From Candidatus Curtissbacteria bacterium RIFOXYA1_FULL_41_14 (lineage in GTDB: Bacteria; Patescibacteriota; Microgenomatia; Curtissbacterales; GWA2-41-24), in assembly GCA_001775095.1 (NCBI GenBank), contig MFCA01000028.1, positions 17,746-67,416 of the forward strand: a stretch of 49,671 bases of DNA, in the 5' to 3' direction. The number at the start of each line of letters is the position of its first letter. Positions within the stretch are counted from its first letter, which is position 1. This document shows positions 1 to 49,671 of the stretch, one piece after another. The notes under the pieces are model-generated. The model was given only the letters and a program-made list of their open reading frames with translations, did no database searches and was not told where the DNA came from. The translations under genes were made by a program, and so were the position numbers.

Positions 1-387
1 GTCAATATTTGTGAGAGTCACCAGAGAACAAAGATGCGTGCGGATGGAACTCCCATAATAAGTGGTACTGCTCTTGCCTTTAAGGCACAATTTGAGAAAT
101 ATGGTGCGGCGGTTGAACAAATTGAAAGTATTCGAGACCCAGAACTACAGAGGTCATTAGGAATTCCCGAAGAGTATCTTGAAGGACATGGCTATCACTG
201 GGTTGAGGTACGTGGAGAAGACGGTCATGTGATTATGGCTTTTACCTTAATGGTTCATGGGCGATCATCTTATGTAGAAGGAGCACTTATGGACGTTGAA
301 TTCTTGGATGAGCAACGAAGGGCTGACGTAAGAGGTAGAGTATTTTCACAGGCTGATGTTTTAAGAAATTTAGGGAGGGTAGCATGA
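1..387 (+). CDS. dapB: 4-hydroxy-tetrahydrodipicolinate reductase, C-terminal part (5' truncated by window)
   Basis: Frame open from base 1: ESHQ..K...SGTA, IRDP..Q..LGIPEEYL.GHGYH, GRSSYVEG; overlaps dapA start (ATGA). Confidence 0.8.
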   Translation, partial: VNICESHQRTKMRADGTPIISGTALAFKAQFEKYGAAVEQIESIRDPELQRSLGIPEEYLEGHGYHWVEVRGEDGHVIMAFTLMVHGRSSYVEGALMDVEFLDEQRRADVRGRVFSQADVLRNLGRVA

Positions 388-1334
388 AAGAAGCGGAACA
401 ATTTGGAAGATTAATTACGGCAATGGTGTCTTCTTTCGATGAAGATGGTCAGGTAAGTGTTGAAAGAACTAGACTACTCGCCGAACATCTCGCAGATACA
501 GGCAGTGAAAGCATCGTAGTTTCTGGGACAACTGGGGAATCGCCAACACTTACCGAGCGAGAAAGAATGATCCTTTTAAAAACTGTCCTCCATACAGTTG
601 GTGATCGTGTAAAGGTAATAGCTGGAACGAGCGAGCCTGATACAGCAGAAAGTGTGCATCTTTCGAAATTGGCACAAACAGAGGGTGCACATGGTTTATT
701 ATTGGTAACACCACATTATAATAAACCATCACAGAGAGGACTAATTAGGCATTTTAGTTTAATTGTCGAAGCCGTTACTACTCCCTGTATTCTTTATAAT
801 GTTCCTTCAAGAACCGCCGTGAATATGAGTCCTGACACGGTTTTAAAGTTAGCTGGCGATTTTGAGAATATTGTCGGTCTTAAAGAAGCTGTCGGGGTTT
901 CGACTGAACAGGGACGAAGCCAAGTGGCTTTACTTTTTGAGGGTATACCTTCCGGATTTAAAATATGGAGTGGTAATGATCAAGACACTCTACAAATTTT
1001 AAGAATGGGTGGTCATGGTGTGGTTTCTGTGGCTAGTCATTTGGTTGGGGATTTAATTACCAGAATGATTAATCATCACGTAGTCGGTGAGGGAGATCAG
1101 GCTCAACAATTACATGATCATTTAATGCCACTTTTTGAAGCACTATTTCCACCAACATCACCAGAGCCATCGCCATCGGCAATTAAGGCTATGCTCAATC
1201 TTCGTGGAATTCCTGTTGGTACTTTGCGACCACCGGTTTTGGATATCCTAGATGAATACCCAAATTATAGAGATAGACTTCAAGTATTACTTGCTAACTA
1301 CAATCTATTACCGCAAGGAGGTGACGTAAGATGA
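384..1334 (+). CDS. dapA: 4-hydroxy-tetrahydrodipicolinate synthase
   Basis: GTTGES, TPHYNKPSQ, LYNVPSRT, GLKEA motifs. Confidence 0.93.
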   Translation: MKEAEQFGRLITAMVSSFDEDGQVSVERTRLLAEHLADTGSESIVVSGTTGESPTLTERERMILLKTVLHTVGDRVKVIAGTSEPDTAESVHLSKLAQTEGAHGLLLVTPHYNKPSQRGLIRHFSLIVEAVTTPCILYNVPSRTAVNMSPDTVLKLAGDFENIVGLKEAVGVSTEQGRSQVALLFEGIPSGFKIWSGNDQDTLQILRMGGHGVVSVASHLVGDLITRMINHHVVGEGDQAQQLHDHLMPLFEALFPPTSPEPSPSAIKAMLNLRGIPVGTLRPPVLDILDEYPNYRDRLQVLLANYNLLPQGGDVR

Positions 1335-1391
1335 GTGCAGATTTTACAAGGGGACCTTAGAGATAGTGTTTGCCAAAACATTCTTTGCCAT

Positions 1392-1429
1392 ACAGGTTGT
1401 TTCCCGGGATTTGGGACAACCTGTTTTTT
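1392..1429 (+). terminator. intrinsic terminator
   Basis: ACAGGTTGTTTCC/GGGACAACCTGT stem followed by T run. Confidence 0.7.
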
Positions 1430-1442
1430 ATAGCTAAAGAAT

Positions 1443-1512
1443 TGTCATCGCGAGTCGAGTTTTACTCGACGTGGCGATCTAAAAAGATTGCTTCGCTACG
1501 CTCGCAATGACA
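1443..1512 (-). repeat. RPE/REP-like double-hairpin element (TGTCAT...ATGACA ends)
   Basis: Reverse complement nearly identical to 41541-41606. Confidence 0.85.
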
Positions 1513-1588
1513 GACTTTTTGACGATTTCTGGACGGCTTTAGTCTTTAGTCGTTTAGCTTTCAGCGATCTCCGTGATATATTTAGAGT

Positions 1589-2119
1589 ATGGTAGCTAAA
1601 TCTATAGTTAAGCTAATCGATGAGGCAATTGTTCCTGCCGTTGCCCTAATTGCCGGTAAAATGTTGGGTGTTTTACTCTCAATTTATTTTTTGGATCTAT
1701 CCTTCACAGTTAGGAGCGAGACCCTCTGGATTTTGCCTTCCATTCATTTCGCGGATTTAGCAGGTTATGCCAAAGTTGAAAATTTTTCAAATTTGGCGAT
1801 GTTTACGGTGGCTGCCGCTGGTACTATTCTTGTTTTGGTACGTGCCCATTTCTTTCATGAAAGCCATATTCACCCCAGGCTTCATGCGAAATTGGCCTCT
1901 TTAAACCTGGAAAGCTTAATCGCGCCGAGTTATCATTTATACCACCAGGCTGCAATCTGGTTGATCTTTTTGTGGCTTTCTGTTGGTTTTTTGGTGATTT
2001 CGACGCTTTTTAGCGTAACTTATGGGCAAATTGCCATTGTTGCCTTTGTAGTGGCAGCCAATTTTTCCTGGCTTTTTGCAATTGATATTGAGAAGGAAGT
2101 GGAAATAGCAAGAAGCTAG
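1589..2119 (+). CDS. hypothetical integral membrane protein (~4 TM)
   Basis: 176 aa ORF with hydrophobic segments. Confidence 0.8.
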   Translation: MVAKSIVKLIDEAIVPAVALIAGKMLGVLLSIYFLDLSFTVRSETLWILPSIHFADLAGYAKVENFSNLAMFTVAAAGTILVLVRAHFFHESHIHPRLHAKLASLNLESLIAPSYHLYHQAAIWLIFLWLSVGFLVISTLFSVTYGQIAIVAFVVAANFSWLFAIDIEKEVEIARS

Positions 2120-2268
2120 GAAAAATTAACCTAATTGATCTAATTGATCTAATTTCTAAATAATGACTAAAATTGGGAAATTGAGAAATTGGGATTTGAT
2201 TAAAAATACGAGAGCGTATTTTCGATAAAATCGAAAAGTAGAATAATTAGAGCAATTAGAAATTTATT

Positions 2269-2715
2269 ATGAATTATCACTTATTCAAAATAACCCTTAA
2301 TTTTTTAGCTGTTGTGTTACTAATTAGCCTGATTGCTACCCCTTTCCTTTTTGCTCGGAACTTCGCAAAAGTTGCCGGTGTTAAAAGCGAGAGTCGGTTT
2401 TTGGTGGTTTCCCAAGTTGAAAAATTCCCGGGGATGGAATTTTTTCAAGAGGCTGATCACTATCAAATCTCCTTTACTAAACTGGGCCCAAGTCAGGCAT
2501 TTTTGGGGGTTTTGATTATCAATAATCCGACCAATCGGACTCAGTCTTACAGTCTAGCAGTGACTTCTGGTCAAACCCGAGTTTTTTTTGGTGAAGACCT
2601 TGACAATCCTTTAACTCAAATTTCCATTCCAAGTTCCGCCTCAGTCCCCATGAGTATATATTCGTCTCAGGAGACCTTAGGTGAAAGCCAGATAGTTGAA
2701 TTTACAATTAATTGA
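2269..2715 (+). CDS. membrane-anchored hypothetical protein
   Basis: N-terminal TM, AKVAGV motif, beta-rich remainder. Confidence 0.75.
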   Translation: MNYHLFKITLNFLAVVLLISLIATPFLFARNFAKVAGVKSESRFLVVSQVEKFPGMEFFQEADHYQISFTKLGPSQAFLGVLIINNPTNRTQSYSLAVTSGQTRVFFGEDLDNPLTQISIPSSASVPMSIYSSQETLGESQIVEFTIN

Positions 2716-2716
2716 G

Positions 2717-3727
2717 TTACTGCAGTAGCCTAACAAATCTTGCCGGTAAAAAATCACTGCCGTAAATTACAAAAAAGACCAGGATTGTCCAGACTAAAAC
2801 AGAGACTAGGAGTGGGATATCGGATAGAAGAACCCTCTCCGGTGACTCCCCCTCTTTTTTCTCATGGATAACATAGAGATAGCGCATGACCCCATAGATA
2901 ACGAATGGAACGGTGAGCATTAGCCATTTGGAGGCCAGGAAGGTTCTTGGTAAAAAGTCACCGAATAAAACTAACACTTGCGGTCCGGCTGTTGGCGGCG
3001 GTTGCAGAAAAGTAAACATTGTATAAGCAAACCAGGTGGCTGTGGCAAACATTACGGTTAATGAATCAAGTAGGGATTCTGGGTAGTGCACCAGTATTGA
3101 GCGTGTTTGAATACTTTTTGTCTTTGGCCCTGAAAGTAATGTTCTTTCCGATCTTCTTTTTCCGATCGCCAAAAACAAAGCCAGGGAGGCAACTGTTAAG
3201 ATAAACCAGATAGTCACATGGGCGTCGATTAGAACCGCTCCCGCATAGATTCGAAGTAAAAATCCCGATGCAATGGCCATTACATCTAAAAGAATTATTG
3301 ATCTCAAAAATAGTGAGTAGATAATTTGCAAAATAGCGTAAGAAACAGCTGCAAAAGTAAAAAATGTGGAGATTTGATAGGAAGCAATAAATGCTACGGC
3401 CAAAAGGACTAGAGCAAAGACTAAGGCGAGTATAGGATTAATTCTGCCGGCGGCAATTGGCCGTTTGCTTTTAAATGGATGATGTTTGTCTTTTTCAAGA
3501 TCAATAATGTCATTGATAATATAAATTCCTGAAGTAACTACGCAGAAAATTGCGAAACCTAAGGTGGTTAAAAGAAACTTATCTATATTGAAAAACTCGC
3601 CTTCAAAAACTAAGGTGGCATAAATAGCCAGATTTTTAAGCCATTGTCTGGGGCGGGATGAAACGAGGAGCCAAAACGGCACCCAGATTATCCGCGGGCC
3701 TTTGTCGACAAACCGATATTGAGCCAA
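2717..3727 (-). CDS. UbiA-family prenyltransferase (decaprenyl-phosphate phosphoribosyltransferase-like)
   Basis: RPRQWLKN, YIINDIIDLEKD..HP.K..RPIAAG; likely start TTG at 3727 after GGAGG, not 3832. Confidence 0.88.
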   Translation of the reverse strand: MAQYRFVDKGPRIIWVPFWLLVSSRPRQWLKNLAIYATLVFEGEFFNIDKFLLTTLGFAIFCVVTSGIYIINDIIDLEKDKHHPFKSKRPIAAGRINPILALVFALVLLAVAFIASYQISTFFTFAAVSYAILQIIYSLFLRSIILLDVMAIASGFLLRIYAGAVLIDAHVTIWFILTVASLALFLAIGKRRSERTLLSGPKTKSIQTRSILVHYPESLLDSLTVMFATATWFAYTMFTFLQPPPTAGPQVLVLFGDFLPRTFLASKWLMLTVPFVIYGVMRYLYVIHEKKEGESPERVLLSDIPLLVSVLVWTILVFFVIYGSDFLPARFVRLLQ

Positions 3728-4779
3728 AGTAATCCTCCGATAACAATAACTGCCACTACCGCTCCTGCGAATAACTTTTCTTCCGAAGGTAAAAGCAGCG
3801 CAACCGCACCCAAAATAGCACACAAAAGCCAATAAAACAAGGCAATCCGCCTCTGCCCCCAGCCGAGTCCTAAAAGCAGATGCTGGAGATGGTTACGATC
3901 ATCGGAAAAAGGTGACTTACCTATTGCCAGTCTTCTAAAGATTGTAAAAACACCGTCAACAAGAGGAATTGTCATAACTAAAATAGCTGCACCTACTTTA
4001 GCTCCCGAAAGGATCGCTACTACCGCGATTAAAAATCCCAAAAAGTATGAGGCGGAATCTCCGGGGAAAATTTTTGCCGGATAGAAATTGTAGATCAAAA
4101 AGCCAAAGGTCGCCCCTGCTCCAATTAAAGCCAGTTTGGCAACGACCAGTTGACTGGGATCAACCGCAAATCTTAAACTTGCCGCAAAAAGTACAAATAG
4201 AGTGACTAAAACTATTCCAGGCATCTGACCGTCCACTCCGCTTGAGAAATTGACCATGTTTATCACCCAGACAATCCAAAAGAGGGCAAAAAGATCGGCC
4301 AAAATTAGAATTGAATGTTCTCCCAAAAAATTAAATGGGATTCGCCAGACATCAAGTCTTAGCACTTCTTCGGTCCAAAAACTTCCGGATCCAAAAATAT
4401 GAAGGGGATTGGTAATAAAGCTGATGCCGACCCCAAAACCAATAGCTACGCCGGCTGCCAGGATTTGGCCTGCCAGTTTCCACCAGTTATTAAGATCAAT
4501 CTTGTCATCAACTAAACCGATTATTACTAAAATTAATCCTCCCAAAAAAATACCCGAAATTGCTTTTGTGATTCCTATTGTTAAAAGCGCTGCGACTGCA
4601 AAGGCAAGAAAAATCGGTACGCCTCCTGCTCTGGGAATAATTTTTTTATGCAAAATCGCCGGATGTTTGTGCTTTTTCGGGTTATCAACAAAACTGTATT
4701 TCTTTGCATAGAAAATGGTAATGGGTGTTGCGATAAGACTTATCCCTAATGCTAATAAAAAGGGTATGATGAAGCTCAT
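3688..4779 (-). CDS. MraY/WecA-family (GT4) polyprenyl-phosphate GlcNAc-1-P transferase
   Basis: PRAGG, GLVDD, NMVNFSSGVDG, NFYPAKIFPGD, DRNHLQH. Confidence 0.9.
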   Translation of the reverse strand: MSFIIPFLLALGISLIATPITIFYAKKYSFVDNPKKHKHPAILHKKIIPRAGGVPIFLAFAVAALLTIGITKAISGIFLGGLILVIIGLVDDKIDLNNWWKLAGQILAAGVAIGFGVGISFITNPLHIFGSGSFWTEEVLRLDVWRIPFNFLGEHSILILADLFALFWIVWVINMVNFSSGVDGQMPGIVLVTLFVLFAASLRFAVDPSQLVVAKLALIGAGATFGFLIYNFYPAKIFPGDSASYFLGFLIAVVAILSGAKVGAAILVMTIPLVDGVFTIFRRLAIGKSPFSDDRNHLQHLLLGLGWGQRRIALFYWLLCAILGAVALLLPSEEKLFAGAVVAVIVIGGLLWLNIGLSTKARG

Positions 4780-5147
4780 ATTAATAAAGAGATAATTTTG
4801 GCACTGTCGTAAAGCGTTGCAAATGCTACCAGAGCGCTGAATATTACCAGGACCATAGTTAGGAAATAATATTTACCAACTATGAAAATCGCAACTAAAA
4901 AGTTGACAAGTGTAAATAGAATAGTGATAGATGGCAAAATCCATAGAAAGAGGGGTGAAGCAAGTTGCATTTCACCCCAAGGTCTTGAGTAAAAAAATGG
5001 TATTTCGGGAGGAAGTTTCCCCCATGAAACTAAAATTAATGAGATTTGTCCAAGAATCGAAATGCAGGTGAAGATTAAGAGCGAGAACAAAAGACGATCG
5101 GATGCCAAACTCTTTTCGGTTTTATTTTGGAGCTTGATAAAAGCCAT
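4776..5147 (-). CDS. small membrane protein (DUF1648-like)
   Basis: LPPEIPFFYSRPWGE..LA between TM helices. Confidence 0.7.
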   Translation of the reverse strand: MAFIKLQNKTEKSLASDRLLFSLLIFTCISILGQISLILVSWGKLPPEIPFFYSRPWGEMQLASPLFLWILPSITILFTLVNFLVAIFIVGKYYFLTMVLVIFSALVAFATLYDSAKIISLLI

Positions 5148-5158
5148 GATTTTCTCAC

Positions 5159-6613
5159 TTACCTTTTCTCAAAAACATCGCTGTTTTCGATTTTACCCAC
5201 AAGATGATAATTTTCGGATAGAAGTTTCTCGAACTGTGCAAAATATCCAATTGACTGAGGGGGTTTGATAATATAGACAGGCAAATTATGCTCTAGTGCG
5301 CTGGCAACCTCTTCTCTACCTGTTGGTACACCGAAAACATGAAATGAAGTCACATATCTTGTGGGATTCTGTAGATGGGCAATAGCATAGAGCCAAGGGT
5401 AGTCACCCCAAATATAGACATTTTTATCAAATGCCTCCTTGCTTCTGAGGAAATCGGCAAGACCCATGATTGAATTAACATTTGTGTCGAAGAAGTCATT
5501 ATAGGAGTTGATACTCTTTTTCCCAGAGGAGAACTCGTAAAAATTCTGCCAATATTTAACCTGGTTTATTGGACCGCCGGAAAGAAAATCAGTAAAAAGT
5601 AATTTTGTTAAAAATATCAAAGGGATGAAAAATAGAGAAGCGAAAATAATTTGGGCTTTGGCAAACTTAATCTTTGATGAGACTGAGGCCAGTAGTAAAG
5701 ATAACGGAGGTATTGCCTGCACTAAATAATGGCCGTATGTTCTTCCCGAAAAGTAGCTTCCCAAAAAAGAGAAGGCTATCCAAAGTAATATAAGATGGGA
5801 GATATCAACGGTATTCTGTCTTTTTTTGTAAAAGCCGTAGATAATTACCGAAATAATCGGTAGGAATTTGAGAAGATTAATAAGGAGTGCATATTTAGGA
5901 CTTTCACCTAGGTAAATCCGGTAGTAAGTATAGGCTGCAAAAATATAATCGGCTAAAAGATTTTTAGACGCAAAGTAACCGACAGTTAATGCGTACGGAA
6001 GAACAAAACCAAGGCTAAGAACCAGCCCTTTTTTAATAAACTCACTGAGGTTTTTGCTCATCAAGAAAAGGAAAATGCCCAGAGCTACAGCTTCAAATGC
6101 TCCTACTTGTTTATAAAGTGAGGCTATGGCAAAAAGAATACCGGCTACAAAAAGTGATAAGGTGTCAAATTTGCGAAAAATAGCCATCATCATTGCCAAG
6201 GAAACTGGCAGAATCATAAAGATTTCCGTTAAAGCCAAGTTGCCCTCGACGATCCTCAAGGAGGTCAGAAAGCCAAAGATGAGTGTGGCAAAAAGTGCCC
6301 TATTTTCTCCCAATAGTTTTTTGGCAATTTCGTAGATCACTACTGCTGTTGTTAAAACTACTGCCAGTGTTACCAGTCTTAGTGAAAACATGGAAGTGCC
6401 AAGCGTTTTGAAGATGGCGGCATAAGTTAAATAGATCATTGGCGGTTTATTGTCCCAGGCTGTCTGATAAAGTACGCCATCCTGATTTAGATTATTGGCA
6501 ACCGCTGCAAAAATTCCTTCGTCACCATACCAGAAAGGCTCAAATAGGGAGGGGAGACGAAAGAGGAAGATGGCGAATAAAATTAGCGATAAGACTACAA
6601 AATGTATTTTCAT
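5159..6613 (-). CDS. GT-C (ArnT/PMT-like) glycosyltransferase
   Basis: WYGDEG, WDNKPP, multi-TM. Confidence 0.85.
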   Translation of the reverse strand: MKIHFVVLSLILFAIFLFRLPSLFEPFWYGDEGIFAAVANNLNQDGVLYQTAWDNKPPMIYLTYAAIFKTLGTSMFSLRLVTLAVVLTTAVVIYEIAKKLLGENRALFATLIFGFLTSLRIVEGNLALTEIFMILPVSLAMMMAIFRKFDTLSLFVAGILFAIASLYKQVGAFEAVALGIFLFLMSKNLSEFIKKGLVLSLGFVLPYALTVGYFASKNLLADYIFAAYTYYRIYLGESPKYALLINLLKFLPIISVIIYGFYKKRQNTVDISHLILLWIAFSFLGSYFSGRTYGHYLVQAIPPLSLLLASVSSKIKFAKAQIIFASLFFIPLIFLTKLLFTDFLSGGPINQVKYWQNFYEFSSGKKSINSYNDFFDTNVNSIMGLADFLRSKEAFDKNVYIWGDYPWLYAIAHLQNPTRYVTSFHVFGVPTGREEVASALEHNLPVYIIKPPQSIGYFAQFEKLLSENYHLVGKIENSDVFEKR

Positions 6614-6616
6614 TTT

Positions 6617-6768
6617 TGAGAAATTCTAAATTCTAATTTCTAAATCCTAAACAAATCCAAATGATCAAAATACAAAATTCAAAACAATTTTTAAATAAAT
6701 TTATCTTTTTTGAACATTTGATTTTTGAAATTATTTAGAATTTAGAGTTTAGTGTTTAGAATTTATTT
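6617..6768. repeat. AT-rich degenerate heptamer inverted-repeat tract
   Basis: (TTCTAAA)n...(TTTAGAA)n arms; homologous to 35890-36018. Confidence 0.75.
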
Positions 6769-6881
6769 AGTAATTAGGTCAATATCAGCATTCGCCTTCG
6801 GCGAATCTGATATATCAGTAAACTTCATTAGATTTTTAATATTAATTACAATAATTGAAGTTTAGCTGATATTAGGTTAAT

Positions 6882-8195
6882 TTATTCCGTCCTTTGGACG
6901 GAAGGTCCTGGTCTGAGTTCAAAATAGCCCTTATTAGGCGCTTGATCGATTATTACCATTCCATTGTTAACATAAGCATCAAGTAAGCTTTTACCGGAAA
7001 ATTGGACTAAACCTTCAGGCAGAACTATCAAATCGTTTTTGAGACCAAAGCGATTCCGATAATAGGTAACTTCCGCAAATGAGGGCAGGACTGTCACAAT
7101 TTTATCTTCAGTGGAAATCTTGGGCAATATATCATTCTGGTAGGCCTGGCGAAAGGTGTAGGGATTTCTGACAAAAGTCATTGCGTCAATAATGATACTT
7201 AGAAGTATAACGGCTGTAGTCGAAGTAGCAAACAAATATTTTGGTAGTTTCTCACTAGTGTGAACAATTACCAGGCTCAAAGGGACTGCAGAGCCAATTA
7301 AATATCTCCAGAAAAAAATCGGCCGGAAGGGCAGTTGATGGCCGTCAATTTTGAGTCCGGGCAAGGCCGCCAGGATAAAGGGAACTATAGCCCAAAGCCA
7401 AATTAAAAGATAGGGCTTTTCGAAATGACGGCGAATAATATGTCCAACTATTCCCGAGAGAATAAGGAGAGCCGAGAGACTAAATAAAGCCGGACGGACA
7501 GCAGTTTGTTGCTCACCACCTAAAATTCGCAGGATTGCTTCAAAATGTGTTCTCGTGTCAATAGCCCCAATCCAATAATCGCCTCCGACCGATTTCACTT
7601 GGCTGGCCAAGAAAGGAAGCCATGGTAAATAAAGGAGTGCTATTACCCCACAGAGCCCGGTTACCTTCCAAAAAATTCCCCGATCAAAAAGCAGAAGATA
7701 TAGACCTTGGGCAGCCAGTATAAAAAACATGTAGTAGTGGGTATAAATTCCTAGAGTTGAAAGGACTACGAAGCCGAGGGCGCTGAATTTAGTGAATTTC
7801 TGACTAAGTTTAATTAGAAAGTAAATTGAACCGGTGGCCGCAAAGGCGAACATGGTGTAGTTTCTTGCTTCAAAAGCATAAGTAAAAAAGATTGGATTTA
7901 CGGCAACGACGAGTGTTGACAGTAGTCCAAATAAACGGCCTCGTACGTAAGAAGCTAATTTATATACCAGGAATATTGTCAGTAGATAGAAGATAATTGA
8001 TATCGATCGTGTTACCACTTCTGTCGGTGGTAGAAACTTATAAACAGTTTCGACTATCGAATAATATGCGGGAGGATGAAAGTCGGCGGCTGTTGTTTTG
8101 AGCATCTGGGGGTAGGGAAGTTGAGAGATTAAAGAAGTCCATGCCTCATCGCCCCAAAAGCCGCGAGTTAAATAATTTTGGGAAAGCGAAAACAT
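6882..8195 (-). CDS. GT-C (family 39-like) glycosyltransferase
   Basis: FWGDEA, DFHPPAYY, EARNY, YTHYY; start ATG 8195 or TTG 8213. Confidence 0.85.
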   Translation of the reverse strand: MFSLSQNYLTRGFWGDEAWTSLISQLPYPQMLKTTAADFHPPAYYSIVETVYKFLPPTEVVTRSISIIFYLLTIFLVYKLASYVRGRLFGLLSTLVVAVNPIFFTYAFEARNYTMFAFAATGSIYFLIKLSQKFTKFSALGFVVLSTLGIYTHYYMFFILAAQGLYLLLFDRGIFWKVTGLCGVIALLYLPWLPFLASQVKSVGGDYWIGAIDTRTHFEAILRILGGEQQTAVRPALFSLSALLILSGIVGHIIRRHFEKPYLLIWLWAIVPFILAALPGLKIDGHQLPFRPIFFWRYLIGSAVPLSLVIVHTSEKLPKYLFATSTTAVILLSIIIDAMTFVRNPYTFRQAYQNDILPKISTEDKIVTVLPSFAEVTYYRNRFGLKNDLIVLPEGLVQFSGKSLLDAYVNNGMVIIDQAPNKGYFELRPGPSVQRTE

Positions 8196-8359
8196 CAAGA
8201 CTAAGTATACCAAGTTATTATATGTAAAACTTGGCTGGATTTGTTTTAGCTGGCGATTAAATTAATAAAAGATTTACCCACAATTCATTCGGAAATATTG
8301 TTTTTTCAAATGATTAACACCCTATAGTTTGACTATTTTAGCTTCTGTTTAGTAAAATT

Positions 8360-8635
8360 ATGCTTATGAGTAATCCAGAGTTGCCTAGGCTATACACACC
8401 AGGGGTTGTTGTTAGACGATCGCGTTTAGGAGTGGTAAATCCTGAAACCCCCATTTCTGTCTACAAAGATGCTGCAGGTAACCATGCCCTAGCTGATGGT
8501 AATCACCGATCTTATAAAGCTTGGGTATTAGGCATTGCTGGTCCTGAACGGGTAGTAATAGGTACAATACAGAAGGACGTCTCTCAAGACCCTGATTTCA
8601 GGCCAATATCAGATCTCAGGGTGATTGAAGACTGA
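8360..8635 (+). CDS. small ParB/Srx-like domain protein
   Basis: PISV...LADGNHR motif. Confidence 0.55.
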   Translation: MLMSNPELPRLYTPGVVVRRSRLGVVNPETPISVYKDAAGNHALADGNHRSYKAWVLGIAGPERVVIGTIQKDVSQDPDFRPISDLRVIED

Positions 8636-8778
8636 TTCGAGTACTACTCACCCCATAGTTTAATTGACTTTTATTAGTCGTAAATGTTAAAATCGGTCTT
8701 GTCTTAAATTTGATTGTTTTAAAAAGCTTCTGCTAACTTCTTAGTTCAATCCTTATTTAAGATTTTTTAAAAATAGGC

Positions 8779-8982
8779 ATGGAAACCCCCTGTATTCGTT
8801 GCGGAAAAACCAGAATAGTTAAGCGTAAATGGAAAGAAACCGTCGAACGCGGTGCGCCAATCATCCACGTTGAAACTGTTTGTCCGGATCCCGAGTGTCA
8901 AAAAATAGTCGATGCCCAGTTTGCTGAAATCCGTCAAAAAAGAGAGCTTCAGGAAAGTAGAAAAACAAGCGTTAAGATCTGA
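8779..8982 (+). CDS. small zinc-ribbon hypothetical protein
   Basis: CIRCGK...CPDPEC. Confidence 0.75.
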   Translation: METPCIRCGKTRIVKRKWKETVERGAPIIHVETVCPDPECQKIVDAQFAEIRQKRELQESRKTSVKI

Positions 8983-9026
8983 CTTCCCAAGTAACATTAG
9001 TTTAGCTCTTGTGATATTCTGTGGTT

Positions 9027-10949
9027 ATGGCTGATATCAGAAAACTTGAAAAGTTGGCCCGCCTAGTTCGCTGGTATATTTTGAAAATGACGACACGGGC
9101 AGGCTCCGGTCATCTGACCTCGTCGCTATCGGCAACCGATGTGATGGTGGCTTTATTTTTCAATAAAATTAGATTCGACCTCAAAAACCCGCAAAATCCC
9201 GCCAGCGACAGAGTTATTTTTTCCAAGGGTCATGTTTCGCCTTTGGTTTACGCGCTATACGCTGCTGCAGGGGTTATAAGTGAAAAAGATCTTGAGGGCT
9301 ATCGAAAGTTTAAAAACCCTTTAGAGGGACATCCAAGGCCAAGTTTTAAATATATAGAGGTGGCAACGGGTTCTTTGGGTCAGGGTTTATCAGTCGGTCT
9401 AGGGATGGCCCTCGCCTTAAGGCAAGAATTTCCAAATTCCAAACTCCACATTCCAAAAGTCTATGTTCTTATGGGCGATTCGGAGACCAGCGAAGGATCT
9501 GTTTGGGAGGCTGTAGAGTTGGCACCTTATTATAAATTAGGTAATTTGGTAGGCATTATTGATGTTAATAGGCTTGGGCAGAGCGGCCAGACGATGCTTG
9601 GCTGGAATGTACAAGAATATAGACAGAGAGTTGAGGCTTTTGGGTGGCAGGCAAAAATTATTGACGGTCATGATTTAAAAGAGATAATTAAGGTTCTTAA
9701 TTCGCTGCCCGATGGCGGAGATAAACCACAGATGATTATTGCCAAAACCATTAAAGGTAAAGGCGTTTCGTTTCTCGAAAACAAAGAAGGCTGGCATGGT
9801 AAGGCCTTGTCAGATGAACAGTTTGAAGATGCCCTGGGGGAATTGGGCAGGATTGATAAAGAGGTCAGGGGGGAAATCGCAAAGCCAATTTCATTTCCAA
9901 CTTCAAAAGCTAGAAAGAAACCAACCGGTAATCAGTTACCAGTTACTAGTTACCAGCTCGGTGATTTGGTAGCTACTAGGAAGGCCTACGGCGAGGCGAT
10001 AACGGCTCTTGGTGCCACTGATCCTAGAATTGTTTGTCTTGATGCTGAGGTTAAAAATTCGACCTATGCTGAAATTTTTATGGAAAAATTCCCGGAGAGA
10101 TTTTTTGAGATGTTTATTGCCGAACAAAATATGGTCGGTGCAGCCTTGGGTTTTTCCAAACGAGGAATGATTCCGTTTGTTTCAACTTTTGCAGCTTTTT
10201 TGACAAGAGCTTTGGATCAAATAAGGATGGCGAGTTACAGTAATGCAGATGTTAAATTTGTCGGTAGTCATGCCGGTGTATCAATCGGTGAAGATGGGCC
10301 ATCACAAATGGGACTTGAAGATATAAGTATGTTCAGATCGATTTTTGGAAGTTACGTACTTTGCCCAGGCGACGCAGTATCTTGCAGGGAGCTTGTTGAG
10401 GTTGCAGCTAATACAAAAGGTCTTTTTTACATTCGGACTGCAAGACCAGCAACACCAGTCATTTATGCCAGAGGTGAAAAGTTTAAAATAGGCGGCAGTA
10501 AAGTTATCAGATCAAGTAAAGCCGACAAGCTGACAATTGTTGCCTGCGGTATAGCCTTAATCGAATCGATTAAGGCTGCTGATGAACTAGCAAAACTTGG
10601 CATCAAGGTGCGTCTGGTTGATGCTTATTCTGTCAAGCCTATTGATGAAGCGGGAATTAAAAAAGCCGCCAGAGAGACAAACAATTTACTTATTACAGTT
10701 GAAGATCATTATGCGCAGGGTGGTTTGGGTGATGCGGTTTTAAATGTTTTTGCAAATTCCTCACAGTCTCACTCCCGGAGTGCGCAAAGTTCGACCCATG
10801 CTCACTCCGGGAGTGTTGCTAGGGGTGTGAGGATCTATAAATTGGCAGTTTCTAAAATGCCGATGTCCGGCAAGAGTGAAGAGCTTTTGGATTATGAGCA
10901 GATTTCTCAAAAAGCCATTGTAAAAAAAGTATTGGAGATTTGTAAATAA
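9027..10949 (+). CDS. tkt: transketolase
   Basis: SGH.TSSLS, SKGH, TGSLGQG, GDSE..EG, IAEQNM, GEDGPSQ. Confidence 0.95.
   Translation: MADIRKLEKLARLVRWYILKMTTRAGSGHLTSSLSATDVMVALFFNKIRFDLKNPQNPASDRVIFSKGHVSPLVYALYAAAGVISEKDLEGYRKFKNPLEGHPRPSFKYIEVATGSLGQGLSVGLGMALALRQEFPNSKLHIPKVYVLMGDSETSEGSVWEAVELAPYYKLGNLVGIIDVNRLGQSGQTMLGWNVQEYRQRVEAFGWQAKIIDGHDLKEIIKVLNSLPDGGDKPQMIIAKTIKGKGVSFLENKEGWHGKALSDEQFEDALGELGRIDKEVRGEIAKPISFPTSKARKKPTGNQLPVTSYQLGDLVATRKAYGEAITALGATDPRIVCLDAEVKNSTYAEIFMEKFPERFFEMFIAEQNMVGAALGFSKRGMIPFVSTFAAFLTRALDQIRMASYSNADVKFVGSHAGVSIGEDGPSQMGLEDISMFRSIFGSYVLCPGDAVSCRELVEVAANTKGLFYIRTARPATPVIYARGEKFKIGGSKVIRSSKADKLTIVACGIALIESIKAADELAKLGIKVRLVDAYSVKPIDEAGIKKAARETNNLLITVEDHYAQGGLGDAVLNVFANSSQSHSRSAQSSTHAHSGSVARGVRIYKLAVSKMPMSGKSEELLDYEQISQKAIVKKVLEICK
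10770..10815 (+). repeat. palindromic element A (CACTCCCGGAGTG...CACTCCGGGAGTG), in frame in tkt
   Basis: 13-nt inverted arms, 20-nt spacer; encodes HSRS...HSGS. Confidence 0.9.
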
Positions 10950-11018
10950 ATTTTTCTCAAAGAAAATAATTGGTGATGAACTTACACCTCAAATAAAATT
11001 ATTGCCTGTTAATAAGTC

Positions 11019-11486
11019 TTAGGTCATTTGCGGTATACTACCTGCTCTTATCAAATTTTGCCTCTCGGTTTCAACACTGCTGCTTTCTATCTTCATGCCT
11101 TCTCTTGCAGACAGAGCAATTCCCTCGACTAAGCTTCTAATTTTAAAAACATCCTTTCTGTGAAGGTTGTTAACCATTATTTGGGGGCCACCTGTTAAAC
11201 TTTGGATCTCAATATGTCCAAAAAATGGCCCGCTTGAAGCATTAACGCAGGCGATATCACTAGCCATTATTGAAATGACCTCATTTGACCAAAATCCTTT
11301 TTTTCTGAACCAGACAATCCGACGTTCCTCAACGATCAATTCGTCAGGAAAAAGTGTCAGCGGAAAGATCTGGCGAGCCCAGGCAAGCATACGCGATTGT
11401 TCCTTATGGGTATGTTCGACAACAGTCTTGCCGGGTCCTGATACAAAATCAAGGCGCCAAATGTCGCTTAGTGCTGGGTATCTCAT
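11019..11486 (-). CDS. bacterial PH-like domain protein
   Basis: FPLTLFPDELIV...GPFFG; ATG 11486 preceded by GGAGGTGA. Confidence 0.7.
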   Translation of the reverse strand: MRYPALSDIWRLDFVSGPGKTVVEHTHKEQSRMLAWARQIFPLTLFPDELIVEERRIVWFRKKGFWSNEVISIMASDIACVNASSGPFFGHIEIQSLTGGPQIMVNNLHRKDVFKIRSLVEGIALSAREGMKIESSSVETERQNLIRAGSIPQMT

Positions 11487-12024
11487 GTTCACCTCCCCTC
11501 TGGCCAAAAGCCCTTTGGGTCACTGCTCCGGAGGCTTCCTCCGAGCCAGAGGCCAGTAATTTCGAAGTGAGGACCGCTCTGCTTCGAGGATCGGGTCTTA
11601 GGCCTTTCCAATCGTCAAGATAGGCCATTAATTTTTCCAGGGTAGGGAAGAAACTTGCGATTTCTTCTTCCGAAAGTCTGCTCCTGAGGTCTTTTTCTAA
11701 CTGATTAATTCTCTTTTTAATTAGCCTTACTTTTCTTTTTCCGTCGTCAGTTAGCACAATATTGTATTTTCGGCGATCGCCGTCAGGAGACTGCCTTTTG
11801 ACAAGATTGAGTTTTTCAAGCTTGTCGATAAGAGTTACTACAGAGGCGGGTTCAAGATGAAGTTTAGCTGCGAGTTCACGCTGATTGATGTTTTTTTGTG
11901 AATCCGTGATTAATATAGCTGAGGCCTCGGAATAGGAAAGTGAAAGCGGCGGTGACTTAAACCCGATAACTTTCTGGGTCTTTCTAGCGAATCCTATAAG
12001 GTGAAAGATAATAGTATGTTTCAT
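11449..12024 (-). CDS. MarR family regulator with repeat-derived C-terminal extension
   Basis: QRELAAKLHLEPASV..LIDKLEK..LV.R...DRR...LT..G; likely start 12024. Confidence 0.88.
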   Translation of the reverse strand: MKHTIIFHLIGFARKTQKVIGFKSPPLSLSYSEASAILITDSQKNINQRELAAKLHLEPASVVTLIDKLEKLNLVKRQSPDGDRRKYNIVLTDDGKRKVRLIKKRINQLEKDLRSRLSEEEIASFFPTLEKLMAYLDDWKGLRPDPRSRAVLTSKLLASGSEEASGAVTQRAFGQRGGEHEIPSTKRHLAP

Positions 12025-12043
12025 ACAAACGCTACCCCATTCT

Positions 12044-12072
12044 GTTAGAAATCTAACTGTTAGAATTCTAAC
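12044..12072. promoter_or_regulatory. tandem palindromic operator, probable MarR autoregulatory site
   Basis: GTTAGAAATCTAAC and GTTAGAATTCTAAC 20 nt upstream of marR ATG. Confidence 0.7.
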
Positions 12073-12208
12073 ATAGATCAGACAGAGCCTTAAAGTATAT
12101 CGCATGAAAATAACAATGTCAAGATGCCTTTTTATGTCTATTACGGGCAAGCGAAAACCATGGCTTGAAAGAATGTGAATGAAGTTTGAACCGCGAGGTG
12201 AAGGAAGA

Positions 12209-12241
12209 AAATACCAAGGCCTTTAGGCCTTGGGTAGTTTA
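12209..12241 (+). mobile_element. IS200/IS605-family end-like hairpin remnant
   Basis: CCAAGGCCTTTAGGCCTTGG followed by GTAGTTTA. Confidence 0.45.
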
Positions 12242-12574
12242 TTATTTTTCGATGAGGCGGTTGTAGACCGTTGCTATTAAATAACCGAAAATCCAAGTAC
12301 TTACACAGACAGCAATCAAGATTCCCAGGAAATTAACGAAGCTAAATTTTGGTACCTGAGAAGCGATGTCGACTCCAAAAAATTGGCTGTTTAATAGGAG
12401 CTTAAAGAATGGAGGGGCAATGATCTTGAGTAGATAGAGAACAATATAAATAAAAGCAGTGACAAGTGCAAAACTATTGGCCAGAGCTTGGGCTTTTAAC
12501 ATTTCTATCTTTGCTATTATAGCATTGGGGTTGGTGTCGAAAAGTATTGAGTATAAAAGGATCACTATTGACAT
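12242..12574 (-). CDS. small membrane protein
   Basis: Hydrophobic ORF ending GYLIATVYNRL; start may be internal ATG. Confidence 0.65.
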   Translation of the reverse strand: MSIVILLYSILFDTNPNAIIAKIEMLKAQALANSFALVTAFIYIVLYLLKIIAPPFFKLLLNSQFFGVDIASQVPKFSFVNFLGILIAVCVSTWIFGYLIATVYNRLIEK

Positions 12575-12660
12575 ATATTTTGAGGTTTGCCCATAATGAA
12601 TAAGATCCTAATTCTTTTAGGTCTAAAGCCCTTTCAGTTTGAGTACTGGCCAGTATTACT

Positions 12661-12697
12661 AAAGACCCCGTACATTGCTAACATGGGGTCTTTTTTT
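12661..12697 (+). terminator. terminator-like hairpin
   Basis: AAAGACCCCG/TGGGGTCTTT stem plus T run. Confidence 0.55.
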
Positions 12698-12873
12698 CTT
12701 TTCTAAGGGAACACCAAAGGTTTCCCCTTAGTATTCCTCTTCCTTTAAGTGGATAAAATTGGCCTGGCAAAGCCAGATCCAATTTTGATTTAGTATTAAG
12801 CTTACAATATACAGTCAGATGTCCAATTTCGAATTGGAAATTGGAAATTCACTGTAGTACAATTCAGGGTCAA

Positions 12874-13401
12874 ATGGCGGATAAGATTGTTCCTGAGGTA
12901 TTTAATAGTCCGACTTATGGTCAGTTGTCATGGCAGCAAGCACTTTTGAAAATGATCGCCTTTATGGGAGTTGATACTAAAGCTTCCTACGAGATGATTA
13001 TCGGAACTGATTCTGAGGCTGTCAATGGTATGGCCGATTTTGTTTCAGCTGTAATTGTTCACAAAAAGGGCAGAGGCGGAATCTATTTCTGGGCAAGGCA
13101 AAAAATAGATAATCTTCACTCAATGAGACAGAGGATTTGGCAGGAGGCGATTATTTCCTTGGCTGTGGCGGAGAAATTAGTTGGTGACTTAGTCCAGTTT
13201 GGTCTAGTTGATGGTCGCTCTAAGTCTGTGCTTGGGGATCCTGAGCGATTTAATCTGGAGATTCATGTTGATATCGGACCCAATGGGGAAACGCGTGCGA
13301 TGATTTCGGAAATTGTCGGAATGATTAGAGCCAATGGCTTCAAAGTTGCCACTAAACCAGCTTCCTGGGGCGCAAGCCACGTCGCAGATCGACATGTATA
13401 A
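12874..13401 (+). CDS. RNase H-like YkuK (DUF458) family protein
   Basis: IGTDSE, LEIHVDIG.NG.T, KP.SWGASHVADRH. Confidence 0.88.
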   Translation: MADKIVPEVFNSPTYGQLSWQQALLKMIAFMGVDTKASYEMIIGTDSEAVNGMADFVSAVIVHKKGRGGIYFWARQKIDNLHSMRQRIWQEAIISLAVAEKLVGDLVQFGLVDGRSKSVLGDPERFNLEIHVDIGPNGETRAMISEIVGMIRANGFKVATKPASWGASHVADRHV

Positions 13402-13509
13402 TGTCGATCGAAGACCATGAGTTATATCGAATGGTCGCTGACAGGCATGTGTAACATGACTGGCAGCGGCCCTGAGTACAATCGAAGGGTTGCGGATCGA
13501 CACGTCTAA
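13381..13509 (+). repeat. three recoded copies of the VADRHV-stop tail separated by inverted copies and 18-nt B hairpins
   Basis: Tails at 13381, 13434, 13489; hairpins at 13416-13433 and 13471-13488. Confidence 0.88.
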
Positions 13510-13557
13510 ACTAGGGTTTTTCTCTCAGAATAATATAAAATGAATTAGAGGATTATT

Positions 13558-14115
13558 ATGAATAGTCCCAAACATTTTGCGATTACGGATGACGTCCATC
13601 AACGGACAATTATTCTCGCCCGTTTAAGACTGCCATGGCTAATTGTGGGTCTGACAGGGGGCTTGGCTGCATCTTTTTTGGTGTCTAAGTTTGAAGATGT
13701 GCTGGCTGCAAACCTGTATCTTGTCTTTTTTATACCAGTAATTGTCTATTTAAGCGATGCGGTGGGAACTCAGACAGAAGTTATTTATGTAAGGAATTTG
13801 TCCACTTTTAAGGATAATTTCGCAAAATATTTAGCTAAAGAAATATTAGTAGGGGGCTTTTTGGGGGCTGTTTTGGGCGTATTGTTAGGTTTGGCAGCTT
13901 TTGCGTGGCTAAGGTCTGTTGAGACCGCCATAACAGTAGGTTTTGCAATGTTTTTAAATACTACCATTGCACCTGTGATTGCCGTAGTTATTCCAGAGAT
14001 TTTATCTAAAGAAAATATCGACCCGGCTTTAGGCGGAGGTCCATTTACTACAGTAATACAAGATTTTGTCAGCTTGTTAATTTATTTCCTTGTTGCCACC
14101 GCGATAATTTTGTAA
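13558..14115 (+). CDS. MgtE-type Mg2+ transporter, membrane domain only
   Basis: RLPWL, FIPVI, IDPALGGGPFTTVIQD. Confidence 0.88.
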   Translation: MNSPKHFAITDDVHQRTIILARLRLPWLIVGLTGGLAASFLVSKFEDVLAANLYLVFFIPVIVYLSDAVGTQTEVIYVRNLSTFKDNFAKYLAKEILVGGFLGAVLGVLLGLAAFAWLRSVETAITVGFAMFLNTTIAPVIAVVIPEILSKENIDPALGGGPFTTVIQDFVSLLIYFLVATAIIL

Positions 14116-14132
14116 CTGAAAAAAACACTAAA

Positions 14133-14879
14133 TTACGCTTGGTTTGGGTACTGTCTGCTGATATCTGTTGTGGGATCTCCAATTACTTTAAAAATAGAGC
14201 TAACCGAAACAACGGTGGAAAGATCTCTTATAGTGGCAATTGCTGATTGAAAATTGCTTTCCGGGCTGGAATCAAGTAAGAAGGCGATTTCAGCAAGACC
14301 TCCTTTGGCTTCTGGTTGTATCAATGAGCAGATGTTTAAATTGGAGTTTGCCAGTGTTTGGCATAAACTAGCCAATACTAATGGTTTATCCTTGACTCTC
14401 ACTCGGAAATAATGGCTTGTTTGAATATCATGATCAAGATCAGGAATTGGGGATACACCTTGTTTTTCGCTGTCTTTTAATGTTGATATGTAGACTAGAT
14501 TTTTACTTTCTGCCTGAGCCGACGGATGATTTTTTCTAATAAGAGTTGGTCCGATCCAAGCCACTAGCCCATTATTCCCAGTTCTGGCAATGGCAATGCG
14601 TTTTACAGCGTAACCAATAGGGTCAAATTGGCTGGCAAAGAAATGATCACGTTCTGTAATTCGTGCTTGATTAAGATCAATTTGATCTGGTTTTAGATTT
14701 ATTCCAAAAGCTGCATTTAGAATTGAGCAAAAGATTTTACGGGAATGACCCCTTCCTACTGGAATTTGGATTCCACCTGCAAGTTCAGGGGGAATAGTGT
14801 TTCTCAAAAGATCAACAATAGGGATAATTTTTTCGTTTGCGACGAGAGCGTCTGCTCTATAACGTTCGGATAAACCCAT
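14133..14879 (-). CDS. degenerate homoserine dehydrogenase C-terminal domain plus ACT domain
   Basis: ILNAAFG, GYAVKRIAIA, PTLIRKNHP, YFRVRVKDKPLVLA; no Rossmann domain. Confidence 0.65.
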   Translation of the reverse strand: MGLSERYRADALVANEKIIPIVDLLRNTIPPELAGGIQIPVGRGHSRKIFCSILNAAFGINLKPDQIDLNQARITERDHFFASQFDPIGYAVKRIAIARTGNNGLVAWIGPTLIRKNHPSAQAESKNLVYISTLKDSEKQGVSPIPDLDHDIQTSHYFRVRVKDKPLVLASLCQTLANSNLNICSLIQPEAKGGLAEIAFLLDSSPESNFQSAIATIRDLSTVVSVSSIFKVIGDPTTDISRQYPNQA

Positions 14880-14956
14880 AGTGAAGAGGTATTATAGGCA
14901 AAACAAAAGCCCACGTCAAACGCGATGGGCTTCTGTTTTTTTTACTTTTGAATTGG

Positions 14957-15559
14957 CTATTTTTTCTTTCTGCGTTTTCTCTTTGTTGTTGACTTTCGAC
15001 TTTGCGCTTTCGACTTTGACTCTGGCTTAACTGGTCCTTCTTCCTCTTCCTTCGTATACCACCAGGCGGCAATAATTACTAAAGCAACGACTACTAAGAT
15101 GACCAGGGCCGTATTTTTATCAAAACTGGATGCGGAAACCGGTGACGGCGAACCGACTGGTTCATTTTTAAAATTAACACTCACCACGACCGGGGGATTA
15201 AGTGAGCTGTGATCATTGTTGACAAGTTCGGCTCTTAAATTATGATCCCCATAGGAAACATCACTGAAAGTAAAATCATCCTTTATTAATTTAACAGCCG
15301 ACTCGCGCGTAGGACTGGCCTCATCAAGCCAGAGATGGATATGTCCTTGACCTACCCGCGGTAATTGATTTGTTTGATAATCGGTCAGCTGGAAATTTTC
15401 GATGGAAAAAAGAATGGGCACCCTGTTCTCATATAAAGTCTGGCCTTCAGTAGGCGTTATTACTTTTAATAAGGGGGTAGAGCTTTGAGCAAAAACCGAA
15501 GTGGCTAAAAGGACAGAAAATGCAAAAGCTCCAAAAAAATACTTCGCAATTTCACGCAT
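14957..15559 (-). CDS. exported protein with C-terminal TM anchor
   Basis: Signal peptide VFA-Q, GHIHLWLD, H.LRAELVNNDH, TM plus basic tail. Confidence 0.75.
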   Translation of the reverse strand: MREIAKYFFGAFAFSVLLATSVFAQSSTPLLKVITPTEGQTLYENRVPILFSIENFQLTDYQTNQLPRVGQGHIHLWLDEASPTRESAVKLIKDDFTFSDVSYGDHNLRAELVNNDHSSLNPPVVVSVNFKNEPVGSPSPVSASSFDKNTALVILVVVALVIIAAWWYTKEEEEGPVKPESKSKAQSRKSTTKRKRRKKK

Positions 15560-15866
15560 GATAATGACGAGAGTCATTCTATGACAGACCCCTCAAAAGG
15601 TGTCAATAGTGATCTATTTTTACCCGAATAAGACCAAAATCAGGGTAAAAAATTAGCTCGACATTATTTTTTTCGGTAATTTTTCGTGTTCGGTAAAAAT
15701 TCGGTATGTGAAATTTTTAGATAATTTTAAATTTATATTGAATTTTAAATTATTTAATTTTCAAAAATTCGAACATTTAGATTTCATTTAAAATTTTAAA
15801 TTTTAAATTGAAAATTTATCGTTGTCTTTTAGATGTTAAGATCAGCTGTTATAATCTGATTTACCT

Positions 15867-16820
15867 ATGGTAGATAAAATTCGTAACATCATTATCATCG
15901 GTTCCGGCCCGGCAGGACTAACTGCTGCTCTTTATAATGCGCGGGCGAATTTAAATCCTCTGGTTATAGCCGGAGTTAAATGGGGTGGTCAGTTGATGTT
16001 GACTACAAATGTTGAAAACTATCCGGGTTTCCCTCAAGGCATTTTAGGTCCGGATTTGATGCAAAAATTTAGAGATCAGGCCGGGAGATTTGGAGCTGAA
16101 ATTCTCAATGTTGATGTTGTCTCCGTTAATTTTAAATCACGTCCATTTAAAATCGTAGCGGACAGTAAAAGCTATTCAACAAAATCAGTCATCGTGGCTG
16201 CTGGAGCGGAAACCAATTGGCTAAATTTGCCAAATGAGCAAAGACTTATCGGTAAGGGTGTTTCTTCATGCGCACCTTGTGATGCCTTTTTCTTTAAAGA
16301 TAAAAAAGTGATTATTGTCGGCGGCGGGGACAGTGCGATGGAGGAGGCATTGACTTTAACTAAATTTGCAACAAGTGTGGCAATAGTCCACAGACGAGAT
16401 GAATTTAGGGCTTCCAAGATTATGCTTGGACGGGCCAGAGCCAATAAGAAGATATCCTTTATTATTAATAGCCAAGTTGTCGATGTTTTAGGAAGGGATA
16501 AAGTGGAAGGGGTTAAGATTAAAAACGTTAAAGATGGAAAAGTTAAGGAATTACCCATCGATGGTATGTTTTTAGCGATTGGGCAAAGTCCACTGACTAA
16601 TATTTTTAAGGGGCAGATCGGGCTTGATGAGAGAGGTTATGTTAAACGCGTACCACAAGGCGACGGTCCCGGGAAATTTCAAATGACAACTTCAGTTGAA
16701 GGAGTTTTTGTAGCCGGCGATGTCCATGATTACCACTACCGTCAGGCAGTAACGGCGGCAGGTTACGGCTGTTCCGCCGCACTTGAAGCTGAAAAGTGGC
16801 TTGAGGCGCAGAGTGATTAA
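15867..16820 (+). CDS. trxB: thioredoxin-disulfide reductase
   Basis: GSGPAG, CAPCD, GGGDSA, YRQAVTAAG. Confidence 0.96.
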   Translation: MVDKIRNIIIIGSGPAGLTAALYNARANLNPLVIAGVKWGGQLMLTTNVENYPGFPQGILGPDLMQKFRDQAGRFGAEILNVDVVSVNFKSRPFKIVADSKSYSTKSVIVAAGAETNWLNLPNEQRLIGKGVSSCAPCDAFFFKDKKVIIVGGGDSAMEEALTLTKFATSVAIVHRRDEFRASKIMLGRARANKKISFIINSQVVDVLGRDKVEGVKIKNVKDGKVKELPIDGMFLAIGQSPLTNIFKGQIGLDERGYVKRVPQGDGPGKFQMTTSVEGVFVAGDVHDYHYRQAVTAAGYGCSAALEAEKWLEAQSD

Positions 16821-17463
16821 AGCAGCACTGATTGATCTTGACGGTTTCCTGGTAAACTCCGAAGAACTTTATTTAGAGGCTAATCAAATTTATTTCAAAA
16901 AGTTTAATTTTAACTTTACAGAGGATTTACATCGTCAGAGAACGGGTCAGAAGTTTGCCGAGTGGATCAAAACCGTGGTTTCTATCGATAAAACCGGCGA
17001 GGAGATTTTAAAAGAAAGAGATATTATCCTTTTCAATTTGGTCAGAAAGAAGCTTAAATTGTTGCCTGGCGCAAAGGCTTTTCTCGATAAAATTCATAAA
17101 ATTCTTAAAACAGCACTCGTTACTTCTAGCAAACAGGATTATGTAAATTTGGTTTTCCAGATCACAAACATTAAGAAATATTTTGATGTTGTCGTGACAG
17201 GCGAGATAGTGAAACATGGTAAGCCAGATCCTGAGTGTTATTTATATGCTGCGAAGCTGTTAGGAATTTCGTCCTCGGAGTGCGTTGTTTTTGAAGATGC
17301 GCCAAGTGGAGTGTTGGCTGGTAAAAATGCCTCAATGAAAGTGATCGCCGTTCCAAGTCAATTTGTAAAGGGTGATGTTGTTTTTTTTGAAGCTGATTTA
17401 GTTTTGAATAGTTTGATTGGGGCCGCGCTTGAGGCTGAAAAGTGGCTCGAGGCGCAAGATTGA
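16813..17463 (+). CDS. HAD-family phosphatase (beta-PGM-like)
   Basis: DLDGFL, VTS, GKPDP, FEDAPSG; GTG start overlapping trxB end. Confidence 0.9.
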   Translation: MIKAALIDLDGFLVNSEELYLEANQIYFKKFNFNFTEDLHRQRTGQKFAEWIKTVVSIDKTGEEILKERDIILFNLVRKKLKLLPGAKAFLDKIHKILKTALVTSSKQDYVNLVFQITNIKKYFDVVVTGEIVKHGKPDPECYLYAAKLLGISSSECVVFEDAPSGVLAGKNASMKVIAVPSQFVKGDVVFFEADLVLNSLIGAALEAEKWLEAQD

Positions 17464-17490
17464 CAGAGGCACAATTTTTTAGTAAGATTT

Positions 17491-17784
17491 GTGCCTATTA
17501 GGAGGGCCTTCATGGCACCTTTTTTTCTGGAAGGTACTCAATTAGAAATAGGATCTACAAGAGTAATTGGGAAAGGTAGTAAACGGGCATTAGTTGAAGT
17601 ACGTGATAAGACTACCTTATCACTCCGTTTGACTAATGGTCATCCAGTCTACGCAGGCGAAGCAACCACCGATGGATTAGATTTTGCAGGACACGTACAT
17701 ACGATTAGACATGATACAGAGTTGACTCGACAATCTGTATCTACCCTTGCCAAGAAACCTCAAATAATCTGGAAAGAAAGATAA
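17491..17784 (+). CDS. hypothetical protein
   Basis: 97 aa ORF downstream of TTGACA promoter-like site. Confidence 0.5.
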   Translation: MPIRRAFMAPFFLEGTQLEIGSTRVIGKGSKRALVEVRDKTTLSLRLTNGHPVYAGEATTDGLDFAGHVHTIRHDTELTRQSVSTLAKKPQIIWKER

Positions 17785-17939
17785 TTCATTGCCATTGACT
17801 TTGGCTTCCAATTCCTTTAAACTGCCACTAAATAAGTAGTAGTTTCACTGCTATGCTTAACGCCAAACGCTAAAAGCTTAAAGCCAAACAGTCAATAAAT
17901 GCGTTAAGCGTTAGTCGTTTAGCGTTTAGCGATTTAAAA

Positions 17940-18482
17940 ATGTTTCGTCTTTCCCAAAAAGCAGATTACGGATTGATTTTACTGTCGTCACTGGCCAAGC
18001 TTCACTCCGTAGCCGGACTTCACTCCCGGAGTGAAGTCAAGGCGATATCTGGAGGACACTCCGGGAGTGTCACCGACAGTTCTGAGATTCACCCCCGGGG
18101 TGAAGTCAAGGCGATGTCAGGTTTACACCCCGGGGGTGTGAACCAAGCAGGCTATGTTTCCATTTCCTCGGTTGCCGCTAGACATAAACTCTCCCCCAAA
18201 TTTCTTTCTCAAATAGCCCGCGAACTCAAAGAGGCTGGGATCTTAAAATCCAAGGAGGGGGTCAGCGGAGGTTATAACTTAGCCAAGAAACCCAGGGAGA
18301 TTAAGATTATCGATGTTTTAAATGTTTTAGAAGGCAAGTTTTTCGAAGGTCGGTGTTTTGAGGAAGAGGGTAAATGTATTTGTGGAGCAGGTATTATATG
18401 GAAGGATATGAAAAATCAGGTTGAAGCGGTGCTAGGCGGAAAATCGGTTGCGGATCTGGTAAAATCTAAGCCTAATTCCTAA
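17940..18482 (+). CDS. Rrf2 family regulator (IscR-like) with in-frame repeat insertion
   Basis: LSQKADYG, FLSQI...LK.AG...S.EG..GGY.LAK, three Cys; upstream of iscS. Confidence 0.9.
   Translation: MFRLSQKADYGLILLSSLAKLHSVAGLHSRSEVKAISGGHSGSVTDSSEIHPRGEVKAMSGLHPGGVNQAGYVSISSVAARHKLSPKFLSQIARELKEAGILKSKEGVSGGYNLAKKPREIKIIDVLNVLEGKFFEGRCFEEEGKCICGAGIIWKDMKNQVEAVLGGKSVADLVKSKPNS
18021..18138 (+). repeat. two tandem palindromic A elements in frame in rrf2
   Basis: Arms at 18021, 18057, 18090, 18126; 69-nt period. Confidence 0.9.
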
Positions 18483-18503
18483 TTGAAGCAGTAAATTGAA
18501 GTA

Positions 18504-19664
18504 ATGAGGAAAAGAATATATCTTGATTATGCGGCGACGACGCCAGTTGATCCGGCGGTTTTAGTGGCGATGCGGCCATATTTTAACCGTGACTTTGGCA
18601 ATCCTTCGTCTTTACACTCCTTCGGTCAAAAAGCCAAAAGTGCATTAGAGGGGAGTCGAAATGTTATTGCCGGGCTGATTGGTGCCAAAAGCGAGGAAAT
18701 TATTTTTACTTCTTCGGCAACAGAAAGCAACAATTTGGCCTTGAAGGGGGTGGCATTTGCCAATCGCGATAAGGGTAATCACATCATCATTTCTGCAATT
18801 GAGCATGATTGCGTTTTAAATACCGCTCTTTGGCTTAGCAAACAAGGATTTGAAATAACCCAAATTCCGGTTGGTAAAGACGGTCTGGTTGATCCTGAGA
18901 GGATTGAAAAATCAATCAAAAAGGATACGATTCTGGTTTCTGTCATCTGGGGGAATAATGAAATCGGTACTTTGCAGCCGATTGTTGAAATCGGCAGAAT
19001 TTGCCGGAAGAAAAACGTTCTATTTCATACAGACGCGGCTCAGGCTTTCGGTAAAATTCCAATTGATGTTGTCCGCGACAATGTGGATCTTCTGACTGCT
19101 TCTTCGCACAAAATCTACGGTCCAAAAGGCGCGGCATTTTTGTTCGTCAAAAGAGGAATTTTATTGACCCCGATTTTGCACGGAGGCGGTCAGGAGCGAA
19201 ATTTACGTTCCTCAACCGAAAATATTGGCTCAATTGTCGGCTTTGCCATAGCAGCTGAGATTGCGGATGAAAGGATGAATAGCGAGAACAAAAAACTTTT
19301 AATGATGCGTGATAAAATTATCAATAAGATTTTGCGGAAAGTTCCCGATTCCTACCTTAACGGACATCCGACTAAAAGAATTTCCAATATTGCCAATTTG
19401 AGATTTGCATTTGTCGAAGGAGAATCGATGATCATGGAACTTTCTGCTGCGGGAATCGCGGTTTCAACCGGATCTGCCTGTTCATCTCCAAAATTGGAAC
19501 CATCGCACGTTCTTTTGGCTTTAGGCCTGCGGCCGGAGGAAATCCATGGATCAGTCAGAATTAGTCTGGGAAGATGGACGACCGACAAGGAGATTGATTA
19601 TCTTATCGAGGTTTTGCCAAGAGTAGTTGAAAAGCTGCGAAAAATTTCGCCTTTTGCGAGGTAG
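18504..19664 (+). CDS. iscS: cysteine desulfurase
   Basis: YLDYAATT, GNPSS.H, HTDAAQ, SSHKIYGPKG, STGSACSS. Confidence 0.95.
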   Translation: MRKRIYLDYAATTPVDPAVLVAMRPYFNRDFGNPSSLHSFGQKAKSALEGSRNVIAGLIGAKSEEIIFTSSATESNNLALKGVAFANRDKGNHIIISAIEHDCVLNTALWLSKQGFEITQIPVGKDGLVDPERIEKSIKKDTILVSVIWGNNEIGTLQPIVEIGRICRKKNVLFHTDAAQAFGKIPIDVVRDNVDLLTASSHKIYGPKGAAFLFVKRGILLTPILHGGGQERNLRSSTENIGSIVGFAIAAEIADERMNSENKKLLMMRDKIINKILRKVPDSYLNGHPTKRISNIANLRFAFVEGESMIMELSAAGIAVSTGSACSSPKLEPSHVLLALGLRPEEIHGSVRISLGRWTTDKEIDYLIEVLPRVVEKLRKISPFAR

Positions 19665-19668
19665 ACCT

Positions 19669-20181
19669 ATGTATTCAGAAGACGTCATTAAACATTTTAG
19701 AAATCCCCATAATATGGGGAAAATCAAAAAACCCGATGGTATCGGTAAGGTCGGGAATATTATCTGTGGAGACGTCATGTGGCTTTATATCAAGGTGGGG
19801 AAATCCGCCAGCCGGCGGAAAAAGGACGAGGAAGTAATCATCGATGTTAAATTTGAAACTTTTGGCTGTACGGCGGCGATTGCAACCAGCAGCATGATTA
19901 CGGACTTAGCCAAGGGAAAAACCTTTGAGGAGGCTTTAAAAATAAATAAACAGGAAATAACCGAGTCATTAGGGGGTTTACCACCAATTAAAGTTCACTG
20001 TTCGGTTCTGGCAAGCGATGCGCTGGTTGAGGCAATTTATGATTATCTTGCAAAAAACAAAAGACCCATTTCAAAAGAACTTGAAGAGCGTCATGTGCAT
20101 ATTAAAAGAGAAAAAGAAATTATCGAGGAAAGATATAAAGAGTGGGTAGGGAAGCAAGAAGAAGTCGTAGGAGAAAAGTAA
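19669..20181 (+). CDS. iscU: Fe-S scaffold IscU/NifU-like
   Basis: HFRNPHN.G, CGD, GCTAAIA, LPPIKVHC; start ATG 19669. Confidence 0.93.
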   Translation: MYSEDVIKHFRNPHNMGKIKKPDGIGKVGNIICGDVMWLYIKVGKSASRRKKDEEVIIDVKFETFGCTAAIATSSMITDLAKGKTFEEALKINKQEITESLGGLPPIKVHCSVLASDALVEAIYDYLAKNKRPISKELEERHVHIKREKEIIEERYKEWVGKQEEVVGEK

Positions 20182-20191
20182 CCCTTACCAG

Positions 20192-20348
20192 TGTCATTCT
20201 CGCGAAAGTCTTTCGACCCTGAGCTCAAGACCGAAGGGCGGGAATCTATACAATTAAAACTGGATCCCGTATCAAGTCTTCGACCGTGAGACCCTCAACT
20301 CTAAGACTTGGACTTGAAGAGCTCAGACCGAATCGGTGCGGGATGACA
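20192..20348 (+). repeat. nested palindromic element C
   Basis: TGTCAT...ATGACA; inverted homolog at 47435-47564. Confidence 0.9.
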
Positions 20349-20414
20349 TTGAAAGATGGATAGCATAATTTTGAGAATTGAAAGTTGAGAGTTGAGAATC
20401 TAAAATTAGTATAG

Positions 20415-20639
20415 ATGGCAAAGAAATATCGAATTAAAGTTGATAGGGATCTTTGTATTGGAGCGGCCTCTTGTGTGGCTCTGGCTGCCAAGACTTTTCA
20501 GTTGGACAGCGAAAATAAGGCAATAGTACTATCGGAAGATGCGGATACTGTAGAGGCGATTAGACTGGCAGCCGAATCATGCCCAACTAAAGCGATAATT
20601 CTTGAGGATGCCGAAACCGGCAAACAAGAATACCCCTAG
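20415..20639 (+). CDS. ferredoxin, probably [3Fe-4S]
   Basis: CIGAASC...CPTKAI. Confidence 0.92.
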   Translation: MAKKYRIKVDRDLCIGAASCVALAAKTFQLDSENKAIVLSEDADTVEAIRLAAESCPTKAIILEDAETGKQEYP

Positions 20640-20640
20640 T

Positions 20641-20761
20641 AGCGGGTCCTGTCAGTCGTTTCCTTCCCGCCAGTGCTCACTGATATAATGTTTGATGTAT
20701 TAAATTGATCCGTATGGTCAGTTGCGCGCTGTCGGGAACCCTTCCACGACTGCCATCCGCT
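20641..20761. repeat. long imperfect inverted repeat
   Basis: GCGGGT..CAGTCGT..TTCCCGCCAG..ACTGA pairs with TCAGT..CTGTCGGGAA..ACGACTG..ATCCGC; left end recurs at 25323. Confidence 0.7.
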
Positions 20762-20841
20762 CGCATCGATCACTAACGTAATTATTTGAGAACACCTCCC
20801 TAATGTTAGAATGGAAATATTATTAGAGGAATTTTTAAGTG

Positions 20842-22146
20842 ATGAAAAGCGTTGATTTCTTGATAGTTGGTGGAGGTGTGACTGGGACAACGGCTGCCCA
20901 GACGATAAGAGGTTTGAGGCCTGATTCTTCCGTTGTTATTCTTTCCGACGAGCCTTACGAACTTTATTCACGGATTCTTTTGACCAGTTATATTCGCGGT
21001 GAGGCAACTCAGGAGCAAGTTTTTTTGAAAAGAAATGAGTGGTATCAGGAGAATAGGATAGATTTAGTTAAAGGGGTTTCAGCCCAAAAGCTTGATGCAA
21101 ATGCCCACACAGTAGAGTGTGCAAATGGCGATGTTTATCAATATAAAAAATTACTTTTGGCACTGGGTGCCCGGCCGATAAAATTAAATGTTCCCGGAAG
21201 CGAACTTGGAAATATTTCATATATGTGGACAATTGAGGATGCTGAAGAAGTAATCAATGCACTTAAAGGAACAAATGAGAGCCGCCGGCCCGGAGGGCCT
21301 CTGACCCGGAGGGGTGTGGTTATCGGCGGAGGATTTATTGGACTTGAATTTGCCCACGCCTTTAAAGTTAAGGGAATCGAGACGACAATCCTAGACGGCA
21401 GCGAGTATTACTGGGGTAACAGGCTGGATAAACAGTCGAGCCAAGTTATTCAAAATATCCTGGAAAAAAACGGGATAAGCGTAATTGCCGGTGAGATGGT
21501 TGAAAAATTTGTTGGCAGTCGAGAGAATCCGCAGAATGTCGGAAAGGTCATTACCAAATCAGGGAAGGAATTTGGATGTGATTTGGTCGGAGTTGGGGTT
21601 GGCATTAAAAGCGATCTTGGGTGGCTTGAAGGAAGCGGGATAAAAATTGATCAGGGAATTGTTACAAATGAATATTTAGAAACGAATCTTGGCGATGTTT
21701 ACGCAGCCGGTGATTGTGCCAATTATTATGATGTTATTGTCGAAGGTCAGCACTTGGTCGGAACTTGGGCCAATGCCGCAACCCAGGCAGTAGCGGTCGG
21801 AAAGACCATGACCGGGGTTAAAACTGTATTTGAAGCGGTTTGCGCATATACTGCAAGATTTTTTGAATCAACCTGTTCATTTGTCGGAATGACGGAAGCG
21901 GATTTTGCGGATGAGGTTGTAACACGCGGAACTGTCGCTGAAGGAAAAATTTCCAGAATTTTCCTGAAGAATTACCCTTCGACAAGCTCAGGGTCTATGA
22001 CGCGGATTGTTGGCGCAATTATTGCCAATAATTTTGGCGAAGTTGCGCCAATCACTGATGCAATTAAAAATAAGGTTGATGTATCACAAAATAGAGATAA
22101 ACTTGCGGATGCTAATTTTGATTTGCACTCACTCCCCATAAGCTAG
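20842..22146 (+). CDS. FAD-dependent NAD(P)H oxidoreductase (ferredoxin/rubredoxin reductase-like)
   Basis: GGGVTG, GGGFIGLE, VYAAGD. Confidence 0.9.
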   Translation: MKSVDFLIVGGGVTGTTAAQTIRGLRPDSSVVILSDEPYELYSRILLTSYIRGEATQEQVFLKRNEWYQENRIDLVKGVSAQKLDANAHTVECANGDVYQYKKLLLALGARPIKLNVPGSELGNISYMWTIEDAEEVINALKGTNESRRPGGPLTRRGVVIGGGFIGLEFAHAFKVKGIETTILDGSEYYWGNRLDKQSSQVIQNILEKNGISVIAGEMVEKFVGSRENPQNVGKVITKSGKEFGCDLVGVGVGIKSDLGWLEGSGIKIDQGIVTNEYLETNLGDVYAAGDCANYYDVIVEGQHLVGTWANAATQAVAVGKTMTGVKTVFEAVCAYTARFFESTCSFVGMTEADFADEVVTRGTVAEGKISRIFLKNYPSTSSGSMTRIVGAIIANNFGEVAPITDAIKNKVDVSQNRDKLADANFDLHSLPIS

Positions 22147-22182
22147 TAATCTTAATATAGGTATTTAAGGAATATTTGAAAA

Positions 22183-22647
22183 ATGATTTACATCGCTTCT
22201 GATCATGCTGGATTTTATCTTAAGAAACAGCTGATCCAATATCTCAAAATTAAAGGTTTGGAACTTGAGGATCTGGGGCCATATGAGATGGATCCGGATG
22301 ATGATTACCCCGATTTTATAATTCCTTGTGCCCTTCGCGTGGCGGAAAGCCACGCTCAGGGTAAACCCGACGATGTTGGAATAGTTATTGGCGGTTCCGG
22401 GCAGGGGGAGGCAATTGCCGCCAATAAAGTTAAAGGTATTTGGGCAGCAGTTATAAATAGTGCAAATCCGCAAATTGCGAAACTAGCCCGTGAGCACAAT
22501 AATGCCAATGTTCTTTCCCTTGGCGCAAGGTTTCTGTCGGCCGATGATGCTAAAAAAGCTGTTAGTTCTTGGCTTGATGCCGAATTCGAAGGGGGTCGGC
22601 ACCAAAAAAGGATTAACAAAATCATTAAATTTGAAAAGAGACTATGA
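22183..22647 (+). CDS. rpiB: ribose-5-phosphate isomerase B
   Basis: ASDHAG, GGSGQGE, ANK..G, AREHNNAN, GRH..R. Confidence 0.94.
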   Translation: MIYIASDHAGFYLKKQLIQYLKIKGLELEDLGPYEMDPDDDYPDFIIPCALRVAESHAQGKPDDVGIVIGGSGQGEAIAANKVKGIWAAVINSANPQIAKLAREHNNANVLSLGARFLSADDAKKAVSSWLDAEFEGGRHQKRINKIIKFEKRL

Positions 22648-23042
22648 AGGTAATTAAATTCATTAAAATATATGGCAGGTTTGAAAAAAACTTAGCTAAG
22701 ATCAATCTCTTCTTTATTTTTATCTTCCTTAACCTTTGGGACTATTTAATCAGCCGGGAGTTTTTTAATGGGATGATCCTTGGACTTGTGATGTTTGGGC
22801 CGGCAGTGTTTTTATGGTTTGTGGGTACAGTACGGGCAGCGGCTCTGGTGACCTTGGTCTCGATATTTGAATTTGGGGTGATGACTGTTTTTGTGCTTGA
22901 AGGATTCGAGCTGGGTGGTGCTGCTACTCCTTTGAAGTCAATTTTCTGGCTTCCTTATCTTCTAATGGCAGCGGTCAACGGCTTTTGGGGTTTAAAAATT
23001 TATTCGGATTATAGAGAGAAGAAGGTGAAGGTGCGGAGTTAA
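22644..23042 (+). CDS. hypothetical membrane protein
   Basis: ~4 TM; coupled to rpiB. Confidence 0.75.
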   Translation: MKVIKFIKIYGRFEKNLAKINLFFIFIFLNLWDYLISREFFNGMILGLVMFGPAVFLWFVGTVRAAALVTLVSIFEFGVMTVFVLEGFELGGAATPLKSIFWLPYLLMAAVNGFWGLKIYSDYREKKVKVRS

Positions 23043-23043
23043 A

Positions 23044-23097
23044 ATGACGGCCCGTGACTGGTTTGAGAAAGCTCAAAATGAGAAATTCGCAATTGGT
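23044..23097 (+). pseudogene. orphan 5' fragment of an fba allele
   Basis: MTARDWFEKAQNEKFAIG versus fba start MTARDWFLKAQTGGWAIG. Confidence 0.85.
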
Positions 23098-23207
23098 ACC
23101 CTTCGGCCCTTCGATGAAACTCAGGGTCTTCGACTTCGCTCAGGACGAAATTTTCAGATCCTGAAACCCTTCGACTGCACTCAGGACGAGCGAGTTCAGG
23201 ATGACAG
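23098..23207 (+). repeat. cluster of B hairpins plus half C element
   Basis: CCTTCGATGAAACTCAGG, TCTTCGACTTCGCTCAGG, CCTTCGACTGCACTCAGG, ending CAGGATGACA. Confidence 0.85.
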
Positions 23208-23222
23208 GAGGGGGAAAGTGTT

Positions 23223-24113
23223 GTGACAGCTAGAGATTGGTTTTTAAAGGCGCAGACGGGGGGTTGGGCAATTGGTGCATTCAATGCCGATAATTTGGAG
23301 ATTTTGAAGGCGATTTGTCTGGCGGCTAAAAATAAAAAATCGCCGGTGATGGTTGAGTTTTCTCCCGGGGAAGTTGACTATTTCGGCTTGAGGAACATTG
23401 TCGATTTAGTTAAAAACGCGCGCGAAGAGTATAGAATCCCGATACTTCTTAATTTGGACCATGGTAGAAAAGTTGAGGATTGCCTGGCGGCCGTCAATAT
23501 GGGTTCTTCGACAAGCTCAGGATCTTCGAGTTTCGACTTAATTCATTTCGACGGATCGGATTCGGAACTTGAGGAAAATATCCACAATACCAAGAAGGTT
23601 GTAGAAGCAGCTCATACCAAAGGTCTTCTGGTTGAGGGTGAGATTGACAAAATTCCCGGAGCAAGCGAAATCCATGATCAAGATCTTGATTCAGAGCTGG
23701 TTAAAAAGTCTTACACGGATCCCCAAAAAGCGGCTAAGTTTGTTTCCGAAACTGGTATAGATATTTTTGCGGCCTTTTTTGGCAATGTTCATGGGACATT
23801 TCCCAACCAGCCGGATTTGGATTTTGACCTTCTGGCTAGAATTCGGAAGTCTTTACCTGATACCTTTCTTTCGCTGCATGGTGGGTCTGGAATTCCAGCC
23901 GATCAAGTTAAACAGGCGATTGAAGTTGGAAAGATCGTTAAAGTCAATGTTAATACAGAGTTAAGACAAGCATTTCGCGACGCGTTAACCGAAAAGCTAG
24001 GGGAGAAACCCAATGAATATGCCATGTATAAAGTAATGCCTGACGTGATTTTGTCTGTGGCGGCGGTAGTGGAGTCGAAAATCGATATTTTCGGATCTGC
24101 AGGTCGAGTTTAA
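23223..24113 (+). CDS. fba: class II fructose-bisphosphate aldolase
   Basis: AIGAFN, LDHG, VEGEI, GNVHG, LHGGSG, KVNVNTE. Confidence 0.92.
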   Translation: MTARDWFLKAQTGGWAIGAFNADNLEILKAICLAAKNKKSPVMVEFSPGEVDYFGLRNIVDLVKNAREEYRIPILLNLDHGRKVEDCLAAVNMGSSTSSGSSSFDLIHFDGSDSELEENIHNTKKVVEAAHTKGLLVEGEIDKIPGASEIHDQDLDSELVKKSYTDPQKAAKFVSETGIDIFAAFFGNVHGTFPNQPDLDFDLLARIRKSLPDTFLSLHGGSGIPADQVKQAIEVGKIVKVNVNTELRQAFRDALTEKLGEKPNEYAMYKVMPDVILSVAAVVESKIDIFGSAGRV

Positions 24114-24209
24114 TTTTCCTACCCTCTTGCACAACTATTTTTTTTCTGTTAATGTTATCAGTTTTCGTTGAAAAGGCTTCTGGCCCGGAGGGAGGTGATT
24201 ATATAAGAA

Positions 24210-24626
24210 ATGATTAATTTTAGAAAAGTGGTTTTACTTGGAACAGTAGCGTCAAGCGCGTTGGTTCTTTCAGCCTGCGGTTTGTATGGAGGTTCGACGA
24301 ATACGGGTACAGGACAGACCAATGGGACTACCCCGGAAACAGTTGAATCGCCAGTTGCCGGAAATGTTATCACTTATTCGGAAAGCGGTTTTTCTCCCAA
24401 GCAATTAACGGTGAAAGTAGGTGAAAGTGTTGAATTTGTGAATAATTCGTCTTCTAATGTTCAGGTTAATTCGGCACCTCATCCGACACACGAGCTTTAT
24501 CCTGAACTTAATATTGGGGTAATTGCCCCTGGGGAAACAAAATCAGTTACTTTTACAACGGCGGGGACCAAAACATACCATAACCATCTTAATCCTTCCC
24601 AGAATGGGCAGGTCACAGTTGAGTAA
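24210..24626 (+). CDS. cupredoxin-like lipoprotein
   Basis: Lipobox LSAC; FSP..LTVKVG, PHPTH, YHNH. Confidence 0.85.
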   Translation: MINFRKVVLLGTVASSALVLSACGLYGGSTNTGTGQTNGTTPETVESPVAGNVITYSESGFSPKQLTVKVGESVEFVNNSSSNVQVNSAPHPTHELYPELNIGVIAPGETKSVTFTTAGTKTYHNHLNPSQNGQVTVE

Positions 24627-24632
24627 GTTGAA

Positions 24633-25289
24633 CTAGACTAGTGGTTTTTGGCCGCTTGCTTTAAAATCAGCCAAAAATTTGGCAAGGCCAGTATCAGTTA
24701 AAGGATGATGGACCAGTTTTTCTAATATCTCATACGGACAGGTAGCAATATCGCATCCAGCCAAGGCTGCTTGTTTTACATGGAGTGGACTTCTAATAGA
24801 CGCAAAAAGAATTTGGGTTTCGAAGGCAAAATTGTCATAGATTTGGCGAATTTCTTCAATTACATCAATAGCTGTATGACCGATATCGTCAAGCCTGCCG
24901 GCAAAGGGGCTGACAATATAGGCTTTAAGTTTGCCGACTAATAGCGCTTGATTGGCACTGAAAACCAAAGTCATATTGGTTCTGATCTTTTCAGGTGTAA
25001 GAATTTTGAGTGCTTTGAGTCCATCTGGGGTCGTCGGAAGTTTAACGACAACATTTTTGTTAAGCTTAGCAAGTGCCCGGGCTTCTCTAAGCATTCCCTG
25101 GGTGTCTGTTGACAGAACTTCCAGACTAATATCGCCGTTGACGGTTACAAGAATTTGATTGACGGCTTGTTTGTAATCAATACCGGCTTTGGTTGCTAAA
25201 GATGGATTGGTAGTAACACCATCGATGATGCCTGCTTCCCACATCTTCTTAACTTCTTGGGGATTAGCGCTGTCGATAAAAAGTTTCAT
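24633..25289 (-). CDS. tal: transaldolase / fructose-6-phosphate aldolase (TalC type)
   Basis: FIDSA, GVTTNPS, VVKLP, SPFAGRLDD, ASIR. Confidence 0.93.
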   Translation of the reverse strand: MKLFIDSANPQEVKKMWEAGIIDGVTTNPSLATKAGIDYKQAVNQILVTVNGDISLEVLSTDTQGMLREARALAKLNKNVVVKLPTTPDGLKALKILTPEKIRTNMTLVFSANQALLVGKLKAYIVSPFAGRLDDIGHTAIDVIEEIRQIYDNFAFETQILFASIRSPLHVKQAALAGCDIATCPYEILEKLVHHPLTDTGLAKFLADFKASGQKPLV

Positions 25290-25350
25290 AGTATTATCAT
25301 TTTAACAGTAATTGACAAGGAACGGGTCCTGTCAGTCCTAAGTCCTGGTT

Positions 25351-25396
25351 CACTCCCGGAGTGTGCCAGGGTTTAACTTTGCGCACTCCGGGAGTG
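25351..25396 (+). repeat. palindromic element A, intergenic copy
   Basis: CACTCCCGGAGTG-N20-CACTCCGGGAGTG. Confidence 0.9.
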
Positions 25397-25482
25397 TGCA
25401 ATATCGAAAATTGGAAATTTGAAATTGAAAATTCCTAAGTTGTTGTTTGACAACAACTTAGGTTAGGTGGTCTAATCGTTTT

Positions 25483-26181
25483 GTGAGCTTTAAATTTTTC
25501 AAAGATTGGATCAGTAGTTGGCGGGCGTATTTGGCTGAGTTTATAGGCACTTTTGTTTTTGTTTTTATCTCTGCCGGTTCGGTTCTAGTTAATATTTTTT
25601 ATGGTGATGTAGGTATCATAGGTATCGCATTTGCGACCGGAATGATAATTTCAGCACTGATGTTTTCGGTGTCGAAATTATCAGGTGCTCATTTTAACCC
25701 GGCTGTTACCCTGGCGCTTTGGCTTGCACAGAAAATAAAAGGGAGTTTAGCATTTTTTTATATTTTGGCCCAAATTTCGGGGGGTTTTGCCGCAGCAGGA
25801 GTTCTCCTTTGGATCTTTGGACCGGACGCCCGGGAATTTTCATTAGGAGGTCCTGTTCTTGGAGTAGGGGTAAGTACGCAGGCTGCGGTGATTATTGAGG
25901 CATTATTAACGGCAATTTTAGTTTTTGTCTATTTTGCAATGACTGTTTCCCGAAACAGCTCGGTAAGTTTTAGCCCAATAGCTGTAGGTGCAATCTATAC
26001 AATCTCGATCTTTTTTGCCGGATCATTAACCGGAGGAGCAATTAATCCTGCAAAGGCGCTGGGGACACTGGTTATTTCAGAATCATATAGCAATCTTGTG
26101 ATTTGGGTCATTGGTCCGGCGACAGGAAGTATTTTCGGCATAATTTATGATTTTCTCTTTTTGAGAAAAGGAAAGAAGTAA
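25483..26181 (+). CDS. MIP family channel (aquaporin)
   Basis: AEFIGT, SGAHFNPAVT, GGAINPAK. Confidence 0.93.
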   Translation: MSFKFFKDWISSWRAYLAEFIGTFVFVFISAGSVLVNIFYGDVGIIGIAFATGMIISALMFSVSKLSGAHFNPAVTLALWLAQKIKGSLAFFYILAQISGGFAAAGVLLWIFGPDAREFSLGGPVLGVGVSTQAAVIIEALLTAILVFVYFAMTVSRNSSVSFSPIAVGAIYTISIFFAGSLTGGAINPAKALGTLVISESYSNLVIWVIGPATGSIFGIIYDFLFLRKGKK

Positions 26182-26284
26182 TTGTTATATTGCTAAATTG
26201 CTACATTGCTAAGTTGGTAGATTCTTCAACAATTTAACCATTTAACAATTCAACAATCCGATTGTTTCTGCTAAAATTACTTCA

Positions 26285-26797
26285 ATGCCTAATCAAACTA
26301 ATCCAGCGACCGGTCAAGATTCTCCTCAAGATAACGATCAAACCCAACAAGCGGGAGGAAGTTCTGTTGGCACTGCTCTCAAGGAGCAAGAACAGGACCA
26401 GCCGTCGGCTGTTAAAAAGGAAAAAGAGATTCTTTCCGAGATTATCAGAAGTAGTGAAGCAGCTGACGAACAGCTAAAAGCGGAAGTTCAAGGCGCAATT
26501 AGGGAAGCGAAATTAGCAATGCCGGAGCCAGAGTTGGCTCCCGATGTTGCCGACAGTGGTGTTAAAGCACCGCAATCTCAAGCAAACGAAGTTGTCACCC
26601 AAGGAACAACAATTAACTTACCAATTTCCGAAAAAGAATATAAAAAGGGACTGCATCAAAAGATTGCAGGAGTTGTTGTTAATAAGGTAGTTGTTGGAAC
26701 ATCAAGCCTTTTTGCTCTTGCTACTTGGGTTGGCAGACTTATTAAGATTGCACATAAGCATACGATCAAGGTCATATTTAAGAAGGGAGGGACCTAA
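26285..26797 (+). CDS. hypothetical protein
   Basis: 170 aa, disordered N-terminus, directly upstream of the ATPase. Confidence 0.75.
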   Translation: MPNQTNPATGQDSPQDNDQTQQAGGSSVGTALKEQEQDQPSAVKKEKEILSEIIRSSEAADEQLKAEVQGAIREAKLAMPEPELAPDVADSGVKAPQSQANEVVTQGTTINLPISEKEYKKGLHQKIAGVVVNKVVVGTSSLFALATWVGRLIKIAHKHTIKVIFKKGGT

Positions 26798-26800
26798 ATT

Positions 26801-29164
26801 ATGCCGATTGAGGAAGGATCACAAACAGCTGGCCAGATCGATGTACTTTCCGGTTTTCAACTAGTACTTCAGACGCTTGGATTTTTAGCCATAGCACTGG
26901 TGATTTTGGGTGTTTTGGCTTTTGTTGTTGGTTATATTTGGGTTATCTGGATGCGCAATAAAAATAGGGAAGAACGTTCACTTGAGTTTGTTTTACTTCA
27001 GGTTGCAGTACCCAGGGATAATGAAATAAAAATAGATGCCGCCGAGCAAATGTTTTCTTCTCTTTACTCTATTTATAAAAGTGGAACTCTTTCGTTTATT
27101 AAGCCTCAGGATCATCTCTCACTTGAGATTGTGGCTTTGCCTGAAGAAATTAAATTTTACATTTCCTGCCCCAAAAATTTACAGGATTTGGTTGAAAAAC
27201 AAATTCATGGTGCCTATCCTGGAGCTGATGTTAGAGAAGTTGAGGAATACAATATTTTTTCCGAGGAAGGCAAGCTTGCTTTTGCAGCTTTAAAACTCAA
27301 TAAAGCGAAATATTACCCGGTAAAAACTTATAAAGAATTAGGCACCGATCCTTTGAGTCAGATCACATCGGCAATGGCTAAAATGGAACCCGGAGAAGGT
27401 GCGGCTATTCAAATATTAGCGTCGCCTGCTGATGCCAGATGGCGGGCAGCCGGCAAGCGTTTTGTTACCAAGACGAAACAGGCAGAACTTTCGCCTAAGA
27501 CTGAAGAAAGGACCCCGCCTGATCCTAAAAAAATGGAGGCAGTTGAAAACAAGATTGCCAAAGTTGGTTTTAATGTGGTTGTTAGGATCGTTGTATCTGC
27601 TAAAACCGATGAAGATAGTAAGATTCATCTTGAAAACATTAAGTCGACCTTTGCTCAATTTGCCTCAGAATATAATGGATTTACCGGTGCCAATATTAGA
27701 TTTAAGAAACAATTTTTAGTTGACTTTGTCTATCGGTATTTACCACTTTTTGGCAACTTCGGTGTTTTAAATAGCGAGGAGCTGGCTACAATTTTTCACC
27801 TGCCTAATAAAAGCGTAGAGACTCCAGGGATTTTCTGGGTTAATGCCAAGCGGGCACCGGCTCCGGCTCAGATTCCTTCAACTGGACTTCATCTTGGCAA
27901 AAGCGTTTACCGGGGGACGACTAAGGAAGTTCATCTAAGTGAGGATGACCGCAGAAGACATGTCTACATAGTTGGAAAAACCGGAACCGGTAAGACCGAA
28001 CTTCTAAAGTATCTATTGATGCAGGATATCAAGGCAGGTCACGGTATTGCTTTTATTGATCCTCATGGTGATGCGGCCGAGGATATTCTAGCCCAAATTC
28101 CCCCTGACCGGGCGGAGGACGTTATTTACTTTAATCCCGCAGATACCGAGCGACCTCTGGGTATGAACATGTTAGAAGCCCAAACCGAGCAAGAAAAGCA
28201 TTTCGTAGCTACCTACATCGTCGGCTTAATGTACAAACTTTATGACCCTCACAAAACCGGAATTATCGGGCCACGATTTGAGCATGCAATCCGCAATGCA
28301 ATGCTGACGGTGATGTCAGAACCCGGCAATACTTTTGTCGAGGTGGTAAGGGTTCTTACCGATTCACGTTTTGTTCAGGAGCTTTTGCCAAAAGTTACTG
28401 ACCCGGTTGTTAGGCGCTACTGGACGGATCAAATTGCCCAAACAGCTGATTTTCATAAATCCGAGGTATTAGATTATATCGTTTCCAAATTCGGCCGGTT
28501 CGTAACTAACCGGATGATGAGAAATATAATTGGCCAGTCAAAAAGCGCTTTTAATCTTCGCGATATCATGGACAACAAAAAGATTTTGATCGTCAATCTT
28601 TCAAAAGGGAGAGTCGGCGAAGAAAATTCAAGCTTTTTAGGATTGGTTCTGGTTCCCAAAATTCTGGTTGCAGCAATGAGCCGGCAAGATGTTCCCGAGG
28701 AACAAAGGCCGGACTTTTTCCTGTATGTAGATGAGTTTCAAAACTTTGCGACAGAAACCTTTGCCGATATTTTGGCAGAGGCCAGAAAATTCAGACTGAA
28801 TTTGATTGTTGCTAATCAGTTCATTGGACAAATTGAAGAAGAAGTTAAAAATGCCGTTTTCGGCAACGTCGGAACACTAGTAAATTTCAGGGTGGGTGTG
28901 ACCGATGCTAATTACCTGCAGCACGAATTCACGCCGGTATTTAATGAGACCGATCTTATTAATATTGAGAGATTCCAGGCCTATGTCAAGACGATTGTTC
29001 GTAACGAACCGGTGCCGCCGTTTTCTTTGGATACGACCCGGGACTTGGCTAAAGTTGAGAGCGATCCTCGAATAGCCGAGATGATAAAGCAATTATCTAG
29101 GCTGAGATATGGCAGGGATGTAAACGTAGTCGACGCGGAGATTGTGCACCGGGCACGACTGTAA
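26801..29164 (+). CDS. membrane-anchored VirB4/TraD-like (T4SS coupling-type) ATPase
   Basis: N-terminal TM, DRRRHVYIVGKTGTGKT, IDPHGD, LYVDEFQNF, EARK, ANQ. Confidence 0.9.
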   Translation: MPIEEGSQTAGQIDVLSGFQLVLQTLGFLAIALVILGVLAFVVGYIWVIWMRNKNREERSLEFVLLQVAVPRDNEIKIDAAEQMFSSLYSIYKSGTLSFIKPQDHLSLEIVALPEEIKFYISCPKNLQDLVEKQIHGAYPGADVREVEEYNIFSEEGKLAFAALKLNKAKYYPVKTYKELGTDPLSQITSAMAKMEPGEGAAIQILASPADARWRAAGKRFVTKTKQAELSPKTEERTPPDPKKMEAVENKIAKVGFNVVVRIVVSAKTDEDSKIHLENIKSTFAQFASEYNGFTGANIRFKKQFLVDFVYRYLPLFGNFGVLNSEELATIFHLPNKSVETPGIFWVNAKRAPAPAQIPSTGLHLGKSVYRGTTKEVHLSEDDRRRHVYIVGKTGTGKTELLKYLLMQDIKAGHGIAFIDPHGDAAEDILAQIPPDRAEDVIYFNPADTERPLGMNMLEAQTEQEKHFVATYIVGLMYKLYDPHKTGIIGPRFEHAIRNAMLTVMSEPGNTFVEVVRVLTDSRFVQELLPKVTDPVVRRYWTDQIAQTADFHKSEVLDYIVSKFGRFVTNRMMRNIIGQSKSAFNLRDIMDNKKILIVNLSKGRVGEENSSFLGLVLVPKILVAAMSRQDVPEEQRPDFFLYVDEFQNFATETFADILAEARKFRLNLIVANQFIGQIEEEVKNAVFGNVGTLVNFRVGVTDANYLQHEFTPVFNETDLINIERFQAYVKTIVRNEPVPPFSLDTTRDLAKVESDPRIAEMIKQLSRLRYGRDVNVVDAEIVHRARL

Positions 29165-29197
29165 AATTCCCCAATTTGTGCTAAAATTTGAAAACTT

Positions 29198-29394
29198 GGA
29201 GCCGTAGCTCAACGGTAGAGCAGTACCCTTATATCTTGCTCATGGGCGCATAGCTCAATGGCAGAGCACCACTCTTATAAAGTGGCGGTTCTTGGTTCGA
29301 ATCCAAGTGCGCCCACAAGAACAAGATACATGAGCAAGATGTATTCTTGCGAATATAAGGTAAAGGTTTGATGGTTCGAATCCATCCGGCTCCA
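29198..29394 (+). tRNA. interrupted outer tRNA (Ile UAU if rejoined), ~124-nt insert in anticodon loop
   Basis: Acceptor GGAGCCG/CGGCTCC, D arm GCTC/GAGC, T arm GATGG-TTCGAAT-CCATC, TACC/GGTA stem, CTTATA..TATAA junctions. Confidence 0.7.
29244..29315 (+). tRNA. tRNA-Ile(UAU)
   Basis: Full cloverleaf GGGCGCA/TGCGCCC, CCACT-CT-TAT-AA-AGTGG, CTTGG-TTCGAAT-CCAAG; no encoded CCA. Confidence 0.93.
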
Positions 29395-29434
29395 CAAGTT
29401 CTCTGATGGAGCAATTCTGAATTAAAGTACTAAC

Positions 29435-29459
29435 GAAGGTTCGACTCCTTCCAGGCCCA
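29435..29459 (+). pseudogene. orphan tRNA 3' fragment
   Basis: GAAGG-TTCGACT-CCTTC-CAGGCCC-A. Confidence 0.7.
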
Positions 29460-29530
29460 CACTTACCCTTATATATCAGAGGAGCAACATTGAGACGAAG
29501 TCTCAAGTTGACCTGTTGATACAAAATGAA

Positions 29531-29560
29531 GTCCTTGGTCCGAATCCAAGTAGGCCCACC
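29531..29560 (+). pseudogene. orphan tRNA 3' fragment
   Basis: CTTGG-TCCGAAT-CCAAG-TAGGCCC-ACC. Confidence 0.7.
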
Positions 29561-29639
29561 TCACATTTCTCTCATATTTCAGAATCGTTACCTTTACATC
29601 CTTTTAGGAATTGTATAGACTTGTTTTATAGTTGGATTT

Positions 29640-29867
29640 ATGAGAATACTGGGCAATAGAGTCTTGTTTTTGACAGGAATTATTTGGGTAATCGGAGTTT
29701 TTATAATTGGTCTTGCCTTTGTGGCAAGTCATCCAGATTATTACAGGGAAGACGCCGTCCCCTCTGGAATACTGCTCTATAATATTTTTGCCTTTGCACT
29801 TTTCAGTATTCCGGGTTTTGTGCTTATTTACTTAGGGAAGTTGAAACCTAGAAGAGCTCCAAAATAA
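29640..29867 (+). CDS. small 2-TM protein
   Basis: 75 aa, two hydrophobic helices. Confidence 0.65.
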   Translation: MRILGNRVLFLTGIIWVIGVFIIGLAFVASHPDYYREDAVPSGILLYNIFAFALFSIPGFVLIYLGKLKPRRAPK

Positions 29868-29951
29868 ACCCATATCCGAAGTAAGATTAACCCATTTTTA
29901 TCCTCATTTTATTTCAGTTTCTTATCAAAATGCTAAAATGTATCTTTGGAT

Positions 29952-30791
29952 ATGAATTTTGGAATTGTTGTTGCTAAAGATAATCCTCCCGCAAAGAAAC
30001 TGGCTGGTGAGATTACAAAGTATGTTAAGTCAAAAGGTCATGAGGTACTGGATAAGGATAGACTAAAAGGATCGGATCTGTTTTTAACTCTTGGCGGTGA
30101 CGGAACACTTCTACACACGGCTTGCGAAAATATCCAGTTTCAAGTTCCTTTTGTCGGCATTAATCTCGGCAAGCTTGGGTTTTTAACGGCGACTGAAGCC
30201 AGTGATTGGAAAACTGCAATTGATAAACTAATTGACGGCAAGTATGTGGTTTCGGAAAGAATAACGCTGGATACGGAGATCGGTGCACACTCCCGGAGTG
30301 CGCTTGGTCGAAACTTTGCTCACTCCGGGAGTGAAGAAAAGGTCTTTCGTGCGTTAAATGAGGTTGTTGTTAAGGGATTGTATCGGGTGGTTGATTTACA
30401 GTTGAGTCTAAACGATCAGAAGTTTTTGAAAATTGTCGGAGATGGCGTAATTATTGCAACGCAGACCGGATCGACTGCATATTCTCTTTCGGCAGGAGGT
30501 CCAATTGTCGATCCGGATCTTGATTCTCTTCTAATAACACCAATAAATTCGACTGGTCTACCGATGCCCTCAGCAGTATTATCCAGTGAAAGTGTGGTTA
30601 ATATCGAGGTTTTAAGAGGAGATGATATTTCCTTAATTATTGACGGACAGGAGCATACGAAAATTAGTCAAAGTCAAAGTGTGAAGGTGAAAAGAGGGAA
30701 GCATAGGGTGAAGTTTGGTTACTTTGACGAGCACCACTTTTTAAAAGCCCTAAATGCGAAGTTTGGTCTTTCAGGAAGGTTTGATGGATAG
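29952..30791 (+). CDS. nadK: NAD kinase
   Basis: LGGDGTLL, GINLGKLGFL, ALNE, GDG...T.TGSTAYSLSAGGP. Confidence 0.94.
   Translation: MNFGIVVAKDNPPAKKLAGEITKYVKSKGHEVLDKDRLKGSDLFLTLGGDGTLLHTACENIQFQVPFVGINLGKLGFLTATEASDWKTAIDKLIDGKYVVSERITLDTEIGAHSRSALGRNFAHSGSEEKVFRALNEVVVKGLYRVVDLQLSLNDQKFLKIVGDGVIIATQTGSTAYSLSAGGPIVDPDLDSLLITPINSTGLPMPSAVLSSESVVNIEVLRGDDISLIIDGQEHTKISQSQSVKVKRGKHRVKFGYFDEHHFLKALNAKFGLSGRFDG
30288..30333 (+). repeat. palindromic element A in frame in nadK
   Basis: Encodes HSRSALGRNFAHSGS. Confidence 0.9.
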
Positions 30792-30800
30792 GAAGTTCCT

Positions 30801-31328
30801 CTAAAGTGATTTAAATTTATCACATATATTCTGTACTACCTTTTCAACTGAAGTATTCGTAGTATCAATGACTAGATCAAAAAACTTCGGATCGAGAAAA
30901 TTTTCATCGGCGTAAAGTTTACGGAATTTTAGATCGTGGGCGCGGTCGCGTCGTTTAACGTCTTCTCCTGTCTCTTTGTGCGTATGAGTGCGCTTTAAAG
31001 CTCTTTGAATTCGCACGCTTTCATCACAGGTCAATAATACTTTTAAGACATGAGGCATGTTACGGGTGAAGTAGCCGATATAAAGACTATCAATGATAAT
31101 TGGTTTATCGGACGCTGCTAAGCTAGTGAGTTCTTCGTCGATTTTTCTTTCAATATCATCCGGGACTTTTTCTTTTTCCGGCAGGGGAATATTGTGTTCG
31201 GACATGTATTTGCGGAAAAAATCCCCGGCCGATTTGTAGGGGATTTTAAGCTGCTCGCTGAGAACCTTGGCAGTGGTTGTAGAGCCGGAAGCAACCGGGC
31301 CGGAAATGGTGATGGAATGGTAGATCAT
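30801..31328 (-). CDS. cmk: cytidylate kinase-like (archaeal-type) nucleoside monophosphate kinase
   Basis: ITISGPVASGSTT, SAGDFFR, FDLVIDT. Confidence 0.82.
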   Translation of the reverse strand: MIYHSITISGPVASGSTTTAKVLSEQLKIPYKSAGDFFRKYMSEHNIPLPEKEKVPDDIERKIDEELTSLAASDKPIIIDSLYIGYFTRNMPHVLKVLLTCDESVRIQRALKRTHTHKETGEDVKRRDRAHDLKFRKLYADENFLDPKFFDLVIDTTNTSVEKVVQNICDKFKSL

Positions 31329-31360
31329 AAGTGATAAGTGATAAGTGATAAGTGATAAGT
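31327..31360. repeat. heptamer tandem repeat (ATAAGTG) x~5
   Basis: Direct reading. Confidence 0.95.
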
Positions 31361-31365
31361 TGAAG

Positions 31366-31776
31366 TCATAGTCGGCGGTGACGGCGTTTAATTTTAAGTT
31401 GCACCAGGGTTTTTTGAAGTTCGGCTGCTGCTGTTGCGTATTCCTCTTCGGAAAGTAGATGTTTTTGCTTTAAGGCTTCCTCCGCTTTTTTCTTGGCTTC
31501 TTCAATTTTCTTCTCCTCAATTTCTTCCTCGGGTGCAGCCAGATCAACTAAGACTTTAACGCTATCTTTAGTGATTTGAGCAAAACCGTAACCGCTGGCC
31601 ATAATTGTCTCTTTGTTGTGTTTTCTAAAAATCATTTCTCCGGGTTTAATTTGAGTAACCAGATCTGTGTGATGGGGAAGGACGGTAATTTGTCCAGTGG
31701 TTGTTGGCAGGGTAACCTGGTCGACTTCGTCGTCAAAAACAGATTTCTCAGGAGTTATTATCTGTAAATGTAACAT
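31366..31776 (-). CDS. atpC: ATP synthase epsilon
   Basis: LQIITPE, G.ITVLPHH; operon position. Confidence 0.93.
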   Translation of the reverse strand: MLHLQIITPEKSVFDDEVDQVTLPTTTGQITVLPHHTDLVTQIKPGEMIFRKHNKETIMASGYGFAQITKDSVKVLVDLAAPEEEIEEKKIEEAKKKAEEALKQKHLLSEEEYATAAAELQKTLVQLKIKRRHRRL

Positions 31777-31862
31777 GCGAATAAGATGCAAATTAAAATC
31801 ATGCGAATGTATGCGAATGAGCTAATAGCGTGTTTGGAGTTTGGAGTTTGGTCATTAGAATT

Positions 31863-33278
<1,416 letters not shown>

Positions 33279-33353
33279 TCAGTAATTGTTAAATTGTTAT
33301 ATTGTTACATTGCTATATTGACAACAACAATTTAGCAATCTAGCAATTAATTA

Positions 33354-34208
33354 TCATTCAAACGCTCTTTGCGCCGTAATGATATCTAAAAGTTCTTTAG
33401 TAATTGCTTCCTGTCTTGCTTGATTATAAGTTAAAGTCAGATCGTCAATTAGATCGCCGGCCGCGTCGGTTGCATTTTTCATGGCGACCATTCTAGCGCT
33501 GTGTTCAGAAGCTTTGGCTTCAAGAAGAATTTGGTAAATTTGGGTGAGGATGAAATGAGGCAGAATTGACTCTAAAATTCCGTCAGCAGAAGGCTCAAAG
33601 ATTAGGTCGTCATAATGGTAGGTTGGTTGGGCGGTGGGTTGGTCGATCGAATTGATCTGGATTGGTAAGAGCTGGATCCATTTGGGAGTTTGTTTAATGG
33701 TGGACTCAAAATGCGGGTATACAAGGCTAATTTTTGAAGCTTGGGACTGCCTATAAGCGTTAGTTGCCATTTTAGACAAAGTTCGGGCCAGATCCAGTGT
33801 TGATTTTTCTTCAGAGGTAAAACTGGCCAGGATCTCAAATCGGGATTTTGCGGCAAAATTAGTTGCTTTTTTGCCGACAGTAATAAACTTTGCATTTTTG
33901 ATTTCCTTTGCCAAGATTTCCCGAAAAAGATTGATATTAAGGCCTCCTGCCAAGCCCCGGTCAGAAGTTACCAGGATGATGATTTCGCCTGGTGCATTTT
34001 TAGCTTTGAGAAGTTCGTGCTTTCTTGCGGATTTTGCCTTCACCTCATCAATAATCTCCCCGAGATTGACAGAATAGGGCCTGCCAGCAAGAGCCGCCAT
34101 TTGGCTTTTTCTCATTTTGGCGCCAGCAACCAGCTCCATTGCATGAGTAACCTTTTTGGTGTTTTCAATCGATCTGATTCTTTTTTTAACCTCGCGAATT
34201 TGAGCCAT
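33354..34208 (-). CDS. atpG: ATP synthase gamma
   Basis: SDRGLAGGLN, ASEHSARMVAM, RQEAITKEL. Confidence 0.97.
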   Translation of the reverse strand: MAQIREVKKRIRSIENTKKVTHAMELVAGAKMRKSQMAALAGRPYSVNLGEIIDEVKAKSARKHELLKAKNAPGEIIILVTSDRGLAGGLNINLFREILAKEIKNAKFITVGKKATNFAAKSRFEILASFTSEEKSTLDLARTLSKMATNAYRQSQASKISLVYPHFESTIKQTPKWIQLLPIQINSIDQPTAQPTYHYDDLIFEPSADGILESILPHFILTQIYQILLEAKASEHSARMVAMKNATDAAGDLIDDLTLTYNQARQEAITKELLDIITAQRAFE

Positions 34209-34233
34209 TGGTTAGTATTTAGTTAATTAGCGT

Positions 34234-35886
34234 TTAGCGTCTAGATTTCTTTTTAGATTTGGATCGTGATTTAGATTTAGCTTTTCTTGCAACCACTGAG
34301 GACACTGATTGTTTTTTGATCACTGAAGTCACAGAAGATTTTGAGGGCACTGAAGAATGTACTTTCTGTGCTCTCTTTTCATTTTCTGTGCTTTCCGTGA
34401 TCGGTTTTGATCCGCTGATTGAGCCGAGCATTTTTGCAAGTTCCTTTTCGGCGAAGTCATCGATTTCGCCTTTATCCTCAAGATAATCTTTTAGTTTTTT
34501 GTTAGTCGCAAGGAGAGTCAAAATTTTTTCTTGGAAATTGGCAACTTCACTAACAGGTACGGAATCTGAGTAGCCATTGTTAACCGCCCAGAAAATAACA
34601 ACCTGAGAAACTACATCCATTGGAGTAAATTGAGGCTGTTTAAGAACTTCGACTATTCTTTTTCCGCGCTCGAGTCTAGATAGGGTTGCTTCGTCGAGGT
34701 CTGAGCCGAATTGTGCGAAGGTCGCCAGTTCACGGTATTGAGCAAGATCCAGCCGGAGACTTCCGGCAACCTGCTTCATCATTTTAAGTTGAGCTGCACC
34801 GCCAACCCGGGAAACCGAAAGTCCTGGATTAACGGCAGGCCTGATGCCTGCGTTGAAAAGCTCAGCCTCAAGATAAATTTGGCCGTCAGTTATTGAAATG
34901 ACATTTGTTGGAATATAGGCGGAAAGATCGCCCGCTTGAGTTTCGATAATGGGCAGGGCAGTTAAGGAACCGCCACCGAATTTATCGGCCATTTTAGCGG
35001 CTCTTTCAAGAAGTCTTGAGTGCAGATAAAAAATGTCTCCCGGATACGCTTCGCGTCCGGAGGGTCGCCTGAGTAGTAGGGAAACTTGTCGATAGGCCCA
35101 GGCATGTTTGGAAAGATCGTCGTAAATTACCAAAGCGTCTTTACCTTTGTCCATAAAATATTCTCCTATAGCACAACCGGCGTATGGGGCAACATACTGC
35201 ATGGTAGCAGAATCTGAAGCGGAAGCAGCGACAATGATTGTATGATCCATTGCCCTATGTTTTTCTAAAGTGGCGACAACCTGGGCGATTTTGCTGGTTT
35301 TCTGACCGATTGCCACATAGATACAAATTACATCTTTGCTCTTTTGATTAATAATCGTATCCAAACAGATTGCAGTTTTACCCAAACCCCGATCGCCAAT
35401 AATCAACTCTCTTTGGCCCCTGCCAATAGGAATCATTGAGTCAATAGCTTTAAGACCGGTTTGCAGGGGAGTATTGACCCGCTGGCGATAAATGACGCCG
35501 GGAGCGATTTTCTCTGCCGGGTAAAAGGTTTTTGTGGATACAGAACCTTTGCCGTCAAGAGGTTTGCCTAGAGGATCGACGACTCTGCCAATTAAATTTT
35601 CGCCAACAGGAACCTCTAAAATCCTGCCTGTTGTTTGGCAAACGTCTCCTTCTTTAAGACGCGCCCAGTCGCCGAAAATAATAACGCCGACATTATCTTC
35701 CTCGAGATTTAAGGCAAGGCCAAAAATATCATAAGGGAAAGAAACCAGCTCTGATGAGGAAACATCAGAAAGTCCGGAAACTCTAGCTACACCATCACCA
35801 ATTTCAATAATCCTGCCGACATTTTTGGCAGTAGAGGAGAGTCTCGCCTTATTTATCTGTTGTTCGATATCTTCAAGGATAGACAT
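34234..35886 (-). CDS. atpA: ATP synthase alpha, with repeat-derived C-terminal tail
   Basis: [24 protein letters not shown]. Confidence 0.98.
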
Positions 35887-35889
35887 AAT

Positions 35890-36018
35890 AAAATTTCTAA
35901 TTTCTAATTTCTAAATCCTAAACAATTTCAAAATCCTAATTCTCAAAATTAGTTTCTTATTTTGAATTTTGATCATTTGTATTTGTTTAGAATTTAGATA
36001 TTAGTGTTTAGAGTTTAT
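35890..36018. repeat. AT-rich heptamer inverted-repeat tract
   Basis: Homologous to 6617-6768. Confidence 0.75.
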
Positions 36019-36045
36019 TTTACGTTAGTCTTTAGTCGTTAGTCT

Positions 36046-36426
36046 TTAAGCTTTAGTCAACTGATTTAGCTTTGCATCCAAAGTAGCATCATAAATCCAA
36101 TCGCCTGCGGTAATTTTGGCGCCAAAGACGATTTTAGGATTAATTTTAAAATTAATCCGCTTTACCCCTGTATTTTTGGTGAACTCTTGTTCTAACTGCT
36201 TCTGATTGGCTACTTTCTGGGCTGATTCTATTAGAATTTCTTCTTTCTTGAGCTTATTTTCGACCAGTCGCCTATAAACTTTTAGAATTTTTGTTAACCC
36301 TTGCGGTCTTTGAGAGATTACCTCTCTTAAGACAAAGCTAACTAATTTACTATTGACTAAACCGCCAGACAGGCTATTTTTCAACATAACTTTTGCAATC
36401 TGTATCTGTTTTTTCTTTGCGATCAT
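36046..36426 (-). CDS. atpH: ATP synthase delta (short form)
   Basis: INPKIVFGAKITAGDWIYDATL; operon position. Confidence 0.85.
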   Translation of the reverse strand: MIAKKKQIQIAKVMLKNSLSGGLVNSKLVSFVLREVISQRPQGLTKILKVYRRLVENKLKKEEILIESAQKVANQKQLEQEFTKNTGVKRINFKINPKIVFGAKITAGDWIYDATLDAKLNQLTKA

Positions 36427-36929
36427 GAAATTTGTTTCTCAATTTCCGAAACGGCTTTTGTAGTTAAATCCTGCCGCTCTTTGGGTTTTAAGGTTCTTTC
36501 CAGAACTTTCCTGACTACTTCAACAACCAGATTTAGAGTTTCTTTTTCAAGCTGTTTTTGCATTTGTTTTCTCTGGGCTTCAATTTGTACTTGGCTTTGG
36601 GTCAAAATTTCTTCAAGCTGCTTGCGAGCTTCAAGGGTTGCTTGAGAGATAATTTTCTCTGATTCACCCTTGGCACTGGCGATTAAAGCCTGGCTATTCT
36701 TCTGAGCTTCTGCCAGAATTTGAACCGACTGCTCCTGAGTCTTTTTGAGTTTTTCTTCAATAAGATCAGCGTTTTTAAGACTTTCTTCGATTCTTTTCTT
36801 TCGCTGCTCTAAAAGTTTGACTATTGGTTTATAAAAGAACTTTTGTAAAAGGTAAAGAATTATCAGAAAGTTGACAATCTGAGCCAAAAGTAAAACTGGT
36901 TGAATACCGAAATTGCGTATGATTTCCAT
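36423..36929 (-). CDS. atpF: ATP synthase b
   Basis: AQIVNFLI..LL..F.YKPI...LEQR, coiled coil. Confidence 0.94.
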   Translation of the reverse strand: MEIIRNFGIQPVLLLAQIVNFLIILYLLQKFFYKPIVKLLEQRKKRIEESLKNADLIEEKLKKTQEQSVQILAEAQKNSQALIASAKGESEKIISQATLEARKQLEEILTQSQVQIEAQRKQMQKQLEKETLNLVVEVVRKVLERTLKPKERQDLTTKAVSEIEKQIS

Positions 36930-37014
36930 AATTTTTATTGCCAAACGCTAAAAGCTGAACGCTTAACGCATGATTAGAAGCGTTGAGCGTTTGTTGTTTT
37001 GCGTTCAGCGTTAT

Positions 37015-37245
<231 letters not shown>

Positions 37246-37250
37246 TTAAG

Positions 37251-37982
37251 TCAATGCGACTTTTGCGTTAATATTACCATAAAAACCAGGGTCAACATTG
37301 CGAAAATTAAAGCCTGGACAAAACCGACGAGCATTTCCAGAAAATAAAAGGGTATTGGGATGATAAAGGCGAAAAGGCGGGTGGAGGCAGTAGTTAAAAG
37401 AACTTCGCCGGCAAAGATATTGCCAAAAAGCCGAAAGGAAAGGGAAAGTATTTTAGTGGCTTCGCCGATTATTTCTAAGAATCCAACGAACAGGAAAATT
37501 GGGTTTAAGCTCAAGAACTTACCCAAATAACCGCCAAGCCCCAGATATTTTACTGATAGAAAATGGGTGGCAATAAGGGAAACTAGGGCAAGGGCGACTG
37601 TGGTATTTAAATCAGAGTTTATTGATCGAAACAGAGGGACAAATGTTTCTCCGTCATTCTCAAAAAACCCCACGGTACCGATTCCCGGCAAAAGGCCAAG
37701 ATAATTTCCGAATAAAATGAAAAAGAAAAAAGAGCCGACGATTGGTAGAAAAACTTTGGTTTTATCGCCAGCGATGGTGCTAACCAAATCCTGAAATGTC
37801 TCAACGGCGACTTCGGCAATATTCTGAAGTCCTTGGGGAACGGCAGAGATTTTTCTGGTCGCCATATATGCAAAGATTATTAATATAAAGGTAACTATCC
37901 AAGTCGTGAAGATGGTATTAGTAATTGGTATGGGGCCGATTGAGAATATTTTTTCGGCAGCCAAAGCAACGTGCGATTCCAT
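37251..37982 (-). CDS. atpB: ATP synthase a
   Basis: SLSFRLFGNIFAGE, VQALIF. Confidence 0.97.
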   Translation of the reverse strand: MESHVALAAEKIFSIGPIPITNTIFTTWIVTFILIIFAYMATRKISAVPQGLQNIAEVAVETFQDLVSTIAGDKTKVFLPIVGSFFFFILFGNYLGLLPGIGTVGFFENDGETFVPLFRSINSDLNTTVALALVSLIATHFLSVKYLGLGGYLGKFLSLNPIFLFVGFLEIIGEATKILSLSFRLFGNIFAGEVLLTTASTRLFAFIIPIPFYFLEMLVGFVQALIFAMLTLVFMVILTQKSH

Positions 37983-38070
37983 TGGTTTAATTTGATTATA
38001 TAACGGTCTTACTTACTTGACATGGAAACTTCTCGACTTTGCTCGAAGAATAACAAAGGTTAGGCAACAT

Positions 38071-38433
38071 TCATATTTCTTTTATCCCGTCAAGAGTAAC
38101 AAAAAGCGTATTTACTTTTATTGATGGTTTAATTTTTTCTAAATAGTCTTTTAAGGCATTGGCATTTTGGCGATGAGTTTCAAGTGAATTGTCTTCACCG
38201 TAAGCACCGCAATCTTCATGTTCGTAAATAAAGGCTTCGTCAGGGTCATGGAGGTTAATAGAAACCTTGGTGGCCTTTTTGATATTTTCGAGATCTTTTG
38301 ACACTCCGGGCCAGGAGATTCGATCAGTCTGACCTTTCAGATTGCGCATTTTAAGATCATTCTCTACAAGTTTTTGGAAACGAAAATCAATGCAATGAAC
38401 AATTAACGCTTTGGCCTTGTGCTTGACTGACAT
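38071..38433 (-). CDS. beta-carbonic-anhydrase-like protein
   Basis: CIDFR and HEDCGAY Zn motifs. Confidence 0.8.
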   Translation of the reverse strand: MSVKHKAKALIVHCIDFRFQKLVENDLKMRNLKGQTDRISWPGVSKDLENIKKATKVSINLHDPDEAFIYEHEDCGAYGEDNSLETHRQNANALKDYLEKIKPSIKVNTLFVTLDGIKEI

Positions 38434-38630
38434 AACTATTTAAAAAAAAGACCTCTGTCTTATCCAGAGAGTCCTTTGTGATGCTATACTAGCAAAAAGG
38501 AAATTGAGGGTCAATACTTATCTAATTTTAATTTTCAATTTCTAATTTTTATTCAATTTTTAAATTTAAATTTTCAAATTGGAAATTCATTAAAAATTTC
38601 AAATTTCAAATTTCAAATTAAATAAAAGAT

Positions 38631-38777
38631 ATGTTTTTGAAAATAATTTTTATCATAGCCGGGATTGCGGGGATCGTGGCGACTTTTTATGTTTCTTGGT
38701 TCTGGCGAGGATTGATTATTCCAATGGTGATTATTTTACTTGCAGATGTGGTTTGGGAGATCCTTAAGAAGAAATAG
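38631..38777 (+). CDS. 48-aa membrane protein (below ORF-track cutoff)
   Basis: MFLKIIFIIAGIAGIVATFYVSWFWRGLIIPMVIILLADVVWEILKKK; paralog at 42098. Confidence 0.7.
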   Translation: MFLKIIFIIAGIAGIVATFYVSWFWRGLIIPMVIILLADVVWEILKKK

Positions 38778-38778
38778 A

Positions 38779-39945
38779 TTATTGAAGCGATTCGGTGGGT
38801 GGATTCGAAAATGAAGATTGTGCTCCATCAGTGAAATATGGTACTAGGAATATTTGGCCTTCATGAACTATCACTAGCTGTTTACTTGCTCCTGGATAAC
38901 GCTCTTGGCCATTTGGAGAGTTGAGAATAAAAAAACCCTCGAGAAGTTTATCGGCTGTTGTTTGGCCAAAAACAAGTTGATTTTCGGGATCCATCATGCC
39001 TTTTACAAAATTGGCAACCGTTGGATCGGAACTTTCAAGCATTTTTTGATTTTCGGGAATAGCCAACAGGCAAGCTAAGTCTTGATAGAGTAAATTCACG
39101 TCCATTGTGCCATCAGGGTTCAAGTAGCGTTTCATTCCATTAGCATCGACTAAGAGTTTGGTTAAAAAGTCCCCTTGTTTGATTTCCATTTCTTTCGTGG
39201 CCGGACACGTTAAAGATTCATGAGTTTCATACAATAGACTTTTTTCGGGAATTTGGTCAGCGGGGATAGTTTCAACAATCGAGGGTGGAGGTGGGGTTTC
39301 GTGAGTCGTACCTTGTCCGGCTACTAAAGATGATCCAACTATTGGAGGGAGAAACATAAGGTCGATAAGCTTTCTTCTCCAATCTTTTTGCTGTTCTTGC
39401 GCAACGGGCTGAGATTCTAAGGATGGTCCGGATTGAGGTGAAGCAATTATAATTGCATCCGGGTTAAGCTGACTAAGTTGAACTTTATGAATCGTAATCG
39501 AATTTTTTTCGGGATTGAAATCAACAAGTTCGAAACCAAGTTGGTCGTTGAGTTGGATTACGCGAGGTTTCTCTCGTAATATTTGTGGCGAAAATTGATA
39601 GTCGCCATCTTCTCTGTGTAAAATTAATGTATCCTTTTGTCTTTGCAGCAAGACTACTGTTTTGAGTTCGTCTGGCGTCATTTCTTGAACTTTTCTGGAA
39701 TCTTCAAGATTGATAATTCTTTGGTCGTTTTTGGGATCGATTGCCAGTGCGAAGGAATTTTCCTGGGATCCCATCTTGAGCTGAAAGGTAACCGCTCTAT
39801 CTTGGCCATTTTCGCCCTCATTAAAAACACCCATTTTATTGACATTACCTTCGTAGACTTTAACATTGGGTCTTTTTATAAAAGGGTTGGGAATTTCTTC
39901 AACTGTTGGTTGAGTAGAGCGTACAAGCTCAGTTGTTATATCCAC
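38779..39945 (-). CDS. hypothetical protein, possible split LysM-like C-terminal domain
   Basis: 388 aa; EIKQGDFLTKL...IVHEGQIFLVP. Confidence 0.65.
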   Translation of the reverse strand: MDITTELVRSTQPTVEEIPNPFIKRPNVKVYEGNVNKMGVFNEGENGQDRAVTFQLKMGSQENSFALAIDPKNDQRIINLEDSRKVQEMTPDELKTVVLLQRQKDTLILHREDGDYQFSPQILREKPRVIQLNDQLGFELVDFNPEKNSITIHKVQLSQLNPDAIIIASPQSGPSLESQPVAQEQQKDWRRKLIDLMFLPPIVGSSLVAGQGTTHETPPPPSIVETIPADQIPEKSLLYETHESLTCPATKEMEIKQGDFLTKLLVDANGMKRYLNPDGTMDVNLLYQDLACLLAIPENQKMLESSDPTVANFVKGMMDPENQLVFGQTTADKLLEGFFILNSPNGQERYPGASKQLVIVHEGQIFLVPYFTDGAQSSFSNPPTESLQ

Positions 39946-39997
39946 AATTTAATATTTATCCTAAATGGGATTAATGTCAAGGATGAAGGGGTTTCGT

Positions 39998-40036
39998 TTA
40001 CAGCTGTTCCAGCTTTACCCTTCGGCTTCGCTCAGG
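39998..40036 (-). repeat. B hairpin plus recoded xer tail VKLEQL-stop
   Basis: Minus strand CCTGAGCGAAGCCGAAGG-GTAAAGCTGGAACAGCTGTAA. Confidence 0.85.
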
Positions 40037-40042
40037 ATGAAA

Positions 40043-40345
40043 TTAGAGCTGTTCCAATTTCACTTTTTCCTCGCCCTTGGGAGGCTGGATGAGAGAGAGG
40101 TAGCGTTCGGTGGTCGAAAGTCTCTTGTGGCCGGCGATTTTGGAAATTAGAACAAGCGATGCACCGGACGAAAGATGATGGGCAACCCAAGTGTGGCGAA
40201 GATCATTAACTTTGGCGCCCGAGATCCCTGCCCTTTTGTAGTAGCGGTCAATAGCAGTTCTGATATTTCTGACGAGAAGTGGTCTGCCGGTTTTGGTGAC
40301 GAAGAGGGTTTTATTGGTAGTTTTTGTGCGTTCTTCTAAATATCT
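40043..40345 (-). pseudogene. duplicate of the last 100 codons of the Xer-like recombinase
   Basis: Protein identical to the C-terminus of 43008-43883; only synonymous differences. Confidence 0.92.
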
Positions 40346-40353
40346 GTAGAAAA

Positions 40354-41460
40354 TCAAGAATTCGGAGGCCAAAGTTTCCAGACGGCCCATTGATCTTTGA
40401 GAACTACAACTGCTACCGAATCTACAAGATCAAATAGTCCCTCAGGGAAGACGTTGGTATTACTTAATTCAAAACAAATGTTTTCTTTTGTGCCTGGAAG
40501 CACCTCTTTACCAAAAAGGAAACCAAAAGGGCCACCTTGAGATTTTTTTGCCGGAATCACTCTTCCATCTTTGAGATAAACGACAATAGAGAGATCTACA
40601 TTATCTGTTATGTCCGATGAAAAACGAAGTGTTTCTGGAGAATTATTTTCAAAATCAAAAGAAATACATTGATAATATCTCTTCGGTACTCCTGTCCCTT
40701 CAGGATCCCAGGGATTTACGATTGGCCCTGTCAAAGTAATAGTGGCATAATCCCGTGCACTAAGGCTTTCACCCAAATTCTTATAATTATTAACGGCACC
40801 TTCTGGAATTAGCTGAGCTTTGCTCAAATCCGCAATCACTTCACCGTAGGGGATTGATCTTGGACTGACGCCATTTTCCATATTACCGTGGTCAGTGGAA
40901 AGTAAATTTGGTTTCTCTATCGCTACCGTTTTTGGTGCTGTACTTACTAAGATCAGAGGCAGGGCAAATCCTGGGGGAATTTTTCTGTGTTCTCCTGATT
41001 CTAAAGAGAACGGTTCATCCCAAAAATACTCTTCAAATTCGTCAAATTCTTCTCCATAGGCAGTAGGAACAAAATTTCGTGTGTTATAAGATCTTCCCTG
41101 ACCAGTAATCTTCAGGCCCAAATTAGCAAAAGTTCTTGTATCTAGTGTCTGTCCACTAATATTTCTGGCAACAGCTTCAATCACCTCAGTTTCTACTTCC
41201 GGTTTAGTTTCAAGAAAGTCTGGAATTGTTTGCCATCTTTTAATATAAATTTGCCAACCATCAGCTTCCAGAATTCCTTCTCTATTTTTTTCAACGCTTG
41301 GGGTTAATTCAGAAGTTGGCATACCTATTTCATCTTCATCATTTCCACCACAACCAGCTAACAAAGCAGTCCCGCCTAAGAATAATTTGAATGTCTTAGC
41401 AAGGAATCTTCTTCGACTAGCTTGAGTCAAAAGGATACCGGATGTTTGTTCAACTGTCAT
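40354..41460 (-). CDS. lipoprotein with twin-arginine-like signal
   Basis: SRRRFL...LLAGC. Confidence 0.75.
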   Translation of the reverse strand: MTVEQTSGILLTQASRRRFLAKTFKLFLGGTALLAGCGGNDEDEIGMPTSELTPSVEKNREGILEADGWQIYIKRWQTIPDFLETKPEVETEVIEAVARNISGQTLDTRTFANLGLKITGQGRSYNTRNFVPTAYGEEFDEFEEYFWDEPFSLESGEHRKIPPGFALPLILVSTAPKTVAIEKPNLLSTDHGNMENGVSPRSIPYGEVIADLSKAQLIPEGAVNNYKNLGESLSARDYATITLTGPIVNPWDPEGTGVPKRYYQCISFDFENNSPETLRFSSDITDNVDLSIVVYLKDGRVIPAKKSQGGPFGFLFGKEVLPGTKENICFELSNTNVFPEGLFDLVDSVAVVVLKDQWAVWKLWPPNS

Positions 41461-41511
41461 GACAAGCGGGAATTTTATCAGATACCCGATAGTTTTTCAA
41501 GTTCAAATGAG

Positions 41512-41634
41512 GTAAGTATTCAGTTTTCTCCAGCCAAGTCGTCATTGCGAGCGTAGCGAAGCAATCTTTTAGATCGCCACGGCTACTACGTAGCCTCGCG
41601 ATGACATATCCATTGGAGAAAGGTGAATACTTAC
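41512..41634. repeat. RPE-like element (41541-41606) nested in an outer inverted repeat
   Basis: GTAAGTATTCA..TTTCTCCA / TGGAGAAA..TGAATACTTAC flanks. Confidence 0.82.
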
Positions 41635-41644
41635 GATTTAGTTA

Positions 41645-42064
41645 TCAATAAAAATCTATCTTGTCACCTTTTGATTTTTTACTGATCTGGCGCCTCCCAG
41701 CATTTGTATAAAACCCCTCAAGTATTTCTTCTTTTAATCTTTCAAGGTCGTGAATATGACTTAGGATTTGAATATAAGCTGCCCTGGTCTTGTCAGTTCT
41801 GCCAAGCGGTGTCAAATTCGTGCGGAGAATTTTAGTTCTGTTTTCAAGAGCTTGAGTTAAAGTTTGGATTCGACCCTCAGGCGCAAGTATTAAGAATGTC
41901 TTGTTTTTAACTAAAACCTCCCAGTGACCATTGTCAACTAAAAATTCCAGTTCACGAGTTTCATCGGGAGATAGTCGAACTTCTTGTTTGGGTAGAACGC
42001 TTGCTGGTTTTGTAATTAAATCAATAATGTATCTTCTGGCGGTTTTTATGGATGATTTTTTCAT
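41645..42064 (-). CDS. hypothetical protein
   Basis: ORF; ATG 42064 preferred since ATG 42079 overlaps a TATAAT box. Confidence 0.6.
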   Translation of the reverse strand: MKKSSIKTARRYIIDLITKPASVLPKQEVRLSPDETRELEFLVDNGHWEVLVKNKTFLILAPEGRIQTLTQALENRTKILRTNLTPLGRTDKTRAAYIQILSHIHDLERLKEEILEGFYTNAGRRQISKKSKGDKIDFY

Positions 42065-42097
42065 TTGTGATGGGCACATTATAAAACTCTAGAGTAA

Positions 42098-42240
42098 TTG
42101 GTGCTACTCACGAGAATAATCTTTATCATTGTCGGTATTATAGCGACTTTTTACGTTTCCTGGTTTTGGAGAGGGTTAATTATTCCAATGGTTATTATTT
42201 TTTTTGCAGATGTTATTTGGGGATGCTTAAGAATAACTAG
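42098..42240 (+). pseudogene. frameshifted paralog of the 48-aa membrane protein
   Basis: ATFYVSWFWRGLIIPMVII shared; 1-nt loss after W leaves TAG 42238 out of frame. Confidence 0.7.
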
Positions 42241-42260
42241 CCTGATTTTGGGTTATCGAT

Positions 42261-42932
42261 TCAGCTTGGTGTTCTGGCCCTATGTCTTTGATCTTTGGCT
42301 GCTCTTGCTCTCGCTTTCTTTTGTTGAGTTGCTTGTCTTTCTTTCTTATCGAGTCTGTTTTGGATGACTCTGGCGATGTCTCGGCGATCCTGATGATTGT
42401 CTCGTTCTATCGGTAAACTATCGATTAATTCTTTGAGTCTCGAACTTTGAAGAACACCTTCTTCCGTGGCAACATCGAAAGCATTGACAGCACTTGGCCA
42501 GTCTTTCTCCTCAAAAGCCTTTTTACCGAAACCTTCAATTAAATCATTAATATAAGATTCGGTCTTTGTGGTTAACTCTTGATCAGTTTCAAATGGACTT
42601 CTGAGCTTAATATCAGACCATTTCCGAGAAATTGCATCAGGTATTTGATCAATTGTGAACACAGACCGAAATTCGATCATGGTATCGTCAGGTAGTGTTA
42701 TTGGTCTCGGAGCACCATCTCTAAATCGTGAACAGGATTCCAAGTCTTTTTTGTGTTGGTTATATAAGTCTATACCTGCTTCTTTATCCTTTCCCAAAGC
42801 TTCCAGAAGTTGTTGACGTTCTTGTCTTTCTTTTTCCAGTCCTTCTTGCTCAAACTGGGCCAGTTTGTCCGGGGTTAAACCGACAAAGTCAAGGACACGG
42901 ACATTTGGGAGAATTGGTGATCTCTCTGCCAT
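42261..42932 (-). CDS. hypothetical protein
   Basis: 223 aa, MAER start, charged helical. Confidence 0.7.
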   Translation of the reverse strand: MAERSPILPNVRVLDFVGLTPDKLAQFEQEGLEKERQERQQLLEALGKDKEAGIDLYNQHKKDLESCSRFRDGAPRPITLPDDTMIEFRSVFTIDQIPDAISRKWSDIKLRSPFETDQELTTKTESYINDLIEGFGKKAFEEKDWPSAVNAFDVATEEGVLQSSRLKELIDSLPIERDNHQDRRDIARVIQNRLDKKERQATQQKKARARAAKDQRHRARTPS

Positions 42933-42938
42933 TCTAAA

Positions 42939-42986
42939 TTAGAGTTGTTCTAATTTCACTTTTTCTTCCCTTCGACTTCGCTCAGG
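42939..42986 (-). repeat. B hairpin plus recoded xer tail EEKVKLEQL-stop
   Basis: Minus strand CCTGAGCGAAGTCGAAGG-GAAGAAAAAGTGAAATTAGAACAACTCTAA. Confidence 0.88.
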
Positions 42987-43007
42987 GTAAACTGCTCGGA
43001 AAAAGTT

Positions 43008-43883
43008 TTAAAGTTGCTCGAGCTTAACTTTTTCCTCGCCTTTTGGGGGTTGGATGAGAGAGAGGTAGCGTTCGGTGGTCGAAAGTCTCTTGTGGCCGGC
43101 GATTTTGGAAATTAGAACAAGCGATGCACCGGACGAAAGATGATGGGCAACCCAAGTGTGGCGAAGATCATTAACTTTGGCGCCCGAAATCCCTGCCCTT
43201 TTATAGTAGCGGTCAATAGCAGTTCTGATATTTCTGACTAAAAGTGGTCTTCCGGTTTTGGTAACAAAGAGAGTTTTATTGGTAGTTTTTGTCCGTTCCT
43301 CCAGATACCTTTTGAGTACAGCTTCGGCTGCTTTATTTAAAGGGACTGTCCGCTCAGGCCTATTTTCCATAGGTCTAATGTAAAGATGACCCTCCTTACC
43401 GTCTTCTCCTAAAAAGACATCATCAGTTCTTAAATTGGCCAATTCCCCAATTCTGATACCTGTCTGAAGGAGTACCTCGATAATAGCAGCAATTCTAGCA
43501 TCATCTCTGGCGGCATCACGCAGTGCCCTGTATTCAGTGGGGGAAAGAATTCTTGGAGGTTTTGCCTCAAATTTTGGATGGTCAACTAAACTTGCCGGGT
43601 CGTCGGTTAGATACTCCTGGACTTTTAAATATCTAAAAAATGTTTTGGTGGAATTTAATTTTCGCGAAATTGATTTTAGGGTGTAGCCGCTATTTTGCAT
43701 TTTGGCCAAAAAGCCTTTAATGTCATCTGAAGTGACCTCATGGACGTGAGCTTTTGATATCTCTTGTAAGAATGCTATCAGCTGCTCGATATCTTTACCG
43801 TATGCTAAGATGGTAGCGGAGGCTCGCTTTCGGCCTTTTAGGTGTTCAATAAACTCTTTATGAGCTTCGTCCAATTTTTTCAT
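43008..43883 (-). CDS. XerC/XerD-like tyrosine recombinase
   Basis: N-terminal SAM-like domain, TGIRIGEL, NDLRHT, AGH..LSTTERY. Confidence 0.92.
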   Translation of the reverse strand: MKKLDEAHKEFIEHLKGRKRASATILAYGKDIEQLIAFLQEISKAHVHEVTSDDIKGFLAKMQNSGYTLKSISRKLNSTKTFFRYLKVQEYLTDDPASLVDHPKFEAKPPRILSPTEYRALRDAARDDARIAAIIEVLLQTGIRIGELANLRTDDVFLGEDGKEGHLYIRPMENRPERTVPLNKAAEAVLKRYLEERTKTTNKTLFVTKTGRPLLVRNIRTAIDRYYKRAGISGAKVNDLRHTWVAHHLSSGASLVLISKIAGHKRLSTTERYLSLIQPPKGEEKVKLEQL

Positions 43884-44102
43884 ATCCTAGGCATAATTTG
43901 TGCCGAGTCAAACTCGGCTATCGGGTCAGACTTGGTGCAGAATAGCAGGCTGACCCCGATTAATCTTGCTGTTCGCCTTTAGGTTCTATTCGAACATGGT
44001 TCACAGTGCGATTTTACGGGGCAGGCAACTTAAAAAGTTAAGGCAAGTATAATCCTATGCTATGGGTCTTGTCAAGCCCGTCAGGATAATACTGCAGTTG
44101 AT

Positions 44103-44453
44103 ATGAAACGTACTTTTTTACTATTTTTTGCGGTACTTGTAAGTATCGTTTTGGCTATAAACAGCACAAAGCGGATTCTAGGTTTGAGAACAAATTCGCT
44201 TAGCGTTGGTGAGGCCGAAAAACAGTTGGAAAAGTTAAAGCAGGAAAATGAGGCTTTAAAGGGGGAGCTGGAATACAAAAAAACTGACGAATTTGTCGAA
44301 GAGGAAATTAGGAATAAACTTGGTTTAGCCAGAGAGGGGGAGACAGTAGTTATTCTCCCAAAAGAGAATGATGAAAACTCCAAACTCCAAACTCCAGACT
44401 CCAGACTCGGATCAAATTGGGAAAAGTGGCAGGAATTGTTTTTCGGAAGTTGA
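44103..44453 (+). CDS. septum formation initiator (FtsB/DivIC) family
   Basis: TM, coiled coil, EEEIRNKLGLAREGE. Confidence 0.85.
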   Translation: MKRTFLLFFAVLVSIVLAINSTKRILGLRTNSLSVGEAEKQLEKLKQENEALKGELEYKKTDEFVEEEIRNKLGLAREGETVVILPKENDENSKLQTPDSRLGSNWEKWQELFFGS

Positions 44454-44498
44454 CAGGAAGCTATTTTGAAGCTAAAATAGCTTCACTTATTCAAACAT

Positions 44499-44569
44499 CG
44501 CGGGGTGGAGAAACGGTATCTCGGGAGGCTCATAATCTCCAGAAGTGGGTTCGACTCCCGCCCCCGCTA
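44499..44569 (+). tRNA. tRNA-Met(CAU), probably initiator
   Basis: CGCGGGG/CCCCGCT with unpaired C1; GGAGG-CTCATAA-TCTCC; T arm GTGGG-TTCGACT-CCCGC. Confidence 0.88.
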
Positions 44570-44576
44570 CAGCGTA

Positions 44577-44607
44577 AGAACGGCTCGCACTAGAGCCGTT
44601 TCTTTTT
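44577..44607 (+). terminator. intrinsic terminator
   Basis: AACGGCTC/GAGCCGTT stem plus T-rich tail. Confidence 0.75.
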
Positions 44608-44692
44608 AGGAAAGAAACTTTTTCGTGCTCGCGTTCTTACTTTTCAATTTGCCTTTGGCAAATTGGATGGCTTTTGATAGAATACAAACCGC

Positions 44693-44767
44693 GGCAGGGT
44701 AGCTCAATGGCAGAGCGAGAGAATCATAACCTCTAGGTTGTGGGTTCGATCCCCACCCCTGCCACCA
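44693..44767 (+). tRNA. tRNA-Met(CAU), probably elongator
   Basis: GGCAGGG/CCCTGCC, AATCATAA loop region, encoded CCA. Confidence 0.88.
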
Positions 44768-44839
44768 GGTTGCAGGTCTTCGACTCTGAGGGAGAGCTTT
44801 CAGGCTTAGACTCGATGAGTTCAATCCCTGCCGCAGCCA
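44767..44839 (+). pseudogene. orphan tRNA 3' half with 43-nt palindromic insert in the T arm
   Basis: AGGTT-GCAGG-[insert]-TTCAATC-CCTGC-CGCAGCC-A. Confidence 0.72.
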
Positions 44840-44891
44840 CTTTTTTGTCCAGCATGTTTGTCGGTATTGTTTCCCAAGCTATAATTAGCAC

Positions 44892-46247
44892 ATGATTAGA
44901 CCAGAGCTTGTCATCGCGCCTGATATCCAAATTGAACCCTTAAAACCAACAGATGTTGAAGGCCTCTTATCTATTCTGCGGGAAGATGTCCGTGACCGAG
45001 ATACTGGAGAAGTCATAGAAAGTGATATTCAAAAAATACAAGGATTTATGCGAGGGGAAAAAGATGAACATGGTCGAGTCAGGAAATATCTTGTGGCTAG
45101 AGGTGATGATGATAGAGTTTATGGTTGCATGGCTTACTCTTCGCCCCCAGATCCGGATATAGTCAGTCTTTTCAAAAGTGATCCGATACACTCGGCTCAA
45201 CTTCTAGATGTTTTTGTCCCTGATCCGGACGTTGCAAGCAAGCTTTTGAATAGGCTTTGTATACAAGCAGCAAAAGAGGGTAAGCGTCAACTGTGGATAG
45301 CTAGCAATCTGAGATACGAAAGCTACTGGGTTTTTTTTGAAAAGATGTGTGGCAGACCCAAGGGTTTTTTCTGGAGAAGCGGCGAACAAGGCCATACAGA
45401 AATTTGGTTAAAGAGCTTAGATTATGAAACCTACGGACCGGGGTCAGATTACCACAGATTTTTGTCTCTTAGTCCAGATTACTGGAAATATATGTCCCCT
45501 GATGAATACAGGGAGAAAATAAATACGCCTGCCAGAAACCCAGAATATTTCCGACGATTTCACCAGCCTATCATTGAAAGGGCAAAGCAACAATTTGGGC
45601 CGCAGATCCGTCTTTTAGACATTGCTTGTGGTCCAGGGGATGAACTTGATTTTGTCAAAAATGATCCGGAAGTTCAGATTATTGCGACAGATGCATCACA
45701 CGTAATCCTGCCTACCGTTAGGGATAAAATCGGCAACGCAGCAGTTTTCGCAAGCGATGTGAGAGCCTCTGCGCTTCAAGACAACATTGCGGATGCCGGA
45801 ATGTTAGTAAACGCGATGGTTTATGTTCCGGACAAAATGCTCGAAACCATGTATCGTGCTCTTAAGCCAGGCGGGGAATGCGCTGTTAATTTTCGGATTT
45901 TTGGCAATGAACACAATAAAGCATTTTATGATTTTAATGTTAGCCATGGCGGAAAAATCTTGGACAAAAAGTTAACCGTTGAAACTCCTGAGGGACCAAG
46001 AGATTTTGACGTAAAAGTTTTAGATTATACAGAATTTGTAAATGATAATGGAACGCCTGACCTGTCCATGCGCCAACTTGCGCAACAAATATATTTTAAG
46101 TCGGCAGACGATGTAAAAGACTTAATTTCGGCAATCGGTTTTGAGCAGGTAGAACACTCACAATTCGAGTTTGCCTCTCCAGCTAATCCCAATAATCAAA
46201 TTGATGTATTCATTTTGAAAAAACCTTTAAGCAAAATAGACTCTTAA
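44892..46247 (+). CDS. GNAT-like plus class I SAM methyltransferase fusion
   Basis: YLVA...VYGCMAY, LLDVFV; LLDIACGPG, IATDAS, YRALKPGG. Confidence 0.75.
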   Translation: MIRPELVIAPDIQIEPLKPTDVEGLLSILREDVRDRDTGEVIESDIQKIQGFMRGEKDEHGRVRKYLVARGDDDRVYGCMAYSSPPDPDIVSLFKSDPIHSAQLLDVFVPDPDVASKLLNRLCIQAAKEGKRQLWIASNLRYESYWVFFEKMCGRPKGFFWRSGEQGHTEIWLKSLDYETYGPGSDYHRFLSLSPDYWKYMSPDEYREKINTPARNPEYFRRFHQPIIERAKQQFGPQIRLLDIACGPGDELDFVKNDPEVQIIATDASHVILPTVRDKIGNAAVFASDVRASALQDNIADAGMLVNAMVYVPDKMLETMYRALKPGGECAVNFRIFGNEHNKAFYDFNVSHGGKILDKKLTVETPEGPRDFDVKVLDYTEFVNDNGTPDLSMRQLAQQIYFKSADDVKDLISAIGFEQVEHSQFEFASPANPNNQIDVFILKKPLSKIDS

Positions 46248-46256
46248 ACCCTAATT

Positions 46257-46844
46257 ATGTTTACCGGAATTATTTCCCATTTAGGCAAAGTTGTTAGTAT
46301 AGAAAGAAACGGGTTTTCTTTTTCTGCTGGCCCATCTTTTTTTAAAAATATTAAAAAGGGATCAAGTGTGGCGGTTAACGGTGTTTGTCTGACAACGATT
46401 GGTCGACCGAGTCATGACTCGTTTAAGGTCGAAGTAATGCCGGAGACTTTGAAGCGGACAATGCTTGGCGATTTGAAAAAGGGAGATCTTGTCAACTTAG
46501 AACTTGCTCTTTCGGCAAATGGGAGATTCGAAGGACATATTGTGCAGGGACACGTGGATGGGAAAGCAATGGCGGTTAATATAGATAAAGAAGAAAACAG
46601 TTTTATTTTTAAATTCAGAGTTGATAAATCTTTAACAAGCTATCTCGTCAACAAAGGTTCTGTTTGTATCAATGGCATTTCTTTAACGGTGATTGAAGCA
46701 AAGAATGATTTTTTTACTGTTGGTATAATTCCTTATACTTGGAATAACACCATGATGAGCCAGTTAAAAGTCGGCGATAAGGTAAATATTGAGGTTGATA
46801 TCTTAGCAAAATACGTGGAAAGAATTATGAAGAATGAATTATGA
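46257..46844 (+). CDS. ribE: riboflavin synthase (alpha chain)
   Basis: MFTGII, SVAVNGVCLT, GHIVQGHVD, VNIEVD. Confidence 0.96.
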   Translation: MFTGIISHLGKVVSIERNGFSFSAGPSFFKNIKKGSSVAVNGVCLTTIGRPSHDSFKVEVMPETLKRTMLGDLKKGDLVNLELALSANGRFEGHIVQGHVDGKAMAVNIDKEENSFIFKFRVDKSLTSYLVNKGSVCINGISLTVIEAKNDFFTVGIIPYTWNNTMMSQLKVGDKVNIEVDILAKYVERIMKNEL

Positions 46845-46845
46845 A

Positions 46846-46944
46846 TGTCATTCTGGGGAGCGAAGCGACGCCAGAATCTAAACAGGTAAGGATTCTGGAC
46901 AAGTCTTTCGACCCTGAGCTCAAGACCGAAGGGCCAGAATGACA
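46846..46944 (+). repeat. palindromic element (TGTCATTCTGG...CCAGAATGACA) carrying the shared 34-nt module
   Basis: AAGTCTTTCGACCCTGAGCTCAAGACCGAAGGGC identical to 20206-20239. Confidence 0.85.
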
Positions 46945-46959
46945 GAAAGACGACCTAAT

Positions 46960-47460
46960 ATGTTGAAGAGTCATAAAGAAAAAGTCGAGATTGATAAGAA
47001 ATTGATAAAAAAGGCCAGAATCGCCATTATCAGAAGCGAATTTAATGGGGAAATTACCCTAAGCCTTGAAAATCACTGCTTAAAAACTCTCCTTGACGCC
47101 GGTCTCAAGCGGAGTCAAATAGGTTTATATCAAGTCCCGGGCTCTTTGGAAATTCCAATTATTGCCCAAACTATTGCTCAAAAGAAAAAGGCTAATGTAA
47201 TTATTGCCTTGGGAGCTGTCATCAAGGGAGACACGTACCACTTCGAAATAGTTGCCAACGAATGTGCCAGGGGTTGTATGGATGTAGCCTTAAAGTACAA
47301 TGTACCGGTGATTTTTGAGGTGATTCCCGCTTACAATCTAAAGCAGGCAAAAGAAAGAGCAGGAAATGACGATAATAATAAAGGAAGGGAAGCGGCATTG
47401 GCAGCGCTGAAAATATTGAAGACTCTTGATGTGCTGTCATCCCGCACCGATTCGGTCTGA
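46960..47460 (+). CDS. ribH: 6,7-dimethyl-8-ribityllumazine synthase
   Basis: SEFN, VPGSLEIP, ALGAVIKGDTYHFE, NKGREAA; start 46939 or 46960. Confidence 0.95.
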   Translation: MLKSHKEKVEIDKKLIKKARIAIIRSEFNGEITLSLENHCLKTLLDAGLKRSQIGLYQVPGSLEIPIIAQTIAQKKKANVIIALGAVIKGDTYHFEIVANECARGCMDVALKYNVPVIFEVIPAYNLKQAKERAGNDDNNKGREAALAALKILKTLDVLSSRTDSV

Positions 47461-47564
47461 GACTCACGGTCGAAGACTTGATGCGGGATCCAGTCTTGCC
47501 CATTTTCTGGATTCTCGCCCTTCGGTCTTGAGCTCAGGGTCGAAAGACTTTCGCGGGAATGACA
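47435..47564 (-). repeat. palindromic element C; supplies ribH last codons and stop
   Basis: Reverse complement matches 20192-20348. Confidence 0.9.
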
Positions 47565-47582
47565 AGGAGAATTGGATGACAA

Positions 47583-47966
47583 ATGACCAAATTGCGATTT
47601 AGTGCCAAAGTAGTTAAAGGGGCTGGTCGAGGTAAAAAACTTGGAATTCCGACAATCAATTTTGTTCCTAAAATAGTAAAAGGTCTTAAGGAGGGAATAT
47701 ATGTTTGTAAAATCGTTTTCCCTTCAGGCCAATATTGGGGAGTTTTGCATTTTGGACCCCGGCCGACTTTTAGAGAAAAGAGCCAATCGTTGGAAGCTTA
47801 TCTTTTTGATTTCGACCGAGTTAGAGTTCCAAAAAAACTTGATATAGAGATCTATTCTTACATTCGGGAGATCGTTAAATTTGCAAATCCGGGACAAATG
47901 GTTAATAAAATCGAAAAAGATATCGAAATTGCCAAAAAGAGGATTAAATTACTCCAAAACAATTAG
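47583..47966 (+). CDS. monofunctional riboflavin kinase (RibF kinase domain)
   Basis: G.GRGKKLGIPTIN, GPRPTF, EAYLFDF. Confidence 0.92.
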   Translation: MTKLRFSAKVVKGAGRGKKLGIPTINFVPKIVKGLKEGIYVCKIVFPSGQYWGVLHFGPRPTFREKSQSLEAYLFDFDRVRVPKKLDIEIYSYIREIVKFANPGQMVNKIEKDIEIAKKRIKLLQNN

Positions 47967-48044
47967 CACTCAACCGTAAAGTCCGCTGATCGAGTCTGAT
48001 TCGACAGACTTGACTGGGATTGACAAACCTTGATACAATAAAAA

Positions 48045-48390
48045 TTGTAAAGCAGTGCTCTTTTGAGGTGGTTAGAAATTTTTATTAGCAGATGGGGCAG
48101 AAATCTGCTAATATTAGAATAATATATCAGAGGAGCGCTATTGACAGGGCGAAGCCTGTCAAAGCGAACTGCTGATATTTTTTTTAATAATGATTTTAAA
48201 CTTAAAAACTACAACCATTTGGCCTCCGGCTCAGAGAGCTTTCTGGCTCGGAGAGTTTTATCACTTTACTCGCTAAATAGCGGGTTTTATGGTTCCTTCT
48301 TCGCATAAAGCTTCGAAGGACAAGGAGTTTTTAAGTTTTAATTAAAAACTAGCCAAATACGAAACTCGCTTAAGGTAGGCGAGTTTTTTT
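48045..48390 (+). ncRNA. candidate structured ncRNA or leader ending in an intrinsic terminator
   Basis: TTGACT-N18-TACAAT upstream, multiple stems, AAACTCGCTT/AGGCGAGTTT plus T run. Confidence 0.4.
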
Positions 48391-48422
48391 ATGAGCAAAA
48401 AACGAAAAGGAGGTGCCATTAA

Positions 48423-48623
48423 ATGTCAGAAAGACAAATATGTTATGCCAAAATACTCGGTAGTTGTCTTGGCTGTGACGTCCTAAATGAAGCCTTACTT
48501 GAGATGAGGAGAAACGGCCGAGAACCAAAAGAAGTACTTGATTTGTTTTCTAATAAAAGATGTCCAGAGGGACTTCGGGTTCAGTTGCCCGAAAAGGAAC
48601 CGTCAATATACTTTGTTAAATAA
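48423..48623 (+). CDS. small Cys-containing hypothetical protein
   Basis: AGGAGGT SD; four Cys. Confidence 0.6.
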   Translation: MSERQICYAKILGSCLGCDVLNEALLEMRRNGREPKEVLDLFSNKRCPEGLRVQLPEKEPSIYFVK

Positions 48624-48802
48624 ACAGTAGTATAGCCTGCTGAAAACCTTGTTATTCTTCGAACAAAGTGAGAAGTCTGCAGTTCTCGCTACGGAGAGTA
48701 TCAGACGGTACTCTCCTACGCTCGAACAATAAGTTTTTAGCAAGCTCAGTAGTAGTGACCCTCCTACGCCAAGGCTACGGAGGGTGAAGGGAGGTGTTGA
48801 AA

Positions 48803-49015
48803 ATGGTAGAAGCAAAAAAAGGTGAAATACCACAGCATTGGCTGGATGATCCTGATATTGGTTTGGCAATTGTTATCATGGGCAGTGTAAAAGAGGAAGC
48901 TGGTAGAATTAGTCCAGGCAATGATCCTGAGTCTGTCCAGAGACGCAATCAGCTAGCATCGTTAATGATAGATCAAGCAGTAGAAAGATTGGTCCATTCT
49001 AATCATAATGGCTAA
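48803..49015 (+). CDS. hypothetical protein
   Basis: GGAGGT SD; overlaps ybaK start. Confidence 0.55.
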   Translation: MVEAKKGEIPQHWLDDPDIGLAIVIMGSVKEEAGRISPGNDPESVQRRNQLASLMIDQAVERLVHSNHNG

Positions 49016-49496
49016 TCTGAAACAAATTAAGATACACTTAGAGTCAAAACGACTGCCATATCAGGTGATTGATTTAGGCCGAGAAGTCTTTACGGTTAAG
49101 GGTGTTGCTCAAACCGGAGTGGATGAGAACGAAATAGTCAAAACTCTAGTTATCAGAAGCAATGATCGGCCTCCGGCCCAGAGGGCCTCTGGCCCGAAGG
49201 GTTTTGTCGCTTTGGCGGTAAGGGGAAAAGATCGGGTTGATTTTAAAAAGGTGAGGAGATTGTTTGGCAGCAAAAGCGAGCTGGCAAAGCCGGAAGAAGT
49301 CAGAAAGGTCATTGGAGTACCAGTAGGCGCAGTTTGCCCGATTTTGATCGGTATTCCTTTATATTTTGATCGTAAGGTGATGGATCTAATGCACGTTAAT
49401 ATGGGTTCGGGAGATTTAAAAAAAGGGCTGGAAATGGAATTTCCCGATCTACTAAAGGCAGTAGGAAAATACGAAGCTGAGGATTTGACAAATTGA
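49008..49496 (+). CDS. YbaK/EbsC family aminoacyl-tRNA deacylase
   Basis: IVKTLV, G..VGAVCP, GSG. Confidence 0.88.
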   Translation: MANLKQIKIHLESKRLPYQVIDLGREVFTVKGVAQTGVDENEIVKTLVIRSNDRPPAQRASGPKGFVALAVRGKDRVDFKKVRRLFGSKSELAKPEEVRKVIGVPVGAVCPILIGIPLYFDRKVMDLMHVNMGSGDLKKGLEMEFPDLLKAVGKYEAEDLTN

Positions 49497-49523
49497 TTTA
49501 TGAATAGCTATACTTTTGTCTAT

Positions 49524-49568
49524 ATGGACGTGCGAGTAATCGCAAATTGGTGGTACAAGACAAACTAA
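49524..49568 (+). CDS. Trp leader peptide MDVRVIANWWYKTN
   Basis: 14-codon ORF with TGGTGG just after TTGACA-N18-TATACT. Confidence 0.8.
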   Translation: MDVRVIANWWYKTN

Positions 49569-49660
49569 CCTTCGGTTGGCTGTTTTGTGATGCCTAAGTT
49601 CTAGAATAACTTTTAAAAAACCAAAAACACAAAACTCGCTAACCGGCGAGTTTTTTTGTG
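49555..49660 (+). promoter_or_regulatory. transcription attenuator (1:2, 2:3, 3:4 hairpins)
   Basis: Mutually exclusive stems; terminator AAAACTCGCT/GGCGAGTTTT plus T run. Confidence 0.8.
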
Positions 49661-49671
49661 GGAAAAAATGA

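Follow-up and report, generated by a model that had tools for sequence, protein, structure and literature searches.

How does one short palindromic sequence come to lie, in frame, inside three unrelated proteins of a groundwater bacterium? The window (the whole 49,671-nucleotide stretch analysed here) belongs to a genome of 1.15 Mb in 30 contigs, rated 99.66% complete (hereafter G000). Inspection of its letters had led to the prediction of five copies of a paired palindrome, one each in tkt, nadK and an intergenic region and two in rrf2.

Paired palindromes in the window and in the genome

All five copies were recovered at the positions first proposed, and the motif is far above chance. The commonest arm, CACTCCCGGAGTG, with up to two mismatches allowed, gave 18 strand-matches in the window, whereas shuffled sequences averaged 0.43 and never exceeded 3 (0 of 100 shuffles reached 18). 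The elements and their host genes are as follows.

9021..10949, + strand: transketolase gene (tkt); Pfam Transket_pyr, Transketolase_N, Transketolase_C
10770..10815, strand not given: element with a 20-nt spacer (arms at 10770 and 10803, offset 33), in tkt residues 584-599
17940..18482, + strand: Rrf2-family regulator gene (rrf2); Pfam PF02082, residues 70-175 matching profile positions 21-131
18021..18069, strand not given: element with a 23-nt spacer (arms at 18021 and 18057, offset 36), in rrf2 residues 28-44
18090..18138, strand not given: element with a 23-nt spacer (arms at 18090 and 18126, offset 36), in rrf2 residues 51-67
25351..25396, strand not given: element with a 20-nt spacer (arms at 25351 and 25384, offset 33), intergenic
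29946..30791, + strand: NAD kinase gene (nadK); Pfam NAD_kinase (residues 42-100) and NAD_kinase_C (146-257)
30288..30333, strand not given: element with a 20-nt spacer (arms at 30288 and 30321, offset 33), in nadK residues 115-130

The arms had been described as near-palindromes set 33 or 36 nt apart. Each is a 13-nt palindrome of the form 6+1+6, the second arm being the exact reverse complement of the first, and the measured offsets are 33, 36, 36, 33 and 33. Both arms and the spacer together span 46-49 nt, and the conserved unit amounts to 48 or 51 nt: two inverted 13-nt arms, a 20- or 23-nt spacer and one flanking A/T per side. The two rrf2 copies stand in tandem, 69 nt apart, the second with the arm variant CACCCCCGGGGTG/CACCCCGGGGGTG. 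The intergenic copy lies between divergent ORFs at 24633-25289 (-) and 25483-26181 (+), and the spacer of the tkt copy is in reverse orientation relative to it.

We then scanned the genome free of any motif, for any two 6+1+6 palindromes that are mutual reverse complements and lie 5-30 nt apart. This gave 62 matches, against 0, 0 and 0 in three shuffled genomes, and 59 elements once 3 between-copy artefacts were removed. Long ORFs contain 39 of these; about a third (20/59) fall outside, so that the predicted in-frame placement in proteins describes part of the family. The arm pairs vary as T..A, C..G, A..T and CT..AG, with C:G or T:A at the centre, and the partner arm always matches. The arms thus co-vary as a 13-bp stem with compensatory variants, a feature that had been overlooked. 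Folded as RNA, the elements reach -32 to -39 kcal/mol, a stability matched by 0 of 200 shuffles (z -3.9 to -7.5; tkt copy, -35.2 kcal/mol, z -5.8; intergenic copy, -39 kcal/mol, z -7.5). Comparison with Rfam returned no family that covers them.

Near-identical copies occur at unrelated loci, with similarity ending 1-5 nt beyond the arms and a weak consensus only in the flanks. The intergenic copy, for example, shares 19 of 20 spacer bases with an almost identical copy in a PMT-family gene at G000:C29:159583, and the similarity stops within 5 nt beyond the arms. Such sharply bounded near-identity points to recent copying. Contigs from four other public DNA runs span all five window copies, gap-free and unchanged; among them we saw neither an empty site of the same strain nor movement.

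A Y1 transposase gene bracketed by the same palindrome

A profile search with PF01797 returned two matches in G000, one of which is framed by the arm palindrome:

G000:C29:210878-211543, strand not given: Y1/HUH transposase gene, 221 aa, bracketed by the 13-nt palindrome

Its flanks form an inverted repeat of 38 nt with 82% complementarity, and within it lies CACCCCTGGGGTG, which differs from the commonest arm at 2-3 variable positions. The two copies of this palindrome lie 39 nt ahead of the start codon and 23 nt past the stop. Genome-wide, among 17 pairs of same-type palindromes 300-3000 nt apart, this was the only lone-arm-bounded interval filled by a single ORF; the second Y1 gene, on C13, is without bracketing arms. 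Y1 homologues in relatives carry their own perfect 13-nt palindromes at the same distances, at 9 of 31 loci and at 4 of 12 further loci, and in the relative G015 the bracketing palindrome, CACCTC[C/G]GAGGTG, is also the arm of 5 of its 6 elements. The original prediction had missed this link to an enzyme gene. Y1 genes occur in 26 of the 32 family genomes and elements in 8. The closest Y1 subfamily (at least 186 bits, a cut-off picked post hoc from the scores) is present in 7 of the 8 element-carrying genomes and in 1 of the 24 others, which as related genomes are not independent. In G021, G001 and G022 the Y1 genes are bracketed, yet our search pattern found no paired small elements. The best solved-structure match of the Y1 family profile is E. 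coli TnpA-REP (4er8, E = 0.005), a likeness to REPIN-RAYT systems, and the curated RAYT model NF047646 scored 44.7 and 49.4 bits, below its cut-off of 80.

The elements are best read as small non-autonomous repeats of the REP-doublet (REPIN/BIME) type. As a single strand the unit would form either one G+C-rich hairpin of 13 bp or two mini-hairpins, a fold that an IS200/RAYT-like Y1 (HUH) transposase acting on single strands would recognise. The candidate enzyme is the 221-aa protein above, which may mobilise the elements by copying the unit to new sites.

We regard as unlikely a generic MITE, whose arms would be the terminal inverted repeats (TIRs) of a DDE-type or unknown transposase, absent or unassembled, and for which the palindromes beside the Y1 gene would be two further insertions. 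Under random insertion one would not expect lone half-elements to flank the Y1 ORF at the distances that recur in other genera, where each homologue has a palindrome of its own. The arms do resemble TIRs, and in 25 of 27 copies with the 20-nt spacer the same A or T stands at -1 and +1, as a target duplication of 1 nt might leave it; the two arms, however, are strictly complementary and show compensatory changes, which argues for a hairpin substrate rather than for double-stranded TIR binding. Element number does not follow Y1 copy number, as G000 holds more elements than any other genome yet only two Y1 genes, while relatives carry up to nine Y1 matches. An enzyme could also have been lost among 30 contigs, but searches for three families, DDE_Tnp_1, rve and OrfB_IS605, found none of them in this 99.66%-complete genome.

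In-frame inserts in predicted protein loops

Pfam places the three window hosts in unrelated families (transketolase, Rrf2 and NAD kinase), as predicted, and finds families in 26 of the 29 other host ORFs. The hosts are mostly single-copy essentials, among them five aminoacyl-tRNA synthetases, SecA, GAPDH, a release factor, Obg, LepA, UvrB and FolD. In the four coding copies of the window the codons run CAC TCC CGG AGT..., giving HSRS...HSGS or HPRG...HPGG (HSRSAQSSTHAHSGS in tkt, HSRSEVKAISGGHSGS and HPRGEVKAMSGLHPGG in rrf2, HSRSALGRNFAHSGS in nadK). The proposal that the reading is always HxRx...HxGx holds for these four and fails genome-wide, where the 38 in-frame coding copies divide into 20 HxRx, 18 TPGV...TPGV (one base later) and none in the third frame. 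The use of two frames points to the DNA unit, rather than any one peptide, as what is constrained. In 68 of 90 strand readings the unused frame contains a stop, in most cases a TGA formed where A follows GTG. Elements whose arm offset is a multiple of three lie in long ORFs in 38 of 50 cases (12 outside), compared to 1 of 9 (8 outside) for other offsets (Fisher p = 4e-4).

Alignment with orthologues, the check that had been proposed, indicates that the elements are insertions, absent from most orthologues. The tkt insert is missing from 21 of 21 family orthologues, and the G000 protein, whose best PDB match (3ooy) aligns over residues 6-577, is 20 aa longer at the loop. The Rrf2 inserts are missing from 13 of 15 orthologues, and the PF02082 match resumes past them; G015 Rrf2 has an intact variant copy at the same loop (arms CACCTCCGAGGTG/CACCTCGGAGGTG). 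The nadK insert falls between the two Pfam matches, at a loop that is hypervariable across 23 orthologues, and the decayed copies found there in G016 and G013 stay in frame. In GAPDH, 38 residues stand in place of the 3 of a PDB homologue, and FolD is longer by 30. Measured against orthologues, the inserts (20, about 17-20 and 30 aa) are larger than the conserved unit with its 16-17 aa. Surface loops had been expected, and the two structure models place the inserts in low-confidence coil, predicted as disordered loops between conserved secondary-structure elements: residues 29-72 in Rrf2 (pLDDT <50 at 37-67) and 114-132, between strands, in NadK (pLDDT <50 at 117-129).

Since the genome is small and densely coding, most landing sites of a mobile unit would be genes. 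Genic copies would survive only with a whole-codon length, a mostly stop-free frame (one of two) and a tolerant surface loop, as translated peptides of 16-17 residues, rich in Gly, Ser, Pro, His and Thr, that would decay slowly into ordinary loop sequence. The frame and length statistics suggest that the inserts are translated and not removed, and they are probably selectively neutral.

Retention by the host, either as an mRNA hairpin (pausing, stability, RNase site) or as a functional His-containing peptide, seems to us quite improbable. The two frames give unrelated peptides, the host genes are functionally unrelated, and a third of the copies lie outside long ORFs; most orthologues are without the insert, copies in orthologues decay, and the inserts are disordered in the models. 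These points outweigh the very stable stem, the agreement in orientation between the 23-nt class and its host genes (12 of 12 copies) and the recurrence of copies at the same loops across genera.

Very unlikely is an immobile origin, in which template switching or hairpin-primed repair would create local palindromes at fragile loop-coding sites and gene conversion would make them uniform. It would fit the weak flank consensus and the loops of Rrf2, NadK and a NifU-like gene, which hold different palindromic inserts in different genera (G026 has a distinct perfect palindrome where G015 carries the element). The 20- or 23-nt spacers, however, are homologous across dozens of unrelated loci, across genera and in other families of the class, which together with the sharply bounded near-identity argues for one unit copied rather than for independent local origins. 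Intron-like excision or ribosomal bypass, by which the element would never appear in protein, is hardly credible: a compact, very stable hairpin in coding sequence is the structure type of known bypass elements, as in some mitochondria, and no Rfam family covers ours, but whole-codon length and open frames would then no longer be needed, whereas frame-breaking offsets are nearly absent from ORFs, no copy uses the stop-bearing frame and decayed copies are still in frame.

Relatives among known systems

The IS200/IS605 elements and their miniature derivatives, such as the palindrome-associated transposable elements of haloarchaea, share with this family a Y1 transposase gene between subterminal hairpins, the lack of a long target duplication and, presumably, a single-stranded hairpin-recognising chemistry. 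They differ in that our hairpins are perfect 6+1+6 palindromes, the bracketed G000 gene is single-copy, an OrfB_IS605 search found no TnpB, and the small elements consist of a facing pair of hairpins instead of a left end and a right end. Fungal mitochondria contain mobile G+C-rich palindromic clusters and translational-bypass elements, in which, as here, short G+C-rich hairpins invade the coding sequence of an A+T-richer genome; the bypass elements need not keep the frame, which is kept here.

Rickettsia palindromic elements (RPEs) are about 100-150 bp long and, to our knowledge, no transposase has been tied to them; compared by description, our unit differs in its 48 or 51 nt, its two reading frames and a candidate enzyme gene with the same palindrome. 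The two families agree, by an RPE review (PMC10969869), in that a small genome carries a palindromic repeat in frame within many unrelated housekeeping genes, with inserts that the protein fold can accommodate and with some further copies between genes. The RPE analogy of the original prediction is apt as a description of the outcome, because the repeats are dispersed, palindromic and in frame, absent from orthologues and in disordered loops; the observation itself was confirmed, and its interpretation in part.

The REPINs or REP doublets (BIMEs) of Proteobacteria and their RAYT (TnpA-REP) enzymes (Bertels & Rainey 2011, PMC3116915; Nunvar et al. 2010, PMC2817692; Ton-Hoang et al. 2012, PMC3333891) are alike in their short palindromic units, arranged as inverted doublets with a spacer and folding into a hairpin, in compensatory changes that keep the palindrome, in having that palindrome on both sides of a Y1/HUH transposase gene, and in a palindrome that varies between genomes together with the flanked gene. 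REPs are extragenic by definition (in P. fluorescens SBW25, 14 of 1,067 16-mers overlapped genes; PMC3116915), whereas here 39 of 59 copies are genic, in frame apart from one; REPs usually have a GT(A/G)G head, whereas in 29 aligned copies here GTG is never followed by G; and our units are shorter than REPINs (13-nt palindrome, 46-49-nt doublet). The Y1 protein, at about 220 aa, scores under the curated RAYT cut-off, relatives with up to nine Y1 matches are more like active insertion sequences than like single-copy RAYTs, and the host is a CPR bacterium.

We put at roughly 60% the probability that this is a non-autonomous element of a REP/REPIN-RAYT-like type, recognised by its hairpin and, in the manner of Rickettsia RPEs, surviving as in-frame loops that are translated. 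As the Y1 gene is bracketed by the element's own palindrome, the closest mechanistic relatives would be REP/REPIN-RAYT or IS200-derived systems, and the family may be moved from repeats with no known enzyme toward these.

A family of paired palindromes in the window and the genome

The repeat family is real and strongly non-random. A search of the window for the arm CACTCCCGGAGTG, with up to two mismatches, gave 18 strand-matches, compared to a mean of 0.43 in shuffled sequence, and none of 100 shuffles reached 18. The matches resolve into five pairs of inverted arms:

10770/10803, within tkt (transketolase by Pfam)
18021/18057, within rrf2 (Rrf2 regulator by Pfam)
18090/18126, within rrf2, the variant second copy
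25351/25384, between divergent ORFs
30288/30321, within nadK (NAD kinase by Pfam)

The original prediction had named these sites and had described near-palindromic arms offset by 33 or 36 nt. All of this was recovered, with the same two offsets. Every arm forms a 6+1+6 palindrome, and reverse-complementing the first arm of a pair gives the second exactly. An assembly artefact is ruled out, since Logan contigs of four further public DNA runs, which are independent assemblies, span all five copies without gaps. Rfam 15 at the gathering score placed no family over the elements, its only matches in the window being three tRNAs. A CRISPR reading was rejected because the arms are only two, and an intrinsic terminator because the T-run is missing after the stem.

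The window is positions 17746-67416 of contig C28 of a genome (G000) of 1,148,276 bases in 30 contigs, with 40% G+C and a rated completeness of 99.66%. A pattern close to the original motif found 49 pairs in this genome, and the wider CACNNCNGNNGTG pattern found 52 after removal of three pairs that merely bridged two neighbouring copies. A motif-free scan, which accepted any two G+C-rich 6+1+6 palindromes that lay 5-30 nt apart and were mutual reverse complements at 11 or more of 13 positions, returned 62 pairs, compared to 0, 0 and 0 in three shuffled genomes; the same clean-up left 59. Before clean-up, the spacers measured 20 nt (30 pairs), 23 nt (15), 21 nt (7) and 8 nt (4), with a few other lengths. 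The 8-nt spacers, GGCTCTGA/TCAGAGCC, define a short third class of 34 nt in total, with arms CACCTCCGAGGTG or CACCCCTGGGGTG and two of its four copies in long ORFs:

C7:11847-11880, short-class copy
C16:4271-4304, short-class copy
C6:1272-1305, short-class copy
C25:16222-16255, short-class copy

Within each of the two main classes the spacers are homologous, approximating xGCCAGG....CTTTGCx for 20 nt and AAGTC..G.CG....C..GAGAA for 23 nt. The arms vary at their outer positions (T..A, C..G, A..T, CT..AG) and at the centre (C:G or T:A), and the partner arm always matches. This variation in step amounts to covariation for a 13-bp stem. RNA folds of the five window copies have energies of -32 to -39 kcal/mol (z of -3.9 to -7.5). 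Near-identical copies occur at unrelated loci (the intergenic copy at 25351 and one in a PMT-family gene on contig C29; the copies in fmt and folD), which would imply past copying, and their likeness stops 1-5 nt beyond the arms. In 29 aligned class-20 copies the base that precedes the first arm (CAC) is always A or T, and the base that follows GTG is A in 13, T in 12, C in 4 and G in none. These two flanking bases are the same letter in 25/27 class-20 copies, as a single identical A/T on each side, and no longer duplication was seen. The sharp ends of similarity and the matching flanks delimit a conserved unit of 48 or 51 nt (16 or 17 codons). Copy-specific covariation of flank and spacer was considered and rejected: the observed pairing (4.37 and 4.11 of 8 pairs) was nearly equaled by flank-swapped controls (4.19 and 3.75), which leaves only a weak flank consensus over random flanks (3.04 and 3.08).

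Several individual copies are of note. Directly 5' of the first rrf2 element, positions 18000-18020 of the window hold CACTCCGTAGCCGGACTT (read HSVAGL), which resembles a partial third arm. The 20 nt that separate the tandem rrf2 copies are similar to this stretch, a resemblance by which the two copies may represent a 69-nt tandem duplication. The spacer of the intergenic copy carries an extra A at 25378 in one contig of each of the four DNA runs, at about one-fifth to one-third of the summed depth; this is either a variant with a 21-nt spacer or cross-mapping from another copy. The copy at C25:130278 combines the usual 20-nt spacer family with quite different arms, CGAACCCGGTTCG/CGAATCGGGTTCG, whose palindrome is also found upstream of a Y1 transposase gene in the relative G016.

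Placement in reading frames and protein loops

By the rule of lying within an ORF of at least 150 aa and more than 10 residues from either end, 39 of the 59 copies are genic. Random 48-nt windows satisfy this rule in 77% of cases, and thus genes are not preferred. The 21/22-nt-spacer class (0/8) is the sole class wholly outside such ORFs. Beyond the window hosts, 26/29 host ORFs match Pfam families, including five aminoacyl-tRNA synthetases, SecA, GAPDH, a class-I release factor, Obg, LepA, UvrB, two UvrD-like helicases, FolD, Fmt, ThyX, PurL, MiaA and a ClpB-like ATPase.

The copies show three filters, of length, frame and stop codons. Offsets that are a multiple of three occur in 38 genic and 12 other copies, whereas the remaining offsets occur in 1 and 8, respectively (Fisher p = 4e-4). 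The four coding copies of the window share the frame CAC TCC CGG AGT, and the original prediction had the peptide always as HxRx...HxGx. This holds for the window as a sampling effect: across the genome, HxRx...HxGx is used by 20 coding copies, TPGV...TPGV, one base later, by 18, and the third frame by none. The claim of in-frame insertion in unrelated proteins is borne out. A histidine motif at the protein level was rejected, as two frames are in use. The third frame is closed in 68/90 strand readings, mostly by the TGA that the arm end GTG forms with a following A; in the other 22 readings it is open and still never used. With respect to the host gene, the 23-nt class has the same orientation in 12/12 copies, and the 20-nt class is divided 10 and 10.

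Alignment to orthologues, which the original prediction had proposed for delimiting the inserts, shows them to be insertions. All 21 family orthologues of tkt read NVFA-xxxx-VKVYKLAV at the site where G000 has 20 further residues, and about 47 extra residues of the G000 Rrf2 are missing from 13/15 orthologues. Of the other two, one is the Rrf2 of the relative G015, whose corresponding loop holds a single intact element; its arms, CACCTCCGAGGTG/CACCTCGGAGGTG, are four coordinated changes away from those of G000. The other is that of G014, with a long insert in which no arms can be recognised. The NadK site is a hypervariable hairpin loop, in which the relatives G016 and G013 hold decayed copies that are in frame still. 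Compared to solved homologues, GAPDH has 38 residues in place of 3, from two adjacent copies, and FolD has 30 residues extra. The net insert sizes often exceed the unit of 16-17 aa. Surface loops had been expected on predicted structures, and the two AlphaFold models, built from orthologue alignments, place the inserts in predicted coil. In Rrf2 (mean pLDDT 74.5) the coil spans residues 29-72 between helices 6-28 and 75-81, with pLDDT below 50 at 37-67; in NadK (mean pLDDT 84.6) it spans 114-132 between strands 108-113 and 133-136, with pLDDT below 50 at 117-129.

Empty sites were sought in close relatives by scanning metagenomes with tkt, and nothing above 68% identity was found. Among 80 metagenome tkt loci none has paired arms; the loop length is readable in 20, of which 19 have 11-13 residues and one has 18, compared to 32 in G000. 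G015 has specific inserts of about 65 and 69 nt relative to G026 and G030 at two loci, each enclosing a 49-nt element, in a comparison at 72-75% identity, a divergence at which the insert ends and any duplication are not fixable. One of the G015 elements (C18:18043-18091) lies in a NifU/IscU-like gene. At the orthologous locus, G026 (C12) has another insert with a perfect palindrome, TTCGCTTCGCGAAGCGAA, and G030 has neither. The tkt frames of G013 and G023 (724 aa), G003 (682 aa) and G016 (679 aa) are 40-100 aa above the usual length of about 625-635 and match the query in separate pieces, which suggests other in-frame insertions at other positions.

On the evidence of these sequences, we consider it very likely, at a probability of roughly 0.85, that the elements are selfish DNA hairpins that persist as loops translated in frame with their hosts.

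Distribution and a candidate Y1 transposase

The CACNNCNGNNGTG pattern detects elements in 8/32 genomes of the family, 44 in G000 and 1-6 in each of the others, with 0 in all of them for the reversed-pattern control. In other families of the class, 5/237 sampled genomes have 1-6 matches, and in two of these five (G034 and G185) the arms are direct, not inverted; G227, G203 and G069 are further Microgenomatia genomes with matches. The exact element occurs in five stretches of public records, four of them from Candidatus Curtissbacteria. The fifth (JAQUMS010000116.1, 4715-4761) is a single exact copy on a contig of 5.3 kb from a MAG that is binned as Omnitrophota, which mis-binning of a Curtissbacteria contig or a transfer could explain. 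A search of public sequencing runs listed 20 of DNA with the sequence and none of RNA. The contigs of the four DNA runs, which drop rare variants, show no copy as polymorphic, empty or filled, within the strain. One contig joins 17978 to 18086 across 20 different letters (side 27) and represents a related organism, too divergent to define element boundaries, whose rrf2 has the second element only.

A candidate enzyme is provided by the Y1 (HUH) transposases. Two genes of G000 match PF01797 (Y1_Tnp), with scores of 43.8 and 34.7 bits where the cut-off is 23. One of them, at C29:210878-211543, specifies a protein of 221 aa in which the HUH motif reads PNHYHLL and the tyrosine motif RYIHLNP; both are conserved in an alignment of 11 sequences. 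The gene is enclosed by a 38-nt inverted repeat, 82% complementary, whose palindrome CACCCCTGGGGTG stands 39 nt upstream of the start codon and, on the other side, 23 nt downstream of the stop codon. CACCCCTGGGGTG is also found among the arm variants of the small elements, and the intergenic 21-nt class has it as its main arm. Both plus-strand copies at this gene have T as the central base, so that the 13-mers, taken by themselves, are in direct orientation; the palindromes that flank a Y1 gene in G015, G016 and G021 are exact reverse complements of each other. Among the 17 pairs in G000 in which two perfect palindromes of one type lie 300-3000 nt apart, the C29 Y1 interval alone has lone arms and one filling ORF.

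At 9/31 loci in relatives, a Y1 homologue stands between perfect 13-nt palindromes of its own, at the distances seen in G000, and so does one at 4 of 12 further loci, these 12 being the ones among 16 fetched in which the motif search found the ORF. The bracketing palindrome of G015 is the arm of 5/6 of its elements, and one Y1 gene of G013 has a doublet on each side. The closest Y1 subfamily (at least 186 bits, a threshold picked after seeing the score gap) is present in 7/8 element-carrying genomes compared to 1/24 others, the genomes being related and not independent. With the family profile, the best solved relative is E. coli TnpA-REP (4er8, E = 0.005), followed by ISDra2 TnpA; phmmer of the protein against the PDB gave no relevant match. 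More than 2,100 metagenome relatives are named at most "transposase", and some from Daviesbacteria, at 62% identity, are closer than any within the Curtissbacteria family.

Several results limit, or count against, this link of enzyme and element. Y1 genes are present in 26/32 family genomes, whereas elements are present in only 8/32, and G000 has the most elements of the family with just two Y1 genes. The commonest element arm differs in variable positions from the arm at the C29 gene. A search for paired small elements on the Y1-bracketing palindromes of G021, G001, G022, G008 and G025 gave only chance-level, non-palindromic matches, with a pattern that is unable to capture the palindromes of the last two. 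Taking the selfish-hairpin reading as a whole, the elements are probably mobilised by the bracketed candidate Y1 transposase.

Two further observations concern the surroundings. Two intergenic 21-nt-spacer copies with CACCCCTGGGGTG arms, C29:208273-208319 and C29:214514-214560, lie one on each side of the bracketed Y1 gene and no more than about 3 kb from it. At C1:16000-16760, a cassette of about 714 nt stands between identical direct repeats of about 46 nt, each with the palindrome GAGTCTCAGACTC, and contains two small ORFs that we take to resemble a toxin-antitoxin pair.

Relation to known palindromic elements

A MITE derived from a DDE element would share the inverted arms, and the element flanks show only the single identical A/T in 25/27 class-20 copies. 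No parent IS that encodes a DDE transposase with the same ends was found in G000, where profiles for DDE_Tnp_1, rve and OrfB_IS605 (PF01609, PF00665 and PF01385) had no match.

REP/REPIN-RAYT systems are regarded as strictly extragenic, whereas 39/59 G000 copies are genic. The GT(A/G)G head of REPs is absent beside the G000 palindrome (G after GTG in 0/29), and the two G000 Y1 proteins score 44.7 and 49.4 bits with the curated RAYT model NF047646, below its cut-off of 80. The likeness to REPIN/BIME-RAYT systems lies in the highly repeated palindrome, the inverted doublets with a spacer (59 compared to 0 in shuffled genomes), the hairpin, and a Y1 gene flanked by the genome's repeated palindrome in inverted orientation. 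In the parts of PMC3116915 and PMC2817692 that describe REPs, inverted doublets form hairpins, inverted REPs flank rayt genes, and complementary mutations keep the palindrome.

Rickettsia has been known for more than 20 years to carry palindromic insertions in frame within protein genes, and to our knowledge an enzyme or mechanism for them has never been found. These Rickettsia palindromic elements (RPEs) are about 100-150 bp in size, three times longer than the G000 unit of 48 or 51 nt, and belong to another phylum, the two being set apart by size and host and not by sequence comparison. The RPE analogy of the original prediction stands for the outcome: a palindromic repeat lies in frame in many unrelated protein genes of G000, at positions that two predicted models suggest the fold tolerates. 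Integration of RPEs in frame in many metabolic genes is described in the relevant part of PMC10969869.

The element family joins these two known kinds, with REPIN architecture and an RPE-like outcome. Being genic, short, from another phylum, without the GT(A/G)G head and below the RAYT cut-off, it belongs fully to neither. We found no literature on such elements in Curtissbacteria, Microgenomates or Patescibacteria, and supplementary tables on REP/RAYT may list more phyla.

In practical terms, the inserts break Pfam and homology alignments of Curtissbacteria proteins and can mislead annotation. G000 unites REPIN architecture with a cognate-looking Y1 gene, yet two-thirds of its copies are in essential genes, filtered by frame and length. 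This raises the questions of how a genome that has hardly any room between its genes comes to be colonised by selfish hairpin DNA, what share of loop expansion in the proteins of ultra-small bacteria is owed to such elements, and whether HUH transposases drive it. A tentative reading, to which we give somewhat less than even odds, is that a CPR replicator of the REPIN-RAYT type left its intergenic niche for the reading frames of essential genes. The unit of 16 or 17 codons, the two stop-free frames on either strand and the loop-friendly peptides would then be the element's adaptations to genes, and core proteins would keep gaining new surface loops from it. If this is true, a candidate enzyme and mechanism would also be at hand, for the first time, for palindromic insertions in frame of the RPE kind.

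Follow-up and report, generated by a model that had tools for sequence, protein, structure and literature searches.

At a ykuK-like gene, two xer genes and the class II aldolase gene fba, the window (the whole stretch of 49,671 nt analysed here) carries untranslated copies of gene ends beside a short repeated motif (Table 1). This motif, CCTGAG-N5-YCGAAGG, referred to here as B, occurs five times in the window against an expectation of 0.01, a number reached in none of 100 shuffles. The sequence-only reading had proposed that the CGAAGG end of B abuts the displaced copy of the gene end, and this arrangement was found in every case. A search with Rfam 15 at the gathering score matched only three tRNAs in the window.

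Table 1. Gene ends, their displaced copies and associated elements in the window (an asterisk in a peptide denotes the stop codon)
Feature	Position	Strand	Remarks
ykuK-like gene (RNaseH_like, PF04308)	12841–13401	+	coding tail VADRHV* is the last 21 nt, 13381–13401
Inverted copy TGTCGATC of coding-tail GATCGACA	13402–13409	+	stop codon in loop
Degenerate B core (CCATGAG-N5-TCGAATG)	13415–13433	+	first (alpha) cassette
Displaced ykuK tail copy 2, VADRHV*	13434–13454	+	tail of second (beta) cassette; 5 nt off coding tail
Inverted copy of the start of tail copy 2	13455–13467	+	11/13 complementary
B core CCTGAGTACAATCGAAGG	13471–13488	+	
Displaced ykuK tail copy 3, VADRHV*	13489–13509	+	taken as resident tail
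Orphan fba head MTARDWFEKAQNEKFAIG	23044–23097	+	
Three tandem B units	23108–23185	-	23108–23125, degenerate 23127–23144, 23168–23185; CGAAGG ends toward orphan head
fba (class II aldolase, PF01116)	23223–24113	+	head in use; own GGAGG before gene
Displaced xer-fragment tail VKLEQL*	39998–40018	-	
B core beside xer fragment	40019–40036	-	
TTTCAT after xer-fragment tail	40037–40042	-	5/6 inverted copy of GTGAAA
xer-like recombinase C-terminal fragment (PF00589 positions 81–167)	40037–40390	-	coding tail 40043–40063
Displaced xerA tail EEKVKLEQL*	42939–42968	-	
B core beside xerA	42969–42986	-	
Inverted copy AACTTTTTCC of GGAAAAAGTT	42998–43007	-	copied from start of xerA coding tail
xerA tyrosine recombinase (PF00589, PF02899)	43008–43883	-	coding tail 43008–43037
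B motif sites, forward	13471–13488	+	
B motif sites, reverse	23108–23125, 23168–23185, 40019–40036, 42969–42986	-	

The three ykuK tails all read VADRHV* and differ pairwise at 4, 5 and 7 nucleotides; the third is taken as resident because neither an inverted piece nor an element comes after it. The coding tail of xerA and its copy both read EEKVKLEQL* with 7 nucleotide differences, and the two tails of the xer fragment both read VKLEQL* with 4. As the sequence-only reading had stated, the ykuK and xer copies differ only at synonymous positions. At fba, the head in use, from 23223, is VTARDWFLKAQTGGWAIG and the orphan is MTARDWFEKAQNEKFAIG; 5 of 18 residues differ, and the difference is therefore not purely synonymous. 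This head cassette also comes without an inverted piece, which counts against the proposed layout. In other assemblies, fba head cassettes were found in 4 of 28 genomes.

The tail units follow a fixed order: a replacement tail of 6–15 codons with its stop, an inverted copy of the first 5–14 nt of that tail, a small element (B, A or C) and then the old tail. Head cassettes are the mirror image of this arrangement and carry their own ribosome-binding site. The resident terminus is displaced outward and lies unused beside the element. The insert between the two copies measures 24–144 nt (24–125 nt within the window) and contains no ORF; consistent with the earlier remark that the window holds no identifiable catalyst, no enzyme could be tied to the cassettes. 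The layout recurs at about 15 genes of the genome, including glmS, rpoC, a GAPDH-like gene, yebC and fba, and the targets are strongly conserved termini of housekeeping genes. Four recoded heads were found in the genome; that of yebC encodes MSGHSKWSQI twice, with 12 nucleotide differences, and has an inverted 10-mer.

This recurrence exceeds chance. A scan of 2417 ORF ends in the genome recovered 13 recoded tail copies at 10 genes, against 0, 0, 0, 0 and 1 in five tail-permuted controls, and same-strand recoded 6-mer pairs numbered 215, where two controls gave 34 and 27. In 18 of 22 units the inverted piece agrees more closely with its own tail than with the tail that follows (two units show no difference and two the opposite). 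Adjacent tails resemble each other no more (11.05/15) than random pairs do (11.48). Inverted pairs are gene-specific and co-vary with codon choice. Replacement tail and inverted piece form one unit that is foreign to the displaced tail. The junction is also oriented, as had been proposed, wherever its direction can be read: of 22 distinct first units, 20 point forward and none is reverse.

Two properties initially ascribed to B did not withstand analysis. The motif had been described as an 18-nt hairpin, but the 18-mer alone has a minimum free energy of 0, and with its flanks it reaches -4.5 kcal/mol, no better than shuffles; no stable palindrome of 20–40 nt was found there. The stable stems are formed by each tail with the inverted piece after it, not by the B 18-mer, and the segment 13381–13512 folds at -29.2 kcal/mol (z -4.7), with none of 200 shuffles as low. 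B had also been regarded as the specific mark of the junction, which it is not, since the equivalent position can be occupied by family A or C or by tiny unnamed hairpins; at least three small elements, B among them, adjoin displaced terminus copies. A recoded terminus matching at 6/6 lies beside only 3 of the 49 strict B copies of the genome, compared with 7 of 980 shuffled pairings and 2 of 49 in a mirror control. About 44 of the 49 copies are unrelated to gene ends and lie at hairpin tips, in heptamer arrays or within long ORFs, and B copies (7 sense, 12 antisense) do not favour the 3' ends of genes. Across this Microgenomates family, where 30 of 32 genomes contain it (0–1 for a reversed-pattern control), B forms the conserved core of a small repeated element. 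The nearest named relatives of the family are Candidatus Curtissbacteria and Levybacteria.

Orthologous loci reveal how the cassettes are distributed. Among ykuK orthologues from other metagenomes (at least 58% identity), 26 of 55 loci carry an orphan tail, against 0 of 25 in the outgroup, and at glmS in other assemblies a cassette is present at 5 of 77 loci. Half of the ykuK lineages have cassettes, up to two stacked and with a common boundary, and the carriers are scattered across the gene tree; on 63 tips, no fewer than 16 changes are needed to account for presence and absence (mean of shuffles, 20.9). One tight clade contains the arrangements alpha-T, beta-T and alpha-beta-T, and another contains none, alpha, alpha-gamma and gamma. 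Cassettes therefore turn over quickly between close relatives.

Comparison of such relatives also agrees with the earlier proposal that incoming DNA replaces a gene end and leaves the old one behind, the new end being foreign and the displaced end resident. Specifically, relative to the native tail of L056, a cassette-free close relative of locus L059, the L059 orphan differs at 3 positions and the L059 coding tail at 5; of the 29 gene differences between these loci, 12 fall within the last 60 nt, which marks a co-converted gene end. Similarly, L021 has a third tail that matches the L018 native tail in all but the first codon. No correlation was seen between the identities of spacer and gene (Spearman -0.02, 231 pairs), and near-identical units occur in diverged genes, with spacers matching at 31/32 where the genes share 72% and at 28/32 where they share 62%. 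Such spacer similarity could alternatively reflect constraint rather than transfer.

The layout and its distribution are probably the work of small cassettes that originate when an insertion creates a long target duplication, move between diverged lineages and disappear through recombination of the repeats. At birth, a small element would insert at a gene end, producing a target duplication of 10–54 nt and a snap-back copy of the start of the duplicate. The gene would remain intact because the duplicate includes the stop or start codon. Cassettes would then pass between diverged lineages through gene-anchored recombination; such transfer would set the codon choices of two lineages side by side, so that only synonymous differences are seen. 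Those with similar copies would be lost through recombination between the copies. The inverted piece begins 0–6 nt inside the duplicated segment, not exactly at its edge, and the snap-back model therefore fits only loosely. Young cases, with identical or almost identical copies, include glmS of L138, where an exact duplication of 39 nt flanks an insert of 21 nt, an exact 10-nt repeat with a 5-nt inverted piece in G004, and the tails of L063, identical at 20 of 21 positions. Among 85 exact direct repeats in the genome under study, those with the predicted inverted piece were not enriched (15, against 18 for a control geometry), so that support for the birth step comes from a few cases outside this genome. 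The integrity of orphans could be kept by selection rather than reflect youth. All 22 of 22 orphans appeared intact, but this holds by construction because the unit finder required a match at 6 or more of 7 positions; decay has occurred in some orphans (L033/34, L043, L048).

The initiating breaks were probably made by a nuclease acting in trans, for which small GIY-YIG genes would be the best candidates. The genome contains 17 GIY-YIG matches. For eight of the 16 small GIY-YIG ORFs a tRNA is found no more than 450 nt away (about 0.04 expected per ORF), and a displaced tRNA end lies beyond six ORFs. The sequence-only reading had suggested looking for GIY-YIG genes beside the motif; this check was positive, since of 114 B-like sites 9 had a GIY-YIG ORF no more than 350 nt away, where 1.4 were expected. 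Weakening the link, B copy number correlates nearly as strongly with Y1 genes (0.54) as with GIY-YIG genes (0.59), and related genomes are not independent. The 16 small GIY-YIG genes are the best lead to a catalyst. A bolder and tentative proposal is that the cassettes may form an ORF-less mobile class, "terminus cassettes", which would home into conserved gene ends of related bacteria, carry a recoded end so that the host gene survives and depend in trans on an expanded family of small GIY-YIG nucleases. Their ORF-bearing kin would invade tRNA genes likewise, and the inverted piece would be a working part, involved in folding or target choice, rather than a scar.

A passive origin is rather unlikely but is the strongest competitor. 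Hairpin elements would insert anywhere with long target duplications, and recombination between diverged lineages would shuffle the resulting indels, with no drive, dedicated nuclease or gene-end specialisation; only gene-end insertions would be seen because internal insertions kill genes. The many B copies unrelated to gene ends, the absence of a 3'-end bias, gene bodies that are mosaics when relatives are compared and the sharing of the layout by several unrelated elements all fit this account. It agrees less well with the frequency, stacking and single boundary of ykuK cassettes, with the choice of strongly conserved housekeeping-gene termini, and with the same layout at GIY-YIG genes in tRNA genes.

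Integrons offer a second parallel. They form same-orientation arrays in which the starting sequence of a unit is repeated inverted after the cargo, as in the R' and R'' boxes of attC. By analogy, Xer-type tyrosine recombinases might insert tail cassettes in circular form, with B folded together with the inverted piece serving as an attC-like site. The topology (start, cargo, inverted start, element, next cassette) is that of integron arrays, and each of the three PF00589 genes of the genome has a B core at most about 50 nt after its stop. Nevertheless, this explanation is improbable: two of these three genes are paralogues and one is a fragment, the paired sequences are gene-specific rather than conserved R''/R' boxes, the cargo is a gene end only, elements without B behave alike, and the B core lacks dyad arms and does not fold.

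The sequence-only reading had also named a REP-associated HUH enzyme as a possible agent, with B as a REP moved by Y1 transposase-like genes. Like REPs and REPINs, B is short, abundant, family-wide and often extragenic, Y1_Tnp ORFs occur in 26 of 32 family genomes, with two in this one, and their copy number follows that of B as noted above. This idea failed the flank test and is highly improbable. Among 22 Y1 loci examined, three yielded no ORF, and of the 19 analysed only one had B-like sites within 350 nt; each Y1 gene is instead flanked by its own, different palindrome, and the one flanking the C29 copy forms REPIN-like doublets of its own. To our knowledge, no REPs with recoded gene-end copies have been reported. 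Two further classes were rejected. IS200/IS605 elements and their PATE derivatives insert without target duplication, unlike the 10–54 nt duplications seen here, and no TnpB domain was found; a MITE does not fit a duplication length that varies between 10 and 54 nt, or a sole inverted pair derived from the target.

Very unlikely, too, is an old in-place duplication in which selection keeps both tails coding, for example if frequent excision made the downstream copy necessary. Orphans do keep their frame and own stop across many lineages while their nucleotides vary, and the three copies at glmS use three different stop codons, TAG, TAA and TGA. However, the inverted piece fits the upstream tail only, cassette presence and type differ between close relatives, orphans resemble the native tails of cassette-free relatives, and some have decayed. 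An artefact of mixed strains can practically be dismissed: although the genome is a metagenome assembly in 30 contigs, the layouts recur in dozens of independent assemblies, and 20 runs from 11 studies, 15 of which may be the assembly source, hold 95–98% of sampled words of 13301–23300.

Several known systems resemble transferable cassettes of the preferred kind. Prophages and islands that enter a gene end bring a replacement for it, as e14 and phage 21 do at E. coli icd and as islands do in tRNA genes; they are kilobases long and have their own integrase and a defined core site. As in the cassettes, the new end keeps the gene intact and the old end lies at the far junction with mostly silent differences, whereas the cassettes are tens of bases long, contain no integrase and use many target genes. 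Homology-facilitated illegitimate recombination in naturally transformable bacteria, with a one-sided anchor and a non-homologous joint opposite, would likewise yield a new end and an old end, but it predicts neither a fixed boundary, an inverted piece nor recurrent element families.

The closest parallel lies in fungal mitochondria, in the mORFs that carry a foreign gene C-terminus (Allomyces atp6; Glomus atp6, atp9, cox2 and nad3) on inserts of about 1 kb encoding a LAGLIDADG or GIY-YIG nuclease, as described in PMC3630166. These mORFs share with the cassettes an inserted terminus in phase and a native terminus displaced downstream and unused, two copies far apart in DNA and close or identical in protein, a native copy resembling close relatives, and an inferred transfer between lineages (PMC3630166). 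Unlike the mORFs described there, the cassettes have inserts of 24–144 nt without an endonuclease ORF, add an inverted copy of the tail start, use heads as well, stack in arrays and reside in a bacterial chromosome. In this genome, the only ORF-bearing form of mORF type is that of the GIY-YIG ORFs in tRNA genes. The cassettes are a gene-less miniature of the gene-end replacement so far described for fungal mitochondrial mobile nuclease genes; a literature search that covered few subscription journals returned no account of such gene-end cassettes in bacteria.

The host is a tiny groundwater bacterium. Candidate Phyla Radiation genomes measure about 1 Mb and can accommodate little selfish DNA, yet units that rewrite gene ends and leave the protein unchanged are present at about 15 genes here, glmS, rpoC and fba among them. 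If cassettes spread between lineages, they would be a new marker for tracing gene flow among uncultured groundwater bacteria, would mislead annotation through false gene-end calls and pseudo-ORFs, and would be a natural example of target recoding that makes an insertion tolerated rather than removed. The small GIY-YIG genes in tRNA genes offer a testable route to the enzyme.

The motif CCTGAG-N5-YCGAAGG, the conserved core of a small repeated element (B core), occurs five times in the window against 0.01 expected. Copies of gene termini abut it at the ykuK-like (PF04308), xer and fba genes, as the sequence-only reading had reported; comparison of tails and heads within the window confirms this, and in every window case the CGAAGG end of the motif points to the unused copy. 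The coding tail VADRHV* of the ykuK-like gene is followed by two further copies, all three encoding the same six residues and stop and differing pairwise at 4-7 nucleotides, including an arginine codon that is CGA or AGG. The intact recombinase gene xerA and a C-terminal xer fragment have one displaced tail copy each, and a displaced, unused (orphan) head of 18 codons lies 5' of fba. The ykuK tails differ from one another only silently, but 5 residues of the orphan fba head are unlike the head in use. An Rfam search of the window returned tRNAs only.

The terminus-copy phenomenon is real and broader than the B-motif cases first described. Across the 1.15-Mb genome, 2417 long-ORF ends were scanned for recurrence of the last six residues plus stop within 300 nt downstream, with five control sets in which tails were permuted among genes. 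This yielded 13 matches at 10 genes, against 0, 0, 0, 0 and 1 in the controls; the matches lie 1-11 nucleotides off the coding tail, mostly at least 4. When recoded peptide pairs of any kind were sought with strand taken into account, four heads (yebC, a PHP-like gene, the FGLDIGRSF gene and fba) and further tails joined the list. Some of the strongest tail cases lack the B motif: glmS carries KPRNLAKSVTVK* in three copies with stops TAG, TAA and TGA, the 16-residue tail of rpoC is copied with 11 silent differences, and a GAPDH-like gene also has a tail copy, all three adjoining small elements not of family B but of family A (cttgcggtcctc...gcgggcct) or family C (ATATCAG...CTGATAT). The idea that the motif specifically marks terminus copies therefore does not extend to the whole genome, where a perfect recoded terminus stands beside 3 of 49 strict copies only (with a decayed case and an N4 variant in addition) and other elements occupy the same place. 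The remaining strict copies are tips of longer variable-stem hairpins or lie in GTGAACT heptamer arrays or long ORFs, and genome-wide B orientation shows no bias relative to gene 3' ends. Within the tandem heptamer arrays, every core has ctgc before it and gtgaact after it.

Nearly all tail cases share one order: gene body, new tail with stop, inverted piece, small element, and old tail with stop. The inverted piece is a 5-14 nt inverted copy of the new tail's start, and together with that tail and the element it forms a unit, here called a cassette; head cassettes are the mirror image. The last copy in an array, with neither inverted piece nor element, is thereby identified as the resident end. 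Stable stems arise from tails paired with their own inverted pieces (-29.2 kcal/mol, z -4.7 for the ykuK array); the proposed reading of the motif as a cleavage hairpin is not supported, as the 18-mer alone does not fold. A role of the inverted piece as a guide toward the displaced tail is likewise disfavoured, because on average it is complementary to the next tail at 5.5 of 8 positions, roughly the level that fixed codon positions alone would give. A genome search with exact 8-mers for the triple pattern Y, inverted Y, element, Y gave 46 instances versus 21 in the control, mostly other repeat families. One multi-copy composite has the cassette layout with a 13-nt cargo, in the order GCTCGAACAA, small hairpin, TTGTTCGAGC, B core, GCTCGAACAA; a copy on contig C2 lies 30 nt after a XerC/D-like gene.

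Coordinates of features in the window, the source genome (G000, contigs prefixed C) and related loci
Sequence	Position	Strand	Feature
Window	13381-13401		ykuK-like coding tail
Window	13434-13454, 13489-13509		further ykuK tail copies
Window	17960-18200	-	two REPIN-like doublets
Window	29175-29395		apparent split tRNA-like gene, halves near 29200-29235 (5') and 29347-29392 (3')
Window	29244-29316		tRNA-Ile(tat)
G000	C1:3866-4633, C1:19192-19781, C25:52814-53217, C7:11985-12300, C5:11388-11842, C26:2034-2404		GIY-YIG ORFs in or beside tRNA genes, tRNA 5' or 3' end displaced to far side
G000	C29:210863-211543		Y1 transposase-like gene
G000	C5:1772-2365		reverse transcriptase ORF
G000	C1:22415, C2:52903, C6:17558		13-nt-cargo composite
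G000	C22:27145, C25:12496		13-nt-cargo composite, weaker copies
G000	C6:20622, C6:21346, C12:3699, C12:10017, C12:11405, C17:6379-7015, C18:5390, C21:18773, C23:1602, C29:78246		B cores in heptamer arrays
L213 (G047:C12)	910-1504		orphan fba head with ORF
L004 (G006)	1455-2164		duplicated ykuK segment
G013	C25:34022-34969		fba in two pieces

The source genome, recovered from groundwater metagenomes, is 99.66% complete, and among named lineages Candidatus Curtissbacteria and Levybacteria stand closest to it. An orphan VADRHV-like tail lies 24-87 nt past the stop in 26 of 55 metagenome loci whose ykuK orthologue is at least 58% identical, and in none of 25 more distant loci. Recognisable cassette types recur among them; in each, the sequence of the inverted piece changes with the arginine codon used in its own tail (tgtcgatc where the codon is CGA, tgtctgtc where it is AGA, cgtgacgatc where it is CGT). 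On the ykuK gene tree of 63 tips, cassette presence changes at least 16 times, an approximate count in which one cassette-bearing locus (L003) is scored 'none', and tight clades contain differing layouts. Inverted pieces match their own tail better than the next one in 18 of 22 units, and neighbouring tails resemble each other no more than tail pairs drawn at random from the set. Across all first units, spacer similarity does not track gene similarity (Spearman -0.02), and spacers matching at 31 of 32 positions are found in genes 72% identical. Where a cassette-bearing locus has a close relative without a cassette, its orphan is similar to the tail native to that relative, and 12 of the 29 gene differences fall in the last 60 nt. 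Taken together, tail types, tree turnover, own-tail fit, spacer similarity and relatives' native tails suggest that new tail, inverted piece and element move as one unit between lineages, and show the displaced copy to be the resident end. The earlier proposal that incoming DNA replaces a gene end and leaves the old one as a scar is largely right.

Many lineages (L019, L026, L029, L034, L042, L052 and others) have, just past the end of ykuK and at slightly varying offsets, a hairpin of terminator-like form, aaaagccc(t/a)cgtcaaacgcga(a/t)gggcttctgttt, which is probably another mobile small element. At one fba locus, a 147-aa hydrophobic ORF stands between an orphan head of at least 47 codons and the gene in use, so displaced heads can border larger cargo. 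Elsewhere, residues 154-171 of a ykuK orthologue are duplicated around an insert of roughly 100 nt, and one fba, a single open frame of 332 aa, matches in two segments separated by about 70 nt.

Analogies include prophage gene-end replacement at icd, integron arrays, REP/RAYT systems and homology-facilitated illegitimate recombination. A literature search, with most subscription journals and supplements outside its scope, found no description of such cassettes in bacteria. Among documented cases, the mobile endonuclease ORFs of fungal mitochondria come closest: according to PMC3630166, which cites the Allomyces atp6 case, such an ORF brings a foreign C-terminus fused in phase and leaves the native one downstream; the two copies are diverged in DNA but identical or almost identical in protein, and the native one matches close relatives. 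The logic of gene-end replacement is the same. Unlike those ORFs, the cassettes have an insert without an ORF, units tens of bases long, an inverted piece, heads as well as tails, stacked arrays, several element families and a bacterial chromosome as their setting.

Young cases bear on the origin of cassettes. In glmS of locus L138, an exact 39-nt duplication flanks a 21-nt insert consisting of the inverted first 7 nt and a tiny hairpin; in genome G004 a perfect 10-nt repeat is accompanied by a family A element and an inverted piece of 5 nt, and the two tails of locus L063 agree at 20 of 21 positions. From such identical or nearly identical copies we infer that a cassette is born when a small element inserts, duplicating a long stretch of target and leaving a snap-back copy. 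Conjecturally, a nick would let the element's 3' end join the target segment on its 5' side, and displacement synthesis primed by the free target 3' end would create the duplicate. The new strand would then switch to the displaced strand and copy its start, giving the inverted piece, before the element's 5' end is joined to the new strand. The fit to this scheme is loose: the inverted piece begins 0-6 nt within the duplicate and not at its edge, and in this genome exact direct repeats are accompanied by the predicted inverted piece no more often than in the control geometry. Hybrid tails, such as the L053 orphan, which joins the beginning of a beta-type tail to the end of the relatives' last tail, suggest that cassettes may be lost through recombination between two tail copies.

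Small GIY-YIG nucleases are candidates for the catalyst, the best lead and only a lead. The genome holds 17 GIY-YIG matches, 16 of them ORFs of about 81-115 aa, though in two the open frame extends further, to 169 and 236 aa. A tRNA is found within 450 nt of eight of the ORFs, where about 0.04 per ORF would be expected, and six have the first or last 14 nt of the tRNA repeated beyond them, indicating that these nuclease genes sit in tRNA genes with a cassette-like displaced-end layout. Two 89-aa copies differ by a single residue. The suggested check for the motif beside GIY-YIG genes proved positive, with 9 B-like sites near the ORFs versus 1.4 expected. One ORF has the same B-bearing hairpin on either side, and two near-identical copies carry a B-like unit immediately 5' of the start codon, in an order that equals an ORF-less cassette if the ORF is taken out. 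The number of GIY-YIG copies ranges from 2 to 17 per genome and correlates with B count at 0.59, related genomes not being independent.

A B core lies directly past the stop of all three tyrosine recombinase genes in the genome; two of the three are paralogues, and the paired sequences of cassettes are gene-specific, which counts against a link. A REP-associated HUH enzyme had also been suggested. Genes of this type (Y1) number two in this genome and are present in 26 of 32 genomes of its Microgenomates family, and their copy number correlates with B count at 0.54, again among genomes that are not independent; each is bordered by its own distinct palindrome, and the flank test was negative, with a B-like site near 1 of 19 Y1 ORFs. 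TnpB and IS110 domains are absent from the genome (99.66% complete).

The window's REPIN-like doublets consist of the palindrome cacccc(c/t)ggggtg, which also flanks one Y1 transposase-like gene, and the genome has one reverse transcriptase (RVT_1) ORF of 496 aa. The tRNA-Ile(tat) of the window seems nested in a split tRNA-like gene, with the inverted repeats atcttgctcat and atgagcaagat on either side of it; the inner tRNA alone is recognised by ARAGORN and Rfam.

Follow-up and report, generated by a model that had tools for sequence, protein, structure and literature searches.

Candidatus Curtissbacteria bacterium RIFOXYA1_FULL_41_14 is a groundwater bacterium with a genome of 1.15 Mb. The window that we analysed is a stretch of 49,671 nucleotides from one of its contigs, and one gene in it raises a question about how coding sequences end. 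The last six codons of this gene and its stop, encoding VADRHV, are written three times in succession, and the three copies differ in their DNA and encode the same residues. How does a gene come to carry additional copies of its own end downstream of its stop codon, and why are these copies recoded? The reading that we prefer, to which we give roughly even chances, is that small cassettes with a replacement tail are exchanged between lineages and enter where the resident tail begins, displacing it downstream, where it is no longer translated.

Structure of the array

The gene, identified from its open reading frame and by Pfam, lies at 12841..13401 on the plus strand and encodes 186 aa when read from the first TTG (the start is uncertain). 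Its product matches the RNaseH_like family PF04308 (DUF458/YkuK type) with an E value of 1.9e-41, residues 37-185 aligning with positions 5-143 of the 145 in the profile, and is a predicted nuclease on the basis of its sequence. According to PMC3985635, the DUF458/YkuK family belongs to the RNase H1 clade, in which it is a single-domain family that has remained uncharacterised. The ADRH of the gene end is kept in 65 of 65 family-level loci and in four of the five class-level relatives shown, the fifth having ADKH. By Pfam, the neighbour genes of the array belong to MarR, DUF5676, MgtE and ACT.

The repeat finder places the three VADRHV-stop tails, of 21 nt each, at 13381..13401, 13434..13454 and 13489..13509 on the plus strand, with a spacing of 53 and 55 nt, the unit lengths given in the original prediction. 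Tail 1 is the translated gene end and has a codon choice that we call the alpha flavour. It is followed by an inverted copy of itself (13402..13415) and by a hairpin, B (13415..13434), whose final G doubles as the first base of the second tail. This tail, a displaced copy of gamma codon flavour, stands in a frame other than that of the gene, and it too is followed by its inverted copy (13455..13470) and a B hairpin (13470..13489), with an outer stem CCCT/AGGG where the first B hairpin has CCAT/ATGG. Tail 3, 108 nt downstream of tail 1, shares the frame of the gene and lacks an inverted copy; by its position we take it to be the original tail, because it adjoins intergenic sequence that is common to the closest relative. 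This layout had been anticipated, with an imperfect inverted copy and then a hairpin after the first two tails. The repeat finder returned a perfect 9-nt arm pair (13387-13395 and 13401-13409) and reported the two B hairpins as a 40-nt repeat, and on folding tail 1 and tail 2 each form, with their own inverted copy, a hairpin with the stop codon in the loop. Each inverted copy was also expected to fit its own tail variant, and it does: the 14 nt after the first and second stops match their own tail at 11 and 12 positions and the next tail at 8 and 7. The first inverted copy is unique in the genome at up to two mismatches, save for one unrelated site, and the second has no other good match in the genome. 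They are therefore part of the tails and not of B, which rules them out as a piece of a generic B element.

Tails 2 and 3 are 76% and 81% identical to tail 1, and the three pairwise comparisons give 5, 4 and 7 differing positions. All the differences fall at third codon positions, with the exception of position 10, which is part of a CGA/AGG swap between arginine codons. At least nine substitutions are needed among the three tails and nine of nine are synonymous, so the synonymous-only variation that had been read from the letters, the arginine swap included, holds. Synonymous changes make up only 26% of the possible single-base changes to the tails, and the probability of an all-synonymous outcome by chance is 5e-6, or 2e-3 if half of the changes hit untranslated copies only. 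A degenerate pattern for VADRHV-stop has three matches in the 1.15-Mb genome, all of them at the array, and none in a reversed control.

Contigs of three runs span all three units. Logan contigs, which are built independently, cover 13000-13800 in runs X3 and X16 with no difference, and one from run X19 covers 13230-13516, also with no difference, in runs that may include the source sample. When folded, as had been suggested, the plus strand reaches -54.4 kcal/mol with a z score of -3.2 (1 of 200 shuffles was as good), and the minus-strand fold is unremarkable (z -1.8). Rfam gave no match on the units over 12700-13700 at E values up to 10, and only three tRNAs over the whole window at the gathering score. 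A scan of 12600-13700 found five terminator-like sites, none of them within 13381-13545, which led us to reject an intrinsic terminator.

The same layout in relatives and at other genes

Homologues of the gene were matched in 45 of 61 related genomes, and a metagenome scan added 80 further loci. We examined 112 loci, of which 84 have a recognisable primary tail; 70 of these are distinct and 65 are at the family level. Alleles with one, two and three units, for which a comparison of related genomes had been proposed, all occur: among the 65 distinct family-level loci, 38 have one tail, 23 two and 4 three, so that 27 of 65 are multi-tailed. Extra tails were found by a degenerate codon pattern with up to two mismatches, a procedure that favours intact copies. 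It returned 31 extra tails (27 distinct), almost all of them xADRHV-stop, with a per-position profile like that of the 65 primary tails. Their first codon often encodes I, F, S or G, a variability due to its overlap with the stem of the preceding hairpin. Decayed extra tails read VADRYVY (L009 and L056), VTDRDV (L066), RGYRHV (L012) and IADRHE (tail 3 of L078), and further-decayed remnants are present in four loci counted as single-tailed (L007, L071, L084 and L019). The original prediction expected no non-synonymous drift in the extra copies of relatives, and this agrees with most of them, which keep ADRHV-stop, a minority being decayed.

Where another tail follows within 80 nt, as it does in 29 units, it is preceded by a hairpin element. 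From one tail to the next the offset is 43-73 nt, or 310 nt in L015, and each of the three frames is represented. As in the window, the inverted copy generally fits its own tail better than the next one (21 of 29 units, with 6 equal and 2 worse), and the arginine codon is mirrored in it, CGA by TCG, AGA by TCT and CGT by ACG. Single-tail loci have a longest stem of at most 6 nt in 36 of 38 cases and mostly no inverted copy, which suggests that a tail and its inverted copy travel together with the cassette. In L012, L025, L074 and L080 a different hairpin type, C, replaces B, and a partial copy of the tail again comes after it. Some loci have other irregularities: the gene is deleted in L034 and has in-frame insertions in L026 and L035, and in L013 an apparent split of the gene is a scaffold gap of 100 N with identical flanks.

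The layout is also present at other genes of the same genome. For each of the 1565 stop-to-stop ORFs with a length of 100 aa or more, we looked in any frame of the following 300 nt for an exact second copy of the final five residues and stop. Ten extra tails were found at 7 of the 1565 ORFs, and controls with reversed peptides and with internal peptides gave 0 each. Besides the PF04308 gene, the affected genes are rpoC, glmS, an FtsX-type permease gene, two tyrosine recombinase paralogues and a gene of 503 aa. In rpoC, 15 codons are repeated with about 11 base differences, all synonymous, and in glmS 12 codons, KPRNLAKSVTVK-stop, are present three times. By eye, each tail of rpoC and glmS is followed by an inverted copy of its own start and then by a palindromic element. 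Three element types serve the six other genes, namely B, C and a palindrome that we call 'atatcag'. Two of the scan results lie in the window, on the minus strand. A Phage_integrase fragment gene (40043-40429) has, within 39998..40063, the tail VKLEQL-stop at 40043-40063, a B-like hairpin at 40019-40036 and a recoded second tail at 39998-40018, and a tyrosine recombinase gene of 292 aa (43008-43886) has, within 42939..43037, EEKVKLEQL-stop at 43008-43037, a B hairpin at 42968-42987 and a recoded second tail at 42939-42968, in both cases with the order of tail, hairpin and recoded tail seen at the PF04308 gene. Among related loci, extra tails are present in 3 of 30 for rpoC and 4 of 29 for glmS, and where the copies differ in protein they do so at residues that are naturally variable among orthologues. 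Between this genome and its closest relative, synonymous sites in rpoC and glmS are near saturation (codon identity 0.43), and therefore the ages and the order of these tails are unreadable.

The B hairpin itself is an element of the whole genome. In its core, TGAG and TCGAAGG enclose a loop of 2-3 nt with its closing pair, and 77 copies of this core are present in the 1.15-Mb genome, compared with 1 in the reversed control. Of the 77 copies, 45 have C..G as the closing pair, 20 have T..A and 7 have T..G, together 72; the outer stems are mostly of 4-5 pairs and specific to the locus. Stop-to-stop ORFs of at least 120 aa cover 82.5% of the genome and contain 34 of the 77 copies, so that B is depleted in ORFs but far from excluded, and genes of relatives hold in-frame copies. 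Within the family, 29 of 31 other genomes have the motif, and over the whole set of 61 genomes searched the number is 50. Many copies are at gene ends.

Origin of the extra tails

Which of the codon variants is ancestral was a question raised together with the original prediction, and it can be approached through sister loci. On a protein tree of 63 rows the multi-tail loci are scattered, and one tight clade (L040, L041, L042, L044, L045 and L051) has five different arrangements. The last tail agrees with the single tail of the sister in four of five such comparisons. Tail 2 of L062 differs from the only tail of L020 by two third-position changes and has the downstream flank in common with it, L062 being longer by exactly 54 nt; tail 2 of L036 is 1 nt away from the tail of L005; tail 3 of L044 equals the tail of L041 from nt 4 onwards; and tail 2 of L082 has its AGA and GAC codons in common with L017. 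The fifth pair, L043 and L046, does not discriminate the native tail. Where the comparison decides, first tails differ from the sister at 2 to about 9 positions and last tails at 0-3.

First tails come in a few recurring flavours, each with its own inverted copy. In various clades, at least 11 further loci have the alpha flavour of tail 1 with the same inverted copy. Unit 1 has an identity of 96% between the window and either L044 or L088, and its non-coding part one of 97%, compared with 77% and 74%, respectively, for the 150 nt of the gene upstream of unit 1 (52% and 42% at third positions). Other alpha copies have an identity to unit 1 of the window of 0.53-0.89, and these larger differences indicate that not every base of the unit is constrained. 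Tail 2 of the window equals tail 2 of L078 over 21 of 21 nt, and its gamma flavour is native to the sister clade, with two differences from L005. The alpha cassette is also found on the contigs of another organism in the same runs (X16). The synonymous spread, the sister-like last tail and the 96% identity of unit 1 together make the units look like separately acquired cassettes.

According to this explanation, the array would be formed by a pair of cassettes, each about 54 nt long, that precede the original tail of the gene. Each cassette would be composed of a replacement for the last six codons and the stop, an inverted copy of that tail and one B hairpin, and would enter precisely where the resident tail begins on its 5' side, shifting that tail downstream and out of translation. 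The protein would remain unchanged because the cassette brings the same six residues and stop, and the copies would differ only synonymously because each tail evolved as a translated gene end in some lineage. We infer that the cassettes move horizontally, passing between related Curtissbacteria lineages at the same gene, and that the displaced tails are young and neutral; decayed extra tails are expected if such tails are unprotected. The joining could take place by recombination with a foreign allele, unequal or facilitated by homology, with the conserved tail as its anchor, or by integration at the tail start of an excised segment of tail, inverted copy and hairpin. Recombination at the tail start is the mechanism that we favour.

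Several points speak against the cassettes. Many independent transfers would be needed between genes that are about 25% apart in nucleotides, where homologous recombination would be very inefficient. No donor tract is visible upstream of tail 1 (the identity to L044 in successive 30-nt windows is 20, 22, 22, 26 and 26, and L005 is similar), and there are no shorter alleles or deletion joints in the contigs of four runs, contigs being a form of data that drops rare variants. Intact extra tails far outnumber decayed ones, which could reflect selection rather than youth. The gamma unit of the window is like the tail and inverted copy in the sister clade (L036), and if this likeness is due to common descent, tail 3 would have stayed intact as an old fossil. 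The origin of the first cassette of each gene also lies beyond the explanation.

Because of the number of transfers, the lack of a visible donor tract and of length variants in the contigs, the excess of intact tails and the perhaps old gamma unit, we leave a low but real probability to the alternative that the extra tails are old and are selected in place. They may be translated, for example by re-initiation, serve as repeats for clean loss of the hairpin, or exchange with the translated tails of cassette-free alleles. Most of the 31 extra tails are intact in ADRHV-stop, with the exceptions already listed by locus, and the genome scan that gave 10 exact extra tails gave only 2 more genes when one mismatch in six was allowed. 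Both extra tails of the window close ORFs of 17 codons that start from an ATG at or just past the previous stop (MSIEDHELYRMVADRHV and MTGSGPEYNRRVADRHV). The second tails of rpoC depart from the first only at residues that vary naturally among orthologues, and L044 and L088, which have unit 1 in common, have second tails that differ at two third positions only. However, offsets in all three frames exclude read-through or a fixed frameshift into the next tail, and in a number of second tails of relatives (by eye; L036, L062 and L006) a usable start codon is missing or a stop comes directly before the tail, so that translation of the small ORFs is a weak rival only. Their ATG is a by-product of inverting the CAT histidine codon. 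Decayed copies exist, and the near-identity of unit 1 across distant lineages, in an element whose B loops are variable in other copies, counts against pure vertical constraint. If the extra tails are nevertheless selected, some reader of them is implied, which would be more surprising still.

It is also possible, though we consider it doubtful, that Curtissbacteria harbour tiny non-autonomous cassettes with two hairpins that home into the 3' ends of particular coding sequences, including those of essential genes. Pairing between the inverted copy of the tail start and the target would then guide the cassette, and the recoded tail would keep the protein intact. By analogy, such cassettes may resemble attC cassettes or the guide pairing of IS200/IS605 elements, with the target's own tail as cargo. 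If this reading is correct, it would represent a gene-end-specific and protein-neutral invasion of coding sequence.

The original prediction went on to suggest that the units were made in place by fold-back or template-switch synthesis. Replication errors at hairpins, followed by divergence of the copies, seem to us a rather improbable origin. Template switching gives a pattern of duplication, inverted copy and duplication, and the order of tail, inverted tail, hairpin and tail resembles it. Two tails in L023 are only one base apart, which indicates that recent local copying or conversion happens, and B forms short tandem arrays elsewhere, with periods of 24, 27 and 31 nt. On the other hand, the tails of the array differ at 4-7 of 21 positions, all synonymous, and most of the changes that drift brings to an untranslated copy should be non-synonymous. 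The last tail is 0-3 changes away from that of the sister, each inverted copy has the codon flavour of its own tail and not that of the neighbour, and unit 1 recurs at 96% identity in distant lineages. Production of the units in place therefore fits poorly, with the many synonymous differences, the sister-like last tail and the foreign-like unit 1; the very first cassette of each type may still have had a templated origin.

Homing endonucleases tolerate wobble positions, and the tails might in the same way be repeated binding sites, recognised by a protein or nuclease through no other bases than those that coding keeps fixed, in which case the copies would look synonymous without ever having been translated. 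Position by position, the 27 distinct extra tails have a profile like that of the 65 primary tails, and the gene product is itself a predicted nuclease. We regard this as very improbable, as the unrelated tails of the six other genes, of 5-15 codons, behave alike and a separate reader would be needed for each gene, and no candidate factor was found. That the array is a metagenome assembly artefact, in which the tails of co-occurring strains were chained, is scarcely credible: related cassettes of other organisms are present in the same runs, where the assembly graph is broken (X20), and an apparent gene split did turn out to be a scaffold gap (L013), but the tails are of 21 nt and different, so that there are no long words in common, the spacers are unique, the contigs of three runs cover all units without a difference and the layout recurs in many separate assemblies.

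Other candidates were rejected. A switch in which the inverted copy pairs with either the preceding or the next tail does not hold, as the next tail is matched at only about 7 of 14 positions on average, and it fails clearly in L088 and L051. Simple tandem duplication by slippage does not agree with copies that are recoded to this extent, nine of nine changes being synonymous, and with a sister-like last tail. A MITE with a target-site duplication, whose flanking repeats have a fixed short length and are identical when new, does not fit tails of 21 nt here and 15-45 nt at other genes with many synonymous differences. A diversity-generating retroelement was discarded because the differences include A/T, T/C, C/A and A/G, are not confined to adenine and are all synonymous. 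An integron cassette array was set aside because the junctions, GTCGC or GTTGC, do not fit GTTRRRY, and a CRISPR reading was rejected for the array as well.

Relation to known systems

In fungal mitochondria, mobile endonuclease ORFs (the Allomyces atp6 hybrid gene and the Glomus mORFs) bring a foreign copy of the C-terminal part of a gene and leave the native part downstream. This resembles the situation here, as the insert would bring a foreign gene end, the protein is complete and the native end lies unused downstream. The difference is that here about 32 nt of non-coding hairpins and a tail of 21-48 nt are involved, with no endonuclease gene, in a bacterium, at several genes and in arrays that stack. 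Integrative elements at gene 3' ends, with att sites in tRNA or protein genes, are kilobases long, encode an integrase and restore their target. They likewise duplicate the target 3' end, replace the gene end by the copy on the side of the element and can form tandem arrays, but in our case the copies are separated by 32-60 nt only, and the site has no linked integrase.

Integron cassettes have an attC site with a GTTRRRY core and are found beside an integron integrase and attI. Arrays of small units, an imperfect palindrome at the unit end and a junction at the start of the next unit are common to both systems. However, there is no integron integrase or attI among the neighbours of the array, and the units carry a gene tail and not a gene. 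In Helicobacter pylori, 'insertion with long target duplication' produces direct target repeats of tens of bases, in naturally transformable bacteria; there too inserted DNA lies between direct repeats of the target, whereas here the repeats are recoded, with the same protein and diverged DNA, and the insert is a hairpin element and not a gene. Translational bypass, as in T4 gene 60 and the mitochondrial byps, has a stop in a hairpin after the take-off codon and a landing codon 27-55 nt further on. The stop in the hairpin loop and the matching codons 53-55 nt on are reminiscent of it, but the protein is complete at the first stop and therefore no hop is needed.

The tiny non-coding cargo, the pair of hairpins, the stacking in arrays and the occurrence at several genes of a bacterium of the Candidate Phyla Radiation (CPR) set the array apart from these systems. 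In the literature on DUF458/YkuK, on REP elements in the Candidate Phyla Radiation and on Patescibacteria repeats, we found no description of recoded tail duplications. If the cassette explanation is correct, very small hairpin elements can sit in coding ends, even in those of rpoC and glmS, free of any cost to the protein. It would also mean that there is a route by which repeats pass between diverged genomes, through the only sequence that is conserved beside the gene end. Repeats of this kind, present at the protein level, would be missed by DNA-based repeat finders and could be misread by gene callers and pseudogene finders. The arrays would further make it possible to follow recombination and DNA exchange in CPR bacteria that are uncultivated, with displaced tails recording the earlier resident allele.

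The B hairpin can be compared with REP elements, BIMEs and REPINs, which are associated with RAYT. Like these, B is a short imperfect palindrome present in many copies, frequently at gene ends and at times in tandem. REP elements are mostly extragenic, and the gene for the Y1 (HUH) transposase that moves them is flanked by REPs. B is depleted in long ORFs, although 34 of its 77 copies are inside them. It differs from REP elements in a core that is kept across the family and beyond, with outer stems that are specific to the locus. We know of no REPs that carry recoded gene tails. B is also unlike REP elements in its relation to Y1_Tnp genes (PF01797), of which the genome has two: no B hairpin is present within 200 nt on either side of them, and one of the two is flanked by a different palindrome.

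Recoded tail copies at other genes

A second copy of a gene's last codons and stop, written in synonymous codons downstream of the translated tail, is also found at rpoC (G000:C25:170068-173769 in the source genome, G000, minus strand; loci L116 and L120). The rpoC product ends in IGRLIPTSPERAKIQ-stop, and the stop codon is followed by an 'atatcag...ctgatat' palindrome and then by the same 15 codons, fully recoded, with the start of rpsL directly downstream of this second tail. The same arrangement of tail, palindrome and recoded tail is present in the closest relative, G003, and in the related genome G014. At glmS (G000:C3:1240-3090, minus strand; L150), KPRNLAKSVTVK-stop occurs three times, with type C hairpins between the copies. 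The last 130 residues of this glmS product share 82% identity with that of G025, another related genome, versus 65% with that of G003, which hints that the gene, or much of it, was replaced.

In the window, two Phage_integrase-family genes on the minus strand each have their tail repeated in recoded form, with a B-type hairpin between the two copies: a 128-aa fragment (tail region 39998-40063) and a 292-aa gene (tail region 42939-43037). Their last 40 residues are identical.

Hairpin elements and Y1_Tnp genes

At many G000 loci (e.g., C12:3701, C29:78248 and C23:1617), B hairpins are nested within larger repeat families. One is flanked by runs of the heptamer GTGAACT, one is enclosed by 'tgtcattctgg...ccagaatg' palindromes, and one occupies the apex of 'atatcag' palindromes. 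These elements appear to be modular. G000 has two Y1_Tnp genes, IS200-like or RAYT-like, at C29:210863-211543 and C13:23747-24427, and the C29 gene has on both sides a CACCCCTGGGGTG palindrome, a repeat distinct from B.

The PF04308 gene and the opposite strand

In three related loci, L026 (G016), L035 (G021) and L043, the counterpart of the window's PF04308 gene (12841-13401, plus strand) contains in-frame insertions of 21-31 residues. Some of these have a reading like that of a B-type hairpin (…PEQRRR…), so hairpin elements also occur within coding sequence; the GTDSEA motif directly precedes one insertion. The gene seems damaged in two other relatives, L024 (G031) and L034 (G022), with an internal stop and a scrambled stretch in one and residues 70-137 deleted in the other. 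In L013 (G006) the gene only looks split, with residues 154-171 repeated; this is an assembly artefact, a 100-N scaffold gap between identical flanks.

Antisense to the PF04308 gene, a 99-aa ORF (window 13204-13503, minus strand) spans the whole tail array and probably exists only as a side effect of the repeats.

Follow-up and report, generated by a model that had tools for sequence, protein, structure and literature searches.

A tRNA-Ile(UAU) gene inside the anticodon loop of another

The window (the whole stretch of 49,671 nucleotides that was analysed) from Candidatus Curtissbacteria bacterium RIFOXYA1_FULL_41_14 harbors a tRNA-Ile(UAU) gene whose anticodon loop is interrupted by an insert of 124 nt. 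This insert lies between the two outer halves, with TATA at both of its edges, and carries a second tRNA-Ile(UAU). The nested unit comprises the following elements.

29177..29187, + strand: TGTGCTAAAAT, an extended -10-like motif placed 10 nt upstream of the outer 5′ half (TGnTAAAAT conserved in relatives)
29198..29233, + strand: 5′ half of the outer tRNA-Ile(UAU), with acceptor 5′ strand, D arm, anticodon stem 5′ strand and loop CTTATA (nhmmer profile positions 2-36, E 4.5e-6; gives the rejoined tRNA with 29354-29394)
29230..29233, + strand: left TATA junction repeat, equal to anticodon-loop positions 34-37 (from the junctions of most nests)
29230..29243, + strand: left inverted repeat of the cassette, TATATCTTGCTCAT, whose first four bases are the junction TATA (13/14 matches with 29330-29343; same arm in L002-L006)
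29244..29316, + strand: intact inner tRNA-Ile(UAU) (ARAGORN; Rfam tRNA model, 74.3 bits)
29322..29328, + strand: internal repeat CAAGATA, alternative partner of the left arm in the predicted RNA minimum-energy fold (hairpin 1 of the "empty" module)
29330..29343, + strand: right inverted repeat of the cassette, ATGAGCAAGATGTA (inverted-repeat scoring; DNA fold)
29342..29355, + strand: small hairpin TATTC-TTGC-GAATA, terminating in the right junction (DNA fold)
29354..29357, + strand: right TATA junction repeat (sequence; junction tests)
29354..29394, + strand: 3′ half of the outer tRNA-Ile(UAU), with loop TATAA, anticodon stem 3′ strand, variable region, T arm and acceptor 3′ strand (nhmmer profile positions 33-73, E 2.6e-5)

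The tRNA halves were searched with an nhmmer profile built from 34 tRNA-Ile(UAU) genes. When the insert was deleted in silico by coordinate slicing and 238 junction combinations were tried with ARAGORN, a tRNA-Ile(tat) of 74 nt was called from every junction equivalent to a 124-nt deletion at the repeated TATA. As read from the sequence, the acceptor (7/7), D (4/4) and T (5/5) stems of the rejoined outer tRNA are fully paired, the anticodon stem holds a single G-A mismatch (27-43), and the variable region is apparently one base longer than usual. The rejoined molecule has the paired stems and conserved loops of a cloverleaf and shares 88% identity with the functional tRNA of another genome (G034).

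The motif TGnTAAAAT also precedes the outermost tRNA-Ile 5′ end at L002, L003, L004, L007, L010, L016 and L019, and TGTGCTAAAAT is likely to be the promoter of the entire nested unit. A scan for the sigma-70 consensus did not flag this conserved motif, because the -35 hexamer is absent.

The inner tRNA and its flanking repeats

ARAGORN, in both default and intron mode, and Rfam called the inner tRNA-Ile(UAU) as the sole tRNA at this place, and the outer gene was not reported by the intron mode of ARAGORN (introns of 0-400 nt). The inner and outer tRNAs share 77% identity, so that they can be regarded as distinct in sequence. Among the 46 tRNAs that ARAGORN found in the genome, the inner tRNA is the only Ile(tat). 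TilS was not found in this genome, which is 99.66% complete, and ATA accounts for 3818 of 216,420 codons, i.e., 17.6 per 1000 codons. The inner tRNA-Ile(UAU) is presumed to be functional and to be the only AUA decoder of the genome.

The inner tRNA is flanked by the clamp ATATCTTGCTCATG / CATGAGCAAGATGT, a 14-bp stem with 13 Watson-Crick pairs and one T-G, and this inverted repeat reached 13/14 matches against a maximum of 8 in 30 shuffles. The middle pair of the small TATTC-TTGC-GAATA hairpin flips jointly between T-A and A-T in other copies, being A/T in 33, T/A in 7 and unpaired in 6 of 46 contexts, which are fuzzy matches and some of them off-register. The alternative hairpin that would compete with the clamp is present with a one-base bulge. 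The predicted RNA fold (197 nt) reached -72.2 kcal/mol, with a z of -5.3 versus shuffled sequences, and the predicted DNA fold (137 nt) -28.8 kcal/mol, with a z of -5.9. In the predicted DNA fold the clamp stacks on the inner acceptor stem, whereas the RNA minimum-energy fold is predicted to use the alternative pairing instead. All elements described in the first-pass annotation were recovered in place, namely the perfect acceptor stem, D arm and T arm of the outer tRNA, the rejoining of its halves at the duplicated TATA, the complete and sequence-distinct inner tRNA, the clamp, the small hairpin and the competing one.

Older layers downstream of the nest

Immediately downstream of the outer 3′ half, further elements were found on the same strand.

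29395..29422, + strand: spacer with an AATTC-T-GAATT palindrome ending at a TA junction (by eye; like the hairpins before displaced 3′ halves in L014 and L020)
29423..29460, + strand: 3′ part of an older tRNA-Ile, now displaced, with CAGGCCC as its acceptor strand (E 2.9e-3 at nhmmer profile positions 47-73; comparison with L052, L019 and L016)
29460..29471, + strand: CACTTACCCTTA, what is left of an older cassette's right inverted repeat (by eye, against L052)
29472..29521, + strand: one copy of the TATATCAG...CTGATA palindromic repeat family of the genome, inserted at TATA (84-90% identity to four other places in this genome)
29527..29559, + strand: oldest layer, a second displaced tRNA-Ile 3′ part comprising the T arm and the TAGGCCC strand of the acceptor (E 9.0e-5 at nhmmer profile positions 41-73)

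The CAGGCCC-type 3′ part is of the same type as the functional inner tRNA of G001 and as the un-nested tRNA of G025 and G027, and the remnant CACTTACCCTTA was compared with the arrangement TAAGTGGCAAGTGC-tRNA-ACTTGCCCTTA of G001.

Assembly support and DNA without the insert

The stretch was found in 20 runs from 11 studies, none of them listed as an RNA run. Logan contigs of three of these runs (X1, X9 and X19, of which X1 and X9 may correspond to the source sample) each cover 28900-29800 with 0 differences. An assembly artefact without read support, which had been considered at first, was not borne out, since the contigs of three runs cross the nest unchanged. No empty allele was seen in the contigs of X1, X9 and X19. 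In run X20, one contig, with a depth of 4.2 and 32 letters on its shorter side, joins 29229 to 29354 and skips exactly 124 nt. This contig represents the outer-type tRNA in uninterrupted form, as DNA in the community, and its source may be another organism.

Nests in related genomes

A taxonomically drawn sample provided 31 genomes with an examined tRNA-Ile(UAU) locus. A two-sided nest, with a 5′ and a 3′ half around a full gene, was found in 10 of the 31; three further nests were probable (contig end or weak half), three consisted of the 5′ half alone, and 15 genomes had none. Nests were also observed in two other classes of the phylum, represented by G409, with three layers that each have their own 7-8 bp inverted repeat, and by G436, with a nest and an additional 3′ half.

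In most nests, profile position 36 is the last one of the 5′ parts and position 33 the first one of the 3′ parts, which leaves a 4-bp TATA on both sides; some junctions share only TA. By eye, an inverted repeat of 7-15 bp surrounds every nested inner tRNA, and these repeats fall into at least six unrelated sequences. The ungapped inverted-repeat score was 10-14 for L001-L006, L010, L015, L020, L035 and L039, versus shuffle maxima of 8-11, and up to 9 at un-nested loci. Lower scores were obtained in other nests (8 in L014, 9 in L034, 7 in L052, and 6 in L030 and L009) because their repeats are gapped or lie outside the scanned flank.

The state of the outer halves varies among nests. The outer acceptor stem is paired at 7/7 positions in seven of them (L001, L002, L003, L014, L035, L039 and L052), the outer halves are chimeric in L034 (acceptor 4/7) and L020 (5/7), and they are truncated or interrupted in L005, L006, L009, L030 and L049. 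Decay of the outer halves in relatives, named in the first-pass annotation as the mark of a pseudogene scar, was found in about half of the nests. L034 and L081 have outer and inner 3′ halves of identical sequence.

Functional tRNAs also turn over between close relatives. Three species of one genus (G026, G015 and G030) each have a configuration of their own, and two distinct functional inner tRNAs occur among them; in G015, the outer 3′ half of G026 type sits further out and contains an insert in its T loop. G003, the closest genome by recombinase identity (92%), has an un-nested tRNA of the same type as the outer tRNA of G007. A compact architecture of 120-130 nt, for which no long form was seen, occurs in G000 (the genome studied here), G026, G007, G018 and G004; its right arm recurs in G015 and G030, where additional hairpin repeats have been inserted on the left side.

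Between G000 and G026 the entire nest looks orthologous, with the same promoter and an NAD kinase downstream. The two genomes differ at 13/77 positions of the outer halves and 7/73 of the inner tRNA, and the outer differences include paired changes that preserve the acceptor (4:69) and anticodon (28:42) stems. Such order is more than expected of a free-running pseudogene, and it could result from gene conversion from the inner copy, from separate insertions or from selection.

The cassette vehicle without its cargo

The vehicle, i.e., the cassette apart from its tRNA, occurs elsewhere. Its right-arm motif was found in 15 of 401 genomes of the class, versus 0 for the reversed control. Species-representative genomes with Curtiss-, Davies- and Woykebacteria in their titles have this motif in 19 stretches, including five copies in one Woykebacteria MAG. 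Many of the copies are intergenic and outside tRNA genes, with TATA or TA on either side. The empty modules of L024, L025 and L027-L029 show the same hairpin as that of CAAGATA with the left arm, with a loop of 3-5 nt, and an Rfam search of six loci with such modules returned no family for the module, the only matches being tRNA and a sub-threshold S15 leader.

In the genome studied here, the vehicle is present as a single copy. The cassette ends TATATC...GATATA, seen in L005, match the termini of the TATATCAG...CTGATATA family, and the TATATCAG palindromic family has about 40 copies in this genome, in which CTGATATATCAG occurs 15 times versus 0.1 expected. The vehicle motif had no match in viral contigs, and the one viral contig that matched the anticodon-arm pattern carries an ordinary array of phage tRNAs and no nest. 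A role of the vehicle as a chromosome dimer-resolution site was rejected, since the vehicle is present in only 15/401 genomes of the class. The inverted repeats of the cassettes were also considered as the ends of a multi-copy transposon; the arms of G052 and G006 were found only at the nest and are unique in their genomes, and therefore they are not ordinary ends of this kind.

Candidate movers

Two Xer-like tyrosine recombinases and two RAYT-like Y1 proteins encoded by this genome are candidates for moving the cassette. The nearest tyrosine recombinase gene lies at 43008-43886 of the window, 13.7 kb from the nest. In several other families of the class, an Xer-like recombinase gene is found 50-500 nt from tRNA-Ile(UAU), and the distance in this family is 10-14 kb. 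The recombinase is single copy in 57/61 genomes and its identity tracks taxonomy, and therefore it is a host gene and not cargo. With the NCBIfam integron integrase model it scored 59 bits versus a cut-off of 265, and it also fell far under the XerC/XerD cut-offs. In the window, the 3′ end of the recombinase gene is triplicated around a 2.7-kb insert, and Pfam gave no family for the three ORFs of this insert or for one neighbouring ORF.

DDE_3, DDE_Tnp_1 and IS110 transposase families were not found in this genome. As for the Y1 (RAYT-like) transposases, both genes are flanked by their own hairpin repeats (one of which, CACCCCTGGGGTG, has 27 occurrences) and neither by the cassette ends, and they were set aside as movers.

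Origin of the nest

The locus is best read as a layered DNA record of gene replacement rather than as a spliced gene, with a probability of about 0.72. The first-pass annotation had left two interpretations side by side, an intron-like RNA yielding two tRNAs and the scar of an integration whose invader brought a replacement tRNA along; the second agrees with the comparative evidence, and the first was not supported. The integration scar fits the recurrence of nests in different resident tRNAs, the stacked layers, the contig with uninterrupted DNA and the vehicle without a tRNA, along with the anatomy of the unit, the decay of outer halves and the species turnover. Since nested layering recurs across this group of tiny groundwater bacteria, the nest most likely records mobile DNA that broke an essential gene and supplied the replacement.

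In this scenario, a non-coding cassette of 124 bp would have split a resident tRNA-Ile(UAU), now represented by the outer halves, within the anticodon loop (CTTATAA), at the TATA. The cassette comprises a terminal inverted repeat of 14 bp, whose arms enclose a complete tRNA-Ile(UAU), and a short hairpin at the right end. As the only AUA decoder would be destroyed by such an insertion, the cell could survive it only if a working copy was brought along, so that the inner tRNA would have taken over and the outer halves would have become a pseudogene. The old promoter, which lies 10 nt ahead of the outer 5′ half, most likely still drives transcription, ordinary end-processing enzymes would then free the inner tRNA, and the clamp probably lets this tRNA fold alone, apart from the similar outer halves. 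The elements downstream would be the displaced 3′ parts of two older layers, into one of which an abundant palindromic repeat was inserted. The cassette would be mobile as a unit, by way of a folded single-stranded or hairpin form, and its mover would be a hairpin-recognising recombinase or a Y1 (HUH) enzyme.

A broader and more tentative proposal, to which we give roughly one chance in three, is that Patescibacteria host self-propagating, hairpin-ended replacement cassettes, about 90-130 bp long, with the essential single-copy tRNA-Ile(UAU) as cargo. These would home into the TTATAA anticodon loop of the resident gene, perhaps as folded single strands and through the conserved Xer-like recombinase whose gene adjoins this tRNA in most families of the class. 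The cassette would make itself indispensable by destroying the resident, and successive invasions would build Matryoshka layers and a fast turnover of AUA decoders, in a gene-drive-like addiction based on a tRNA and not on a toxin.

Some observations count against the replacement scenario. No enzyme was linked to the cassette, the vehicle is single copy in the genome studied here, and the X20 contig is possibly foreign. In addition, the arms differ from tRNA to tRNA and are unique in G052 and G006, and the changes of the outer halves between G000 and G026 are ordered.

Among the other explanations, the least unlikely, at about one chance in ten, is that the insert is the remnant of a large integrative element, i.e., a phage or island with an integrase and a tRNA-Ile, whose tyrosine recombinase crossed over in the anticodon loop and whose body was later deleted down to 124 nt. 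A conserved Xer-like recombinase gene does lie 50-500 nt from tRNA-Ile(UAU) in several families, displaced 3′ halves are stacked downstream in the manner of classical att sites, the outer 3′ half equals the inner one in L034 and L081, and the recombinase 3′ end is triplicated around the 2.7-kb insert. However, the compact form of 120-130 nt is found in five genomes (G000, G026, G007, G018 and G004) with no long form, the layers of G409 have flanks of only 7-8 bp, the recombinase is a host gene, single copy in 57/61 genomes, and the junctions are identical over only 4 bp.

Slightly less probable is a reversible cassette, excised and re-inserted precisely at TATA, with filled and empty alleles in the population and with the outer tRNA kept as the working gene of cassette-free cells. 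This would account for the X20 contig that lacks exactly 124 nt, for the intact outer tRNA in this genome and several relatives, and for the paired differences between G000 and G026 that leave the outer stems intact. Nevertheless, that contig is a single one of low depth with 32 letters on one side and maybe belongs to the tRNA of another organism, X1, X9 and X19 show no empty allele, and the outer halves are decayed in many nests.

A true intron or split tRNA is improbable, and a little more so than the reversible cassette. Under this explanation, the whole unit would be transcribed, RNase P and a 3′ nuclease would free the inner tRNA, and the clamp would hold the outer halves, which would be trimmed and ligated, so that one gene would yield two tRNA-Ile(UAU). 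The position of the insert fits the canonical 37/38 site, the clamp is predicted to keep the halves together after release of the inner tRNA, the outer acceptor stems are paired at 7/7 positions in seven nests, and the outer stems changed in pairs between G000 and G026. However, the machinery for such splicing found no match in this genome: the tRNA splicing endonuclease EndA family (PF01974) had 0 matches, with a positive control in four archaeal genomes, and RtcB (PF01139), the ligase family searched, also had 0, with a positive control in 10/14 genomes. Likewise, between 28000 and 31000 no group I intron or other Rfam family except tRNA was matched at E up to 1, which leaves the insert with no intron or ribozyme match. 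A bulge-helix-bulge with two 3-nt bulges is absent from the predicted RNA and DNA folds, in which the boundaries lie in a continuous helix of CCUUAUAU with AUAUAAGG. Moreover, the outer halves are decayed or chimeric in about half of the nests, the same vehicle occurs in non-tRNA DNA, and a second tRNA of identical anticodon brings no obvious gain. The intron-like reading is therefore unsupported.

A chance resemblance or an assembly chimera, for which nothing was found in favour, is extremely improbable given the E-values of both halves, the ARAGORN call of the rejoined gene, the 0 differences in the contigs of three runs and the conservation of the arrangement in other genomes.

Bacterial tRNA genes are regarded as structurally uniform, and here whole tRNA genes are found nested in one another, in as many as three layers, repeatedly within a phylum. 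If the cassette reading is true, this would be a mobile element whose cargo is the gene that it destroys, and it would explain how the sole AUA decoder changes identity between congeneric species. For annotators, the nests give reason to seek tRNA halves around tRNA-Ile(UAU) in small genomes. They also offer a compact natural system for hairpin-guided DNA insertion, of about 100 bp, with structure-defined ends and a 6-bp palindromic target. A caution is also in order, as the outer gene is wholly missed by intron-mode tRNA finders and the attractive RNA-level reading is unsupported.

Comparison with known systems

The available text of a 2014 review (PMC4033280) presents group I/II introns as the sole significant way in which bacterial tRNA genes vary in structure, and it nowhere uses the word "nested". 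In the openly accessible full-text literature, no description was found of nested bacterial tRNA genes or of palindromic cassettes carrying a tRNA. For intervening sequences, the comparison is with archaeal tRNA introns, split tRNAs and transposing tRNA introns, as far as they are covered in the accessible parts of PMC4033280 and PMC10714607. The nest resembles archaeal tRNA introns, as presented there, in its anticodon-loop insert fitting 37/38, in the complementary flanks of the two halves and in intervening sequences that are mobile DNA; unlike them, it occurs in a bacterium with no EndA or RtcB match, it has no bulge-helix-bulge, and the insert is itself a full tRNA gene. Group I introns of bacterial tRNAs also interrupt the anticodon loop, according to the available text of PMC4033280. 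In contrast to these introns, which have about 200 nt or more, the insert has no catalytic core and is of 124 nt, 73 of which are tRNA.

Genomic islands and prophages use tyrosine integrases that cross over in the anticodon loop of tRNA genes, and the tRNA function is kept by the incoming DNA. The nest is similar in its anticodon-loop target, in the preserved tRNA function, in the displaced 3′ parts downstream and in the recombinase gene located nearby in many relatives. However, the cassette brings a whole tRNA gene and not a 3′ portion, it is non-coding, 124 nt long and has no integrase, its junctions share only 4 bp, its tRNA is clamped, and the nearby recombinase is a vertically inherited host gene. 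A direct repeat of the tRNA 3′ portion, as left by islands, is found in L034 and L081, and in the genome studied here the repeat is TATA only.

REP/REPIN sequences and MITEs are short non-coding bacterial elements with terminal inverted repeats and an AT-rich (TA/TATA) target. The cassette shares with them its terminal inverted repeats, 13/14 between TATATCTTGCTCAT and ATGAGCAAGATGTA, the TATA at both junctions and its short, non-coding nature, while 10 nt more (TTCTTGCGAA) separate the right repeat from its junction. Copy number is mixed, with a single copy in the genome studied here and five in one Woykebacteria MAG, and a family with related ends has about 40 copies here. It differs from these elements in carrying an essential tRNA into the gene that it replaces, in arms that vary from cassette to cassette, and in that no matching transposase was found among the DDE_3, DDE_Tnp_1 and IS110 families.

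Finally, integron cassettes have a folded attC, and Xer-dependent integrating elements use folded single-stranded sites. The nests resemble these systems in ends that are conserved in structure and variable in sequence, in a hairpin base that lies across the junction, in a cargo of a single gene, and in arrays beside a conserved tyrosine recombinase gene. Unlike in integrons, the recombinase scored far under the curated cut-offs and core sequences of the attC type were not seen. The likeness is one of a possible mode of action, and not of membership.

Organization of the Nested tRNA Genes

A complete tRNA-Ile(UAU) gene, carried by an insert (cassette) of 124 nt, was found within the anticodon loop of a second tRNA-Ile(UAU) gene, which is split at a repeated TATA. 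The parts of this nest, in window positions, are the following:

29198-29233, + strand: outer tRNA 5′ half, ending in CTTATA (sequence read)
between the outer 5′ half and the inner tRNA, + strand: TCTTGCTCAT (sequence read)
29244-29316, + strand: complete inner tRNA-Ile(UAU) (ARAGORN; Rfam, 74.3 bits)
between the inner tRNA and the outer 3′ half, + strand: 37-nt stretch (sequence read)
29354-29394, + strand: outer 3′ half, from TATAAGG through the T arm and the acceptor 3′ strand (sequence read)

ARAGORN and Rfam called the inner tRNA alone at this locus, and the intron mode of ARAGORN, proposed as a check, likewise did not report the outer gene. When the insert was deleted by coordinate slicing over 238 junction pairs, all equivalents of removing 124 nt at the repeated TATA yielded a 74-nt tRNA-Ile(tat) in ARAGORN, and both outer halves were matched by a profile built on 34 tRNA-Ile(UAU) genes (E values of 4.5e-6 and 2.6e-5). 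These results confirmed the first-pass annotation, which had described one tRNA nested in the anticodon loop of another. The structures it had assigned to the insert were also found, namely a clamp formed by the inverted repeat flanking the inner tRNA (13/14 matches against a shuffle maximum of 8), a small hairpin and a competing hairpin, and the predicted folds were ~5-6 standard deviations better than those of shuffled sequences. As to an assembly artefact, contigs from three public runs, two of which may be the source sample, spanned 28900-29800 without a difference.

Recurrence and Probable DNA-Level Replacement

By DNA search, the whole nest or most of it was found in 6 of 61 related genomes: G026 (query 1-197, 88% identity), G007 (5-187, 85%), G018 (1-164, at a contig end, 86%), G004 (19-165, 82%), G015 (36-187, 79%) and G030 (47-170, 78%). 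The half-tRNA profile was then applied to 31 genomes of a taxonomically drawn sample with a fetched tRNA-Ile(UAU) locus. Halves lay on both sides in ten of them (G000, which is the window's own genome, G026, G007, G004, G015, G032, G006, G052, G028 and G001) and probably on both sides in three (G018, G030 and G034); three had a 5′ half only (G019, G013 and G046), and the remaining 15 had no flanking halves. Across the phylum, a strict pattern of a 5′ half with a full gene close behind was present in 3/401 genomes, G000 and two of other classes, both of which proved on inspection to be real nests. In one of these two, G409, the nest has three layers, and a short inverted repeat of its own encloses each inner unit (TGGTGACT/GCCACCA, then TTGCAAGT/CTTGCAA). 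Several records with the CPR-specific cassette module described below (L061, L062, L065, L066, L072 and L074) bear the title "uncultured Gammaproteobacteria" or "Nanoarchaeia archaeon"; judging by what they contain, these titles are probably wrong (L061, for instance, matches the G018 nest).

Two readings had been offered for the nest: an intron-like RNA giving two tRNAs, or an integration scar left by an invader with its own replacement tRNA. The latter, acting at the DNA level, is supported by our results, with a probability of about 0.72. A spliced intron would be removed at the RNA level, with joining of the outer halves, and this reading was not supported. The splicing endonuclease and RtcB families had no match in G000, in searches whose controls worked, ribozyme and intron models gave no match, and a bulge-helix-bulge was absent from the predicted folds. 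Moreover, the outer halves are intact in 7 nests but chimeric or truncated in 7 others, and the functional gene turns over between close relatives. The three species of genus g16 show three configurations with two different functional inner tRNAs; in G015, an outer 3′ half of the G026 type is displaced further out and carries a T-loop insert; G003, the closest genome by recombinase identity (92%), carries, without nesting, the tRNA type that forms the outer gene in G007; and the outer tRNA of G000 shares 88% identity with the tRNA that functions in G034. An uninterrupted DNA form was also met in the public DNA run X20, in which a contig (depth 4.2, 32 letters on the shorter side, possibly from another organism) joins 29229 to 29354 and skips exactly 124 nt. 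On the side of splicing stands the pair G000 and G026, where the nest is apparently orthologous, the outer halves differ at 13/77 positions and the inner tRNA at 7/73, stems stay intact through paired changes at two of the outer differences, and each genome shows the same T-loop changes in its inner and outer copies. This pattern could be accounted for by gene conversion, by separate insertions into different resident alleles or by selection on a reversible cassette.

The probable record of DNA-level replacement continues downstream of the nest. The outer 3′ half is followed, in order, by a palindromic spacer, an older tRNA 3′ part whose acceptor strand CAGGCCC is of the type that functions in G001, G025 and G027, a remnant of 12 nt that corresponds to the right inverted repeat of the cassette in G001, a repeat copy and a third 3′ part. 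Thus, from the likely promoter to the NAD kinase gene, the stacked and displaced 3′ parts document three or more generations of tRNA-Ile(UAU). Elsewhere in the window, a tRNA 3′ relic with a T arm interrupted by ~45 nt (44768-44839) directly follows a tRNA-Met (44693-44767), and similar T-loop interruptions occur in the relic 3′ halves of loci L006, L009 and L014. In G058, an apparently un-nested tRNA-Ile(UAU) (locus L012, ~1500-1610), 52 nt past the recombinase gene, is flanked by decayed pieces of the G000-type cassette (TATACTTGCAATT ... GATACATGAGCC), so some simple loci may be old nests that have lost their outer halves.

Architecture of the Cassette

The target is TTATAA, a palindromic stretch of the anticodon loop. 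On the half-tRNA profile, the 5′ part of most nests runs up to position 36 and the 3′ part resumes at 33, which places TATA at both junctions; in a few, only TA is common to both. An inverted repeat surrounds every nested inner tRNA, often directly abutting its ends, and at least six unrelated repeat sequences were seen among the nests. Under ungapped scoring, the clearest nests reached 10-14 matches (shuffle maxima of 8-11) against at most 9 in un-nested genes; L009, L014, L030, L034 and L052 scored 6-9 because their repeats are gapped or lie further out. Beyond the right arm of the repeat lies a short hairpin, the base of its stem extending into the junction. For two cassettes, the inverted repeats occurred nowhere else in the respective genome, which argues against ordinary transposon ends.

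The cassette also exists as a hairpin-ended module lacking tRNA cargo. The G000-type right-arm motif was present in 15/401 genomes of the class (0 for the reversed control) and in 19 stretches of a species-representative collection, one Woykebacteria genome contributing five copies. The genomes with close copies carry the titles Candidatus Curtissbacteria, Daviesbacteria and Woykebacteria, and the organism is accordingly placed among the Microgenomates of the Patescibacteria (CPR). Many copies are "empty" modules of ~50 nt that lie in ordinary intergenic DNA with TATA or TA on either side, for instance just upstream of the ribosome-binding site of a dnaK-like gene or directly after a second Xer-like recombinase gene. 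Tandem arrays were seen, some with ~75 nt of non-tRNA cargo; in the Woykebacteria-type loci L066, L067, L068, L075, L077 and L078, this cargo, where present, separates the first hairpin from the conserved right arm, and one stem among such modules has G-T in place of A-T or G-C. In the nested form, the loop of the first hairpin accommodates the tRNA. Across copies, the small hairpin alternates between T-A and A-T at its middle pair, both sides switching together, and the module matched no Rfam family.

Related palindromes are abundant in G000. The stretch 29472-29521, downstream of the nest, recurs at four other places in the genome with 84-90% identity and belongs to a family of ~40 hairpins, often in tandem, with ends TATATCAG...CTGATATA; the junction between tandem copies, CTGATATATCAG, was counted 15 times (0.1 expected). 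Genome-wide, the ends read (T/A)ATATCAG...CTGATAT(A/T), with several subfamilies of 30-90 nt, including one of 63 nt with at least six near-identical copies; two further window copies lie at 6781-6814 and 48123-48179. The same end hexamers occur in the G000-type cassette (TATATC...GATATA in L005, GATGTA in G000), and the G052 cassette ends in TATAGCAG...CTGATATA. From this likeness of ends, the cassettes seem to belong to a broader set of palindromic elements with TA-rich targets.

Candidate Mobilizing Enzymes

No transposase matching the ~40-copy hairpin family was found, and the DDE_3, DDE_Tnp_1 and IS110 families were absent from G000. Outside the window, the genome carries two RAYT-like Y1 transposase genes of 226 aa (contigs C29:210863-211543 and C13:23747-24427), each with its own flanking repeats. 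The C29 gene is flanked by CACCCCTGGGGTG hairpins, a motif present 27 times in the genome, and forms with them a REP-like system distinct from the tRNA cassettes.

G000 also has two Xer-like tyrosine recombinases and a fragment. Against the curated XerC, XerD and integron integrase models, the 292-aa recombinase, a single-copy gene in 57/61 relatives with identity following taxonomy, did not reach the cut-offs. In several other families, its gene is separated from tRNA-Ile(UAU) by 50-500 nt, compared with 10-14 kb in the family of G000. Its 3′ end is present three times in the window (40043-40345, a 33-bp copy at 42936-42968, and 43008-43310), the two 303-bp copies being 92% identical, and the 2.7-kb insert between copies contains three ORFs with no Pfam family. 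This 3′ end is a second hotspot at which DNA inserts and replaces the 3′ end. C-terminal relics of the gene were also observed near the tRNA-Ile clusters of G052 and G032. The cassette ends, conserved in structure and variable in sequence, with a hairpin spanning the junction, resemble recombinase sites that are read as folded single strands.

Host Genome and AUA Decoding

The genome is of 1.15 Mb, 40% G+C and 99.66% completeness, and the stretch occurs in groundwater and soil metagenomes. Its 46 tRNAs include one Ile(tat), one Ile(gat) and two Met(cat), TilS was not found in the genome, and ATA accounts for 3818 of the 216,420 codons counted over 469 long open frames. Therefore, the inner tRNA is the only visible decoder of a common codon. 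No tmRNA was among the 46 ARAGORN calls for this genome, made with tmRNA detection on. Upstream of the nest, 26801-29164 encodes a 787-aa VirD4/TrwB-like coupling protein, and a gene of 775-780 aa occupies the same side of tRNA-Ile(UAU) in G046 and G052, of other families, which indicates that this neighbourhood is old.

Comparison with Known Systems

In the part of the literature reached by full-text search, no description of nested bacterial tRNA genes or of tRNA-carrying palindromic cassettes was found, and one review (PMC4033280) names group I and II introns as the sole interruption of note in bacterial tRNA genes. The closest known counterpart is mobile DNA whose integration into a tRNA gene also restores that gene. 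Unlike such elements, the cassette carries a whole tRNA as cargo, measures ~100 bp, has no integrase and is distinguished by 4-bp junction repeats, inverted-repeat clamps and serial nesting.

Follow-up and report, generated by a model that had tools for sequence, protein, structure and literature searches.

The conserved tyrosine recombinase gene (xer) of Candidatus Curtissbacteria bacterium RIFOXYA1_FULL_41_14 is followed by a 3-kb stretch that lies between two copies of the last 100 codons of xer. We consider this locus to be, slightly more probably than not, a scar of recombination between strains at a core gene, in which two diverged alleles stand in tandem and are joined by one illegitimate junction. 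In the window analyzed, a 49,671-nucleotide stretch of contig MFCA01000028.1, the final ~300 nt of xer occur twice (43008 to 43310 and 40043 to 40345), and these repeats bound a net addition of 2,965 bp. Behind each long copy come a hairpin, a further short xer end, an unrelated open reading frame (ORF), and a small membrane gene in convergent orientation. The features of the locus are as follows.

43008 to 43883, minus strand: xer, full-length tyrosine recombinase of 291 amino acids (aa), single-copy core gene.
43008 to 43310, minus strand: repeat copy 1, the last 100 codons and stop of the intact xer.
43051 to 43187 (equivalent to 40086 to 40222), minus strand: 137-nt core, identical in both copies; public contigs break here.
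42969 to 43007, minus strand: long hairpin element that follows the xer stop and whose loop motif recurs as a dispersed repeat.
42939 to 42968, minus strand: tail 1, a second copy of the last nine xer codons and stop (EEKVKLEQL plus stop).
42261 to 42932, minus strand: c223, a 223-aa helical protein of a fast-evolving family found behind xer across the bacterial family.
42098 to 42367, plus strand: membrane-gene paralogue, an 89-aa ORF that overlaps the end of c223.
41645 to 42079, minus strand: c144, a conserved 144-aa protein outside its usual context.
41512 to 41634, no strand assigned: large palindromic repeat between c144 and c368, an inverted repeat of a different family from that of the xer hairpin.
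40354 to 41460, minus strand: c368, a 368-aa orphan ORF whose stop abuts the start of the xer fragment.
40043 to 40345, minus strand: repeat copy 2, a truncated xer 3' end with the last 100 codons and stop, lacking the first ~190 codons.
40019 to 40042, minus strand: short hairpin element with the same loop motif as the long hairpin.
39998 to 40018, minus strand: tail 2, in which the last six xer codons and a stop (VKLEQL plus stop) occur for the third time.
38779 to 39945, minus strand: c388, a 388-aa ORF.
38631 to 38777, plus strand: mem48, a conserved convergent 48-aa membrane gene, beside CA2 and atpB as in relatives.

The original prediction had described two paralogous modules in tandem with different cargo genes, and every element of that layout was recovered at the coordinates it gave, including the ATG of the 223-aa ORF 6 nt past the stop of tail 1. 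As had been claimed, the two cargo ORFs are unrelated (hhalign probability, 0.2%; DNA unalignable). The membrane gene of module 1 had been read as a second 48-aa gene and has to be corrected, since its ORF reads 89 aa and has no stop at the homologous position. It shares with mem48 a 94-nt repeat of 82% identity (38664 to 38757 and 42128 to 42221), is farther from the relatives' copies than mem48 is, and is possibly decaying.

The two long xer copies form a direct repeat of 300 nt with 92% identity (40043 to 40342 and 43008 to 43307). Over 303 nt they differ at 24 positions, all of them silent, and the peptides encoded by the last 100 codons are identical. Both copies have lineage-specific residues that are absent from the 92%-identical Xer of a relative (G003). 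The silent-only differences and the shared residues indicate that each copy diverged while part of a functional xer in a close relative and not as a decaying local duplicate. The duplication is not due to chance, since the xer 3' sequence recurs at this locus only in a search of the 1.15-Mb genome. Within the otherwise diverged copies, 137 nt (43051 to 43187 in copy 1) are without any difference. The layout fits that of an integrative element of the e14/icd type: direct repeats of the 3' end of a target gene border the insert, and one of them belongs to the intact gene whereas the other is a relic.

The family-wide gene order at this site is divIC, xer, a c223-family gene, a small convergent membrane gene, CA2, and atpB. 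Module 1 fits this synteny, and the block of xer end, hairpin, and tail in G003 is the same as that of copy 1. The closest relative (contig L068), whose Xer is 98% identical, carries a full xer, hairpin, tail, c388 (78%), mem48 (100%), and CA2 and is without the 2,965-bp insert; it thus represents an empty site. The end, hairpin, and tail of copy 2 differ from the set common to copy 1, G003, and L068. A second long xer fragment was found in none of 76 related loci, making this locus the sole case among 77. The neighborhood downstream of xer was expected to vary among relatives, and it does, with 5 to 2,634 nt separating xer from the membrane gene across related loci. The relatives searched included no donor genome with the membrane gene followed by c144 and then c368.

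A gene of the c223 family, defined as a single-linkage cluster of 40 members including c223, lies behind xer in 39 of the 76 related loci. The c223 protein had no match in Pfam, NCBIfam, or PHROG, and its AlphaFold2 model (pLDDT, 90) had no fold match in the PDB. Homologues of c388 were found directly after xer in L068, as noted, and otherwise, within the family, only in G042, in another context. Homologues of c144 (57 to 77% identity) are present in 3 of 31 family genomes, and the gene is single copy here. Three of the four c144 copies in relatives lie between a ribonucleotide reductase gene and a pseudouridine synthase-like gene, the latter named from its sequence. The structure model of c144 was poor (pLDDT, 60). 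The N terminus of c368 reads as a twin-arginine-like signal with a lipobox. A search of 5.8 billion proteins returned no match to c368 but itself, and one distant homologue, 26% identical, adjoins a c223-family gene in G005. The usual place of c144 elsewhere and the orphan status of c368 suggest that the insert is a patchwork of chromosomal genes. The four insert ORFs had no match passing the cutoff in Pfam and none to an NCBIfam or PHROG family. The insert contained no integrase, transposase, or replication gene and no LAGLIDADG, GIY-YIG, or HNH match.

Public data for this locus were contigs from four runs in four studies. Mismatch-free contigs covered 40244 to 41568 in all four runs, a segment that spans the join of c368 to the copy-2-specific part of xer, and such contigs also covered 38595 to 40154 and 41585 to 42996. 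All contigs break at the shared 137-nt core, so that the order across the core (tandem versus a chromosome plus a 2,965-bp circle) is that given by the assembly. In run X20, the core contig had a depth of 17 versus 8 to 11 for the flanks, about twofold. Among the contig joints listed for the four runs, none corresponded to an excision of 68/69 or 2,965 nt, with the reservation that contigs drop rare variants. The depth of the insert contig was ~0.7 of that of the flanks in two of the four runs, a weak hint given one value per contig. c368 occurs on five recorded contigs, the longest of which (432,616 nt) belongs to another assembly and fits a chromosomal position.

These data make it improbable that the assembler stitched two strain haplotypes in tandem or misresolved a collapsed repeat. 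In favor of such an error are that the genome is metagenome assembled, that a related strain (L068) is present in metagenome collections, and that the contigs of all four runs break at the core, but stitching cannot make a truncated gene fused to another ORF. The contiguous, mismatch-free join of c368 to a truncated xer with copy-2 bases in four of four runs therefore argues against an artifact, as do the doubled depth of the core and the 432,616-nt contig. Stitched haplotypes had been named in advance as an outcome that would count against the original prediction; two diverged alleles do appear joined in tandem in a biological sense, whereas the c368/truncated-xer join is real DNA. Tandem duplication of the xer-cargo-membrane module within the genome, with later divergence and gene replacement, is unlikely, and we give it as little credence as the artifact. 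It has in its favor that the same gene order occurs twice. However, an unselected relic should gain amino acid changes, and 0 of 24 differences alter the protein; copy 2 is unlike the end, hairpin, and tail common to copy 1, G003, and L068; and the closest relative is without the duplication.

Short xer tails occur well beyond this locus, being present in 22 of 59 distinct loci and forming 25 pairs of a tail and a real end. Tail 1 differs from the real end at 6 of the 18 nt in the last six codons and tail 2 differs from the copy-2 end at four positions, all silently. Over the 25 pairs, 150 of 450 nt and 112 of 150 codons differ, yet only 11 amino acids differ, so that tails and real ends have ~67% nucleotide identity and ~93% amino acid identity. 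In a neutral simulation of the pairs, amino acid differences averaged 90.9, and none of 5,000 runs came down to the observed number. On the xer tree (52 sequences), tail presence changes at least 12 times, with at least 8 changes forced by well-supported branches. At 20 loci, tail and real end were each compared with the real end of the nearest tail-less relative; the tail was the closer of the two in 6, the real end in 10, and the two tied in 4. This mixed outcome is expected if incoming DNA can be anchored on either side. Between loci, tails changed by 5.71 nt and 1.46 aa and real ends by 5.93 nt and 1.16 aa.

The small inserts between the real end and the tail are 24 to 160 nt long and noncoding. 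The long hairpin element lies behind xer in 13 distinct loci, across which its block diverges about as slowly as the xer coding sequence, and the outer arm of the long hairpin is complementary to the codons that immediately precede the last six of xer. The hairpin loop motif has 52 matches genome-wide in varied contexts. Local folds at the hairpins were not unusually stable (z scores of -0.57, -1.40, and -2.28). Two Y1_Tnp (PF01797) matches above the cutoff were found in the genome, and one 221-aa ORF has an H-Y-H motif in its sequence. The genome thus combines many short palindromic repeats with a Y1 (HUH) transposase-like gene, as REP/REPIN-RAYT systems do. A scan of the 1,264 ORFs of this genome showed the pattern of gene end, hairpin, and recoded end at 7 more genes, all of them housekeeping genes, including those for RpoC, GlmS, and GAPDH; a shuffled-pairing control gave 0 matches in 3 x 1,264. 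In relatives, the pattern occurs at atpB and other genes (18 of 770 ORFs versus 2 of 2,310 controls) and also at a DNA ligase gene in G005.

The Xer protein contains the Pfam domains Phage_integrase (PF00589; 1.9e-30) and Phage_int_SAM_1 (PF02899; 4.6e-14). Of the 24 genomes of the same family that were searched, 21 have an ortholog (77 to 92% identity), and an Xer-like role is plausible for this conserved single-copy core recombinase. Its best NCBIfam matches were XerC (167.5 bits; cutoff, 335) and XerD (162.5 bits; cutoff, 330), both below the equivalog cutoffs, and it fell far under the cutoffs of the IntI models TIGR02249 (59.2 bits; cutoff, 265) and NF011946 (25.4 bits; cutoff, 435). GC skew is positive across the whole window with no turn at the locus, and so a dif-like terminus site is unlikely here. 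To our knowledge, no dif consensus exists for this lineage.

These scores weigh on the idea, put forward in the original prediction, of an integron-like cassette slot at the recombinase 3' end at which Xer inserts or swaps cargo. That idea is now largely refuted, and we give it the least credence of all. What stands is that the slot is variable: the xer-to-membrane-gene gap varies, c223 and c388 both fill it in close relatives, and the xer 3' end is a recurrent junction (22 of 59 loci). However, the slot is filled mostly by one gene family (39 of 76 loci), no array of unrelated cassettes was found in the 76 related loci, no cassette-bound attC-like site accompanies the cargo, a 291-aa protein scoring 59 bits is not an IntI, and there is a single long duplication among 77 loci. 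The proposed anchoring on the recombinase also fails. Genes that have no part in recombination carry this kind of 3'-end duplication as well, so that no link to the recombinase is left, and the hairpin is a dispersed repeat. A more serious competitor, possible although well behind the scar in likelihood, is a reading of both the 2,965-bp unit and, on a smaller scale, the hairpin units as reversible integrative elements, for which the 3' end of an essential gene would serve as attachment site and which would bring a silently recoded replacement end, much like prophage e14 or phage 21 in icd or the endonuclease-borne C-terminal duplications of fungal mitochondria. Integration would keep the gene intact and precise loss would restore it; the enzyme could be Xer or, for the hairpins, RAYT-like Y1 transposases. 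Such elements would account for silently diverged direct repeats around an identical core, the empty site in L068, the patchy tails, the constrained evolution of tails and hairpin block, and the two Y1_Tnp genes beside 52 dispersed hairpins; the reduced insert depth and a mitochondrial analogue with low nucleotide and high amino acid identity of C termini (PMC3630166) point the same way. Against them stand an insert without integrase, endonuclease, or transposase, cargo that resembles ordinary chromosomal genes, the lack of a listed excision joint, the lack of another locus with a long xer fragment, and the GC skew. The pattern at RpoC, GlmS, GAPDH, and other genes speaks against a special role of Xer.

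According to the favored recombination scar, allele 1 would have given the whole xer with hairpin and tail, c223, and the membrane-gene copy, plus c144 and c368, which sit elsewhere in relatives. Allele 2 would begin abruptly at about xer codon 190, directly past the c368 stop, and continue through its own hairpin and tail, c388, mem48, CA2, and atpB, so that one xer end would be in use and the other a displaced relic. DNA of a close relative may have come in by homology-facilitated illegitimate recombination, with homology anchoring one end and an illegitimate join at the other; alternatively, a circularized fragment may have entered by a single crossover. The anatomy of the locus, the silent divergence of the copies, the lack of the insert in L068, and the wide occurrence of tails are observed, whereas the route of recombination, the direction of transfer, and the part played by the hairpins are inferred. 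The illegitimate junction is placed by the abrupt end of homology at ~40345 to 40357 and is to that extent presumptive. Later gene conversion would have made the 137-nt core identical; this core requires such an extra step and equally fits the crossover site of a reversible element. The short xer tails may be small-scale scars of the same kind, with the junction at a REP-like hairpin behind the stop codon. The regularity of junctions at hairpins is unexplained by the scar, and fold stability gives no special signal. The slow, coding-like change of hairpin and tail hints at lasting selection and not at passive scars, which weighs against this reading, as does the 75% codon difference between real end and tail, which we take, by a rough estimate, to be about that of fully randomized synonymous codons.

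Conceivably, although with much more doubt than confidence, these small-genome bacteria may harbor a class of insertions in the last codons of essential genes that carry silently recoded versions of the codons they displace, ranging from 24- to 160-nt REP-like hairpins to a 3-kb unit. If so, the gene would be intact with or without the insert, recoding would guard the insert from loss by recombination between repeats, and imprecise loss would be lethal. Both copies would be kept under coding selection as lineages flip between the two states. The insertions, possibly mobilized by the RAYT-like Y1 transposases of the genome, would parallel, as noncoding insertions in bacteria, the C-terminal duplications that endonucleases drive in fungal mitochondria.

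Those duplications are reported to involve mobile endonuclease ORFs in Allomyces atp6 and in Glomus atp6, atp9, cox2, and nad3, with C termini of 64 to 81% nucleotide versus 91 to 100% amino acid identity (PMC3630166). The order is alike, with gene core, inserted C terminus in use, inserted DNA, and native C terminus left downstream, and the identities compare with those of the long repeat here (92% nucleotide versus 100% amino acid) and the short tails. The fungal insert encodes the homing endonuclease that drives it, whereas here the 2,965-bp insert is without a nuclease gene, the small inserts are noncoding hairpins, and the setting is a bacterial chromosome and not an organelle.

Prophage e14 and phage 21 of Escherichia coli insert in icd and carry a substitute icd 3' end. 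They likewise enter the 3' part of a housekeeping gene, keep it whole with an element-borne end, and leave the displaced end as a relic, but they have their own integrase and a defined att core, and the insert here has neither. Integrons are similar in that a tyrosine recombinase gene adjoins a variable stretch with hairpin-forming sites nearby; in contrast, the recombinase here is Xer-like and points towards the slot, and the hairpins are genome-wide repeats in place of cassette-bound attC sites and an array of unrelated cassettes. Integrative mobile elements exploiting Xer (IMEX), such as the CTX phage, use Xer at dif, and pdif modules occur on Acinetobacter plasmids. These too are insertions between duplicated recombinase-related sequences without an integrase of their own, but they use 28-bp XerC/XerD sites at the terminus or on plasmids, unlike the 300 nt of xer coding sequence here, where no dif-like site was identified and the skew does not turn. 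Homology-facilitated illegitimate recombination has been demonstrated experimentally in naturally transformable Acinetobacter and Streptococcus. There, as proposed here, a homologous anchor and an illegitimate join add foreign DNA and may duplicate part of the anchor, although those are other lineages and regular hairpin junctions are not part of the described process.

The literature searched yielded no description of REPs flanked by recoded gene-end duplicates, and we know of no case in which REP insertion duplicates 20 to 60 nt of a gene end. REP/REPIN elements with RAYT transposases have been described (PMC3116915, PMC3337134). Like these elements, the hairpins here are short dispersed palindromes just behind stop codons in a genome with Y1 (HUH) transposase-like genes. 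At the other palindromic repeat of the insert (41512 to 41634), summed contig depth reached up to 1,774, versus ~20 beside it.

This genome (G000), of 1.15 Mb in 30 contigs with a completeness of 99.66%, probably belongs to a small-genome (CPR-type) bacterium from groundwater metagenomes, to judge by its size and gene content; the window covers positions 17746-67416 of its contig C28. The locus studied is on the minus strand and is flanked by the ATP synthase operon and the divergent divIC gene. It contains a direct repeat of 300 nt with 92% identity, formed by two xer ends:

43008-43310, minus strand, xer copy 1, the end of the intact xer gene (repeat, 43008-43307)
40043-40345, minus strand, xer copy 2, a truncated xer 3' end (repeat, 40043-40342)

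A common 94-nt repeat (82%) connects the two small membrane genes, and a 33-nt repeat (91%) connects the end of xer copy 2 with the tail, a short re-encoded xer end, behind copy 1. When the two modules were aligned pairwise, only the xer 3' part, the hairpin, the tail, and the membrane gene were alike, and the ORFs between them could not be aligned. The repeats and this alignment confirm the original prediction that the order of xer end, hairpin, tail, ORF, and membrane gene is present twice. The cargo ORFs were likewise correctly described as unrelated, since they gave no DNA alignment and a profile comparison probability of 0.2%; this hhalign value also rules out the 388-aa ORF (c388) as a divergent member of the family of the 223-aa ORF (c223). 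A whole-genome search found no xer 3' sequence elsewhere in G000, and c223, c388, and the 144-aa and 368-aa ORFs (c144 and c368) are each single-copy.

The xer product (291 aa) has a tyrosine recombinase catalytic domain and a SAM-like N-terminal domain. Its best curated matches are XerC (167 bits) and XerD (162 bits), both under the equivalog cut-offs. Membership among the integron integrases (IntI) was rejected, as the integrase model scored 59 bits against a cut-off of 265. Because a single match is found in nearly all genomes searched (38 of 41, counting G000, and 21 of the 24 other family genomes), xer is a conserved core gene; the matches number one per genome, G000 excepted, and are 77-92% identical. 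A second tyrosine recombinase, on G000 contig C2, is 25% identical to Xer. At one metagenome relative (L116, 8001-8812), the xer match is split into overlapping pieces (residues 1-109 and 126-291), which suggests a frameshift or small deletion there.

Synteny was surveyed at 76 loci, 20 from family genomes and 56 from metagenomes. In the common order, divIC and xer come first, followed by a gap of variable length, a small membrane gene in convergent orientation, in many cases a Pro_CA_2 gene, and atpB. Between xer and the membrane gene the gap measures 5 to 2,634 nt, and the next gap, beyond the membrane gene, measures 83 to 4,585 nt. By single-linkage clustering, c223 shares one family with ORFs in the same slot at 39 of the 76 loci, a count in which duplicate loci are kept and several loci stop short of the slot. 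This family is fast-evolving (14-43% identity to c223); c223 was modeled confidently (pLDDT 90) as a helical protein, and neither Pfam nor a PDB fold search (E value of ≤0.001) gave a match. The variable cassette slot proposed behind xer is thus borne out in its varying length but not in its content, which is one prevailing family and not assorted cassettes. An integron-like slot run by the recombinase is not upheld: the IntI test failed, the slot holds mostly one family, and the pattern recurs at genes other than recombinase genes. The observation behind the original prediction was confirmed and its interpretation supported only in part, and the result removes a tempting but mistaken integron analogy. 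No evidence favored a dif/IMEX reading; no turn in GC skew was seen there, and the lineage has no dif consensus for comparison.

A second long xer fragment was present at none of the 76 related loci. The contig of the closest relative (L068; 2,663 nt), whose Xer is 98% identical, has a full xer, hairpin, tail, c388 (78% identical), the 48-aa membrane gene (mem48; 100% identical), and the start of the Pro_CA_2 gene. It lacks the insert, and G000 has 2,965 extra bases, which is the spacing of its two xer repeats. The insert holds the second xer end, the long hairpin, the first tail, c223, a copy of the membrane gene whose stop is lost, c144, a large palindromic repeat, and c368. None of its ORFs matched an integrase, transposase, nuclease, or replication family. 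Homologues of c144, 57-77% identical, occur in 3 of 31 other family genomes, and three of the four copies lie between a ribonucleotide reductase gene and a pseudouridine synthase-like gene, the latter named from sequence:

G005:C8, G043:C1, and G014:C4 (loci L064-L066), NrdR, ribonucleotide reductase, c144-like ORF, pseudouridine synthase-like gene

In G000, the ribonucleotide reductase gene is on C25 and c144 is at the xer locus; the query used found no match to the pseudouridine synthase-like gene. The structure model of c144 is poor (pLDDT 60). The N terminus of c368, as read from sequence, has a twin-arginine-like signal and a lipobox. Among 5.8 billion proteins c368 matched only itself and is an orphan; its one relative, 26% identical, is in family genome G005 and adjoins a c223-family gene. 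A donor search with c368 and c144 in species-representative genomes returned no close relatives. Between these two ORFs lies a palindrome (41512-41634) with 40-nt arms that are 75% complementary. Its summed contig depth is ~1,600-1,800 in two runs, compared with ~20 alongside, which points to a palindrome common to many organisms or loci in those samples. The AT-rich, repetitive region between the Pro_CA_2 gene and mem48 (38436-38669) exceeds a summed contig depth of 1,200 in two runs, and many loose ends begin there.

The last 100 codons of the two xer copies encode identical peptides despite 24 nucleotide differences in 303, and residues common to both are absent from the next relative, G003. 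Because of this identity and these shared residues, copy 2 probably evolved inside the working xer of a very close lineage and would have been joined to the locus later. The copies differ in both outer parts of the repeat and are identical over the central 137 nt, which would fit conversion around a crossover. The xer homology ends only a few bases from the c368 stop codon. Twenty public sequencing runs from 11 studies contain 96-98% of the sampled words, and 18 of these were flagged as possible sources of the window DNA. The assembly was checked on assembled contigs (Logan), and in four of four runs mismatch-free contigs covered three segments:

38595-40154
40244-41568
41585-42996 (reaching 43080 in two runs)

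The junction of c368 with the truncated xer carrying copy-2-specific bases is therefore real. All covering contigs end at the shared core, which can be threaded either as the tandem assembled here or as an L068-like chromosome plus a 2,965-bp circle. A 432,616-nt contig on which c368 is recorded favors the integrated form. Insert depth was ~0.7 of that of the flanks in runs X19 and X18 and about equal in X20; it was set aside as evidence because each contig has a single figure. The contig joints in the joints table are short-sided (20-30 nt) and equally unusable.

In many relatives, the xer stop is followed by a hairpin and then by a stop-ended stretch that re-encodes the last six to nine residues. 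There are 25 such tails in 22 of the 59 distinct loci with enough downstream sequence, about a third. Tails and real ends, the latter being xer's own last codons, differ at 150 of 450 nucleotides and 112 of 150 codons (75%) and yet at only 11 amino acids, a count biased by the filter of at most two amino acid mismatches; only 27 of 119,327 stop-ended 21-mers in the genome pass this filter. Simulations with the same number of random changes gave a mean of 90.9 amino acid differences, and none of 5,000 runs reached 11. The tails mirror lineage-specific residues (e.g., IKLEAL, LRLEQL, and LKLEEL). On an xer tree of 52 sequences, 19 of them with tails, at least 12 changes are needed and at least 8 are forced by well-supported branches. 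By eye, the K-L-E-E/Q-L codons among the last six of xer often make up a small palindrome, in either of two registers, at many loci, and leucine codon families usually differ between real end and tail (TTR versus CTN). The stability of the xer hairpin is not above that of shuffled controls. Read-through of the stop codon or frameshifting into the tail was ruled out, since the tail is 69 nt away in frame here and 68 nt away out of frame in G003 and L068, and since several intervening stretches at other genes contain stops. The tail is also not a mini-ORF with its own start, as first codons vary (GTG, GTT, GTA, ATG, TTG, ATT, CTT, CTA, and others). A diversity-generating retroelement with template and variable repeats was rejected by eye, the differences being silent, not tied to adenine, and not diversifying.

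Gene-end copies are not tied to xer. Among 1,264 G000 ORFs of at least 100 aa, 9 are followed within 250 nt by a second stretch encoding their final 8 residues (with at least 6 of the 8 matching), compared with none in 3 × 1,264 shuffled pairings. Two of the nine are the xer copies; the other positives are GlmS-like, RpoC, GAPDH, a MacB/FtsX-type permease, a UvrD-type helicase-nuclease, a glycosyltransferase, and an RNaseH-like gene. In six of these, all except the last, 5-20 terminal codons are encoded a second time beyond hairpin repeats, with mostly silent differences; for RpoC, 16 of 16 residues are identical.

G000 C3:~1240, C8:~10612, and C25:~88207, ~170068, ~221589, and ~240126, the re-encoded ends of the GlmS-like, GAPDH, MacB/FtsX permease, RpoC, UvrD-type helicase-nuclease, and glycosyltransferase genes
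12841-13401 of the window, plus strand, RNaseH-like gene (PF04308, 186 aa), ending ...SHVADRHV and stop
~26-53 nt downstream of 12841-13401 (starting 26 nt on), RNaseH-like gene-end duplicate, ending ...RMVADRHV and stop
L067 (G005:C4) ~6830-7000, minus strand, DNA ligase gene-end copy, 11 of 16 residues identical by eye

The last of these was spotted by chance. Behind the G005 gene for an ATP-dependent, intein-containing DNA ligase come a GC-rich hairpin, a repeat of the gene's final 16 codons, a member of the c223 family, and a gene for a c368-like lipoprotein, in this order. Across the relatives' loci, 18 of 770 ORFs have the pattern, compared with 2 of 2,310 controls, and atpB has it in three loci. 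The elements between gene and copy come from several families of hairpin repeats, and the genome holds 52 occurrences of the loop motif found in the xer hairpin. In a kilobase-range scan, no gene but xer had a perfect copy of its 40 C-terminal residues downstream.

In the reading that we favor, two diverged alleles of one conserved locus would have been joined in tandem by inter-strain recombination, with one homologous anchor, one illegitimate junction, and the hairpins behind stop codons as preferred breakpoints. It is favored because there is no mobility gene, the cargo looks chromosomal, and either end can look more native; a test of native against foreign ends was mixed (tail closer in 6, real end closer in 10, and ties in 4; n = 20). 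The anatomy of the xer locus matches a known kind of scar composed of a gene core, the C terminus in use, inserted DNA, and a displaced C terminus. In Escherichia coli, e14 and phage 21 leave the same kind of gene-end scar in icd. Passages of a report on fungal mitochondria describe such scars for insertions of endonuclease ORFs, with the same contrast between nucleotide and amino acid identity (PMC3630166). Unlike these insertions, the G000 insert has no mobility gene. Reversible, selfish insertions that bring their own recoded gene end are kept alive as an alternative by three findings that fit the joining of alleles poorly: in most of 78 pairs (13 loci), the long-hairpin block has diverged at about the slow rate of xer coding sequence, the tails vary between loci as coding sequence does, and three-quarters of codons differ between real end and tail. 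The xer locus itself is judged an ordinary though instructive recombination scar.

The wider pattern, recoded ends behind hairpins at xer, RpoC, GlmS, GAPDH, atpB, DNA ligase, and other genes, is more interesting. It would reflect either recombination at high frequency between diverged strains, in organisms believed to rely on DNA uptake, or a new selfish-element strategy in which small elements sit safely inside essential genes. Silently recoded gene-end copies, family-wide and genome-wide, deserve follow-up. A keyword search of one literature library, which is not proof of absence, found such ends described for fungal mitochondria only; it returned those cases and work on REP/RAYT, and no account of gene ends duplicated in recoded form around hairpin repeats of bacteria. 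In practice, annotation can mistake gene-end relics for small ORFs, and contigs break at the repeats in assembly.

G000 has no TnpB-type gene and two Y1 transposase-like genes (Y1_Tnp, PF01797) above the cut-off:

G000:C13:23951-24196, a stretch in which no ORF of at least 120 aa is listed
G000:C29:210878-211543 (L136 379-1044), a 221-aa ORF with an H-Y-H motif

The C29 ORF resembles REP-associated tyrosine transposases. A search with Rfam over 38000-44600 returned tRNA only. Two tRNA-Met (CAT) genes with related 3' halves (44499-44570 and 44693-44767) lie just upstream of the divIC-xer pair.
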